A DNA stretch of 64,000 bases from Ginglymostoma cirratum. Lineage: Eukaryota. Shown one piece after another: positions 1 through 64,000 of the stretch; within the stretch, counting starts at the first letter, position 1, and each line of letters opens with the position of its first letter. Under the pieces are notes generated by a model, which did no database searches, was not told the origin of the DNA, and saw nothing but the letters and a program-made list of their open reading frames with translations. The position numbers were made by a program, and so were the translations under genes. The DNA is taken from the NCBI GenBank assembly GCA_024137785.1, contig JAHRHZ010000282.1:372001-436000 (forward strand). Reading direction: 5' to 3'.

Positions 1-321
1 GATCCAGTCTGGCGTTGTTTGAAGAACTCCCCTCTCGTTAAAGGCCGAGCGAAGAAGCCACCATAGAAAACACAGTTGACGATGAAAGACTGGCACTCTT
101 TCGTGGTTACTGCTGGCGGCGTCTGGACCACTGACTGACTGAAAGATCCTGGAAATTAAAGAGAAATACATTAATGGGCTTTAAAATCTTGACCAGACAC
201 AACGCCTGCTGTTTTAATGGACACGGGGAGCTTTATGCAAAATGCCCACAATGTTATGTTTGTTTGATTTGTACTTACGGTGTAAATAGGCACAAAGTGT
301 GAAGATAAAAACGAGTCCCAT
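1..321 (-). CDS. NAR-TCR-type V segment: leader exon 321-279, intron, V exon from 148 running off the left edge
   Basis: Leader MGLVFIFTLCAYLH with phase-1 GTAAGT donor; acceptor tttccag; spliced product continues RSFSQSVVQTPPAVTTKECQSFIVNCVFYGGFFARPLTRGEFFKQRQTG. FR1 resembles IgNAR V (VDQTP.SVTKETGESLTINCVL) with an extra FR1 Cys. 3' end and RSS are outside the window. Confidence 0.8.
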
Positions 322-1198
322 TTTGCTATTGTCTCTTGCAACACATGATTTATATGAATCGGGAGCTGGAAGCTGCTCTTGGACAGGGTCGCAGAGCTGG
401 ACTGAAATACAGCAGAATGATTGCTTTAATTTGTAAAAAGCACTGTCCTTGATCCGATGTCAAATCCCCTCCTACATTAGCCTGACGTACAGGGGGCGGG
501 ATTGGAACCTGTTCTGTGAATAGAGGCTTCCGTTCTCCATGCACTCGGAGGGATGAGCTTGGATTCCATTACTGCCAAGAAGTCATTAATATTCCTCTGA
601 ACTTGTTACCAGGATGTTAGTTTAACCTTCAATCGCGGGAGGGCACCTCAGACTCAATCAACCAGAATCAGTGCAACCTCTGAAAGGGATGTTAAAATGT
701 GAGATTGCCCAGTCGAATTGTCAATACCTGCAAGAGAGCAGACAGACACCTTCGAATCTTCCTGTCGTCTCTTATGAATTTACAGGTTAACAGCAGAAGT
801 CAGCGCCTCAAGTCTGCTCGGCCATTCAAAACAATCAAGACTAATCGGGCTCATTCGCATTTACTCCAAATTTTACTCGTGTTTTTTTTAAAGGACCATG
901 AATGTATCTCACTCTGCCTTAAAATATCCAAATCTCTGTTTGTAACGCCTTTTGAGAAGCAGAGTTCCAATGACTCACTACCCTCTGTGAGAAAAGAAAT
1001 GGTCTTTATCTCTGTCTTAACTATTCGACTCCTCATCATCAAGTTGGGATTCTGAGTTCAAGGTTCACCACCAAGAGAGAACATCCTTTCCATGTCCAAC
1101 GGATCAAAACTCCTGAAAGTCTGAGATGTGTCAGTCAAATGGACTCTTCCTCTTCTAGCCTCAAACAGACAAGGCTCAAGTATCCCTGCTGACCCCTT

Positions 1199-1476
1199 AG
1201 GACAGCACGGTGGTTCCGTGGTTAGCACTGCAGCCGCAGAGTGGCAAAGTCTTCGGTTCGATTCCAGCCCCTGGTGACTGCCTCTGTGGAGTTTTTCCAT
1301 TCTCCCCGTGTCTGCTTGGGTTTCCTCCACAGTCCAAAGATGTGCCGAATAGGCGGATTACCAAGAGTTTTCATGGGTGTATGGGTTAAAGGGGTCTGGG
1401 TGGAATGTTCCAAGGGTCGCTGTGGACTTGTTGGGCCGAAGATCCTGTTCCCAAACGGTAGGAGTTCTAAATCTAA
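1199..1476 (+). mobile_element. HE1-type tRNA-derived SINE
   Basis: GGCACGGTGG..GTGGTTAGCACTG head, B-box GGTTCGATTCC, central TTCTCCCCGTGTCTGC, LINE-like tail TTGTTGGGCCGAA..CTGTT ending in TCTAA repeats. Confidence 0.85.
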
Positions 1477-2232
1477 TTAGAGGCCTTAATTCGGTAGAAT
1501 TTCGAAGAACTGCTTCCAATGCGTTCACATTCTTCTTAAATAACGTGTGTAGTACTGTACACAGAATGCCAAATGGGCTTACACACCGCTCCACTCCCCA
1601 CCAAAATAAACTGCATAACTGAAGCTTGAAATCCCGACTTTTGGATAAATGTTTGGTCACAACTGAAATGGAGAAACTGTCTCCACTCTTAAAAGTTTGA
1701 GAGCCACACACCACAGGGTATAGGATATTTTGCAAACGAGATAAATGTGATAAATGTTTTTTCACCCAAAGTGTCGTCCGGTTTTGGGGTGAACAGCCTT
1801 GAAGGAGCTGGAGTCTGGTTTAATTCAGGAGGGCATTGAACTATTATACATTGAACAAATACACAGATTATGTGCGGAAATTTCATGAAATTGACACTAA
1901 GCTGCTGAATGCCCTCCTCCTGCAGTGTAACAAGTTGCGAATCTATGGTTCTGTGAATTCTATTAGTGATAAATGAGAATGTTCTATTAACCTTCCTAAT
2001 TATTTCTTGCATGTAATTATTAAACTACATGCTTCATTGGCTGCGACATCCTTCTGCATGTCACAGCTCTACAATCCTTAACCTTTTTGATAATGTGCTT
2101 CATTTTTTATTGTTCGTGCCACCTTTGACAATTTCAAACATTTACACATGATGCTCTACCTTCCAGACCTTTCCACGCTTACAGAACCTATCTATATTCC
2201 TCTTGTCCACTGTCTTGCTCTTAATTAACTTA

Positions 2233-2465
2233 CCCTGCTTCCTCCTCTTGTTGGTCACTTACTTCGAATGTTTTGCCTACATTGATATCTCACTGACAGT
2301 TACCTCACAGGCCTGGATTTCAGTAACCTGGAGTACATTCTTCTGGAGAAGATAAACATGCTCCAATAACTCAGTTCCTGTAGCAATGCCTTCATCTACG
2401 TTTTTGCGAGATCATATTATGAGGAGATTTTTAAGCTTTGCTCACTGTGTGGAACTTTCCCTCTC
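2233..2465 (+). pseudogene. GPR139-like GPCR relic (TM6-TM7 only)
   Basis: Translates (1 frameshift, 1 stop) as CFLLLLVTYFECFAYIDI / TDSYLTGLDFSNLEYILLEKINMLQ*LSSCSNAFIYVFARSYYEEIFK, homologous to the TM6/TM7 end of the 4925-5824 copy. Confidence 0.65.
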
Positions 2466-4434
2466 AAATCAGAAAGCCATTGTTCAAGCTCTGATATGCC
2501 AAAGATCTGAAAACCACACTCGTAAATCTTCTTTCATCGTTTGTTCCTTTATCCACTAGGACTCTACCATCCATGAATGTTCGTGTAAGCACTGAAAGGA
2601 AGGTACTTAACAAAATAGGGACATACTTTTCAAAAATTTGGTTTTTTGCTTTTAATTCCACTGCCTGAATAGAATATGGATAATGAATTCATAGCAGCTT
2701 TTGAATGAGCAGTTAACTCAAAATGGAATATGTGACTTTGAAAAAGAACCAAATGAGTATTTGTTAAACTGTCACTCTTTAAAAGGCCGAAAGTATATTT
2801 CCTCATCAATAACTCAGAAGTACAAACTTTTTGGGTGGATTGCCAAAAGATAGAGTCGGCCTTTCGGATGTTCTAACTTCACAGATATGCACAGATAATC
2901 AGAGCATCGGGACATTCCAGAAAATATGATTCATTAAGTCCAGTCTCTCACAATCCGGAGACGAAAAGATTTCGGCCTGACAATTCGATTTAGATCCATG
3001 TATTGAATTTTATGAGTAAGGCAGGCAGTGAATATTTGTTCCTAATTCTCTTGAAATAAAAACGAAATGAGCACGCTCATGTGTAAACAACGACGGATCA
3101 ATGAGACGACAGTCCAAAAGACGACTTTGCAATCTTCTGACAATATTCACGTTACTGTTCCTTCAGGCGTTCCCATAAGAACGTCAGAGCATTGCCAGTA
3201 CACTACGAAGTTGTTCGTGCACCGGGGGAACATCTTGAAAGGCAGCCAGATACTTCTAGGGAGAATAAAGACTGACTGTTCATCGTGAGACATTTTTGGA
3301 CAAATGGAGAAGCATTTCTCATCAATCATTTATCTTGGTCGCAGATTTTGATGAGCATTTCCAGCATTATGTTGCTGTTGTTAATGGTGTTGTTTTAGTT
3401 TGCGATTGGATCATTTGTTAGTCAAGTCTTAGACATGTGCCATTCAATTGATTTCTCTTCTGTGAAAGTGATCTCCTCAGTAATTCTAATGATAAAATTG
3501 TGATGCAATTTTCCGATCTGCACGGAGACCTGCAGAATGATTATAGGATTATGTTGGTATTTTTGAACCAGTAACGGTTCTCTTCTCACTTAATCTGGCA
3601 AGAAATTTCTCATTCACTCTTTCCCTTTGTCGTTCTCTCTCGCTCTCTTTCTATCTTTTTCGCTCTTTCTTTCTGATTTAATTAATTCAGTATTGTGCTC
3701 CGTGTTTCTAGTTTTATCAGTATCAGTTTGCTTCCTTCCGGTGGTGGCAGTATCTTTGTTATGAACATGGCTGCAATATTAGGCTGGACTGTGGAATTCA
3801 TTTTCCAATCAGTTTTCCATCTATTAAATGGAAGCAATTTCCTTTTGCCTTATCTGGTAGAACTATTAACAGTTTGGCCTGGTTAATTTTTTTTTAACCT
3901 GTTATTGATTTCAGGGCCCTCCTTGCAAATTGGTGGGAATGAAACATTGTATACAGAAAAGATTGCATGCATTTATATGATAAACGTCAAATATCAAAAA
4001 GGATAAATTTTGTAATTTAAAATGCACATCATTTAATGAAGGAACACAATTTCGCACTAAGTTGCTCACGGATGTGCAAGAGGAACGATTTCAGAAACCA
4101 TTCATAATTTCCCAAACTCAATAGTTCAATTGTGATTCTTTGAGCATTTCACGATTTAGATATCAATCTTTCTAATAGCAAATAATTTTGCAGTAGTTTT
4201 TCAGATGAGGCAACTTTGGATTCTCAAAAATATATGATCCGTTTTCTTTCAATTTTCCGGATTTCATTTGGATTATTTCCTTATTTCTCAGCATGAATAT
4301 TTTGCGATCGCATTTTCTCAATGTGACTACTCTCATGTCTCGCTCTCTTTTATTTCCAGTCGTTGATGTAGATTTCAATGAATTTTGCTCTCTTTTGTGT
4401 GTCATTGTATTAATTTGTATTCTTATTCCCTGCA

Positions 4435-4732
4435 GTGCAGATAGAGGTCATTCGAGCCATTGAGTGTGTTTCTACCCTCCAAAGAACCACGTGCCTGTAC
4501 CTGTAACCCGACATTCATCATTGTTAACCAACCCAGCCTAAACATCCCTTGACCCTATCGGACAGTTTAGCATGGCCAATTAATCAGACCTATGGGAGGA
4601 AAATGGAGCATCCAGAAGGAACCCACACATACACAATGAGAATGTACAAACTCGATACAGGCAGTCATCTAAGGCTGGAATCAAAGTTGGGTCCCTGGTC
4701 ATCTGAAGCAATAGCACTTGCCACTGTGCCAA
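4435..4732 (-). mobile_element. Degenerate HE1-like SINE
   Basis: Reverse complement begins TGGCACAGTGGCAAGTGCT..AGGGACCC, with central and tail blocks similar to the other SINE copies. Confidence 0.7.
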
Positions 4733-4924
4733 TGGACCCCTAAGATGAAACTTTCGCACGTAGAAATAACTGTCAGGCTGTTAATTGATAATTTCTAACT
4801 CATGTTCACGTCTCAAATGTATTCAAATGGATTCAAAATCCTGTAGAACAATTCTTATAATTTATAAGTCTCAGATCCTTTCTTCTCTGCTTTCTAGGTA
4901 TGTGTATGTATGCTTGTATGACAG

Positions 4925-5824
4925 CTCAACTGACAGTGACTGTTATCCGTTCCAGAAGAAAACGTGATCTTTCTAGTCTCGACATTTATTGCCTGGTGTC
5001 GATGGCGGTGGTCGATCTGCTCATGATACATGCTGTATTCCGAAACCAGATTGCTGGAATTTTCTTCCCATCAAGTTTGTTGCTCATTCGTCCAGTATGC
5101 ACTCTCCGTGATGCCGTAATCTACACTGCTGCTGATTGTTCAGTATCGTTAACGGTTGCTTTTACCATTGATCGACTTGTGGCCATTTGTTGTCAGAAGG
5201 TGAACTTCTTCATGGTCCAGAAAGTGGCGCTGCTTAGTGGATTCATCACAACACTCAGATGCATAAAAACGCCTTTATTTTTAAATTAATTAACCTATCA
5301 ACATTAAAAAAAACGTACCCCGGCTCTGCAAAATAAAATTAATATTTTATACGTCAAGTACATGGGCAGAATATGACTGGATTCGCAGCATTTTGACCAT
5401 TTGTCTCACATTCATTCTGATTTTACTGCTCAACGCTCTTACTGTCAGATATATTGTAGTGGCCGATAAAGCCCGCAGAAGACTACAGACTCAGACCAAT
5501 GGAGAAAATCAGACAGGTTTGGAAATGGAAAAGCGCAATACGTCTTTGGTTTTCCTCTTTGCCATCTCAGGCAGCTTCATTCTGTTATATTCTTTATTTT
5601 TCATAGCAACATTCCATGCCCAAATTACGAATGTACCTTATTTCTACGGTTTCAACTTAAGTCAATCAGAGATCATTTAACAGGAAAGTGGATACTTGCT
5701 TCAGTTTGCGAGTTCCTGCAGCAACCCTTTTAATAATGTTGGGAACCATAGTAAATTCAGAGCTGAGTTCAACAGTGGGTTGAAATATCCATTGGGGTTC
5801 CTTGTGAAATTGTGTAAGCATTGA
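4925..5824 (+). pseudogene. GPR139-like class A GPCR pseudogene (main coding exon)
   Basis: Acceptor acag at 4921-4924, then QLTVTVIRSRRKRDLS..YCLVSMAVVDLL..TVAFTIDRLVAICCQK..ILLLNALTVRYI..FAISGSFILL..SGYLLQFASSCSNPF..SKFRAEF..LKYPL..stop at 5824. Premature stops at 5287-5289 and 5678-5680 plus a frameshift. Confidence 0.85.
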
Positions 5825-6246
5825 AATTAATAAAATCTAACATAAATCAAAGTTAAATTGCAACTTTCATCTTATTGACCAAAACAAATCAGATATTCCT
5901 TTCCAAGTCGCATGGTCTCTGAGAACTTTACCCAATCGGTGAATTTAGGAATGTTGAAGTCATTTCATTTTTGAATCAGCACAATCCTTGCCCGTACTGG
6001 CACTGGTCTATGCATTCCACAAATCCTAAAGGACGCAAAGCTGAGGTGCAGTAATCACTGATGATTCTTGCAGACACGAGTGTTTGTGTTTCATTGTTGT
6101 TTCTGGTCCATCGAAGAGGGCAGTTCAGAGATAACCACATTGCAATGGTTTTGGTGTCACGTGTATTCCAGACCAATTAGTGAACCCAATGTTTTTTCCC
6201 ATTATGAACAATTGTTTCATGGTCTTCAATCGATCCTGGACTCCTG

Positions 6247-6547
6247 GGATGGCACGGTGGCTCAGTGGTAAGCGCTGCAGCCTTCCACGCTAGGGTCCCG
6301 GGCTTGATTCCAACCCCAGGTGACTGTCTGTGAGAAGTTTGCACGTTCTCCCCGTGTCTGCGTGGGTTTTCCCCGGGTGCTTCGGTTTCCTTGTGCAGGC
6401 TAGATGGATTGGCAATGCTGAATTGCCCATAGTGTTCAGGGGTGTGTGGCTTAGAGGGGGATGGGTCTGGGTGGGATGTTCCAAGGGTCGGTGTGGACTT
6501 GTTGGGCCGAAGGGCCTGTTTCCACAATGTAGGGATTCTAATTCTAA
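6247..6547 (+). mobile_element. HE1-type SINE
   Basis: GGCACGGTGGCTCAGTGGT head, TTGCACGTTCTCCCCGTGTCTGCGTGGGTTT core, tail GGGCCGAAGGGCCTGTTTCCACA..GATTCTAATTCTAA. Confidence 0.9.
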
Positions 6548-6884
6548 CTATTCTTCACTGAATTAAAATTCCACCACCTGTCATGTAGGATTCGATCCTG
6601 GATTAATAGTCTGGCGACAATATTATTACGCTGTTGCCTCTTTCGTTGTTCATTGGATGTGTGCATTATTGGCATGCCCAACAACTTTTGCCCATGCAGT
6701 TTGGAGTTCTTTGTATTTGTAACTTGGAATGACGTATCTATTGTCCATGGATAGATGTGCTGTCTCTCTTGAAGATTCGATACGTGTTCGTTTCTCCCAG
6801 TATGTCTGAAGTTCCTAGCAACTTCCTTGTGATTGTCGATGTCCGACATCAGCCTGTTGGTGGCGGCTGTTTAGTCCTCACACG

Positions 6885-6916
6885 TTACCCTCTGCTGGGG
6901 AAGAGAAGTCACTGCA
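6885..6916 (-). promoter_or_regulatory. CTCF-type motif with upstream module
   Basis: Minus strand reads TGCAGTGAC-ttctcttcc-CCAGCAGAGGGTAA: core plus TGCAG-type upstream module. Confidence 0.5.
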
Positions 6917-7027
6917 CAAACAGTGGAAAGAAATTATTCAGAATTCGGTCAGAAGAAAGGCAGCAGTACACAGTACCATCCAAACTGACAGCACTATCAA
7001 CTCACACACAGGGACAGTTTGACAATG

Positions 7028-7100
7028 ATAGAGGTGGCGCAGCAGGCGGTGCATCAGTTTCATAAGCTGAAGGCCCTGAGTTTAATCCTCAGAGAAGGTA
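7028..7100 (+). pseudogene. tRNA-Met(CAT) elongator-type pseudogene
   Basis: GGCGCAGCAGGCGGTGCATCAGTTTCATAAGCTGAAGGCCCTGAGTTTAATCCTCAGAGAAGGTA follows vertebrate tRNA-Met; anticodon CAT at 7061-7063; 5' acceptor arm and T-loop damaged. Confidence 0.8.
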
Positions 7101-8439
7101 AGCTTGAGAGCTTGTAGCTTTTACTGGCAGCACCTGTAGAAAGAAAGTACAGTTAATATTGCGGGTCCAGAGACCTTCCCTCAGAACACATTTTACTGAA
7201 AGTCATAGAAAACATTGTAACATATCTGTTAAACATTGAATCAAATTCAAACACTTCTGGAAATGCTCCACGTAATGAATGAAAGATGATAACTATCAGC
7301 AAATAAATAGAAGGCAGCCACATAGCTAGCCACTCTCTCTAGGCCCATCATCAATTTAAAACTTTGCATTTTGCCGTAAGTTATTCTTTTTCTGTGCTAT
7401 GGTATTCATTCTGAAATTAATCTGTCACAATGTGTTTGTAACTCTGAATTTTACACTTAACCGTGTCAAAGATAACGTTTCCCTCCTCTTCCTGTATCTC
7501 TGCACTCAGCCTCACAACATTTATTCAAAACAGAAGGAGATAGAAAAGGAAACTATAGGCCAGTTAGATTAATTGGGAGAAAATATAGGCTATTATAATT
7601 TATTTAATAGCAGAACATTAAAAATGCAAAACAGAATAAAGCAGTCAGCATGTCTTCATTCGGGTGGTGGGGGCGGTATGGTGGGGAATTCATGAGTGAA
7701 AATTTATAAGAATTCGAGGTGGGAGTAGCATAAATAAAAGGAAATGAGATGATGTAACATATTTGCATTTCCAGACGATGTTTGATAAGGTGCCACACTT
7801 TACTCAGCTTAATGAACCAAAGAAGTACCGCCTTGCAGGTCGTGTATAGTGGATAGAGGAGTGATTAACTAACAATCAAATATTTGCTTTAGTATTGTCA
7901 CTTGCTGATGCCATCACCAAATAAAGGAGTCAATGGGTATGGAAAGGAACCGCAGAAAATCAAAATGTAGCCCCTCAGAAAGACAAGCCAAGGAGAATCC
8001 TAAACAATACTACTTTTCCAAATCTGCCTTTTGTGCAGAAATGTCGATTCATAAGCAGACTGTAGAATTGTATCATTTAATTGCAAGTGCAAGCAACAGG
8101 GAGAGAGGTTTTGACACTCTAATTCATTCAACCTACAGTCAACGAAACTGTTATTACGCACAGAGATGAACACGTAAGCACAGAAGCATACCTATATTCA
8201 TGCAGACATGTACACATGAATTAAAACAGCGAAGAGGAACTTTGAAAAAGTAAATTTCAAGGTATTCTCTCGTCGTATAAACTGTAAAGGGATGTTTATT
8301 TGGATTAAGTCAGATTGGAATGTTTGGTTGCTGCGGACTAGTTTGCCCGAAGGATCTGTTTCCATGCTGGACAACTCTGTAACTTTTTAAATTAGGGGTA
8401 CAGCTCATCTCTGAGACCAAAAAGGGGATCTCACGTGGA

Positions 8440-8755
8440 CGCAGAGGCATAACTGAGTTGGAAAATGAATACTTTGCATCTATCTTTACAAAAAAGGAGA
8501 TTTCTGTCTCGGCCATGGTGACAGAGGAGGAAGTGTTGTCACCAGAAGTATTCAAAATTTAGAAGGATTAAGATCTAGATAGACTCTTGACACTTAAATT
8601 TAGCAAAGCACTGCGTTTGGACGAGATTCACCCAACGTCTTTGAAGGAAATGAGGGCATAAATTGCGGGGAGACTGGGCATAGTAGTTTAGTCTTCCATG
8701 GTTTCGATGACGTGCCAGAAAACTGAACATGTTAATTTTGTTACTTCCTTTTTAG
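8440..8755 (+). mobile_element. CR1-type LINE ORF2 fragment
   Basis: Degenerate ELENEYFASIFTK..DEIHPTSLKEM..I segment typical of the region upstream of CR1 RT. Confidence 0.6.
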
Positions 8756-8832
8756 ATGGTGCCAGACCTCGTCAGTTTCTCGAGTATGTTCTATTCTGAT
8801 TTTCTGAATAATTGCTTCTTTTATCGGCGTGA

Positions 8833-8850
8833 GCGCGCCCTCTGGTGGAC
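8833..8850 (-). promoter_or_regulatory. CTCF-binding element just 3' of a V RSS
   Basis: GTCCACCAGAGGGCGCGC on minus strand, near-perfect CTCF core. Confidence 0.7.
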
Positions 8851-8912
8851 ACAGACTGGAATTCACGACTTGTGTTCTTCGACAATGTTCTGCACAGCTC
8901 GACAGATTTGTG

Positions 8913-9210
8913 GGCTTCATGGCACAGAGATGTACGGTGTTTTCAGACAGAATTGTAACGATATTGAAAGCGGCCGGTTTGCTTTCTTCGGGTAAGTTAA
9001 CAGAACACCTTTCTGCTACAACTGGAGACTTCTGTTCACTCCCCGTGCTACGCATCTTCAGCAAATATTTCAGAGATTCCCAGTGATACTGGCTGTGCTA
9101 GAAGAGGGTTTGAGTGGAGTAGGTTGTCGAAGAACTGCAGTCCAGATTTATGTTTTATTGCTCCGCATCGTTAAGTTGATCTTTTGTGATTGATTTTTTG
9201 CAATTCGGTC
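8913..9210 (-). pseudogene. TCR alpha/delta-type V pseudogene
   Basis: ..NINLDCSSSTTYSTQTLF*HSQYHWESLKYLLKMRSTGSEQKSPVVAERCSVNLPEESKPAAFNIVTILSENTVHLCAMKP; Trp41 is TAG; heptamer CACAAAT 8912-8906, nonamer-like ACACAAGTC at an over-long 30-nt spacing. Confidence 0.8.
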
Positions 9211-9559
9211 CTCAAACATAGATACAAAATGTGTCAAATGGTGATTGCAACGCCGAGAATGTGCAATCACTATTTGAAATCAACCTCACCAGGCAACAAG
9301 ACAATTATCTGTGGTGATGATCAAAAGGAACACATGGTTTCTTGTTTACAGGTGACCAGAAAAATAACAGAATGTTGGCCCTCCTCGTTTTGATATTGAA
9401 ATGTAAAGCAAATCATGATCCGGCTTCGCTGACTGAGAAGATAGGGAGTCTCCCTGACGCTCAGTTTGTTGCTCTGTCAGTGTTGATGGAAACTACGCAA
9501 CAATTAATAGCAGCTATTGACATTCCTCTGATTATTTCTCTGACATTCTCAACATCGCT

Positions 9560-9733
9560 TTGTCTCCTCTCTTTGCCTTACCCTCGTTTGCTCTGGCGAA
9601 ACTGTTTCTGATTGAAAGAGAAGTCTAGCTTCAGTAAAATGCTTGGCAATGAAGACTGGATAAATAACCGTGGGAGTGAACCAAGTGTTTGACAAAGTTG
9701 AACAAACGCAATCCAGAGTCCACCAGTAGGCGG
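9560..9733. repeat. Local duplication, copy 1 (copy 2 about 11175-11335)
   Basis: Shared CTCGTTTGCT.TGGCGAAACTGT..TGGCAATGAAGACTGGATAAATAACCGTGGGAGTGAAC.AAGTGTTTGA..GCAATCCAGAGT.CACCAGTAGGC. Confidence 0.85.
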
Positions 9734-10174
9734 TGACAAAAACATGTAGAGATTTCACTTTGACATCAGATTGAAAGTTGATCCACAAACGTTATTTAGG
9801 TTTGTATAAACCCTATGAAACAATAATGATCAAAGGTCATAGCGACGGCACCCTAAAATTAAAACAGTCATGTATGGAACGAGAATATCAGGCAGACGTC
9901 ATTTAAAGGTAAAGCACCGAAAGGATTTATGAATTCTGAGACAAAGATTGAGAAAAAAATGCAAGTAATGATGTCAGATAATAATTTCAGTTGGAACATG
10001 GCCAATAACAAATTTTCATGGAGTATTGAACCCAGTGCTGCAAGGTGAGACTGAAGGGCTAGGAAGAGATACAGACATAGGGAGAGAGGGTGGGAGACGA
10101 ATAGACACAGACAGTGAAGGCAATCAGTTTGTTTTCTGTTTTGAAGAGGCCCATGTTTCGAGACATCCAATCCC

Positions 10175-10440
10175 TAACTCTAACAGTAAATGACGCCTGG
10201 TGATAACATTCTTTAATAATCTGTTGTTAAGAGTATCGCCCAACAGTGTTTCTCTTTGAGGTGAATGTAAATCTCTCCACTTTGCTCCTCCATCGCCATC
10301 ATTGAAAGCCCTGGTATCGACAACGAATCCTGGTTTGGAATCAACTGACTGAATGATTTATGTTCTGTCCCCTCTTCATCCTCATGAACAAAAAGTCTCG
10401 CAATCTCTTTTTGCAATTTGGAGCTCGAATTTTCCTGACA
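10175..10440 (-). pseudogene. Possible highly decayed V relic (gamma/light-chain-like C-x-x-W-D end)
   Basis: With several frameshifts: GQNINHSVS*FQ..QGFQ*W..VERFTFTSK..YS(L)..RLLKN..GVIYC..V(R)D; no clear RSS. Confidence 0.3.
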
Positions 10441-10520
10441 TTGCGTGTTAATTATTCTGATCTTGTTTTACCTATTCTTCAATACCTTGTGATGTTTGAA
10501 TGTGGTTTCTTTTGTTTCAG

Positions 10521-10800
10521 CTGTTCCGTGTGTTGATCAGAGCCCACAGGATGACTAGATGCTGTCTCTTGAAGGGTGCGGGCTGAACTGCATTATAAAC
10601 TGTACAATGGTACTGCGGATACGATAGATTGGGACAAAGAAACACTGTCAGGGGCTCCAACATTTATTGACTCAGTATACAAGGGCAATCAAACTACAGG
10701 ACTCAACACATGTTCTGTGACCGAGTGAAGGAGTCCAACATCATTTCTCTCGATGCCAATGTGACCTCGGAGGCCAGAAAGTATGACTATGTGAAGGCAT
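10521..10800 (+). pseudogene. Decayed V relic, inverted orientation
   Basis: Acceptor tttcag, then VPCVDQSPQDD*MLSLEGCGLNCIINCT / NGTADTIDWDKETLSGAPTFIDSVYKGNQTTG; frameshifts and stops, no RSS found. Confidence 0.5.
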
Positions 10801-11945
10801 GCAAAGTGCAGATTCGGTTGTACAATATCTGTGTGTCACAATGTCTCTGCTGTTCCATTACATCTGTTCCAAAAGATACACTTTACAAATAACAGTGAGA
10901 CTAACGGGAGCTACTTTTTGATGTTTAAACGTGCATCTTGATTAACCTACAAAATGTTACAACTGTTACTGCAGATATTGGATGTTGTGGTACCACCTTA
11001 CCTTGGAACGTAAAAAGTGGACAAATTTGCTGACAATTGTAATATACTTATTTTGTGAGTCTTCAGGTTTTGAAATAGTTCATTTCCTTATTCAGAAAGA
11101 CATGGATAAAATTCACGCATAGCCTGAAAATTTTCAAGTAACACACACGTCACACAAGTGCCAGGTTGTGAATGTCTTCTCTTCTCTTTGCCTCACTCTC
11201 GTTTGCTTTGGCGAAACTGTCTTTGCTTGAAATAGAAGTCAAATGCATGGCAATGAAGACTGGATAAATAACCGTGGGAGTGAACAAAGTGTTTGAAAAA
11301 ATGGAACAAGTGCAATCCAGAGTTCACCAGTAGGCCAAATATAACCATCATTCCCGACTGCCAATCACATTGTCATCACCGAAACCCGACTATCAAAGTC
11401 CTGACGGCTTCTATTCAACAGACACTGGACCAGCCATATAAATGCTGTGGATGCTAGAGTAGATCAGAAAGAAAGAATTCCACAGGGAATAATTCACCTC
11501 TCGACTCCCAAACACTGCCCACCATCTACCAGACACACGTGATGTTTGGTACCGAACACTTTCCACTCAGCTGGAATAGCTCAGCTCCAAGAACACTCAA
11601 GAATCTCGAGACCAATCCGGTTACTGCTGTTAGAGGAGAACAGATTTTCACTGAGATGAAAATGCATAGTGTGAAGTGATATTAGTTCCCTGCGAAGGCA
11701 AATGATACAATTACAATTGAAGTGTGAGGATGGGATAGATATGTTCAATTGATTAGCTATAGAAGTCTATAACCAACAAGTGCCAGAAAACAATTTGTAC
11801 AGGTAGTTGTTGGCATGAATAACGTTTACAGACAGAAACTAACTGCGCAAGCGAACCCCGTCTATTCCCGTACAGTGTTCTGCACTTCTTCATCTTTCAA
11901 CAATTTTCATGGTAACCTCCCAAGTGTTTCACTTTCTGAGTGTGA

Positions 11946-11963
11946 GAGCGCCGTCTGGTGAGC
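11946..11963 (-). promoter_or_regulatory. CTCF-like element 3' of a V RSS
   Basis: GCTCACCAGACGGCGCTC on minus strand, about 22-24 nt past the nonamer. Confidence 0.5.
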
Positions 11964-11985
11964 AGGAACTGGAAATATCAACGAT

Positions 11986-12213
11986 GGCTTTTGTACAAAA
12001 TCTGCGAGATGTCTGCATCGTTCTGAGCTCCGTGGCACAGGAATGCACAGTGTTGACTGAGATGCGAACATTGGTGATAGTTAGTTTGATAATCCTGTCA
12101 GTTTTTTTAAGTGTAGAACAAAATCGATGGCTGATGCCGTTGTCCCTGTGCACACCACTCCCAGTAAGCAGAAACATGTACTGTGGAGGCTGCCCAGGCC
12201 ACTGAGCGTACCT
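11986..12213 (-). pseudogene. 5'-truncated V pseudogene with degenerate RSS
   Basis: RYAQWPGQPPQYMFLLTGSGVHRDNGISHRFCSTLKKTDRIIKLTITNVRISVNTVHSCATE; heptamer CAGAACG 12025-12019, 24-nt spacer, nonamer ACAAAAGCC 11994-11986; 5' part replaced by CR1 sequence. Confidence 0.8.
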
Positions 12214-12254
12214 TTAGTCATAAATGTCAGTGCTGCTGGCCTTCAGATTTCTAG

Positions 12255-12965
12255 TTAGCATGATATGTTGTGCACACAGGTATCCCAGACTATATTTGTT
12301 TTGCATTTTTCTTCCGTTTTTATTCATTTAAATAATAACATGTTCTTTTGTTCTTACCAAAATGAAAAGCCATATTTTCCCATATTATACTCCATTTATC
12401 AACATTTTTCCTACTTACTTATCCTATCACTATCTCTCTTAAAATATTTTCATCCTTTTCACAGCTTCACTTCACTCGTATTGATGTCATCTGCAAATCT
12501 GTCTGCTGCACATTTGCTTCCTTCCTTCAAGACATTAATATACGTTGTAAAGGTTTATTGCTGGAGCAGTGCTCCCTGTGGAAACCCACTGGTCACAGGT
12601 CATCAGACTGAAAAAATAACTTTTGTTCCCCTCTCGCTGTTGCCTGCCCTCAGATAATTCTCATTTCTTGCCAATATACTACCTCCAATATCTTGGGATC
12701 TTATCGTATGACTTAGCCTTTTATGAGGTTCCTTGTTGAAACCCAAAACGACACATCTACTGCTTCTCCTCTCTCAAATCTGGTTGAGACGTCTTCAAAA
12801 GAAACTCTTAGATATTAGTCAGACATGATTTTCCTTTAATGAAGTTATGCTGACTCTGTTTGACTAGAATACAGTTGTCCAAATATGCAGCTATCACTTC
12901 CTTAAGTGTTGATTTTGAAACGTTTCCAACAATGGCCTATACTTACCGGCTTTTTGCCTTCCTCC
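12255..12965 (-). mobile_element. CR1-type LINE RT fragment
   Basis: Reverse complement shows VTSGFPQGALL and FADDI RT motifs and a CR1-like K..QHNF.KGKSCLTN block. Confidence 0.75.
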
Positions 12966-13144
12966 CTTTAGAGTCACGAAGGCCATGATAAATTTGCTTT
13001 CACTTTTCCAAAGCTCATGTTTTCATAATAATTCACACCAATCCTGGTGTGTCTTTTCAAAGATTCTTCCATGTGAGAAATCACCAGATCCCTGTTTGGA
13101 ATAATGACATGGCATTCAAAAGAAGTGCATGCAAACTCAGACAC

Positions 13145-13217
13145 AGGCATCACTGGGATTTGAATTAAAGTGCAATTGCTTATTAGACATGTGGTTAGCC
13201 AGCTAAGCCATCAAGCA
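13145..13217 (-). pseudogene. tRNA-Thr(AGT)-derived pseudogene
   Basis: GCTTGATGGCTTAGCTGGCTAACCACATGTCTAATAAGCA..TTCAAATCCCAGTGATGCCT follows vertebrate tRNA-Thr(AGT); anticodon now AAT. Confidence 0.7.
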
Positions 13218-13299
13218 GCAGATCAGGGAGCATCGATATGCCCATTTCCTTAGCCACCTCTTCTCAAGTACTACTTCTTTTTGCTGTTCCAATGTTGTT

Positions 13300-14110
13300 C
13301 AGTGAGAACTTCAACAAGCTTCTATTTTTGCAAAAAATGGACAGTTCAATGCTGAACAGTCTCCACTGAAAGTGCATGGAAAGAGAAAATGTCCTCTTGC
13401 CTTGTTTTAAAGTGATTTTTCATCTGTCAAACGAACGCGATGAAGAGGTGGCATTGATCATCTTGGTGCCCATTAACTGCGTGAACACAAACTGAGGGGA
13501 TATCACAAGAAGAAGCTGGCGATTGTGGTTAATTGATCAGGAGTGATGTGCGATCAAGTGTAAATAATGGGCAACAAAATTTGACCAAATAACACCTCCA
13601 CTGCGCATTACTCAACAGCAAAACACTCACGTCCTGCCTCACGTTTCCAAGTCATTTTGCCTTTCACTTCATTTTACTTCCTTGCTGGTCCTCTGAATTC
13701 GTTCCCGACAGATTGCAGGTTCCCGATTAGAAACTGTAACTTTTAAAATCTGATTCCTGTGATATGGACGGCGCTCACTGAGATAGGATTTATTGTCCAT
13801 TCCGAATTACTCCAGGGATGGAGATGATGTGCTACCTCTTAACCACTTCAACACTGTCACACGTAGGTGCAGCCTGATGCCATTACCGCCAGAATTCTAG
13901 GATTTAGACCTGGCGACAACGAAGGTATAGCGATATACTCCCAACACAGAATGGTGAGTTGCTTGAAGGGTGCCATGCGTGTAAACGTTTTCCCACGTAT
14001 CTGTCGCCATTGTCCTTCTAATTGGAACCAACCTCTCACTGGAGTGAATCTGGCAGATTCAGGACGTAAGCTCTATTTGTAATCAGGAATTCGTTTGCAT
14101 TTGGAAAGTT
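13300..14110. repeat. Segmental duplication, copy 1 (copy 2 about 27940-28700)
   Basis: Shared ATTAACTGCGT.AACACA, ATTGTGGTTAATTGATCAGGAGTGATG, TTATTGTCCAT..C.AATTACT, AGGATTTAGA.C..GC.AC and CA..CAGAATGGTG in the same order. Confidence 0.8.
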
Positions 14111-14600
14111 CACACAGGAGGAAAAAAAAACAAAGTGACAGGCAAGAATTAGTTGCATCACAATCTATTATGACATAACTATTTCAATGAAATTTCATAA
14201 TTTGTTTCAGCTCTATCCCGTGTGTCCTGGAATTTCCTGGAAATCCTGTTCACATTTAAATTCATGTTTCTCTTGTCACATTCCTTGTGCTTTTTCCTGC
14301 TTTCTCCTTAGATTCACTCACTGTTCTTTCAGTTGCTTCTCTTTAGTTCTCAGTCTCCATGGTTCCATATTGCTGTACATGTTTCTCTCACTGGATGGTC
14401 ATCTAAGTCCTTTTCCATTTCATTCTAGTTAATCACCCTGTCTTTTCACACATTTCCACTGTTTTCTTTTGCTACTGTTTGTCTCCTGGTAATGCCATCT
14501 GCTTTTTGTCTGCTGAATCGCTATCAACCTTTCTCCCTATTCGCAGCCCAGATCTCCTGGGATCTCATCACAGATAAAAACAAATATTTAGCCACTTTTT

Positions 14601-14616
14601 CCACCAGATGGCGCGC
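14601..14616 (+). promoter_or_regulatory. CTCF-binding element
   Basis: CCACCAGATGGCGCGC, near-perfect core on plus strand. Confidence 0.7.
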
Positions 14617-16273
14617 TGATCCATTTTATTTATTCGAAGCATGGAAATATTATTGTACGTCTATATCATTGCATTCCAGAATTTAACACGAGTTACACTT
14701 TTAGAAGGAAACGTCAGTTAATATTGAGTAGCCAGCGTAAAGAATTTATGTATATCCGACCTCAGATACATCAGCAGGCCCTAGAAACCTGACATCAGGG
14801 CTTCTGTTTCCAAACTCAAGTACGGTCTTCACTTATTTACAGAATTTGTCTACATACAGGAAGAAAGTCAAGAACCTAATACGCTCAGGTCAAGCTGATA
14901 CTCGGAATGTGCTTCCCACTGCACTGTAATGCCAGTTAAATCGGGTGAGTGGTCAACAACAGACTCGCATCCAATTAATGTACCCAAGCACATCCAGAGG
15001 AGATGATTCTCCTCTCTGGATGGCAGTGGAATTGACCTCAGTACGACCAGAAGTGAAGTGTTCAAACGGTGCCCCACCAGTAATTCACCGGGCAATAGAG
15101 AGCCTTTTTTTGTCTTGGAGAGGTCAAATGAGAAATCTGTCTCCAAGGCAGGTGACATGAGAAAGTGTAAACAATTTGGGTTAATCCAAAGGAAAGGATG
15201 TAAATGTTCCTTCGCGTGAAAATCATCCTTTCGATTGTAAACCCGATTCATTCTCATTAAATCAATTCTTCAGTAGTATCAAAGAACTTCCCGTACTGGA
15301 GACCTCGAAAAAAATTAGAAATTGATGGAGGCAAACTCAGCAGGTCTTGCAACATCTGTGCAAAGAGAGTTGAAGTTTCGAGTCAAGATACCCGTTGTCA
15401 GAACACAACACTGGACTCGAAACTTTCACTGTCTTTTTTTCTATCTCCCCAGTATTATTCCTTATCCGCCATAATCACAAACAGAAAAACGTAATGATTG
15501 AAATTACACCTTCAATACTTTTGATTTTACGTGATATTTTCTGCAGAGAAGTGTTTGCTTTAAAAACAAATTTATTCTACTTTGTACCAACTGTTTGTAG
15601 AGGCTCTTCACACTCTCATTTGAAGCACATGCTTCCATAGGAGACAACATCAATTGAAATCTTGTAACGTAACCATTGTGTGTTCTGATGAACGATTTAG
15701 TTATTATGAATATCAGCAGGTGATTTTGTTCTCACAGAAGAGGTTCCACAGTTTATCGCTTCACATCTGCTGTTCATGAACTGCTATTGCTATCTAATAT
15801 GTAAGTCTTTCCCAAATTCATTCATATAATAGGAGGCACGTAACTAATGGAAATGCATCGCTGAGTTTAAACTATGATAGTCGAATTGTTCACCTTCATC
15901 CCGCACTATCTTCACTGTAGGGAATCCAGAGGATACTGCACAGATATTTTAATGGAAATCTTCGTTCAAGATACAAGCACAATATGAGCTACTGCATTTC
16001 CGTTCCTTCATCCAGCTCTCAGACTGAAATTTTGAGGGGGAAACATTCAGTTTAATTTCTGTACTGGTCCCTGTTCCGTTCACTGTTACCTCTCTTATAT
16101 CAAGCACTGGAGAGGAAACGAGCAGTGAGCTGTTGGATGTCACTTGCTCACAGTGTCAACAATGCACCAATCAGCAGACACTATGGATGTTACTCGAAAT
16201 TGACTCAATTCTCAACTTCAACAATTTCAACTTCTGTTTCCATTGTCCAAATCCGCATTAACCTCTGACAAGC

Positions 16274-16730
16274 GTGTCTGTTATTTTCTATTCATTCTTC
16301 ACATTTGGAGCTCTCATAACTGGTGACTCATTTGAAAATCTAAACACTGTTCCCTATGCAGTCATCAATGATATCGTTTTAAATGTGCGTTCTCCCTATT
16401 TCGTAAACGTTCAGTTGCCAGATGATATTGAGTACTATAGCATGATGATAACAGAATGAAGTTTTGTGCTTCTAAATTTATGCCAGTGTTTTTGGTGCTG
16501 AATCTGTCTCCCAGGAGCCGGTTTCAGACATGATGCTTGAAAAAAAAAGTACAGTGACCATTAGTTACAGTTATTCGATCACAGCCACTCCAAATTCTTT
16601 GCCAATTCATCGTCAGTATCGGGACAAGATCGCAACATTCTTGATCTACATTTCTAATTATGGAGCTGTTATCAGGGCTAAGGGTGTGGAGCCTCGATTT
16701 TCTCCTAATATTGACCGTGTGAGAAGTGAG
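16274..16730 (+). pseudogene. V pseudogene of the Cys23/Trp41-less family, inverted and 3'-truncated
   Basis: Leader (GTG)SVIFYSFFTFGALIT G|gtgact at 16274-16322; V: VFGAESVSQEPVSDMMLEKKSTVTISYSYSITATPNSLPIHRQYRDKIATFLIYISNYGAVIRAKGVEPRFSPNIDRVRSE; no YYC or RSS. Confidence 0.8.
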
Positions 16731-17512
16731 AGGATATACATTGATTACTAGGATGTAACAAACACATTGTAACTGGACAATGTCTCTACATGACTGTTTC
16801 CATCACTTGTGAATAAACGAGCGAGATCTCAGACTGAAATTAAATCCAACAGTGGTGAATTAGTAGGAAGAACACAAGGCAGTTATTAAATTAACCATTT
16901 AATGCATGCTGTATTACCTGTTTCAGCTGTTCATTGCTATTTTTCCCTCTCTGTTTGGATGCTGCCAGTTCAGAGTGACAAGAGAAAGTCTTTCCCTCTT
17001 TTATGCCATGTAGAACTCACAACTCTGCAAACTCAATCTCAGCTCAACAACTGTATTTCTTTCTCTGAAACTACTTATGTCAGGCCACGAAAAGGGCAGC
17101 TCTTTGTTCGGCCGATTTTAGTTCAATCTGTCCGTCAGGTCAGTTCGAACTCAATATTTCTGTCAGATAACTTAGAGCAAAAGTTTGTTTATCAGTTCAG
17201 AGAGAGATTGTGTTGTTTCTACATTCAGTGAGTGATCAAATTATCTCTTCTTTCAGTTTATGACAACCTTTTTTAAAATCTTTTTTTTCTCTAATAAAAA
17301 GAATGCACCATTAATGTCCTTCTTCTCTGCCATCAACATCGGCTTGTGGTTTTCGATATGATCAGACCATGAGACCGAGGTCATCCTCTTGCATGTTTCA
17401 AGGAAGTGACTTCAAATCAAATGCAACCAATGCTGTCAGGTTTTTCTTTTCCAATGTTCTGCAGATTTTTTGGGGCACAGAAATATCACTTTTATCCAGA
17501 AGCAAAAGCGAC

Positions 17513-17911
17513 ATGGCTTTCCTTTCTCTCACTCGTGTGGGTGACTTCCATCGTTGGTAAGGTTGAAACTTTAAAAAGGGGGTTTAATCGCTGTAGGCAT
17601 AAATTAGTGAAACAGAGTCCTCAACTTAGACAACGATCCGAACTGGATTGAAGCACGCTTGGGTTATTGTCTGCAGTTTTAAATTTAATCTCTTCCTTAC
17701 CTAATGAATGAAGCCAAAGTTCGCAGTCAGAAGGTACGTGAGTGTTACTGCTGTAATGAAGGTGTTTTTGCTTAGCTCCCGTTTTCTGAAACAGTCCAGA
17801 CAAGTAGTGCAGACTTCCCATCTCGCAGCTATTGTTGTCTGACTCTGCGGTCTATCACTGTGCAATGAGCCTCACGTTCATGAGAATGCGCAAAAACCTC
17901 ATACAATAACT
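17513..17911 (+). pseudogene. Internally deleted V pseudogene with 23-RSS, inverted
   Basis: Leader-like WLSFLSLVWVTSIV G|gtaagg; 3' end CRLPISQLLLSDSAVYHCAMS; heptamer CACGTTC 17873-17879, 23-nt spacer, nonamer ACAATAACT 17903-17911. Confidence 0.75.
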
Positions 17912-18936
17912 GCAGGTTTCTGGGTCACAGCTGCTGCCTGAAAAGGCCTGCTTGCAGTAGCGGGTCACACACTGAAGCTTCAGTACATTCCTAGGCGGGA
18001 AAGTCCCGAGAGCCATCGACAATATCAGCATTTAAAATTGTTCACAGTAAATGCGGATTCTGATTGATGCATTGTCTATGGAAGGATTGAATTTGTTTCT
18101 GTTCCTTTTGAGACTCGCGGAAAAGTTTCCATTCACTTTCATTAACAATACAAATTCTGCAGTTGGCCTGATACGAAACATTTCTGTGTATCACTGTTTT
18201 GAACAAAAATTGAACAAATAATTTTCCACGTGAAATTCCAGGATTATGGACAGCAACCCACTACTTGAGGAAATCCCTATGATTTGCTGTGACATGATTG
18301 AAGATCTCCCAATATTAAATATGCACATATTAAAGCCGAAGACTCCATAATGTAACAAGGGAAAAAGGGTATATTTTCAGGATACGACGAGAACATAATG
18401 AGCAGTGATATTAATGGTAACAACCTGGCAGGACAGTCTGGGATTTTTTTGGAACATTTGGTCAGATAACTCATTTAATATAAAAGCCCAATTGAAAAAA
18501 AAATCATGCTATCGAATATTAGAATTGCTTTTGGAAAACTGAATTCACCGGATAAGACTATATGTGAATAAAAAGTACATGTTTTTCTTTGTATCATCCC
18601 ACAGTGCTGTCTTGTTGCAGTTATATATTCATTAACGGCTGGAAAACAAAGTCAGTTCAGACATTTTGGCAAGCTATCCTGCCCTAATGCTTTTATTTAT
18701 ATCATGGCATAAATTCCTTAATCACATGCTTGTATCATGTTCAGAATGTATTCGTTTTAATTTAAACAGAGAAATCCTTTCCCAATACTGCACCTATCAC
18801 TCCCTGGCCACGAGTATTTGGATATATTTCAATTCAATGCAGTTCAAGAAAACGTTTCGAAATGTCTTGTTTTCGCTGCAGTTCGCACAGTTCTTGCCCC
18901 TTACCATATCCTGCTCAACTTGGTCCATTATAGCAA

Positions 18937-18975
18937 TGTTTTTGCACAAGGCTCCCTCTGGTTCCTGTTCCTGTG
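18937..18975 (-). other. 23-RSS
   Basis: CACAGGA-23 nt-GCAAAAACA. Confidence 0.85.
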
Positions 18976-19483
18976 TGTCTCAGCACACAGGAATACACAG
19001 CGCTGTCAGACAGTCGTAGGTCACCAGTGGTGAAATTCCCCTCAGGTTTCGAAATGCCCAGAGCTGCACAAAATCGATTTCCCACGCCGTCAGATCTGAG
19101 AACATTTCCGGATTGAAGGATGCATATCAACAGTGTTGGTGATTTACCCAGGTCTTGCAGGTAGAATTGTAAGGAATGTGAAGTAGCTATTTTGATCGAA
19201 TAGCTAAAGTTAATGTTCACCGACTGTCCTTCAAGCTGTTTTGCTGTAGCTGGCTCCTGTGAGATCGAATCTGCGCAATTCACATCGACAGAAAATTAAA
19301 CAGAAACTAAAACTGAGTCTGAAATTACCGTTTTGTTCAATAATGTCATCAAGATAAGAGAACATTTTGCAGCTGAGGTCACTACGTAAATATCATGTAC
19401 AAGGCAAAGTTTTGCGACTTGGTGAACTTACCAGTGAAGAGAACTGCATCTGTGGTTAATGCATAACATGTAACAGCTGACAT
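18976..19483 (-). pseudogene. Open-frame V segment lacking Cys23 and Trp41, with mutated splice acceptor
   Basis: Leader MSAVTCYALTTDAVLFT G|gtaagt 19483-19432; V exon 19285-18976 DVNCADSISQEPATAKQLEGQSVNINFSYSIKIATSHSLQFYLQ..DLRLSDSAVYSCVLR; acceptor reads ctgtCG instead of AG. Confidence 0.85.
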
Positions 19484-20346
19484 GTTTTTAGAATGGATAG
19501 TGGATTTGAACAGAGGTAACTGAAGCTAAATTGTTTCAGCTGAAAGCTGACAGCGTATTTCCACAGAGGGAGCTGAAGCTGAGTTGTTTCAGCTGATATT
19601 GAGTCATATCTAACAACACTGCTGATTGGTTTATTCCTGGTGGTCACTTGGAGACACCTAATCTGCTCACAGACTATTTATCGTCCATTCGGTTACTTCA
19701 GAGATATGTACACAAGAACACAGAACTGGAGCTGGGGGAAGCAACTTGACATGCTGGTGCATTCAATGAAATCATTGAGGATATGCCTCACATCCAACTT
19801 CCTGCATTATTCACAAATCCCTATAGATACGTTATTCTCAATCCAAGTGAAGTAAAGTGAAGAACAGTGCAAGGGTTTCCTTTGTATACAAACTTATAAA
19901 TTCAGCTTTGGCACTTTAACAAGGTTGACCTCTGATTAGTTTCAGTGAGGGATAACACTGAATGCTGTTGCATCTGTGTCATAGTCTTCTACAAAAATAT
20001 CTGCCCAGTGATTATAAACAGTAATCACAGTGAGAATATTTTATTTAGAATGAGACATATTCGAAACCCCGGGATGAAATTCTTTTGACAATGTAGTCTT
20101 TGCACACTTGTGGACAGGTCATTGAGTAAATTCAAGACCGAGATTGATATTTGTGGATATTAAAAACATCAAAAGCTGAGAAGGGAAAGTGGGAATATGG
20201 CGTTGAGGTAGAGGATCAGTCAAATTATATCGCGGAGCAGACTCGAAAGAACGAATACCCAACTTTTATCTGTTTTTGATGATGGCACCAATGAACAATA
20301 TACATCACACACCTGATTCAAGGAAAGGAGTTGAGAGTGTCATGCG

Positions 20347-20825
20347 GATTTTTGTAAAGGCGGATGAAGCGTCTAAATCCGTGCGGAGCTGAACGCACAA
20401 TAATCATTGGCAGAGTCAGATACAAGAGCACAGTTGGCTTTTACAGGAAGCGTTTTCTCTTCTTCATTCAAATTAGTAGAAAACCGATCTGAGAAGTGAG
20501 GAGACTTATCGACATGTTCCTAGTCAAATTTCCTCAGTAAATATTTCAGAGCTTTCCTGGGGCACTGGATGTATCAGAGGGAAGTTGGTACACTGTATTT
20601 TGCCGTTTAACTGCAATTTGATACATCGGTTTGTCCTTTCTGAACGAATCATTCAGGCGGGTCCTGCGAAAAAGAATCTTGACCAATTTGCTTTTGTCAT
20701 AAATAAGTAGAACGTGTCAAAGGTATGCGACCAAATGTAACCAGTGAAACACAGAATGATAATTTTGATTACGTCTCTCTGGATAGCACAACCGTTATTA
20801 TCAATAAAGAAGCCAGGGAGTGCAT
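20347..20825 (-). pseudogene. TCR alpha/delta-type V pseudogene with degenerate 23-RSS
   Basis: Leader MHSLASLLIITVVLSR; V: GQDSFSQDPPE*FVQKGQTDVSNCS*TAKYSVPTSL*YIQCPRKALKYLLRKFD*EHVDKSPHFSDRFSTNLNEEEKTLPVKANCALVSDSANDYCAFS; CGCACGG-23 nt-ACAAAAATC (20385-20347). Confidence 0.85.
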
Positions 20826-21859
20826 TTTATCTGGTTCAGTTATAAACAGCACACTTCTAAAATGTATTGACGCTTCTGGTATTTTACCAGCGACTGAACT
20901 CAGATCAGAGACATCCTTTATTTCCACAGAAATTGACAGCAGATGCTTCATGCTGTGACTGGCTGATGTCTCCAATTTGAGGTCAGCTGTCGAACAATCA
21001 ACGTTTCTTGAGGACTCTCTTCGATCTTCACAGTTCTTTGTGGGCTTATCTGCTTTTGTGCTGCCTCTTCCATGGTTCATCTCTCTTTTACTTCGAACTC
21101 AGTGCCTCTATCTCTAGATAGGGGAATATTTCTGTCTATTTTACATGAAAACCGCAAACAAAATCACAATTAGAGTCTCCACTATTAATCAACCATCAAA
21201 GGAATGTGCACTTATAATATTCATTGCTGCAAGAGTAGCAAGGTTAAAAATAATTCATTCAACTTCGACCTGTATTGTTGTGGGATGGTGATGGTGGTGG
21301 TGTGGGTGTTGGTGGTGGTGGGTGCTTACGAAGGTGGAGTAGTGTAGGGACTGGCAGAAGCAGTCTAAATGAAACTATTCAGCTTTTGTTTTCTGTCACA
21401 CTTCCTCCTCCCTTCACCCTCGAATTTCACAAAATCCCTCTTGCTTTTCTCCATACCTCCGGTAGGTGTGCTCCAGGTGTAGAGAGCTGATAGATGACTG
21501 AATGAGCTGACATTGGGAGGAGAGAGGGATTTGATTGTCAGGCGTGACGTGCTTGAAACTAGTTCCTGGGAGCCATAGTTTCTTTTGCCATGTGAACATA
21601 CCAGGAGATATATATCAGAGGTTTTTATTTGTCTGTGTGTCTGAGAGGGAATGTGAGGTTATTCTTGGAATCTCAATGCCAGTTTTGTTTCTTTAGGTTC
21701 ACTCCCTTCCCTGAAACAGACAGGCTGAACAAAACCCCATTGGAGCAGGGACTGTCCTTCATGGGAGAGAAGGAGAATGAGAAACCATCAAGTGAGCTGA
21801 GTCCCACTGCAATGGCAAATATTAACTTTTTAGTTACTCCATGCCTTTTCTTAACTCAT

Positions 21860-22575
21860 GTTTGTCTACAACCGACGTTCTCCCTTTTCTCTCTGTCCTA
21901 CTCCGTATTTCACTCTTGTGTTGTCCCTTTTTCTCTCTTTCTTTGTGTATTTGCCTCTTTCTCTCACTGTGTCTCCTTCTCTCTTTGTTTCGTTCCTTCT
22001 GTCTCTCTCACTGGCAGCCGCTCCTTTTCTCTCTCTCTCTTGCTATCCTTCTTTCTTTGCTTGTGTCTATCACTGGCTGCCTCTGCTTTAGCCACTTTTG
22101 CATACCGTTTCTCTCCCTGTCCCTCTCTCTTTTTGTCCCTCTCTCTCTGGGTACCTGTCTCTCTTTACACCCATCTTCCTCTTTGCCTCTCTTTTCTCTT
22201 TCCATCTGTTTTTATTTCACCCTGACTTTTCTGCCCGTTTCCTGTCTGTTTTCTGTCTTTTTTCACCTCTACCCTTTCACCCGTCCTTTTTCCCTTCTGT
22301 CCTTTTCCACTCTGCCCTTTCCACCCTGCCCTTCCTTTCCTGCCCCTTTTTTTCCCATCGGACCTTTTGTCCCCTCTACCTTTCACCCCTCTTCCTTTTT
22401 TCCCTCCTGGCCATTTTGGTCCCCGTTGCCCTTTCCCCCTTCTGCTCTTTTCTGCCTCTGTGTGCATCCTCTCTCTGTTCTTTCCCCTGCCCATTTCCTC
22501 CCTGCCATTTTGCTCTACTCTGCACTTGTTTCCGCTCTGTAATTTTTTTCCTTTGGTTCTCTTTTCTGCACCCGC
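21860..22575. repeat. Polypyrimidine (C/T-rich) low-complexity tract
   Basis: About 700 nt dominated by C and T on the plus strand. Confidence 0.9.
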
Positions 22576-22854
22576 CCAATTGTGCATCACTCCCCAATTT
22601 GCAGATCCCAAATTTTGCAGCCCGATGAAATAGTAGTGTAATAGTTTGGGACATCATGAAAGTTGTGAAACAAATAATTTGGTTTTCATTCGATAGCTTG
22701 ACGGTATTCGTTTATTTCAATACTATATTTATAATGGTAAAAATGCGCATTGAATTGAAAAGTGTCGGATATCACTGCGACTTCGGGAACCATTTCAGAT
22801 CTTACCCTGATATATTGTTCGCCTGACGACTGTCACATTCAGTGTCGCTCTGAT

Positions 22855-22893
22855 ACTTTCTGTACAGGGTCCGCCCAGTTTTGAGTCCCAGTG
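22855..22893 (-). other. 23-RSS (degenerate)
   Basis: CACTGGG-23 nt-ACAGAAAGT. Confidence 0.8.
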
Positions 22894-23317
22894 GGTCTCA
22901 GAGTGCAGGAATACACTGCGGGGTCTATCAGCTCTGTCTTAAGTACAATCAGAAGGATATTACGATTCATTTGATCCATCTCCGAGGGTCGCCGGTCTCC
23001 TGGAAATCTCTGTGTGTTCCCACCATATTTGCTTCTCTGTAGCAGATTCTCCACGGATCCTCTGGGGTTCTGACGGTACCAGAACGAATAAGGATTACTG
23101 TCTGTTGTGGTGTAATTGCATAACAATTGGACATCATCTCCCTCATTTACTTTGTTGTTAGCTGTTGTCTGTGAAACGGAATCTCCTCGAGACTGTCCAG
23201 TAAGACTCAGCAGTAACAGTAAATTACATAAAACACATATTCTTAGCGCCCACAATTGGCCCGTCACCTGGAACAATAGCCTGCTAAATATGGCAATGAA
23301 ATTAAATGTGGACGCAT
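22894..23317 (-). pseudogene. Open-frame TCR alpha/delta-type V with abnormal leader and acceptor
   Basis: V: GQSRGDSVSQTTANNKVNEGDDVQLLCNYTTTDSNPYSFWYRQNPRGSVENLLQRSKY..LKTELIDPAVYSCTLRP; leader exon 23317-23268 is 50 nt (phase 2) and the canonical acceptor position reads TG. Confidence 0.8.
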
Positions 23318-35090: not shown

Positions 35091-38000
35091 GGTTTATGAA
35101 ACTGCTCTACGTGTGGCAAGAGTGATGATGGAGCAATTTCACGAGTAATGTCTGGGACCATTGCCTGTTTGAAGAAAGAAATAAAACGTTTTCTATATGA
35201 ATAATGAACAAGAGTTCGGTTCAAGGGCCATAAATTACAAGCTTGCTGGTGACACTAAAATTGGCGATATAGTAAAGATGGAAGAGAATTGGAGTATACC
35301 TTACGAGGATACAGACAGTCTGGTGAAATGTACAGACACACGAATGGAGAACGGCAATAGTTTCAACTGTGAAATTTTAGTTTTTGGGTGTACACTGAGG
35401 AGAGAAGATATAATCTAAATGGTCCAATGTTAAACTATGTACAGGAAAAGAGAAGGCTTCTGTTTAATATCTCTTTCTTAATATATCTGTTTGCTTATGT
35501 ATGTTTCCGGGTCTCCATTGCTGGGGATTTTGATCCTGCCACTTACACCAGACAACTCACCATTATGGTACTGCGTCTCCCATACTCGTGAGATTCGATA
35601 CGTCATTGATCACAATTCTGGTAACTCAGTATTGGCTGTAATGTATGATTCCGTGTGCTTGATAATATCAAACTGCTGCTTGAGGGTCAGCTTTAAAAAT
35701 TGTGGCACAAGCCCTCAAACATCAATGAGAAGGGCGTTGCAGGGCCAATAGGGCTGTGTGGATCACTAATATTTCCTTTGATCAAGACAATGCCACTTGG
35801 CTTCTTCTGCTAGTCGATTGATTAGGTAATATTGAGTAGATCATATTGCTTTGTATCCGGATTCTCAATTTAAAGAGACGAAATGAAAACAGCACGCTGA
35901 GCTAAAGCAAAGATTCTACCAAATGGGACTACCAGATAACGGATAGCACTTTTGAGGACCAATTACAGATGTTACTTTTAAATTCCATTTTCGTTCACTT
36001 TATTCTATTTTTGAATTACTTTATTTTTCAAATTCCTTCTTGTGATGTGGCCAACGCCCTGGTTGCCCTGATAACAATCAAAACTCAAAAACATTGTAAT
36101 GGGTTTGGAGTCGTTGGATGGCCTGGCCATTAAAGCACAAAGGTTTCCTTCCCCAAAGGGCATTAGTGAACCAGATGTTTTACTTTAATAACAAAAAAAA
36201 GTGCTTAATAGGTTACAAGTCAACTAATTTTTGTTATTTGCTGAATTCAGATTTGACTGCCTGCCATTTAAGCCTCCCTTCCCAGAGTATTCTCAACCCA
36301 GTGGCATTATCATTACGTCTTCGACCTATCCTAAATTTATTTCAAGGTGAAATTCAAACGGTGTACCAAACGCATTTTCCTGTGCCATTGGATAGATAGT
36401 TGAGTCACAGTTCCACTGTGACACATTTATTACACTTCCTGGCATCTCATTTACATCTGAACATACCCTTATGATGTAATGTTTACTCATCTTTTACCCA
36501 CCTACACATCTCACGAAACGATAACTAGATAAATAGTTTCCGGTTATGCTAATGAAATTCACTACAGAATTTTGCATTAACACAATTTTATCTGTCCTTC
36601 AGAACATACCGCGTGCACTGAGACATACCTTGGTTTGTCCTGAAGTGGTAGAACGTGTTGTTCACTATCACAGAAGAGAGGCAGAATCGAACCAGTCACC
36701 ATGCCAAAGTATGATATTTGAAAGAATGGGTTGATAGATACATACCTTGACACTTTACCCAAACTTTGACCTTATGATGCACTTATTCAACTCCAGTTTG
36801 AATTTTACTGGTCAATTCCGGCTTCCAGTACGAGAGCAGATTCGATAACAAGTTTAATTTATTTTAAAACAAAGACGTTTCCATTTCGATCAATATTCTA
36901 CTTCGATCAAAGGATAAAAAAAAATTTCTGCAGTGTGTGAAAGAGTTGTGGAAAAGTAATACCGATCCAGATCTTGAGAACGAACTCCTCATGTTGTTCT
37001 TGCAAGACGATCCCTCAAAATCATTCAGAAGGCCGATATACACCTCAGTCTAAATTAAAGAAATTATATCTCTGGTAATGCCACACTCCTTCAGGACTGA
37101 CGACCAGGATTGGGCTGTAGGGTAAGATCCTGAAATATACAACATGCTTCTTTGGAGTGTGACTTGATGCCTCAAGTTTATGGTTCAGGTGACTGAGGTC
37201 AAGTTCTTCACTGTGAGCTGCCTGGATAGATGACAAACAATGCAAAGGGGTATAGGGAAATGAAAGTTGGATGAACTGGTGGAAATATATTATTAATTTC
37301 TCACCTTTTAAAGGAAACAATGACACTGACGGCTGGGCACAGCAGTGGGTTCTTCATTTCCTGTTGGGGACTTTTTTTGCTCACTGCTCAGATGAAGACG
37401 ATGTTGCAGGATCTGATTACGAGGAAAATGTTGGACACATCTGAAAGGATGTACTGCGGATCATTGAAATCCAGACAACCGAAGCTCAGCCTCATACAAA
37501 AGGAAATGCCAAGCATAAGTGGCTCACAGCATGATGAAGCCAAGAGAGATGGTGAAGAACAGGAGAATTGACTTTTTGCAATTCGATACCTCCGGGTCTT
37601 TGCAGTTATCAACCCAGAACCCTATGCAGGCTTGGTTGGCTGCAATGAAGTGTTTGACAGTCATGGCATTTTAAAGCAGAATGAGGAGGAACGGGAGAAA
37701 TGGAGTAAAGGTACGGTCCAGTCGGTGGTAAGCCTGCCACGTGGGGGAGGTGTAGAAGGCTGACTTGAAAGGCAACGGAACCAAAGCACGCCTTCCAGCA
37801 TGTAGAAGGGCCGGTAGGTGATGTAGAAAGGAAGTTTCTTAATACAACTCAGTAAACAAACAATTCCTGTGGCCAGAAAGCAGGTTTCTCGTTGCAGTAT
37901 CTGGTGTTCCGGCTCTAGCAGTAGGTGGTAACTAAACGGTCAATGGTGAAGGCTCACGTCAGCCAGACGGAGTAAACGGGTGTTGAAAAGACCAGGACAT

Positions 38001-40012
38001 TATTGAGCCTGGTCGGAGGAGTGGAAATGACACTTTCACGAAAGTAGACGCCACGAATTCAGTTTATCACGACGACAGTGACGTTGACGAGGAAGTCACT
38101 CGCCGCTATCAACACCAAATAATTAATAATGCACTGACAGAGTCAGTCCAGGAGATAAGATCAATATGGCCAACAAGCTGTCATGGAGAGAAAATGAAGA
38201 ACATTATTGACTAGACATTATTTCCAGATATTTCCTTATCCAAATTTGACTGAAACCCTTCCAATTCCTCCCTTTGCCACTCTTAACTCTGCCTCTTCCA
38301 AAGCCAAGGTAATTCTTCAGCATCCAATGTTGGATTCGACAATTGTCAGGGAGTCACTGCAATCAGTCTCTGACACAGACTCCACTCTCTGGCAAGTGAG
38401 TCAATTCGTGTCTATCTACTGCATACAAGTATAACATGAGCAATTTGTGGCCAGTGCTATATTAATATCAAAACGCATTCAGCAACAAATCCTCTGTTTT
38501 GCTGACCTGCATTTATTCATCACCTGGCAAGCTCTCGGTTTTAATAATCCTTTCCACTGAATTTCCAAATACGTTGATACTCCAGAAATTCCTGTCCTTG
38601 ATCATTTCGCAGTAATAATGGATTTTTGCGAATGTGTAATTACTCCATTTTTAAATTCCTGATATTAACTTCTCCATCAGTGGTGGTTATGCCCTTAGCT
38701 ATTGAGATCTGATCTCTGCAATTTCGTCCCTTTGTGGCTTCGAGTTTTCTTCTCTCTTTAGGATGTTCCTGTTACCCTAAAGCTTTGATCAAAATTTGAG
38801 TCAAATATCTCCTGCTGTCGTAACTTATCAAATTTCTTGTCAGTGCTGCTGTGAAACATCTCCATTATATGAACATCAGTGACCAAAGGTGGAGGTGGAA
38901 AACCTTGCTGTTATAAGTGAAATCTAGAAATAAGCAATAAACTGCAACCTTCTCTGAGACATATGGGCATATGAATTAGGAAATTCCTCATATCTGACTT
39001 TCCCCAATAACCTTCGATTCCCTTGTCTGTTGAGAATCTATCTGCCTCTGCATTCAAAATATTCAGTAGCCCGTCTTCACGTATTTCCAAGGCAGACTTT
39101 CCAAGTTCACACAAATATCTGAGAACTAGGAAAAAAAAAACTCCACTTTGTCCTCAAAGGACTACCCAAAATTTGAAAAGGGTGTTCACTCGTTATGTGT
39201 TCATGTAGGAGTGCAATTATAGTTAACAAGTACAACTTGTCGAGGATATTCAGGATCTTATACACTTCAATCATATCACCCCTTATTCTTCTGCACGTTA
39301 GACGCCAATATATCTCACCAATGAATAAGAAATAGAATTAAATAAACTGTACAAAACATATGAACAGAAAAGAAAATGCAATACAGATTAAATGTTTTAT
39401 ATATCCATTTGAATCTTTGAAACTGTTCTGCAATTAATTCCCAATGCCATGTTAATAATGGGGAATATTCAATGGAGACAAACTATATTGTAACGATCAT
39501 TACATACATTCCAGTAATGGCTGAATATGTCTTTTGTGCTGCAATAAATTCACCAGACCCGATGGTCTGTAATAATTCATTCTTCAGTAGTATCATAAGA
39601 TCAGTGCAAGAAATATGCTGTAATAAAGGATCATAAACTGTAATTCCACCCAACACTAAAAGAAGCAGGTCGTATTTTACTGCATGAAATGAGAACTCAA
39701 ATTCTAACAATACAACAATAAAATTACAGCAAAACCACATATATTAATCCATAACTTCATACAAAAAGATATAATTGCATAGCATAATAAACCGAAGATT
39801 ACCTTGCAAACCTACAAAATGATTTACGAAACAATGTTCTGTAATTTACTGTTACGAAGTGTAATATCATATAATATTCACATGTAAACTTGAGTTGGAA
39901 TTCCACTATAACTAGAGACCGCTGAATAGCTAAAAACTATCAACACAATCCCAAAAGGGAAGGGTCTTATATCCTGGGAGAGTTGCAAAAGGCACTGGGA
40001 ACAATGACTTAC

Positions 40013-40082
40013 CAGGGATATCAACAGCAGGGACAATAAGATAGAAAATTGCAAAGAGGAAAGAAATGGCTGGTTCGTGCAT
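40013..40082 (-). pseudogene. Orphan exon 1 of a GPR139-like GPCR
   Basis: MHEPAISFLFAIFYLIVPAVDIP G|gtaagt, 70 nt, same length and phase as exon 1 at 30567-30498; no exon 2 recognised downstream. Confidence 0.7.
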
Positions 40083-40929
40083 TCTCTTTCAAAATCTAAA
40101 GGAACTCACGCTGTTGTACTCCTTCACTCTTGGGACGCATTCAGACTTCATTTATCCTGAGTGAGTGTCTCAAGATGGAGAATTGAGTTACAACATATAC
40201 CGCAGTTATAGTTCAATGAACAAACAGATTATTTCAGGATTTCCTGTTTTGCATTTGTAACTTGGACACGATGGATAATTGTATTATACTTTTGTGTGAG
40301 GTACTATCTGAAAATTCTGGTACAGAAATTTGCTGTCACCTCTGAAACACCACCCCAACACACCCCGTCACCACTCCAACACACCCATCACCGGCACCAC
40401 CAATAAACTAAGTTTTTCACTTTTCATCAAGTAGAACCTCTGATGTTTTTGGTGATTAGAATTCATATCTCATGGCTAAAATAGTCTTTTCTCATCTCTG
40501 TGATTTTACAATTTCTTTTCGTCCGAAGTGTCAGGTCAATTATTCTGTTTGGTGTGTTGGTAAGTGTTTTAGTGTTCGTTGTTTCAATATTAGATAAATA
40601 TTTCAATTGGTTTAAAGACGAGCTGTTTGAAATCACTGTGCCATGGTATGGGATATGAGATACAGACCATCACATGTAACATCTGTGCCATGTGGAAAAT
40701 ATAACATTCTGTTCCACTCAACTTCAAACGTCGCCAAGGCCTTCAAATGTTCGAGCAGTGGGTCAGATTTTCTGATGAAGTAAATGTTGACAATTGGCCT
40801 GGCATAATAGAAATAGATGAAGTGGTGACTGAAACATGGCTTTGAGCTGTGGCGTCACGTGCGCTGGTATTCATACACAATCGACGTAGTGTAGAATGAT
40901 ACATAGGCTGCTGGGACATTGACAGACAG

Positions 40930-41400
40930 ACCAGACTGCAATCTCACTGGGTCTAATACTTGCCAATACCTTTTATCGAATGGTATATTGCCACAGTGGT
41001 GGGTTAGTCAGATACACCTCAGCAGTTGGAAAGCATTCTGAACGGGGAAGGTGAACAGCCAGAAGTCGTGGTACATGCTGGTTAAAAATGAAATGAATAA
41101 AAACTGAGATCCTGCAAAAGATATTTCGACAGTTAAATAGTAGATCAAGTGGAGGATTGCTAAGATTTTGATATCGTCATTACTTCAAGTGCCACATGCT
41201 ACGGAGTATAGAAGTAGGAAGAGACACCAGATGAATTCATGGCTAAAGTGATGGTTGGGAGGAAGGGTTTTGGATTTTTGGATCATTGAGAAAATTTCTG
41301 GGGTAGGTGGGTCATGTAAAAATTTTACGGGTTACACTGGAACCTGTATAATATTTTAGCTAGGAGATTTGTCATGTTATTGGAGAGGGTTTAAAATAAA
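40930..41400 (+). mobile_element. CR1-type LINE ORF1 (esterase-like) fragment
   Basis: GEGEQPEVVVHAG, RVLISSLLQVPHA-like and FLDH*ENFWGRW..GLHWN motifs. Confidence 0.6.
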
Positions 41401-41499
41401 TTGGCAGTGTATGGAGCACAAAGTAGATGTAAAGTCTGGAGCAGGATTCAGTCTTATGTAGAAGGAATGCTATTATTGACTCCTTAACTCTTGATTTTC

Positions 41500-42320
41500 A
41501 AAAGTGATAAGATCTGGTCAGTATCCAAGCTTGGGCTGACAAGTGCCAAGTAACATTCACACCACACAGATTCCAGGTAATGACTATCTCCAGACAAACA
41601 ATGAAAACACCTAACCACTGCTCTCGAATTTTGATGGTATTACCATGACTGGATTAACGATAGTTAACATGGTGGCGGTTTCCATTGACCAGAATATAAC
41701 CTGGACTTGCCATAAAATTTCAGTAACTACAAGACCAGGTTGGAGAATGCGAAGTGTAACTCACCTTCTGACTACACATAGGCTGCTCACCATCTATAAG
41801 GGGAAAACAATAAGTATAATCAAATACTCACCACTTACATGGGTGGGTGCAGCACCAGAATCACCGAAAAAGTTTAAAACCATTTAGGACAAAGTAGTCC
41901 ACTTGAATGGTCCTACATCCACAATGATCCACTGCCTCCGCCAACCTGGACGCTCAGTAGCAGCAGTGCGTGAATGTACGAGATAGACTGTAGAAATTCA
42001 GCAAAAATCCTTAGGCATCTCCTTAAAGTCCACAGCCAGTTCCACCTAGATAAAGCAAGGGCAGCAGAATCATGGGAACACCACCACCTGCTTGTTCCTC
42101 TTCAAGACACTCACCATCCTTGCATGGAATTATATCGCTGTCCCTTCACCGTGGCTGTGTCAAAAACTGGAATTCCTTCATTCAGGGCTTTATGGATCTG
42201 CCTGTAGCACATGAACTGCAGCCGTTCAAGAAGTCAGTTCGAAATGACCTTCTCAAGGGCCACTTGGATTGGCAGCAAATGATGCCCCAGACAGCGATGC
42301 CCACGTCCCCCCAGTGAATA
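41500..42320 (+). mobile_element. LINE 3' fragment (related pieces about 11340-11620 and 63440-64000)
   Basis: WADK.QVTF.P..FQ.MTIS and TIYK....I.YSPLTW motifs shared between copies. Confidence 0.6.
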
Positions 42321-43489
42321 GCAAAACACAGAGAGACTAATGTGGATGTTCAAGGGGCTATGACAATAATGGTTAAATATTCCCAGCTCGAGAGCTTTGA
42401 TAAAAATTGGGGGATAGGGCGAGCATAATGATTACGTCGGACTAACGAAACATGAACTGTGGTAAACTGTCATTGATAATTACATCAAAAATTTGCTTTT
42501 TTCCATTTTGGTCGTCAGGTATTCTAAAGCATTTGGTCGGGTCCTGTCACGTGATTTAAACAAACGCAGTGTTGCTGGCTAAGAAACAATTCAGACAGAA
42601 TGAAAAGATTTCGCATGCAATTTTGAAATCCAATCACAGAACAAATAAGCTGCAGAATATTAAATAGGCAGGTCAACGCAATCCCATCAAGAGCAAGGAA
42701 CGGTGGCCAATCAATGCTTGCCCAGTCAGTTCGTCCCACATCCCGTGAATTAATAATGATTATAAAAACGTATCAATCATCCATTGTTCTTCTGGGAACA
42801 CCTCATTCTCTGTCACTGCAGTTCTGAACCTTGTACCATATGGATGCAGAAATCCATCATGACTCAAAGGAATGAACGTAAAAGGAATAGATGATTTCTG
42901 TAATAGGAAAACTGCACGACGGTGAGAATTTATTCTTCACTTATTTCATTTTTATTGTGTCTAGCGACTGACGATATCATTCAGCCACTGCAACTCCTTC
43001 AGGTCACGCGTCAAACCGACATTCCACGAGCCCATTCGGGAAGAAGTGAAATAGTTCACTGCCCTATGAGAATTGAGGGGAGGGGGATCCTAATGGTGGC
43101 CTGGCGCAAGCTTTCAAACTGAACGAACACCATACATTGAGCAGAAACAAACGGGAACAATTTATTGATTTGGATGATTATAATTAATGGTGTGGAATGT
43201 TGAAATGACTTAATGGCCTACTCCTACTCCCACTTTCTATGCTGGACTAATTCTCCTCCAGAAGTAGTGGCTCATGACCTCTCAATGCTTTAATTTCACA
43301 ATTCTGTTTTGTTTTCCGCCTATTTATCCCAGGTTGTTCAGATTTTGTTTTGAAACCCCGTATTGCGACATCATGTCCTCTGGTGACAGCATGCAGCCTA
43401 CTGTCATTGTTTTGTCAATTTTTAACCTGTATAAAGTGGCCAGGGCAAGTTTCAGCAAGTTGAAGTGCCAACAGTCTGAGCAGGATAGA

Positions 43490-45155
43490 TAACTGAGAAT
43501 TCCAAGATATTCTGCAGGCACATCAAGAGGAAGAGAATAACCAGGGAAAGAGTAGAGCCGATTGTGGATCAAGAGTGAAATCTGTGCATCGAGCCCGAGG
43601 ACATTAGGGGAATGTGAAACCAATATTTCATGAATGTCTTCACTCAGGAAAATGATGGTGTACGTCCAGAAATCAGGAAGATAGGCTGAAATTCTTGAAC
43701 AGATTGATATGAAGAGTGGTGAATGTTTTGGAGGTTTTGGTGGGTTTAAGAATGGATACACCTTTAGGTGAATAAATTATGTTCGAGCGTGCTGTGGGAG
43801 ACGAGGGAGGCAATGATAGGTTTTCCCTCAAATGATTAATTTCTGCCTGGCCATAGGGGAGGTGGCAGAGGGCTGAAAGGCAGCTGATGTCGTCCACTTT
43901 TCAAGAAGATTCTTAAGAATAAACCAGGGAATCACAGGTAGGGAAACAATTGGAAAAAATTCTGGAGGAACGAATCAAGCTTCATTAAGCAAGGCAGAGT
44001 TTGATTAGGGAAAAATCGTCATGACTTTGTCAGACAAAGGTCATGCCAAATAAATCTGATTGAATCATTTCATGAGTTGACTAAGTATATAGATGAGGTT
44101 CGTGTAGTTGATGGATTTCAGTAAAGCTTTTGACAAGATTCCATGTGCGAGACGGATGAAGAAGGTAATAGTACATAATATCCAGGGTAACTTGTTAAAT
44201 TGGATCCAAAATTGGTTCAGAGGTAGAAAACAGAAATTGGTGGTAGAAGGTTGTTTGTGCGACTCGAGGCCTGTGTTCAGAGTCAGGGATAAGTGCTGTG
44301 ATTCATCATTGTTCAATATATGCATATGCAAATCATGCAGATTGGAACTTGCGGTGTGGGGTTGGGACGTGAATGTCAAATAACCATGTGAATGACGTAA
44401 TTATTGGCCACACTGTTGATCATGCCAACGGAGGTGTTGGCTTAGAGGAAGAAACAAACGGTTTTGGCGGATAGGCAGGTCAATCGGGGGTGGAATTTAA
44501 ACCTGATGAGTGTGAGGTGATTCACTTTGAAAGGAGTGAAAAGACGAAGATGTATTCAATGAATGGCAGGACATAAGGGAGCTCAGAGGAACAAATCTTG
44601 AGGTGGTTGTCCACAAATCCCTGGAAGGTGGTAAGATGGGTTAATATAGTTGTTGAGAAGGTATGTGTGACACCTGCCTTTACCAGGCATAGCATAGATA
44701 AAAGAGCAGGGAGATTATCATGGAGCAGTGCAAAATTTTGGTTAGACCACAGCTAGAGTATTGTGTGAAGTTCTGATCTCCACTCCACAGGAACGAAGTG
44801 ATTGAACTGAGGGGTTTCAGATGTTAATGAGCGGCGTAGAAATATTGAAGGAAATGAAGCTGTTGGCTTTAGTTTAGCGTGAACTAACAAGGGAGCATAA
44901 TTTTATAGTGAAATCACGAGATTAAGTCGTGTTTCTGAGGAACAAATTTCACACAGAGGCTGATGCATTTCCTGGCGACGTATTTCAGGCGGACGGCTCC
45001 CTTTACAAATAATTCATATGAGCGTTTGAAGTATCATAGCATTCAAGCTTTCTTGCCTAGTGCTGCAAAGTAGGGTCTGTGTACATTTAGGGTAGCTTTG
45101 GAGGTGCAACTTGATGGACTAAAGCGTCTCTTCTGTACTCTATGATTCTGTAATT
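43490..45155 (+). mobile_element. CR1-type LINE ORF2 3' portion with tail
   Basis: MDFSKAFDKIP, NWIQNWFRGRKQKLVVEG and LVRPQLEYCVKF motifs; tail CTGTACTCTATGATTCTGTAATTCT. Confidence 0.85.
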
Positions 45156-45287
45156 CTTTTTATTGGAGCTGATATGAACATCTACGCATAAGGGCCAATG
45201 ACATCATCTGTGCTGACCTCAAACAGAAGAGTCAGTTTTACCACAAGTTGGAATCGGTAATCAACATTCCATACAAGTTTATTCTGT

Positions 45288-45485
45288 GATACCAAGGTGT
45301 AGAGCTGGATGAACTCAGCAAGCCAAGCAGCATCAGAGGACCAGGAAAGCTAACGTTTCGGGTCTGGACACTTCTTCAGAAAGAAGAACCCTTCCTGCCG
45401 CTCTGATGCTGCTTGGCCAGTTGTGTTCATCCATTTCTTCACATTGTTATCTCAGATTCTCCAGCATCGGCAGTTCCTACTCTGT
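45288..45485. mobile_element. Inverted pair of Penelope-like terminal repeats
   Basis: AAGGTGTAGAGCTGGATGAAC..CCAAGCAGCATCAGAG followed by its reverse complement. Confidence 0.8.
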
Positions 45486-45686
45486 CTGAAGTTTCTTCTG
45501 TGGTTTGTTTTCTAGAAAGCTTCTGGAAACAATTTTGCGACAGTTTGATTCGGGGCTACTTTGGTTTCCTTTCAGCCATATCATTCACCACACAACAGTG
45601 CATATCACTTTGTGGTTGCATTTACTTAGGCAATTCCTCACACATTACACAAACTTGAACAGAATGAAGCTCCAAAAGTACACAAC

Positions 45687-45725
45687 AGTTTTTGTACTGG
45701 GCTGAGACTGCTTTCTGTCACTGTG
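45687..45725 (-). other. Consensus-quality 23-RSS
   Basis: CACAGTG-23 nt-ACAAAAACT. Confidence 0.95.
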
Positions 45726-46182
45726 AGACTGAACGCACAGTAATACACAGCTGCGTCAGTCAACTGCAGCCTCGAAATGATTAAACTGGTGAATTTTGAC
45801 CCGGTTTTGAGTTCTGCAGAGAAACGGTCTCTAAAAGCATCTCCTTTCCTTTGGTCTGCATTCCAAGACCGTCTCCACACAATAAACTGGAGCTTTTTAT
45901 TTGGTTGTTGCCGGTACCAATATAAATAGTAGGACTCTTCTGTCGTACTATAAGTACATCTTATAGTCGCTGTTTCATACTCAGCCTTGCTGTCTGAAGA
46001 CTGGGGCTGAGTGACGGAATTACCATCACTCAGATCTGTAAAGTGTCCAAAAAGAAGAAAGGAAAGCATTAAAATCTGTCACTGGAACAATAGTGCATAT
46101 TTAGTTTGACTGCATAATAATTAAACGCTTCCTTACCCAGAATGAACATCCCGACCAGAACCCAGGCGCCGAATATCCGCAT
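45726..46182 (-). CDS. Intact TCR alpha/delta-type V gene segment (leader 46182-46137, V exon 46035-45726)
   Basis: GCAGCCATG start, leader MRIFGAWVLVGMFIL G|gtaagg, acceptor tttacag, DLSDGNSVTQPQSSDSKAEYETATIRCTYSTTEESYYLYWYRQQPNKKLQFIVWRRSWNADQRKGDAFRDRFSAELKTGSKFTSLIISRLQLTDAAVYYCAFS with Cys23, Trp41 and YYC. Confidence 0.95.
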
Positions 46183-46561
46183 GGCTGCTGCCAAGTGCCA
46201 CTCTGTCAGTTCCTTTAAAAGCCGAACTCAGACAGGAAGACATCCCTTCAGAGACTCCAATTGGCTCATTGTCACTTCCTTGAGTAATGGTTCACTTCCA
46301 ATAGGGTAATTTTAGTTTGCACCCGAATATTACGGTGAGATTTGCACAAGTCCCTTTGCCTCACTGTGTAAATTCTATGATTGTGGAGATTACAGACTAC
46401 GAGTCTCTTTTAATCATCTCCAAAAATAAAAGCAACATCACGAATCTTTCGAGAAATTACGTGCAATAATTCCATGGCAATGGATGTCGGAAATAGAATG
46501 GGGATTGGAGAACTTTATCGGAATGTCTCTATACCACAAAACTGTGATGAGGAAAATTATT

Positions 46562-47790
46562 AAGGTGAGGCAGGATTTCCTCCGCTATTCCCAATTCCTC
46601 GCCTCCGCCGCATCTGCTCCCAGGATGAGGCATTACATTCCTGAAAATCTCAGATGTCCTCGTTTTTCAAGGATGGCAGCTTCCCCACCCTCACTGGTCG
46701 AGAATATCCTCGACCATATCTCCCACATTTCCCACAACTCATCCCTCACACCCACTTCCCACAATAACAACCAAAACAGAATCCTTCTCATCCTCACGTA
46801 CCCTCCCATCAACCTCCGGATCCAACGCATCATCCTCCGACGCTTCCACCATCTCCAATTCGCCCCCATCACCAAAGACATTTTTTCCCTCCCCACCCTT
46901 ATCTGCTTTCTGGAGGGACTACTCTCTCCGTGACTTCGTTGTCCGCTCCACACCTGGCACTTTTCCATGCAACTGCACGAAGTGCTACACCTGCCCCTAC
47001 ACCTTCCCCCTCACCCCCTTCCAAGGCCCCAAGAAGACCTTCCACATCAAGCAGATGTTCACCCGCATATCTGCTAATGTGGTATAATGTGTTCGCTGTT
47101 CCAAATGTGGCCTCCTCTACATCGGGGAAACCAAGCAGAGTCTTGGGGACTGCTTTGCGGAACACCTACGCTCGGTTTACACTAAACAACTGCACCTCCC
47201 AGTCGCCAACCATTTCAACTACACCTCCCATTCCTTAGACAATATGTCCATCCTGGGCGTCCTGCAGTGTCATAACGATGTCACCCGAAGTTTGCAGGAA
47301 CAGCACCTGATATTTCGCTTGGGAGCCCTGCAGTCCAATGGTATCAATGTGGACTTCACAAGCTTCAAAATCTCCCCTCCCCCGACCGCATTCCAAAACC
47401 AGCCCAGCTTGTCACCGCCTCCCCATGCTGTCCTTCCTCCCACCTATACCCTCCTCCTACCTCAAGCCCCACTCCCATCTCCCAACTACGAGACTCATCC
47501 CGTCCCATTGACCTGGCCGTCTTCCATGGACTGTCCTGTCCCCTCCTTAACTCCCCACCTACACTCATCTTTACTGGCTCCACCCCCACCTCTTTGACTT
47601 GTCTGTCTCCTCTCCACCTATTTACTCCTTTAACCATCTTCTATCTGTTTCCCCCTGTCTCCCTATTTGTTTCAGAACCCCCTTCCCCTCCCCTATTTCT
47701 GAAGAAGGGTCTGGGTTGTAAACGTCATCTTTCCTGCTCCGCTGATGCTGCTTGGCCTGCTGTGTTCATCCAGCTCTACATCTTGTTATC
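46562..47790 (+). mobile_element. Penelope-like retroelement 3' part (RT C-terminus, GIY-YIG endonuclease, terminal repeat)
   Basis: YSQFL.LRRICS and VV*CVRCSKCGLLYIGETKQSLGDCFAEHLRS..EQHLIFRLGALQSNGINVDFTSF motifs; terminal repeat at about 47697-47790. Confidence 0.9.
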
Positions 47791-48192
47791 TATATTACAC
47801 AATATTCTGTTTACAGTCAAATGATTAGTTTTGTGTTAAATAGAGGGCTTTTCTCCTTTTGTTCTGTCTCACACACAAGTTCACCCTTTTGAAGGGATCC
47901 CCCTGTTATCTTTTTCCTCCAACCCAGTCTTCAACAACAAGGGCAAGGGACTCAAGCTGTTTCTTTGTCAATAAGATTGAGACAACACAATCAACTGCCT
48001 CTGTTGCTTCCTTCCTTTTCACTAGCTCATCAGGTCAAACTGACTTCAAAGTTCGTCCTTGCCTGAGCCCCAAGTAGGATCTTGCTTCGTTTCCTCTCAG
48101 ATTTTCCCTCATGAATTCTGAGCTCATCTTGTCTACAAGAAGTACTGCGCGCACTATAAACATTATTCCAAATGAATTTAAAAGGAATGCTA

Positions 48193-50155
48193 GATAACAA
48201 GGTGTAAACATGGATGAACACAGCAGGCCAAGCAGCATCAGAGGAGCAGGAAAGCTGACGTTTCCGCCCTAGACCCTTCTTGAGAATTTCTGAAGAAGGG
48301 TCTTGGCCCGAAATGTCAGCCTTCCTGCTCCTCTGATTCTGCTTGGCCTACTGTGTCCATCCAGCTCTACACCTTGTTATCTCAGATTCTCCATCATCTG
48401 CAGTTCCTACTATCTCTGAAACAATTTTAACCCCACCGAGAAGCCTCTTCTAAGGATGCCTACCCTGAAGAAGTTACCCTCCTCCCGAAGGAAAAACCTC
48501 AGTGGATCTCTCTCCCACTGCAACTCTCTCATAATCTCTTCAACCTTGAAACTGCTCGACCACGCCCTGAAGCACACCAAGTACTACAGCCACATCACCT
48601 TTCTTAGTACCTGCCTACGGAACCAGATCAACCCCAATGGACTACTGTCCACATTCAGGCCTTCCCAATTTGGTCCCAACCGTGACAATAACTAAATTCA
48701 GAACATTGAGATCCTTCAGAAGCGTTTCTCCGTACGACTCCTGAAACACACACTCGCAGCAATGAGCTGGCATCTCCTGGCACTGCAACCAAGCCTACCC
48801 CAGCTCAGAGCCTCCCTCTCCCAGGCCTGCAAAGGACCTCTCTTGTTTTTTATTCTTCGTAGGATCCACAACCTGAACTCACAATTCTACTCAGCTTTAT
48901 TGGACACTAAAAACTGTAAGTACAGTAAACTTAGTGGTGACTACCACCCAAAACGGGCTTCCTCCACCTTCCAAATCCCCAACCCTACCGAGGACCTTCC
49001 CCACAATGTGCCCGTTGCCATTGGCCATGTGGCCCCTGTCGGAGCACCCACGGATGACGTCACATCCTCCGCCGCCGGGCGCACCACTTCCGGAAAAGCG
49101 AGCGCCAACGACACCGCTGTTGATGTCACCGCCTCCATTTCAGAGGCCAACACCAGAGACATTGAGGACACACCGACCATCACTGCTGCTTCCACCGCCG
49201 AGGCCGCTCCGCCCCCCACCGATGCCGACGCCGCTCCGCCCACCACCGCCGACACAACTCCTCCCACAGCCGACGCCGTTCGGCCCCCCAACCTTCGCCG
49301 ACGTCGCTCCGCCCATCGCCTCCACAGCCAGCAGCTCTCAAGGAAACAGCAACACCCAGTCCTGCCGGGTCTTCACCATCCCCCCAGACCTCCCCCTTAC
49401 TGAGGGCGAATGGTCAGTCCTCAGTGAAGGGCTCACCTGTGTCCCCCTCCACCCACACATCAACAAATACCGGTCACGTTTGGACATTGAGCAGTTTTTC
49501 CGCCACCTCCGCCTCCGCACTTTCTTCTTCAACCATGAACCTAACCCTCCCTCTACAGACCCTTTATCCCGCCTCCAACACACCCCCTCCTTCTGGACAC
49601 CACCCCAAGGCCTCCTACCCTCCCTCGACCTCTTCATCTCCAACTGCCATCGAGACATCATTCGCCTCAACCTCTCCACCGCTCTCACCCACACCAACCT
49701 CTCCCCCACAGAACGTGCAGCCGTCCACTCCCTCCTCTCCAATCCCAACCTCACCATAAAACCCGCGGACAAGGGAGGCGCAGTTGCAATATCGCGCACT
49801 GACTCTTACATCGCCGAGGCTAGGTGCCAACTGTCCGACACCTCCTCCTACCGTCCCCTTGATCATGACCCCACCCCCGACCACCAAACCATCATCTCCC
49901 AAACCATCCACAACCTCATCACTCAGGTGACCTCCGACCCACAGCCTCCAAACTCATCGTTCCCCAACCCGGCACCACCCGCTTCTATCTCCTTCCCAAA
50001 ATCTACGAATACGACTGCCCAGTATTACTGAAGAAGGGTCTAGGCCCGAAACGTCAGTCTTCCTGCTCCTCTGATGCTGTTTGGCCTACTGTGTTCGTCC
50101 AGCTCTACACCTTGTTATGTCAGATTCTCCAGCGTCTGCTGTTCCTACTATCTCT
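48193..50155 (+). mobile_element. Internally deleted Penelope-like element (inverted 5' terminus, ORF N-terminal region, 3' terminal repeat)
   Basis: HITFLSTCL, VFTIPPDLPLTEGEWSVLSEGL, LTIKPADKGGAV and SSYRPLDHDPT motifs; ORF breaks at about 50027 directly into a terminal repeat. Confidence 0.9.
50028..50055 (+). ncRNA. Minimal hammerhead ribozyme core in a Penelope terminus
   Basis: CTGAAGA-a-GGGTCT/AGGCCC-GAAACGTC: CUGANGA, stem II, GAAA, palindromic ACGU stem III, GUC site. Confidence 0.6.
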
Positions 50156-50349
50156 TACAAGGAATCCTTTCCCCTATGGCATAAATGGTGCTCTGTTTAG
50201 ATACTGCCATTCTCTCCTCTAAATCTGCCATCAACCCAGCCGAAGTAAACAAAAAAGTACTTTTGGCTCTTGCTTGTCCCCAAATCCCTCTACTTCATAA
50301 AAGTAAAAATTGTCGCCTCGAAAATCTGTGCCCATTATTCCCAGGAGAG

Positions 50350-51090
50350 TCATACGGCATGGAAATTGATCTCTTGGTACAACTCGTCCATGGTGATCAA
50401 GTTTCCCAAACTAACATAGTCCATTTGCCGACGTTTGGCCCTATTCCTTACTATGCATTTCCTACTCACACACCTGTCCAAAGGACTTTTAAATGTTGTA
50501 ACTCTACCTGCATCCGTCACTTCCTGTGGCAGTTCATTCCACATATAAACCACTGTCTGTATAAAAAAGTATCCCCTCAGGTCCCTTTTAAATCATTTTC
50601 CTTTCACCTTAAACTTATACTTCACTCGCGTTAAAAGATCTTTGCTATTCACCTTATCTATGCCTCTCATGATTGTATAAAGCTACATAAAGTGCATTCG
50701 TCCTCCTACATTCCAGTGGAAAGAGTTCCAGCTTATTCAACCTCTCTTCATAACTCAAGCCATTCATTCCACCAACGCCATGTTGAATCTTTTCTTAACG
50801 CACTCCAATTTAATAATATCCTTCCTACATAAGGGTAAGAAACGTAAGTAATACTCCAAAGGTGGCCTCACCAACGCCCTGTACAACCTTCATATGACAT
50901 TCCAACTCGCATACTCAATCGTCTGAACAATGAAGGCAAGCGTGATGAACGCTTTCTTATCCAGCCTGTCTATTCACTATGCAACTTTAAAAGCATAATG
51001 TGCATGAATCCCAATATTTCCTTGTTCTGAAACGCTATCCAGGGCCTCACCATTAACTGCGTAAATCCTGCTCTTGTTTGTTTTACCAAA
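50350..51090 (-). mobile_element. CR1-type LINE 3' fragment
   Basis: Reverse complement: LYRALVRPPLEYY, YMWNELPQEVTDAG..TFK..LD and CR1-type tail. Confidence 0.8.
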
Positions 51091-52340
51091 ATTTCAGATT
51101 GATGAAATGGTGCAACACCATAATTTCTGCAATGAAATCATGCCAAAACCTCAGTCTTGTGCATGAATGGAATGATGGGTTCTGACAGTAGAGTTGCATT
51201 ACAGAGAATCAGGCTTAACCTGACAAACGAAATGCATCGAAGTGCTTCGCTCCCCTAAATTTCAGGGATCAATACTATGGATTTATACTTTCCTGCCAAG
51301 GTGGAAAGTTCACATTTTCCCACATTGCACTCCAACTGCCCAAATTGTGTCCATTCATTCAGCATTATCTAGATCCCACATGAGATTCACCGTCTTGCCA
51401 GTATTCTTTCCAATATGCCTTTGAATCATGAACAAATTTAACAAACTTCTATTTAGTCGTTAATATAGATTGTAAATAGTGGAAGCATCAGCACTGGTCA
51501 CAGGAGGACATCACTAGTTGCAGCTACCAATCAGAAAAGCGGTCTATTTCTTCCCACTACTTCTGTTAGCTGTGAAATCCCGATACATGATGTTACACTT
51601 AAGAAAATGAGCACGCATTTTCTGTGTTGACCGTTGATCGACAACTTTTTACTCGTTTTGCTTTTGAAATTCAAGTATACACATTCACAGTTTTGTCTCT
51701 ATTCACTTCATGTCATACATTTTCAGAACATTAATCCATCAGTCAAAATGACTTCCCTTTTACGAATTCATTTTGACTCTATCTGACTGTATCATGACTT
51801 TCAAACTTTCCTGCTTGGATGCAAGCTTGCCTGCTGTCTTCTCTGGTGGACTAATGTTTATGATTCAGCGCTTTCTCCGTTGCCAAACAAGTTCTATTGA
51901 TCGTCAGGACAGGAAGGTGTATTGCCCTTATATCAACTGTTAAAAATTAACTTGCGCTGCAGTTGCATGCAACACGAAAAGTAAAAAAAATGCTTCGGTC
52001 CAATCAGCCCATGCTTCCCAAACTAAACTAGTCCCACCATCCCCTGCTTGGATCCAAACATTAAGTAATCATGTATAAAAGAACTGAGACTGAATCAAAA
52101 TTTTAAAAATATATACTAATGAAATTTTAAAAAAAAGAAATCTAGAAGTATATATAGAAATAAGGCTGAATGTCAGGAGAAGTGTCACATCCACGCTACT
52201 ATTCCTCGACCATTTTAGAATATTTTAGAGTTTAGAGGTTTTTTTCCCCGAGATTCTCACATCTCTGCCAGAATCTCTGAGGGTTTCACATCGGAGATAA
52301 AAACCTCACACTGGGCCGGGAACAAATTGCATATAGTTCT

Positions 52341-52576
52341 GAGATAATAGGTACTGCAGATGCTGGAGAATCCGAGATAACAAGGTGTGGAGCTGGATTA
52401 ACACAGCAGGCCAAGCAGCATCAGAGGAGCAGGAACGCTTGACGTTTTGGGCCTAGACCCTTCATCAGAAAATCATTTTCTGATGAAGTGCCTAGGCCCG
52501 AAACGTCAAGCTTTCCAGCTCATATGATGCTGCTTGGCCTGCTGTGTTCATCCAGGTTCACACCTTATTATCTCGC
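52341..52576. mobile_element. Palindromic Penelope-terminus element with hammerhead cores on both strands
   Basis: About 100-nt inverted arms centred near 52474; plus-strand core CTGATGA..GAAACGTC 52480-52507; minus-strand core 52468-52441 has GAAA changed to AAAA. Confidence 0.85.
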
Positions 52577-53254
52577 ATATATTTCTGCTCCTGAGAATTT
52601 AGGCACTCGTAAATGTTGGCCGCAGGTCGACATTAACTCTATCCCTCAATAAAACACACAATATTCTTAAGGGGCTTGACAGCATGGAAGCATAAATATT
52701 GTTTCTTCTTCTGGCACAGTCTTTTTCCAGAGGGGAGAATCTTGGAATAAGAGTCACATATTTAAGAGAGAGATGAGGAGGCATTTCTTTACTTTGAGGG
52801 TTGTGAACCTTTGTGATTCTTTACCACAGACACCTGTCGAGGCTCTGTCATTAATTCCACCCAAGGATGCTATAGATAGATTTTTAATCAGTAAGGGACA
52901 AAAATGTAGTGGGGAAAGGCATGAATGTGGTTTGAGGATTATCAAACCGTCCACAATCTATTCGAGGAGAACATGACTGAAAGCTTGGCCACACCTTTTA
53001 CACGACTAGATCCTTAAATAGAGGAGTGACTTTGAATAAAATGATAGAAGTTTTTAACAGAGAAAGGCGATATCGAAACAGGAACGAGAAGACAAAGGTG
53101 TTTTCTCTGCCACCACTTCTGAAATTGGAGACCATTCACGTGAAATAGTGACGGTGTATATTTTTGCTTGTTGTTCACCTCGTGAATGTTCCCATTTCTG
53201 CTCATGTGTCTGCGCACACGACAACTCTGCACCATATCAGCGGTAAGCATAGCT

Positions 53255-53332
53255 GAGTCCAGTGGTGCAATGTATAAAGTGTCTGACTATGGATCCTAAA
53301 AAAACTGTAAGTTTGAGCCCTACCTGGACTCA
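53255..53332 (+). pseudogene. tRNA-Arg(ACG)-derived pseudogene
   Basis: CCAGTGGTGCAATGTATAAAGTGTCTGACTATGGATC..GTTTGAGCCCTACCTGGACTC versus CCAGTGGCGCAATGGATAACGCGTCTGACTACGGATC; CpG-type decay, anticodon now ATG. Confidence 0.8.
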
Positions 53333-53734
53333 CCACAAAGGCGATTTTTATTTTTTCAGAGGTAAATATTCCTGAGAAAATCAGAACTAGTACATCACCG
53401 GCTTAAAGAAGGAGAAATGCCTTGACTGCATCTGCTTAGTCAGACAGTTCATCTTTTATTCTCCTGTTATTCTTTTCTAAAGATTCACAAAGCAGGATGT
53501 TGGGGTGTCTGTTCTGTTCCATTTCCAGGGGCCACAATGATTGTACCGATGGGTTTGGGAAATTTCACATGAACAGCCTGTCGGAATATTTCCCCTTCTC
53601 ATTCTCTGATGACATTGCCTCTGATGTTCTTGGCGACATTTATTGAAGTAAAATCTTCTGCCTTGCGATGTTAACAGGGGCACATCTGTGAATTGGAACA
53701 TTCACAAAGTGAACAAACAACAAAGATTGTCGCC

Positions 53735-54086
53735 ATCAGTGATTCGCTTTGGCCTCGTTGTCTGCTGGAACGTTCTTTGTTTTAACACAGTCAGTCTGTT
53801 ATTTTATGATGCACTCCAGTGAATTTACCTTTCATGTTTTGAGCCATGGTCTCTTCGAGTCAAGACCATAACCAAATTCGTCGAGAAGCTTCTGGTCATT
53901 TCTCGCCAGAGGTCTGCAGTCATACGAGTTGAACAACACCTTTACTGGTGCCGCTCCTTCACTGCAGCTCAGCGCTTCCAAACAGGCCCCAGTTATCATC
54001 CACCTGTTCAGTATCTTCCTGAAGTATGTCTGCTGAACTACAACAGATTATCACAGCGAGGGCGACAATACGGACTGTTTGGAAAC
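53735..54086 (-). pseudogene. Possible decayed V relic with intronless leader (light-chain/gamma-like)
   Basis: FQTVRIVALAVIICCSSADILQEDTEQV..GSAELQ*RSGTSKGVVQLV*LQTSGEK..NMKGKFTG..KNVPADNEA..H*W; stops fall at the expected Cys/Trp positions; several frameshifts; no RSS. Confidence 0.4.
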
Positions 54087-54328
54087 TTAGAGAGAGGAAC
54101 GTTTCTGATGAAGGCTGTTCTGCCGTGAAGAACTGCGATAAGAGCATGCACAAGTCAGGTGGCAAGTGTTGCTCGTATTCAGCTGTGAACTTTCTACTTT
54201 TGCAAAAGCCCAAGGTGATAGAAATTCTCGCGGGGCAACATTGAAACATAGAAAAAGAAACACCGCGCTACTGTGATTGAATGGTTAAGGAAATGGCCAT
54301 ATCGATGGGCAACAATGAACTGCTACGT

Positions 54329-54402
54329 GGAGCTGAGTCATATTGTGTTAAAGAGCCTTTCTTCAAAGCGGGTGTTTCTGAGTTCAAATTACAGCAGTAC
54401 TT
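54329..54402 (+). pseudogene. tRNA-Thr-like pseudogene (heavily decayed)
   Basis: GGAGCTG..GTTAAAGAGCCTTTCT..CTGAGTTCAAATTACAGCAGTACTT resembles tRNA-Thr; a tRNA-Ser-like 5' fragment sits at about 54267-54298. Confidence 0.5.
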
Positions 54403-55994
54403 TCACCTTACGTTGGAAGTTCCTCGTTGATTGATCCAACATGGTGATGTGAAAGGAGGCATCTATTGACTGAGCATGCTTCCTGATACGTAGTTGACAA
54501 TAACACTCAATTGATCCTGGAAAATATTTCCTATGTTTGCCAAACACTTCTGCTTTTCCTCATCTTTTATTCTCACTTCTCAATTTCCAGCTTGGTAGGT
54601 ATAACGAGGAGAGGCACGATAAAATACAAAGTGACGGGGTAACATTGCGGTATAATCACTGAAACGACAAGCTGGTCACCTTTTTCACTGCTGTCACGAT
54701 TCATTAATTTTACACCAACAACAAAGACGTCACTGTAAAGCCTGTAATTGTGGTTGGATTGTCTTGGTGATAGATTAGAAATCCTATTTAGAATCCTTTG
54801 AGGGAAGAAACGCATCCTTACCTCAGGCTGATGTAACAGACAATTTATCCAGAGAATGTGAGTCCAGTTCTACACACTCCAGCAAGGCTGTTGGGGGTGA
54901 GGAGGTGGTGGGACTGGTGTTCTCAGCAGCTCTTCTCTCACATTGTCTCCAACGTTCAGACTTTTTACAAAGCAGAAATAGGAAATGAGACAGATGGACG
55001 TACGAAGAAATGGAGGGAGTAAAAAGCATGAGGTGGATACGCAGGGGCAAAGAGAAACAGATAGAGACACATCGTGTGGTAGACACCGAAAGAACCAATT
55101 CCCCATTCGACATGGCCATTAGCGGACAGAAAGGAAAAAAGAAAACAGCCTTTCACCATCTCAGGGCGAAGGAAGGAGCATGAGATCTCATTAAATCATT
55201 TTAAAGTTGTACAATTGACAGTTGTAAGTTAATGAGAGAGAGTTTGATACGAATCTTGATTTAGCAGGTAAACATGATATTCCAACACCCTCTCCATGAT
55301 CAGCCCCACTACCGTACTTTAATATAGAGATGTATAATTTACCTAGTTTGAAGAAAAGTCACTGGACCGGAAAAACTTTCTATCCACGAATGCAGCCAGA
55401 CCTGTTGTGTTTCACAAGCAATTTCTGTTTTTGCTTCAGATTTCCAGGATCCACGTTTCTTTGTTTTATACTAGTCTGAATAAAGTTGGGATTAAAAAAG
55501 ATTATTCTGATATCTCCACACTTTATTTCTTGTTACTGAAATCAATTATAAATTCTATCATGCCTCTGAATTAGCAACATGCAGAAATTCTCATTCCCTG
55601 ACGAAGGACAGAGCGAAGTCTGAGGCAGAAAATGTTGCATTCTTAACACTGGAACACCCGAGAACTGGCTGCCAGGGCTTGTATATTTTCTTAATGACAT
55701 TGTTTTTAACATTTCGATTGCGATATCTTTCACCACATATTAGTTTCTCCCTATCACGAGCTTTACAGGGCGGAAAAGAGCCTTGTTCCCATCGTTTCAA
55801 TGCTGGTGATCAAATGTCCATGTATTCTAATTCCATTTTGTAGCACTTGGCCCGCAGCCTTGAGCGCTCTGAGTTTCAAGTACTAATCTTATTGACATGC
55901 CCCTGTTATGTTGTAATCACTAACGTAACAAACAATGTCACTGAAATCTGAGATGGTCTAATTGCATTCATACTCCATTGGAGAACTGAACCTC

Positions 55995-56900
55995 ATATTC
56001 ACCAACAGTGGGAAACACAGACAAAACGACGAGACAGAATAAAGGAAAGAGATAACGTGTTTAGCGCATGGTGGAAAGAAAATAACCTCTCTTTCAACGG
56101 AAAAAAATGAAGGAGCCGTTCGTTGACTTCAGTAAGCAATGTGGTGGGCACCGCCCAATTTACAACAATGGATCTTGGGGAACGGGGAGGTAGACGAGGC
56201 CACAAGTTCCTGGGACCGATGATAACAACAATCTGACCTGGTCCATCCACGTCGAGGCAATTTTCAAGAAAGCACAACAAATTCTCTACTTTCCTGGTAG
56301 GTCAAAATATCTCTGATCAACTTTTATAGTGCACCGGAGGAAGCATTCAATATGGATGTATCAAAACTGGTTTGGCAACTGATTTCCTAAAGACCCTAAG
56401 AAAATACATACAGACATGCACACAGCCAAGTCCATCACGCAAAACAGACTCCTATCCATTGACTCCAACTGTATTTGCATCAACATCGGAAAAGCAATTA
56501 ACTTAATCCAAGACCAATCCCGCCCTGGTTATGCACTCTTCCACCTTCTTCGTTCGGGCAGAAGACACAAACGTTTGTATACACATGCTACTACATTCAA
56601 GGACAAAAGTAGAAACTTATGGAAAATCTCAGCAGGTGTGGAGGCATCTGTGGAGAGAATCCAAAGGTAGCATTTTGTATCGAGTGACCCTTCCTCAAAA
56701 CAGCTAGGATTTACAAGATTCAAGAATAGCTTCTCCTCTGTCATTAGACTTCAGAAGACCTCTCAAATTTTAAATTTAATATTGACCTCGTTCTCTCCAC
56801 GCCTTCTCTGCATCCGTAACTTTGCATTCTTGTCTCTGATCTAATACTCTAATGCACTTTGTGTGCTATGATCTACATGTTATACACGCACAACAACAAC
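55995..56900 (+). mobile_element. Rex1/Babar-like LINE 3' fragment, interrupted by a short repeat
   Basis: AWWKENNLSFN.KK.KE.FVDFSK, KFLG..I...LTWS.H and ALFHLLRSGRR..RFKNSF motifs. Confidence 0.7.
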
Positions 56901-58025
56901 ATCAGCAATTTCAACAACAAAAAACACTTTGTCTAGGTACATGTAGCAACAAATGAAATGAAATGAAATCACATCAAATAGAACAAAGTCAAACACCCTT
57001 CTGAGAGTGACTGAGGCATCTGGATTATGCCTGCTCTGAGTTCTTCACAGCAGCTCTCGGTCCCCAGACACAACTCGCTCCGAAAAAATAGGCATGTTTA
57101 TGTGCAGCACAAGCGACTAATTTCGACAATGAATGATAGCGGTGAGCTAAGACATGAAATGAACATTGAACTGAAATATTCCAACAACCTGTTCATACGC
57201 AATTTTTACCTTTCGAAGCCTATTCCAACACAATCCGTACAGCCCCTGTTAAACTAATAAGACACCACCCGCCAGATATTCTTGAATGAAATGATTTGAC
57301 ACACAACAAACTCTAAACATTTTTATGCCACACCTCTTTCTGCTCCTGTCCCTGTCTCGCCTCCAGCTGCATCGAATCATCCAGGTCCAAAGTCAGTGAG
57401 CTGCTGGATACAACCACAGTGAAATCGTGAAGTCAGTCTTTAGCAGGAAAGCAGGGCCAGGGAATGTAAGACATAAGGTATTGAGAATCAACGGGCTTGC
57501 ACACAGCTAGGTAACGAGACAGTGGGATATTATCTTCCTGATTCTTCCATAAACTGTTTCGAGGAATGTGCACAATGCCAATTATCCCCAGTCACAATGT
57601 CACAATGGATAACTTGTCTGTCAGACAGATCAGGGAATGTCGATTCATCTCCTTCCTGACTCTGGTACATTTTGCAAATGTTATCCTGTCACATCACAAA
57701 CGTAGCTGACTGCCGCTGTTATTAGACGTCTGCAACACAGAAAAAGGCTCTTCAGCCGATCTAGTCTGCATCCGTCACACACAAGTACCTCAGTTATTAT
57801 AGTCTCATTTTCCAGCATTCGGCAGGTAGCCGTGTAGGTCTTTGCATCACAAATGCATATATAATTGCTTCTTAAAAATAAAAAAAAGATTCCTGCCTTT
57901 TCCATCGTAACAGCCAGTAAGTTCCAGATTCTCTCCACCTCGGATCTGTGTGAATGTTTTCCCTCAAATCGCCTATGACTACACCTTCAGCCCAGAGGAG
58001 GGAAACTCCTTCTTCATGGTCTCAA

Positions 58026-58107
58026 CTACAGTCAGTAGGTGCGAAACTGCGAGAGGAAATCCCAATGGATTTCTCATCCTTCGCCTTAATAATTCGGCCA
58101 CGACCAC
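58026..58107 (-). pseudogene. tRNA-Ser(AGA) pseudogene
   Basis: GTGGTCGTGGCCGAATTATTAAGGCGAAGGATGAGAAATCCATTGGGATTTCCTCTCGCAGTTTCGCACCTACTGACTGTAG, 82 nt, collinear with vertebrate tRNA-Ser(AGA); D-loop GG and B-box mutated. Confidence 0.85.
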
Positions 58108-58606
58108 AGAACCACGCTGCCAATCTGTTTTTCCCAATATCTCTACCTGCAACACCGAGGAAGAGAAAATCATTGTTGGGTTTATTTGAATCCAACTACT
58201 TCATAGATTTCTAAAGGGTTAAATATCCATACATGGTGGCTCTTGTTGCTTAATTAAACAATTCGGAATGAACATTAGTTTAAACCAGGAATTTCTGGAA
58301 AACCCAGCAGTACTGGCAGCCTTTGAGGAGAAAGAAACAGAGTAAACGTTTGGGAATTTTATCAGAATTCACTTTTCTTTCTACAGATGTTACCAAACCT
58401 GAGATGAGTTTCTCCAGAACTTATTGGTTTTGATTCACGTTTCGAACATCCAAAGTTCGTTATGCTAGTCATTTCAAAAAAAAAAAAGATTAACTTTCTC
58501 ATGACTCACTGGAAAAGATTTCTGTCTGGGCATATTTTCGTGTCCTCATTGACAATGCAAATCTATGCAGTGAAGAAAGGTGAAGGATTGAAAATAGCAG
58601 CAGCTT

Positions 58607-58680
58607 GGCTCTTTTGTGGTCTCGAACCAAACTGCTTTGATTTAATGGCCGAATGCATGGACGAATCCTGCCACACAGCC
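58607..58680 (-). pseudogene. tRNA-Asn(GTT)-derived pseudogene
   Basis: GGCTGTGTGGCAGGATTCGTCCATGCATTCGGCCATTAAATCAAAGCAGTTTGGTTCGAGACCACAAAAGAGCC, 74 nt, collinear with tRNA-Asn; anticodon now ATT. Confidence 0.6.
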
Positions 58681-61118
58681 AAGACATTCTGCTGCTTGCA
58701 AGATCCCATAATGCGGTGATTTCAAGCTTGGTATTGCCATTTTTGGGGATGACAATTGTCCTCTTTCAGTTTTAACTTTCTAAATTAAAGGCTGGGACTT
58801 TCATTGTAGCGATATGCGAACAGTCTGATTACACCCACTGCAGACACATCCTTGTCACCGGGAATCAGTTTTTCATCAATGACACTCCCTGAATCATAAA
58901 GTGAGAAGTAAATACACAAGCCGATAATTGTACAATCTTCAGCACCATTCTTGAATCCTCAGACAATGAGGTAGTCCGTGTCCAAACCTAGAAAAAACAA
59001 CAACAACATCCAGGATTTCAGCTGAGAAGTGGTAAGTTAGATTGATGTTACTCGACCATCTCCAGCAATACTAAAGTTAACATTTTCTCATTGTGGAATA
59101 CTGCGCAAATAATAACAGAAAGTGCAGATGAAACAATTCCAGTTTCTCTGGACTATTCTTTCTTCTCTTGGTCGCCTAAGAACGTGATCTAGTCTAACCA
59201 AAATAAGTCAAAACCAGCAACAAAGCCCCAAGAAAATTAAAGTGAATCTTCTGATCTAAAACTAAATGTTGTTCCTTCTATCTTGTGACACTTCATGCCC
59301 TGAGATATCCACTGGACCAACAGGTTGTAGACCGTATCAAATGCACTGGTAGTCACCACGTGCTGCCATCCTATTCCATTCCAACGACACCTCAGCACAT
59401 ACGAGGCCACAACATGGAGATCGGCTTCTTCCTTAGAGAGGAAAGCTGACTCCAGGGCACATTCAAATCAGCCATTACTTTACTTAAAAGCAGAAAGTGC
59501 ACGAAGGCCAAAATGGTTAACTCCAATTTCTATTCGTAACGTTCTTTCAGAGTGATCGTCTGCATTTGGCTTTGTCTTACCAACAAGCACGTACATCATT
59601 GCACATCACGTTGTTCATGAATATACTTCCCGTATCCTTATCAGCCCAGTTCGAAGTCATGTTTCATTTATTCATTCACCTGGAGATATCTTTGCTTATG
59701 TAATACTGGGCCATTTGTCAACTGTTGCTGTGTCAGTAAATCCAAACACCAATTTGAGAATTTGAAGCCCATCTTATGCTTGAGTTAGTGGAAGAAATAA
59801 AATAATCTGCAATTTCCTCATGGCCGAGAATTTGTATGTGATAGCCCCGTCGTCTGATCTCCTCCATTGTGAAATTATAATAATTTCAAACAATTCACAC
59901 TAAGGTAGGATAAATCTTTGAAAACTAAAAAAACTCAATAAATCAAATATATAAACTAGTTACAAATGAAAAATCTTGAAATAAACGTGAAATTGATTGG
60001 GATGGGAAAAGGCAGCTTTTGGTTAGAAGAAGCACGTTAGTACCAACACGCAGTGTCTCCACTTGTTGGAGACGCAAAGGCATGGCTAATGGAAAGTGGG
60101 TTCCAGCAAAAATTGCAGCCAGCTATTCGCCCTCAAATAAAGCAGAATTTGTAATGTTGCAAATGTAAGGCAGGCAACGGCAAATTTGTTCGTGTCTTTA
60201 TCCCACAGTAAGTCTAAATGAATTGCATCTTGTGACTTAATTATCCCTCTGAAAACTGTCACTTAGGATAGGTCAGGGAAAATTTTAACTTGTCACAAAG
60301 TGAAAGCATACAGGATTATGATTTCTTTATGTTCCTGCAAGTCAGTGAGTGAGCCAGTGATTTTTTTTTATCATTTGCTATCCCATGATCGCTGCTGTTA
60401 GTGATTCTGGTAAGCCATAGATATCAAATGAGACTTTTTTTTCTCTAAATCTCATGAAATTTCTCCAACATTTATTTCTGTTTCTATGTAAGCAACTTCC
60501 ACCCAGCTCAAATGCTGATATGCACCTTACACGTTACATCATGTTTTGGTGAGTCAATGTGAATTCCCAACATTTTCATTGTGAAACGCTGCAAGATATT
60601 TCTCCGTGTATTTTGCAGCACGTTTACAGAACCACAATTTATTATGTTGGGATGTTCATTGTAAATACTACACTGCATTAACATGAATCCACCAAGAGTT
60701 TGGGACAAATTCTGACACTCAAACTCATAATAGGGAAAGGGGGAGACAGCTCAGAGAAAGAACCTGGAAGTTTCAGAGCTGTCTTCAAAACAGGAAAATG
60801 TGGACTGGATATGCCAGTGAACAACAATTCTTCCTGCAATTTGCTCAAGGAGCTGTTTATGCTCTACTGAAACCCTCAAGACATTGAAGAAATATTCAGA
60901 TGAACAATTCAAAGCTCATTGCACACAAGGCTATGGACCAAGAGCTGGAAACTGGGATTAGAGTAGACGGATTTTTGATGACCGGCATAGATACGATAGG
61001 CTGGAAAGCCTCTGCTGTGTGTAAATATTGGATCATTTTGGAGTACAAACTTATCTTTAGTGAAAATAATTTGAGATAAGAAACAAGGTCAAAAGACATA
61101 TCATTAAGAAAAGATTCT

Positions 61119-61190
61119 TGCCTGGTGGTCTACTGTTTAGAGTTTAACTCTATCACCGTTGTGGCCCGTGTTTGAACTCCAGTCAAAGAA
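61119..61190 (+). pseudogene. tRNA-Glu(CTC)-derived pseudogene
   Basis: TGCCTGGTGGTCTACTGTTTAGAGTTTAACTCTATCACCGTTGTGGCCCGTGTTTGAACTCCAGTCAAAGAA, 72 nt, collinear with tRNA-Glu. Confidence 0.75.
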
Positions 61191-62529
61191 GGAGAATTAA
61201 TTGTTCTTGTATGAACTGTTAAAAAAAAACAGCATTACTCACAGAGATAAAATCAAAAACACAGTAGCTTTGCCAGAATTACTGAGTGTTTTACATCGTG
61301 ATGACTATCATCCAGGGCAGCAAGTACATCGCATATTCCTATGCTTCTCTATTTGTTTTCTTCTAACTACTGGCCTCAGTACTACTTAAGTCTGTTCCTT
61401 ATTGAAACACACAAGTTTCTTTGAGAGTTTGACAGCTCGGATATGTCAAGGTTGCTTCACCTCCTGGGACAATGTTCGACCAGATGGCATAATCTCAGAA
61501 TAAGAGGCATACAGAAATAAGGAGGAAATTCTTCTCTGAGATCTGTGAATCTGTGAAACTCTTTATCACAGAAGTCTGTGGCGGCTGAATCATTAAGGAT
61601 ATACAAGGATGCGATTTGCAGATTTTTAATCAGTGAGTGAGTCAAGAGTTATGGGAAAAGGCAGGAATGTGGGTTTGAGTTTTTTCAGGTCAACAAGGTT
61701 CTACCTGAGGAGATCATGACTCAAGAAATGAAAGTATATTTCACTGGTGTGGTTCATAAAATGTGACTTTTCTATGATGGAAAGGGACAAGAATCCTTCC
61801 AACGTGTCACATCAGTCGATGCCCCCGAGAACATAAGAATCGTTGTTCCAGCCTCTTCAAAAAGTGGATGGTGTTTCGACTGTCTCTGCTAAGTCTGACC
61901 GTTCACCCTTTATTCTCCTCTGATTCCCGTTCCCAAAGACTTTTTAAGATTCACAAAGCTCAAGACTGGGTTTTCTGATCTGCTTCCTTTCTATTTCCAG
62001 GAGCCACACTGAATAGGTTAGTGGATTTGGGAAATGTAAGGTTGCACATGAGCAGCCTGTTTCAATATTTCAGCTGCCCCTTCTGCGAAGACTCCAGATA
62101 TTCTGGATCACATGTTTAGCTAAGACAATGCTCATTCTTCAACATCAAGAATTAAAATCTGATCATGGCTCTGGGACAATGCAAAAGAGCTTAGTTTAGA
62201 AGGGTAGTAATGTTGAAATTGCTCACGAACCAGGTCGGAATCGTGTCGACAATCTGCTGATCCATAGAAATGCACATTATCCATTGGTAGCGACGTTTAG
62301 CTCATACATGCTGTGGAGAAATGGTGTTAAAAGAGGCATGAACTGGAATGTTGAACAACCATCGAAGTACCGGAGCATTCGAAAGCAACCAACGTGATAT
62401 CCCTCCTAACCAAAATAGTGGAGAGGCGAGCCGGGCCTGGGGATGCGGGTGCGGGGTGGGGGCGGGGTCTGGTGCGCAGGAAGACACAAAAAAGAGTAAG
62501 CTCAGGCCGATCAGTTGAACCATAATTGT

Positions 62530-63420
62530 CGGAAAAGTAAAGTGATTTAAGAATGCAATAGCAGTATATTTGGAAAATCATAATCTAATCAAGCAGAGAC
62601 TGCATGGCTTCATAAAGTAAAACCATGTATGACTAATTTATTAGTTTTTCAAGCAAGTCTCAGTCAGAGTTGATAGAGTGGTACCAGTATATGTGTCGCA
62701 TTTGCACTTACAGAAGACTTTCGCAAATGTATCTCACAAAAAGTTGTCACAAGAGTCTACGGTGTTGAAGGTAGCATAATGGCATCGATAGAAAATTGGC
62801 TCATTGGCAGGAATCAACCAGTGGGAATGAAGGATTCTTTCACAATTTGGCAAACAGTAACCAATGGAATTCCACAGCGTTCATTGGTGGGACTGCAACA
62901 TTGCGCAATATATATTCATAAAGTAGAGGAAGGAAATGAAAGTAATTTAGCCAATATTGTAGACAACACAAAAATAGACAAGTTGTGTGAGGGATGCAGA
63001 TAGTTTATAGAGAGTTTTTGATAGGTTCAATAAATGGGCCAGAAGTTGACAAATGATGTATAATGTGGAAAATGCGGTGGTCATTTAAAAATGGGACCAA
63101 GGAACAGAATATTATTTAAATTGAGAAAGAAAAACTGAAGAAAGCTGAAACACGAAGGGATTTGTTGGTACTTGTGCATGAAACACAGAAAGCTACCATA
63201 AAGGTGCAGCAGGTAATCAGGAAGGCTAATTGAATGTTGGCCCTTATTTCATGGTGTTCCTTTGTAAAAATAGTGACGTGGTGCTGCAAATGTAAAAGGT
63301 ACTGTTGAGACCATATCTGGAGTACTGTGAGTAGTTTGGCCGCCTTATTTAGGTAAAGATATTATTTCATTGTATGAAATTCACAGAGGATTTTCTAAGA
63401 TGATCCCTGGTATGGGTAAA
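62530..63420 (+). mobile_element. CR1-type LINE RT fragment
   Basis: IENWLIGRNQPVG, WQTVTNGIPQRSLVG, IVDNTKI and VLLRPYLEYCE motifs. Confidence 0.8.
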
Positions 63421-64000
63421 CTCTCTTTTATTAGGGATAATTATTGCCTGGGATGGACGGAGAAGGCATATTATTTTCATTGTCAGTTCAAACCCGAATA
63501 TTGTTCAGGTCTTGCGCTAAAATGAATGGACTGTTTCAGAACCTGAAGACTCAGCAATAGTGTTGAGTACTGTACAACCATCAAGGAGCATCCACACTTC
63601 TAACCGTACATTGGAGGGAAGATCCTTGAAAGGGCAACTGAATATATCTTGTTATAGAATGATTTGTGATTTCTCCAGCGATACTGTAAGGCTGAGTGGA
63701 ATGGCCTTCAAAAACCACAATCAATTTTATTTGTGTCATAGAATCATGGAGATACCTTCGGAGATTTCGTTGGTTCTGCTGATGTTATGCTCGATCAAAT
63801 GTCAACTTGATGTCACAGCAGACATTTCGAGTCACAACTGAAGCCCAGTTCTTTTATGCATGCTTGGACCAAGGGTATAATGAAGGCAGAAGCTGGGTGA
63901 CCCCAGCGGAAAGTAAATCGCATAGAATTTAATAGGTTATTCTTTTCCATGAGCTGGTTGACAGCACTGATGACAATGGCTTCCGTCACTGTACAGATGA

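What the first reader, a model, noticed from the sequence alone, without database searches (positions are those of the whole stretch)
1..321. NAR-TCR-type V segment with extra FR1 cysteine and no Trp41
Seen: an intact leader and splice sites, an IgNAR-like FR1 with an additional Cys (TTKECQSF) and Phe at the conserved Trp position (GEFFKQ). Established: shark NAR-TCR is a doubly rearranging TCR delta chain whose N-terminal IgNAR-like V carries a non-canonical FR1 Cys proposed to bond to a CDR1 Cys of a leaderless supporting V-delta. Inference: this is the 5' end of a NAR-TCR cassette, which would place the window in the TCR alpha/delta locus and predict D, J and a leaderless supporting V immediately left of the window. 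The ORF track misses it.
Basis: partly seen in the sequence, partly recalled or inferred. Interest (0 to 1): 0.75.

Follow-up and report, generated by a model that had tools for sequence, protein, structure and literature searches.

The report
Shark NAR-TCR variable gene, front end
This is the start of a shark T-cell receptor gene segment of the known NAR-TCR type, which likely puts an extra antibody-like tip on the receptor's delta chain; it is an ordinary new copy of a described family, and its predicted partner segments lie outside the window.

Summary
Confirmed and ordinary. The minus strand holds a 43-nt leader exon (321-279), a 130-nt GT-AG intron (278-149) and a V exon open from 148 to the window edge. 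It has an extra FR1 Cys (95-93) and Phe where V domains have Trp41 (26-24). One public contig skips exactly this intron. All 14 named hits among the 16 found for the 48-residue piece are shark proteins (16 hits, 63-83% identical); 14 of the 16 continue into a J and a second V with a CDR1 Cys. One relative, 63% identical, is hand-labelled NARTCR in a published table. A quick tree nests the piece among these domains. The window also holds about eight conventional TCR alpha/delta-type V genes, mostly broken. This copy's V end, RSS, D, J, supporting V and C-delta lie left of the window and could not be read. In other cartilaginous fish such cassettes are scattered over megabases among TCR V genes and IgM clusters, so C-delta need not be close. 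New member of a known kind; low interest.

The parts
279..321 (-). Leader exon (coding part, 43 nt, phase 1)
   Evidence: 14 of 17 residues identical in the alignment to a zebra-shark model's N-terminus; covered by the spliced contig
149..278 (-). Leader intron, 130 nt, GT-AG
   Evidence: skipped in contig 9 of run X3, which has zero depth inside it
1..148 (-). 5' half of the NAR-TCR V exon (end of leader, FR1, CDR1, FR2), cut by the window edge
93..95 (-). Non-canonical FR1 (a-b loop) cysteine
   Evidence: Direct from sequence; present in 51 of the 52 relatives in which the site is covered
72..74 (-). Canonical first Ig cysteine (B strand)
   Evidence: Direct; invariant column C25
24..26 (-). 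Phe at the position of the canonical C-strand Trp
   Evidence: Direct; aligns with the VNAR Trp; Trp in 0 of 53 relatives covered
322..534 (-). 5' region: covered by the spliced contig up to 534; holds CCAAT (505), GC-box (499), CRE half-site (487) and TATA-like (354) motifs, a possible promoter
   Evidence: motif patterns recalled, no chance control run, function not tested
45687..46182 (-). Context: intact-looking conventional TCR alpha/delta V (leader, intron, both Cys, Trp, 23-RSS)
   Evidence: (V-set 56 bits)
8900..25120 (.). Context: about seven degenerate conventional TCR-type V segments (minus strand near 8.9-9.1, 12.0-12.2, 19.0-19.3, 20.4-20.6, 22.9-23.2 and 25.0-25.1 kb; plus strand 16.5-16.7 with 17.8-17.9 kb, probably one split gene)
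   Evidence: tblastn and RSS scans

Best explanation
This is the leader and first half of a germline V segment of the shark NAR-TCR family, likely the head of a cassette whose D, J and leaderless supporting V-delta are predicted to lie within about 5 kb left of the window. Shown: gene anatomy, splicing of the leader intron in one public contig (of this gene or a ~98% identical copy), family identity by sequence and tree, and a neighbourhood of TCR alpha/delta-type V genes. Inferred from relatives and the literature: RAG joins this V to its own D and J; a second rearrangement joins the supporting V to delta D-J; splicing links leader, NAR-V(D)J, V-delta(D)J and C-delta into a three-domain delta chain. 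The FR1 Cys would bond to the CDR1 Cys of the supporting V and hold the unpaired NAR domain on top of a gamma/delta receptor, where it would bind antigen like a single-domain antibody.
For: Splice joint at the predicted sites in run X3. 16 hits at 63-83% identity, 14 of them named shark proteins from 7 genera; 14 of 16 carry J plus a second V with CDR1 Cys. Over 54 relatives: FR1 Cys in 51 of 52 covered, Trp in 0 of 53, second V in 51 of 54, CDR1 Cys in 49 of 51. These are the features that PMC1845163 gives for NAR-TcR. P0037 = LOC121270138, labelled NARTCRdV in Table S1 of PMC12227049, is 63% identical over all 48 residues. The quick tree puts the piece in the clade of all 52 N-terminal domains (SH-aLRT 99), apart from supporting and conventional V. 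The whole N-terminal V of the closest relative hits VNAR structures best, E about 1e-13. The constant region attached to relative P0013 hits human TCR delta chains best, E about 1e-9.
Against: Nothing 3' of FR2 is visible for this copy: no RSS, D, J, supporting V or C. The piece alone has no significant PDB hit, and its best weak hits are TCR alpha chains (E 0.48-0.93) ahead of VNARs (E 0.97-1.4). The spliced contig differs at 8 of 404 letters, so it may come from an allele or paralogue; run X3's library type is not on record, and only 1 of 4 laid runs showed the joint. Most relatives are automatic gene models found by likeness to this query, so the FR1 counts are partly circular. The tree was the quick version and had no IgNAR rows. 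Most neighbouring V genes are broken.
Confidence: 0.86

Rival explanations
1. NAR-TCR-type V of a defective or orphan cassette: the family call is right, but the copy is broken beyond the window edge or too isolated to be joined to C-delta, and yields only sterile spliced RNA.
For: About seven of eight neighbouring V genes are degenerate. Table S1 of PMC12227049 flags one great-white NARTCR as possibly pseudo and places others megabases from the constant genes. 2 of 51 supporting V lack the CDR1 Cys.
Against: Leader, splice sites, frame and all invariant residues are intact over the visible part. A spliced contig runs 467 nt beyond the edge.
Confidence: 0.06
2. A non-standard NAR-TCR cassette: the V is already joined to D and J in the germline, or is one of tandem NAR-V domains, so the tip domain is invariant.
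For: Such forms exist among relatives: Table S1 labels a great-white gene NARTCR V(gj)V(gi)V, and P0022 and P0023 have two NAR-type V in tandem. The X3 contig continues unbroken for 467 nt, which by length alone would cross the first CDR3 and end near the conserved FR3 end of a supporting V (inferred by counting on P0003; the letters were not shown).
Against: Only 1 of 10 NARTCR rows in the table is marked germline-joined.
Confidence: 0.06
3. V segment of an IgNAR antibody cluster.
For: NAR-TCR V and IgNAR V are related, and IgNAR loci are linked to the same region.
Against: 4 of 4 VNAR alignments shown keep the Trp and lack the FR1 Cys. The piece matches VNAR structures only at E about 1 but two-V models at E down to 1e-18. 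No relative is named IgNAR.
Confidence: 0.01
4. Conventional TCR alpha/delta V, or a non-rearranging Ig-superfamily exon.
For: Best (non-significant) PDB hits of the fragment are TCR alpha chains. The neighbours are conventional V genes. Automatic names of relatives include DSCAM-like and lachesin-like.
Against: No alignment with the intact conventional V of the window. It is separated from conventional and supporting V by a long, supported branch. A great-white model with the DSCAM-like description is hand-corrected to NARTCR in Table S1 (matched to P0022 by description and species only).
Confidence: 0.01

Closest known systems
NAR-TCR (NARTCR) N-terminal V of cartilaginous fishes (Criscitiello, Saltis and Flajnik 2006; known here through PMC1845163 and PMC12227049)
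   Same: Leader present, extra Cys in the a-b loop of FR1, no Trp in the WYRK position, located among TCR alpha/delta V genes. 81-83% identical to its nearest relatives (zebra shark, whale shark, sawshark models and one unnamed rearranged entry) and 63% to a hand-labelled great-white NARTCR.
   Different: No difference found in the visible half. This exact fragment is not a collection entry, which is expected for a fragment. The downstream cassette is unseen.
IgNAR V (VNAR)
   Same: Related single-domain V; the full domain of the closest relative hits VNAR structures best.
   Different: The VNARs shown keep the Trp and lack the FR1 Cys. They splice to Ig constant domains rather than to a second V (established knowledge).
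TCR mu of marsupials and monotremes
   Same: Three-domain delta-like chain with an unpaired antibody-like tip on a supporting V (PMC3457774, PMC7615758, passages).
   Different: Independent origin, with a VH-derived tip; a functional analogue, not a relative tested here.

Membership tests
NAR-TCR V | Own leader peptide, spliced to the V exon | tested here: met
NAR-TCR V | Extra Cys in the a-b loop (FR1) | tested here: met
   Codon at 95-93; feature as defined in PMC1845163
NAR-TCR V | Canonical Trp of the WYRK motif absent | tested here: met
   Phe at 26-24, aligned with the VNAR Trp through relative P0003
NAR-TCR V | Groups with annotated NARTCR V, apart from conventional and supporting V | tested here: met
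   quick tree, 62 rows, no IgNAR rows
NAR-TCR V | IgNAR-related V domain | tested here: inconclusive
   Met for the 83%-identical relative's whole domain; the 48-residue piece alone is not significant
NAR-TCR V | Lies among TCR alpha/delta V genes | tested here: met
   About eight conventional V genes in the window; no J or C gene seen, so the distance to C-delta is unknown
NAR-TCR V | Followed by RSS, D, J and a leaderless supporting V-delta with CDR1 Cys | not testable with these tools
   Outside the window, no genome held; a second V follows in 51 of 54 relatives, 49 with the Cys
NAR-TCR V | Expressed as a doubly rearranged chain on C-delta | not testable with these tools
   Only the leader splice was seen; C-delta-like domain shown for relative P0013
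NAR-TCR V | Inter-domain disulfide between FR1 Cys and supporting-V CDR1 Cys (putative even in the literature) | tested here: inconclusive
   Model of relative P0003 has pTM 0.46 and gave no distances; the two Cys co-occur in 46 of 54 relatives (counting the complete V of P0022 and P0023)
IgNAR V | Canonical Trp kept, no FR1 Cys | tested here: not met
   4 of 4 VNAR alignments shown differ from the window at both sites
Conventional TRAV/TRDV | Trp-containing FR2 and similarity to other TCR V | tested here: not met

The most novel reading that the evidence does not exclude
This copy heads a germline-joined or tandem NAR-TCR cassette that is transcribed, giving shark T cells an invariant, innate-like single-domain tip on the delta chain. 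A spliced contig long enough to cross the first CDR3 unbroken, and germline-joined or tandem forms among relatives, leave this open. An invariant NAR-TCR would offer a fixed receptor with which to look for the still unknown ligand.
Probability: 0.06. Interest if true: 0.5.

Novelty: new member of a known kind. Interest (0 to 1): 0.15.

Why it matters
It adds one germline NAR-TCR V, with evidence of splicing, to a family already seen across sharks, rays and a chimaera. Automatic annotation names these genes wrongly (uncharacterized, Ig gamma-like, DSCAM-like, TCR alpha-like), so a correct label is useful for locus maps. It does not change what is known. The open question, what NAR-TCR binds (stated as unknown in PMC7615758), is not made more testable by half a V exon unless the cassette proves germline-joined.

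Tried and rejected
Pfam scan of the fragment: no family. PDB search of the fragment: 9 hits, none under E 0.48. PDB search with whole P0003 and a fold search of its model returned only engineered multi-V antibodies and TCRs, uninformative. AlphaFold model of P0003: two Ig V folds but pTM 0.46, no verdict on the disulfide. Search for shorter relatives found only 2 unnamed partial V. Runs: no RNA holder listed; X19 gave 0 reads (no test), X4 covered only upstream DNA, X1 covered the intron and showed no joint. The loose end at position 3 in X1 was a single contig and was not interpreted. No second NAR-type V, supporting V or J motif was found in the window. The bacterial promoter scan is not applicable and found nothing. 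The original NAR-TCR paper and the 2021 review are not held; the elephant-shark genome supplement gave no match for the terms. Earlier-findings look-ups were empty. The careful tree did not finish; the quick tree is reported.

Full report
What is there. On the minus strand an ATG at 321-319 opens a 43-nt exon that ends at a GTAAGT donor (278). A 130-nt intron ends in a pyrimidine tract and AG at 150-149. The next exon is open for 48 residues from 146 to 3, where the window ends. The leader exon encodes a short hydrophobic peptide. The V part carries a Cys in FR1 (95-93) seven residues before the canonical first Cys (74-72), and Phe at 26-24 in a GEFFKQ motif.

Splicing. I laid 4 of the 24 listed runs on 1-1200. 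One contig of run X3 (871 nt, depth 48) covers 534-278 and 147-1 and skips the 130 nt between, with the expected ends; X3 has no depth inside the intron. It differs from the window at 7 of 257 letters upstream and 1 of 147 in the V exon, so it is this gene, an allele or a very close paralogue. X3's library type is not on record. X1 covers the intron without a joint, X4 covers only upstream DNA, and X19 gave no reads, which is no test. The contig runs 467 nt beyond the window edge; those letters were not shown. Counted on relative P0003, that length would end near the conserved FR3 end of a second V. This fits a V-D-J-V transcript but is an inference from length only.

Relatives. The 48-residue piece found 16 proteins among 19 candidates, 63-83% identical over 90-100% of its length; 14 are named shark models from 7 genera and 2 are unnamed. 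Fourteen of the 16 continue through a second Cys, a short CDR3, a DGSG-type J and a second V with a Cys in CDR1. A search with the N-terminal V of P0003 gave 48 of 86 candidates, including rays and a sawfish. Over all 54 relatives fetched: the FR1 Cys is in 51 of 52 where covered (the script printed 49 because P0022 and P0023 start with a truncated extra V; P0052 and P0055 are not covered; P0054 has Phe). Trp is at the FR2 site in 0 of 53. A second V follows in 51 of 54, and 49 of these 51 have the CDR1 Cys. The relatives were found by likeness to this V, so the FR1 counts are partly circular; the second-V counts are not. Two unnamed entries (P0003, P0049) look like rearranged cDNAs with two junctions and the same start of a constant domain. 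The constant domain of Mustelus model P0013 hits human TCR delta chains best.

Family. PMC1845163 (passages) defines NAR-TcR V by a leader, a Cys in the a-b loop and loss of the Trp of the WYRK motif, and its supporting V-delta by no leader and a CDR1 Cys; it calls the inter-domain disulfide putative. The visible half meets all three V criteria. Table S1 of PMC12227049 (both parts read) hand-labels LOC121270138 of the great white shark as NARTCRdV. That model is P0037, 63% identical to the window piece over 48 residues. Four more great-white hits match NARTCR rows by description and species only. A quick maximum-likelihood tree (62 rows, 88 columns; the careful run did not finish) puts the piece in the clade of all 52 N-terminal domains (SH-aLRT 99), nearest P0003, a zebra-shark and a whale-shark model, away from six supporting V and three conventional V of the window. 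The nearest named relatives are therefore carpet sharks; I did not identify the source further. The tree had no IgNAR rows. The whole N-terminal V of P0003 hits VNAR structures best (E about 1e-13); the four VNAR alignments shown all keep the Trp and lack the FR1 Cys. Against: the fragment alone hits no Pfam family, and in the PDB its best hits are TCR alpha chains at E 0.48-0.93, ahead of VNARs at 0.97-1.4. None is significant. It does not align with the intact conventional V of the window.

Surroundings. The window holds one intact-looking conventional V (leader 46182-46137, 23-RSS at 45725; V-set 56 bits) and about seven degenerate ones between 8.9 and 25.1 kb, most on the same strand. No J, C, second NAR-type V or supporting V was found. 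This is a TCR alpha/delta-type V array. In the great white shark, seven NARTCR rows lie from 8.4 to 17.1 Mb among TCR V genes and IgM clusters, and four two-V models span 3.8-5.1 kb. In a stingray three rows lie 2.1-2.5 Mb from C-delta (section 6 read). So the rest of this cassette is predicted within about 5 kb to the left, while C-delta may be far away. No genome is held, so neither point could be checked.

How it likely works. Shown: leader, intron, V start, splice, family. From the literature (passages of PMC1845163, PMC5931798, PMC6795676, PMC3457774, PMC3149040, PMC7615758): NAR-TCR is a delta chain with two V domains made by separate V(D)J rearrangements; the N-terminal domain is thought to be unpaired and to bind antigen alone; the ligand is unknown. 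The 2006 paper and the 2021 review were not available and are known only through these. Inferred for this copy: rearrangement to its own D and J, splicing to a rearranged supporting V and C-delta, and a disulfide from the FR1 Cys to the supporting CDR1 Cys. A model of P0003 (pTM 0.46) gave no verdict on that bond.

Rivals. A defective or orphan cassette (0.06) is possible because most neighbours are broken. A germline-joined or tandem form (0.06) exists among relatives and is not excluded by the long contig. IgNAR V and conventional V (0.01 each) fail the direct feature tests.

Verdict. Observation confirmed, interpretation supported, with the cassette still a prediction. A new member of a known kind; interest 0.15. 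I make no claim that this copy is unpublished. Three paper searches were run for the family only, and supplements of papers not held could list it.

Noticed in passing
window 4861-5677 (+): Two reading frames, offset by a frameshift, each with a weak rhodopsin-family GPCR match (7tm_1, E 3e-4, below the curated cut-off): a probable GPCR pseudogene inside the V array.
   Followed up: partly
window 16497-16712 and 17790-17873 (+): The front and the end of a TCR-type V on the opposite strand to the others, about 1.1 kb apart: probably one inverted V split by an insertion.
   Followed up: partly
window 24958-25116 (-): Broken V whose 23-RSS is still near-canonical; it could still rearrange non-productively.
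   Followed up: no
window 534-1200: The spliced contig starts at 534, upstream of the promoter-like motifs at 505-349, and runs X3 and X4 also hold contigs over 491-1200. This could be upstream germline transcription or DNA in those runs.
   Followed up: no
P0012, P0013, P0015, P0033 (Mustelus asterias models): Four NAR-TCR models with a constant domain attached lie on contigs of four different lengths (1.1-1.8 Mb) and show two distinct C-delta-like forms. This may mean several C-delta genes with their own cassettes, or haplotype duplicates.
   Followed up: partly
P0022 (Carcharodon), P0023 (Heterodontus); also P0005 and P0019, P0017, P0037: Tandem NAR-type V domains with the same or similar CDR3 in two genera, and CDR3s shared between separate gene models, hint that germline-joined NAR-TCR V may be more common than the one case marked in Table S1 of PMC12227049; gene-model stitching is the alternative.
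   Followed up: no
window about 46400-50000: Retroelement-like reading frames (LINE or Penelope-like by recalled motifs) directly upstream of the intact V.
   Followed up: no

Follow-up and report, generated by a model that had tools for sequence, protein, structure and literature searches.

Decayed tRNA gene copies beside a TCR V array

The window, a 64-kb stretch of Ginglymostoma cirratum DNA, contains 13 firm copies and one doubtful copy of decayed tRNA genes from six isotypes, together with a Ser-like 5′ half that occurs three times, each time fused to tRNA-Thr. The relic bodies can be assigned to isotypes, matching printed vertebrate tRNAs at 61–78% (hand counts; the references were the table of PMC10359600 for Ser(AGA) and supplement 5 of PMC4981973 for Asn, Met, Thr, Glu and Arg). 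The initial annotation had named eight near full-length relics and two weaker fragments. All ten lie where it placed them, but its list was incomplete, missing the Glu copies at 51839 and 55594, the Thr copy at 27778, the Arg copy at 62228 and the doubtful Glu copy at 28733. In what follows, the generic models are a covariance model (CM) and an HMM trained on tRNAs of E. coli and phage T5 and applied to the whole window at E < 0.05, and held-out profiles are built from sibling copies with the target copy omitted.

Five of the copies are tRNA-Glu. The first (25927..25993, forward strand; generic HMM E = 0.02) carries a 7-nt deletion in its anticodon arm and is the only one of the 14 relics to combine a perfect A box, B box and T4 terminator; its positional paralogue (55594..55664, reverse strand; held-out E = 0.077, rank 1) shares both of its flanks. 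The copy at 51839..51911 (forward; held-out E = 2e-8) has TTC at the anticodon position. The copy at 61119..61190 (forward; held-out E = 5.5e-5; 51/72 by hand) has mosaic flanks, its 5′ side resembling those of 25927 and 55594 and its 3′ side those of 51839 and 28733. The doubtful copy (28733..28803, reverse; held-out E = 0.36, rank 1) sits at a GPCR-pseudogene junction, shares its 3′ flank with Glu61119 and overlaps a weak GPCR alignment.

Three copies are tRNA-Thr. The first, a Thr(AGT) relic (13146..13219, reverse; HMM E = 0.019; 48/68 against Thr(AGT)), has a 5′ flank common to both of its siblings. The second (27778..27846, reverse) keeps AGT and has lost part of its T arm; it was assigned by its place in a paralogous block and by alignment, and its body was not recovered by the held-out sibling profile. 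The third (54329..54402, forward) is found by the CM at E = 5e-4. The Ser-like 5′ halves lie before them at 13228..13282 (reverse; alignment, held-out E = 0.017), 27852..27905 (reverse; alignment and held-out profile, 24/32 by hand against the printed Ser(CGA) 5′ end) and 54258..54312 (forward; alignment and held-out profile). The last of these had been annotated as a Ser fragment at 54267; the piece is real but is the same half that precedes all three Thr copies, and its likeness to the Ser relic at 58027 is not significant (P = 0.09–0.42).

The Arg copies comprise an Arg(ACG) relic whose anticodon has decayed to ATG (53255..53332, forward; CM E = 0.024; 55/73 by hand against Arg(ACG)), its inverted Arg(ACG) paralogue (62228..62300, reverse; held-out E = 0.002), with which it shares the adjacent 5′ flank (P = 0.004), and a third copy (57586..57662, forward; held-out E = 0.047) with no flank in common with the others. 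The remaining isotypes are single copies: Met(CAT) (7028..7100, forward; CM E = 1.5e-4; 54/73 against printed primate Met), Ser(AGA) (58027..58108, reverse; 64/82 by hand against Ser-AGA-1-1; per-site cloverleaf P = 0.007) and Asn(GTT) (58608..58681, reverse; B box intact; 45/74 by hand; per-site cloverleaf P = 0.005). The earlier description as near full-length does not extend to Met, which is without its 5′ acceptor strand, the first 7 nt being all mismatched. CpG decay, as had been claimed, is clear in Arg53255, but in the Ser relic it explains only 3 of the 17 substitutions, as C>T or G>A changes (hand counts).

The neighbours of these relics are immune and GPCR sequences. Seven TCR-type V segments, most of them broken, stand in a dense run over 8918..25300 (V profile scan; Pfam V-set), and the window's last V is an open TCR alpha/delta-like exon with a canonical 23-RSS (45728..46078, reverse). 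A GPR139-like GPCR pseudogene (4864..5733, forward) has siblings at ~28700–29150 and 37526–38128 (reverse) and a fragment near 2.2–2.5 kb; the 115 GPCR matches are mostly named GPR139-like (shark) and none is olfactory. No histone ORF was noticed within the window. The tRNA cluster had been described as superimposed on the V array. Instead, a single relic, Thr13145, lies in the dense V run, 9/14 are at least 5.8 kb from any V of the window, and random points lie closer to V exons than the relics do (P = 0.017). Nine of the 14, from five isotypes, fall inside one V-free stretch of 10.5 kb (P = 0.002 against uniform placement, the copies not being independent). Carriage of the tRNAs within V duplication units was rejected, as Vs and tRNAs never occur in one and the same homology chain.

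Recovery by tRNA models

As annotated, none of the relics is intact. At default stringency ARAGORN called no tRNA gene in the whole window, and RF00005 matched Met alone (7035–7092; 28.8 bits, E = 0.07), just under its gathering threshold of 29. Over 52.5–62.5 kb RF00005 found no match; on a 201-nt piece it weakly matched Thr54329 (13.7 bits), and it recovered neither Ser58026 nor Asn58607. The generic models recovered five of the ten annotated sites in at least one model. Leave-one-isotype-out profiles built from the relics alone recovered only Met and Thr13145, and with bacterial seeds also Thr54329 and Glu25927. No generic, class II or leave-one-isotype-out model matched Ser58026 or Asn58607, the class II model being built from bacterial Ser, Leu and Tyr tRNAs; the support for these two relics is the per-site cloverleaf score together with the hand counts. 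A BLAST comparison of the Ser relic with phages gave chance matches only.

Several candidates were set aside. Relaxed ARAGORN returned 3, 31 and 180 matches at thresholds of 90, 80 and 70%, which we treat as noise. A second Asn candidate at ~28830–28905 aligns better as a GPR139-like pseudogene (score 144 versus a shuffled maximum of 87). Kept out of the count were a lone B box at 36684, a weak candidate at 54800–54870, and 29082–29147, the top match of the class II model (E = 0.056), which lies in a GPCR 5′ region.

Duplicated blocks and the former genes

Most relics of multi-copy isotypes sit in register within duplicated or inverted blocks of 0.2–2.3 kb that are ~66% identical. The block at 13120..14150 is a direct paralogue of 27750–28750 (BLAST, 893 nt at 69.5%; 70% in flanks), and the Glu...Thr-Ser block at 25697..28000 is an inverted paralogue, by block homology, of 54170..55893 (67% in flanks). 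Among 11 multi-copy relics, ten have an adjacent 100-nt flank in common with a sibling (P < 0.01). The 14 relics are not independent genes; they likely collapse to about seven founders. We do not claim an enrichment of block ends at tRNA bodies, which amounted to ~3 independent cases against ~2 expected (a rough estimate).

These shared flanks bear on whether the relics were genes or retrocopies. The window also holds a tRNA-headed shark SINE, which we take to be HE1-type, in four copies (at 1205, 4361–4738, 6250 and 27423); one SINE, at ~27225–27709, lies in block 25697–28000, is absent from its paralogue and was inserted later. SINE and relics both carry tRNA-like A and B boxes, but the SINE copies have a common 280-nt body and no common flanks, whereas the relics have common flanks and no common body. 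If the relics were tailless retrocopies, or the heads of tRNA-derived retroposons scattered through the genome, and no denser than shark DNA usually carries, the unusual richness of elasmobranch genomes in tRNA loci (as described in part of the Squalomix preprint) and the CCA directly after Arg53255 would be accommodated. Target-site duplications of at least 7 nt are missing from all 14 relics, which is weak evidence because decay this deep would erase them. Against that origin, siblings have common 5′ flanks, unlike retrocopies; no 3′ flank (0/14) resembles the window's SINE body; none of the relics runs into an A-tail, and the single A-run, in 1/14, lies 30 nt off; and the relics are strongly clumped. 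We consider it very improbable.

The earlier view that these were former genes holds because flanks are shared as DNA, Pol III terminators occur more often than expected (7/14 relics have a T4 in the 30 nt downstream, versus a 17% background, P = 0.005) and a SINE body is missing. Met, Ser58026, Asn and Arg57588 share no flank, and consequently the evidence for their gene origin comes down to terminators (3/4) and the lack of tails. A consensus of the five Glu copies, which are 40–55% identical in pairs, is called tRNA-Glu(TTC) by ARAGORN at default although none of the single copies is (0/5). With random tie-breaks this consensus was called in 63/200 trials at default and 194/200 at the 90% threshold (controls 0/100), but it is fragile: removing any one copy reduced the default calls to 0–7/200, and without the doubtful 28733 copy there were 4/200 at default and 131/200 at 90%. 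The Thr and Arg consensuses were not called at default; an Asn consensus, also uncalled, is void, its set having included the rejected 28830–28905 candidate. Lesions are mostly private (53 private versus 26 shared minor states over 8 different pairs). The intact Glu consensus and the private lesions together indicate that Glu was likely alive when copied. In contrast, the Ser half is broken identically in 3/3 copies, and at least part of the unit was therefore dead before duplication.

Between paralogues, the tRNA bodies are less conserved than the flanks (294/530, 55%, versus 1818/2754, 66%, with an unrelated baseline of 44–45%), a comparison of seven non-independent pairs whose flanks were chosen for alignability. 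Earlier figures of 64% versus 71% were discarded because their lenient gaps gave 61–62% on unrelated DNA. This decay weighs on the earlier suggestion that the relics form a TFIIIC/CTCF scaffold, their TFIIIC sites being retained to work with CTCF in folding or insulating the TCR locus. tRNA genes are able to serve as barriers, and PMC4041453 describes a tRNA repeat in which a CTCF site is conserved; Glu25927, with its perfect boxes and terminator, is ~0.6 kb from a V remnant; and CTCF-like motifs number 12 versus 6.6 expected (5/100 shuffles reach 12), with weak, two-mismatch ones within 300 nt of Met7028 and Glu61119. However, the B box is intact in 2/14 relics, close to neutral decay at an estimated per-site retention of roughly 70%; the B-box count of the whole window is at chance (14 versus 16.9 expected); the excess decay of the bodies is the opposite of the 1q23 case; and the two perfect CTCF motifs lie at 8835, just 3′ of a V, and at 14601, 1.4 kb from the nearest relic. 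Retention as a scaffold is extremely improbable.

Origin of the cluster and its parallels

The best explanation, to which we assign a probability of roughly 0.7, is that the 13–14 copies derive from about seven once-working tRNA genes of a mixed cluster, duplicated and inverted in blocks, then decayed and probably functionless now. The founders would be Glu, Thr (with the Ser half already broken before it), two Arg, Met, Ser and Asn, all of them Pol III genes within the TCR alpha/delta locus or next to it. Their number would have grown as blocks of DNA were duplicated and inverted long ago; the copies would then have left concerted evolution, each dying independently, and their GC- and CpG-rich bodies would have decayed faster than the AT-rich flanks. 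The mosaic flanks of Glu61119 suggest that some block ends may have formed where similar tRNA genes recombined. Fast turnover of tRNA genes, through local duplication and pseudogenisation, is the documented norm (PMC4981973, PMC2888827).

The blocks might instead have been imported dead or dying from a tRNA and GPR139-like cluster elsewhere, with no working cluster ever in this place. The truncation common to all three Ser halves would fit, as would the position of relic blocks against GPR139-like pseudogenes, a family with relatives on a number of separate large contigs in a single shark species. By paralogue identity, the main tRNA blocks (62–70%) would also be younger than the V–V (47–59%) and GPCR–GPCR (55–59%) pairs. 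We regard import as unlikely, given that the Glu genes were probably alive at copying and that ~six founders lie within the 10.5-kb stretch, as an in-place cluster would give.

Several known systems resemble the relic cluster in part. Heterogeneous tDNA clusters (PMC2888827, PMC4981973) likewise have mixed isotypes within ~1 kb of one another, with local duplication, inversion and pseudogenisation; here, unlike there, every member is dead and too decayed for standard tRNA finders, and each unit comprises several genes instead of one. The >300 tRNA loci beside histone genes on red stingray chr28 (bioRxiv 10.1101/2025.06.08.657570, seen in part) are from the same lineage and also clustered, but they pass a tRNAscan-SE score of 50, and no TCR link is stated for them in that portion. 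In the human 1q23.3 tandem repeat (part of PMC4041453) a multi-tRNA unit was also copied as a DNA block; that array is regular and head-to-tail, with tRNAs and CTCF site conserved and the spacer not, whereas our relic bodies are less conserved than the spacers, the copies are scattered and inverted, and the main blocks have no perfect CTCF motif.

The extended MHC class I supercluster of tRNA, histone and olfactory-receptor genes (PMC2776167) resembles the relics in placing tRNA loci and GPCRs near immune genes, with some overlap of tRNA types; the relics differ in their GPR139-like pseudogenes, dead tRNAs and TCR V neighbours. The initial annotation drew a parallel with this region and with 14q11.2, which the comparison does not support: the GPCRs are GPR139-like, and the gorilla chr14 cluster (15/21 chr14 rows) consists of Tyr, Pro, Leu and Thr(TGT), with no anticodon family in common with the relics. 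A reading in which the antigen-receptor complex and the extended MHC both inherited one ancestral segment rich in tRNA genes, marked here by the cluster, is compatible with our best explanation. The Ig/TCR region has been proposed as an MHC paralogue (parts of PMC12227049 and PMC10751288), and tRNA–histone co-clustering is argued, in part of the Squalomix preprint, to be older than 450 Myr. Moreover, the gorilla chr6 27–28.6 Mb cluster has Met, Thr(AGT) and Arg(ACG) types like the relics (PMC4981973), and gorilla chr14 has one Arg(ACG), at 3.9 Mb. Against shared descent, relic-matching types are also found on other gorilla chromosomes (PMC4981973), the chr14 cluster has a different composition, the GPCRs are not olfactory receptors, and tDNA synteny turns over about as fast as sequence under no constraint (PMC2888827). 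We hold shared descent to be distinctly unlikely. Its extension, that the TCR alpha/delta locus of jawed vertebrates grew inside an active xMHC-paralogous tRNA cluster whose identical tRNA genes, while still alive, were recombination points moving and inverting V and GPCR blocks, is a long shot.

The tRNA cluster here is old and dead, the kind of turnover is already known and the location is of modest interest; the mechanism is ordinary, since tRNA turnover is known to leave dead clusters behind. We found no literature report of tRNA relics here in a mostly open-access search, which is not proof that they are unreported, and tRNA is unmentioned in two papers on shark AgRC/MHC organisation (PMC12227049, text and supplements; PMC10751288, main text). 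The relics, missed by default tRNA finders, preserve the sequence in which rearrangements of a shark TCR alpha/delta region took place, and how old these are relative to each other. They also offer a concrete test for a tRNA-rich neighbourhood once common to the antigen-receptor complex and the MHC and, if TCR alpha/delta was indeed born in a tRNA cluster, they would mark the ancestral antigen-receptor/MHC chromosome in a way that can be dated.

Relic inventory and detection

The window contains 14 decayed tRNA bodies, 13 of them firm, and three Ser-like 5′ halves, each abutting a Thr relic. The tRNA relics of the initial annotation are confirmed and extended by five copies beyond its list, named here by isotype and start: Glu 51839, Glu 55594, Thr 27778, Arg 62228 and a doubtful Glu 28733. 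As it had stated, none is intact; ARAGORN at default stringency finds no intact tRNA in the window. Searched window-wide, the Rfam tRNA model matched Met7028 alone. Two generic models, built from 28 E. coli and phage T5 tRNAs and applied at E<0.05, recovered 5 of the 10 originally listed sites with at least one model. Profiles built from siblings (other window copies of the same isotype), with the tested copy held out, ranked that copy first among non-training matches for Glu (5/5), Arg (3/3), Thr (1/3) and the Ser halves (3/3), and missed Ser58026.

Ser58026 and Asn58607 matched no model that we tried; counted by hand against printed references, they have 64/82 and 45/74 identities. The other hand counts are Met 54/73, Thr13145 48/68, Glu61119 51/72 and Arg53255 55/73. 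An isolated perfect B box at 36684-36692 (-), in a faintly tRNA-like context (generic HMM, E 2.3), is excluded from the relic count.

Gene origin, block duplication and age

The five Glu copies share pairwise identities of merely 40-55%, and ARAGORN calls their consensus as tRNA-Glu(TTC) at default stringency. With random tie-breaks, this consensus was called in 63/200 cases at default and 194/200 at the 90% threshold, compared with 0/100 control consensuses; leaving out any single copy reduced the default calls to 0-7/200. On the generic HMM, the Thr and Arg consensuses scored 14.0 and 10.8 bits, each above its best single copy, with no call at default stringency for either, and the Glu consensus scored below Glu25927. 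T4 terminators lie 3′ of 7 of the 14 bodies (17% background, P 0.005), and none of the 14 3′ flanks resembles the window's true tRNA-headed SINE. The Ser half was broken before copying, and the Glu lesions are mostly private (53 private, 26 shared). We consider it unlikely that the tRNA blocks were imported already dead. Because of the Glu consensus, the private lesions, the terminators and the absent SINE likeness, the best reading of the sequence is that the relics are DNA-level copies of real genes, which upholds the earlier claims of former genes rather than retrocopies and of no SINE body. It is very improbable that they are retroposons or genome background; target-site duplications flank none of the 14, in a test that is weak at such age.

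Self-comparison of the window places the relics in register within old paralogous blocks. A block running from Glu to Thr plus Ser half (other strand) occurs at 25.7-28.0 kb and, inverted, at 55.9-54.2 kb; the 13.1-14.15 kb block has a counterpart in direct orientation at 27.8-28.75 kb. The Glu 5′ flank is found again, at the same offset, at 60.9-61.1 kb; it is partly a dispersed repeat fragment, yet the adjacent 100 nt also match. The 61.1-62.1 kb region resembles 51.8-53.6 kb piecewise, and Arg 53255 and Arg 62228 are inverted partners. Adjacent flank is common with a sibling in 10 of 11 multi-copy relics; Arg57588, Met, Ser58026 and Asn58607 have no sibling-shared flank. The set reduces to about seven founders. 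One SINE insertion is confined to the 27 kb copy, so the block duplication is the older event.

Using a strict aligner, for which unrelated DNA gives 44-45%, identities are 66% for relic flanks, 70-76% for SINE copies, 47-59% for V-V pairs and 55-59% for GPCR pairs. Since the tRNA flanks are closer than the V-V and GPCR pairs, the tRNA blocks would be younger than the V and GPCR duplications seen in the window, assuming similar rates. The relics are very old: an inter-copy distance of about 0.45 corresponds to about 3×10^8 generations at the pedigree mutation rate of 7×10^-10 (PMC10587355).

Several repeats accompany these blocks. Two 27-nt stretches, 13521-13547 and 28145-28171, are identical between block copies otherwise about 70% identical, which is borderline for chance; the second sits within an imperfect inverted repeat (28118-28276). 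A 250-500 nt segment occurs four times (32414-32933, 53387-53640, 57021-57252, 61760-62115), three times near Arg relics and, at 32.5 kb, with no detectable tRNA. A 0.9-1 kb element at 30211-31110, 39995-40930 and 59571-60664 is 56-58% identical among copies and has neither a tRNA or V match nor an assigned ORF. Retroelement remnants at 46430-50160, flanked by palindromic terminal repeats of about 100 nt, are presumably Penelope-like, with reading frames that we take to be GIY-YIG-like and RT-like; these frames have no Pfam match. More copies of the terminal repeat lie at 23.9, 45.3 and 52.4 kb, and older, more diverged copies of this short palindromic repeat at 7115, 25482, 26147, 26539, 55348, 56595 and 58282, some antedating the block duplication. 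These seven, of 14 copies found, and the young 52340 copy are each no farther than 1 kb from a tRNA relic, too few to claim targeting.

Relation to V segments and chromatin motifs

The window is chondrichthyan DNA. Its open V exon (45728-46078) encodes a V-set domain (Pfam) and has a canonical 23-RSS; its closest named relatives are Callorhinchus Ig-like proteins (52-56%, three of four matches), and, of solved structures, TCR alpha/delta chains make up its single-domain matches. A V profile scan located remnants at 8.9, 12.0, 16.5+17.8, 19.0, 20.4, 22.9, 25.0 (weak) and 45.7 kb; from 46.1 kb to the end of the window it detected no further V. The GPCR remnants belong to an elasmobranch-expanded family whose matches are mostly named 'probable GPR139' (n=115).

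The initial annotation had superimposed the relics on the V array. Only 1 of 14 lies inside the dense V run (8.9-25.3 kb), compared with 3.6 expected; one precedes the first V, three occupy the V-free 25.7-45 kb gap alongside GPCR pseudogenes, and nine lie in 51.8-62.3 kb, 5.8-16 kb past the last V within the window. Relics lie a median of 7.8 kb from a V exon and random points 3.8 kb (P 0.017, with copies that are not independent), and no homology chain in the self-comparison holds both V and tRNA. Superposition mostly does not stand; the window reads as a patchwork in which V blocks and tRNA/GPCR blocks sit side by side, rather than as one array on top of another.

Among the V remnants, fragments 16497-16730 and 17802-17867 (+) cover complementary profile parts (3-80 and 79-100) and are probably one V, split by a 1.07-kb insertion and oriented opposite to its neighbours; its 5′ part is paralogous, in inverted orientation, to the 19.0 kb V. 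A frameshifted V-like remnant at 24958-25300 (-) keeps a near-perfect 23-RSS, gives a weak score against the TCR V profile and has a C-terminus that looks NAR-TCR/IgNAR-like. Between the first two V segments lies a younger 170-nt direct duplication (9563-9731 and 11178-11335, 84% identical).

Perfect B boxes occur in 2 of 14 relics, and both boxes are perfect in one, Glu25927. Window-wide, B-box matches number 14 versus 16.9 by chance, and CTCF-like motifs 12 versus 6.6 expected; of two perfect CTCF-like motifs, one is just 3′ of a V and the other 1.4 kb from the nearest relic, and both Met and Glu61119 have weak ones nearby. Bodies are less conserved between paralogues than flanks (294/530 versus 1818/2754 identical positions), the opposite of functional tDNA (PMC6130373, PMC4041453). 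The proposed TFIIIC/CTCF scaffold for locus folding is unsupported by these sequences and highly implausible, with Glu25927 as the sole candidate of note. CTCF-like motifs at 8835-8848 (-) and 11948-11961 (-) each follow a broken V segment, at about 70 nt on its 3′ side, and have outlived the adjoining RSSs; a perfect one at 14601-14614 (+) has the opposite orientation.

Probable history of the cluster

The window preserves a fossil cluster of tRNA genes that segmental duplication has multiplied, without sign of function or a specific tie to V segments; it was duplicated and inverted in blocks, its copies decayed independently, and it lacks constraint. [quoted passage not shown] We give this whole explanation a probability of about 0.72. 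Glu61119, whose 5′ and 3′ flanks come from different subfamilies, might, speculatively, reflect recombination between like Glu genes.

The suggested parallel with the extended MHC class I region (xMHC) and 14q11.2 fares poorly. We take the gorilla chr14 cluster to be the tRNA cluster near TRA/TRD. Over 30 of its 86 chr14 rows, the primate tRNA table (PMC4981973 supplement) places 15 of the 21 gorilla rows listed in one cluster (Tyr x5, Pro x4, Leu x3, Thr(TGT) x3), with a single Arg(ACG) at a distance of 2.3 Mb; among the rows listed, this cluster and the relics have no anticodon family in common. The xMHC combines tRNA, histone and olfactory-receptor clusters (PMC2776167), whereas the window's GPCRs are of a different family. 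Shared ancestry with the xMHC cluster, which the main explanation does not exclude, is doubtful. Clustered tRNA loci are abundant in sharks according to the Squalomix preprint, and the relics are alike in their testable features to a heterogeneous tDNA cluster under turnover, as described in PMC2888827 and PMC4981973.
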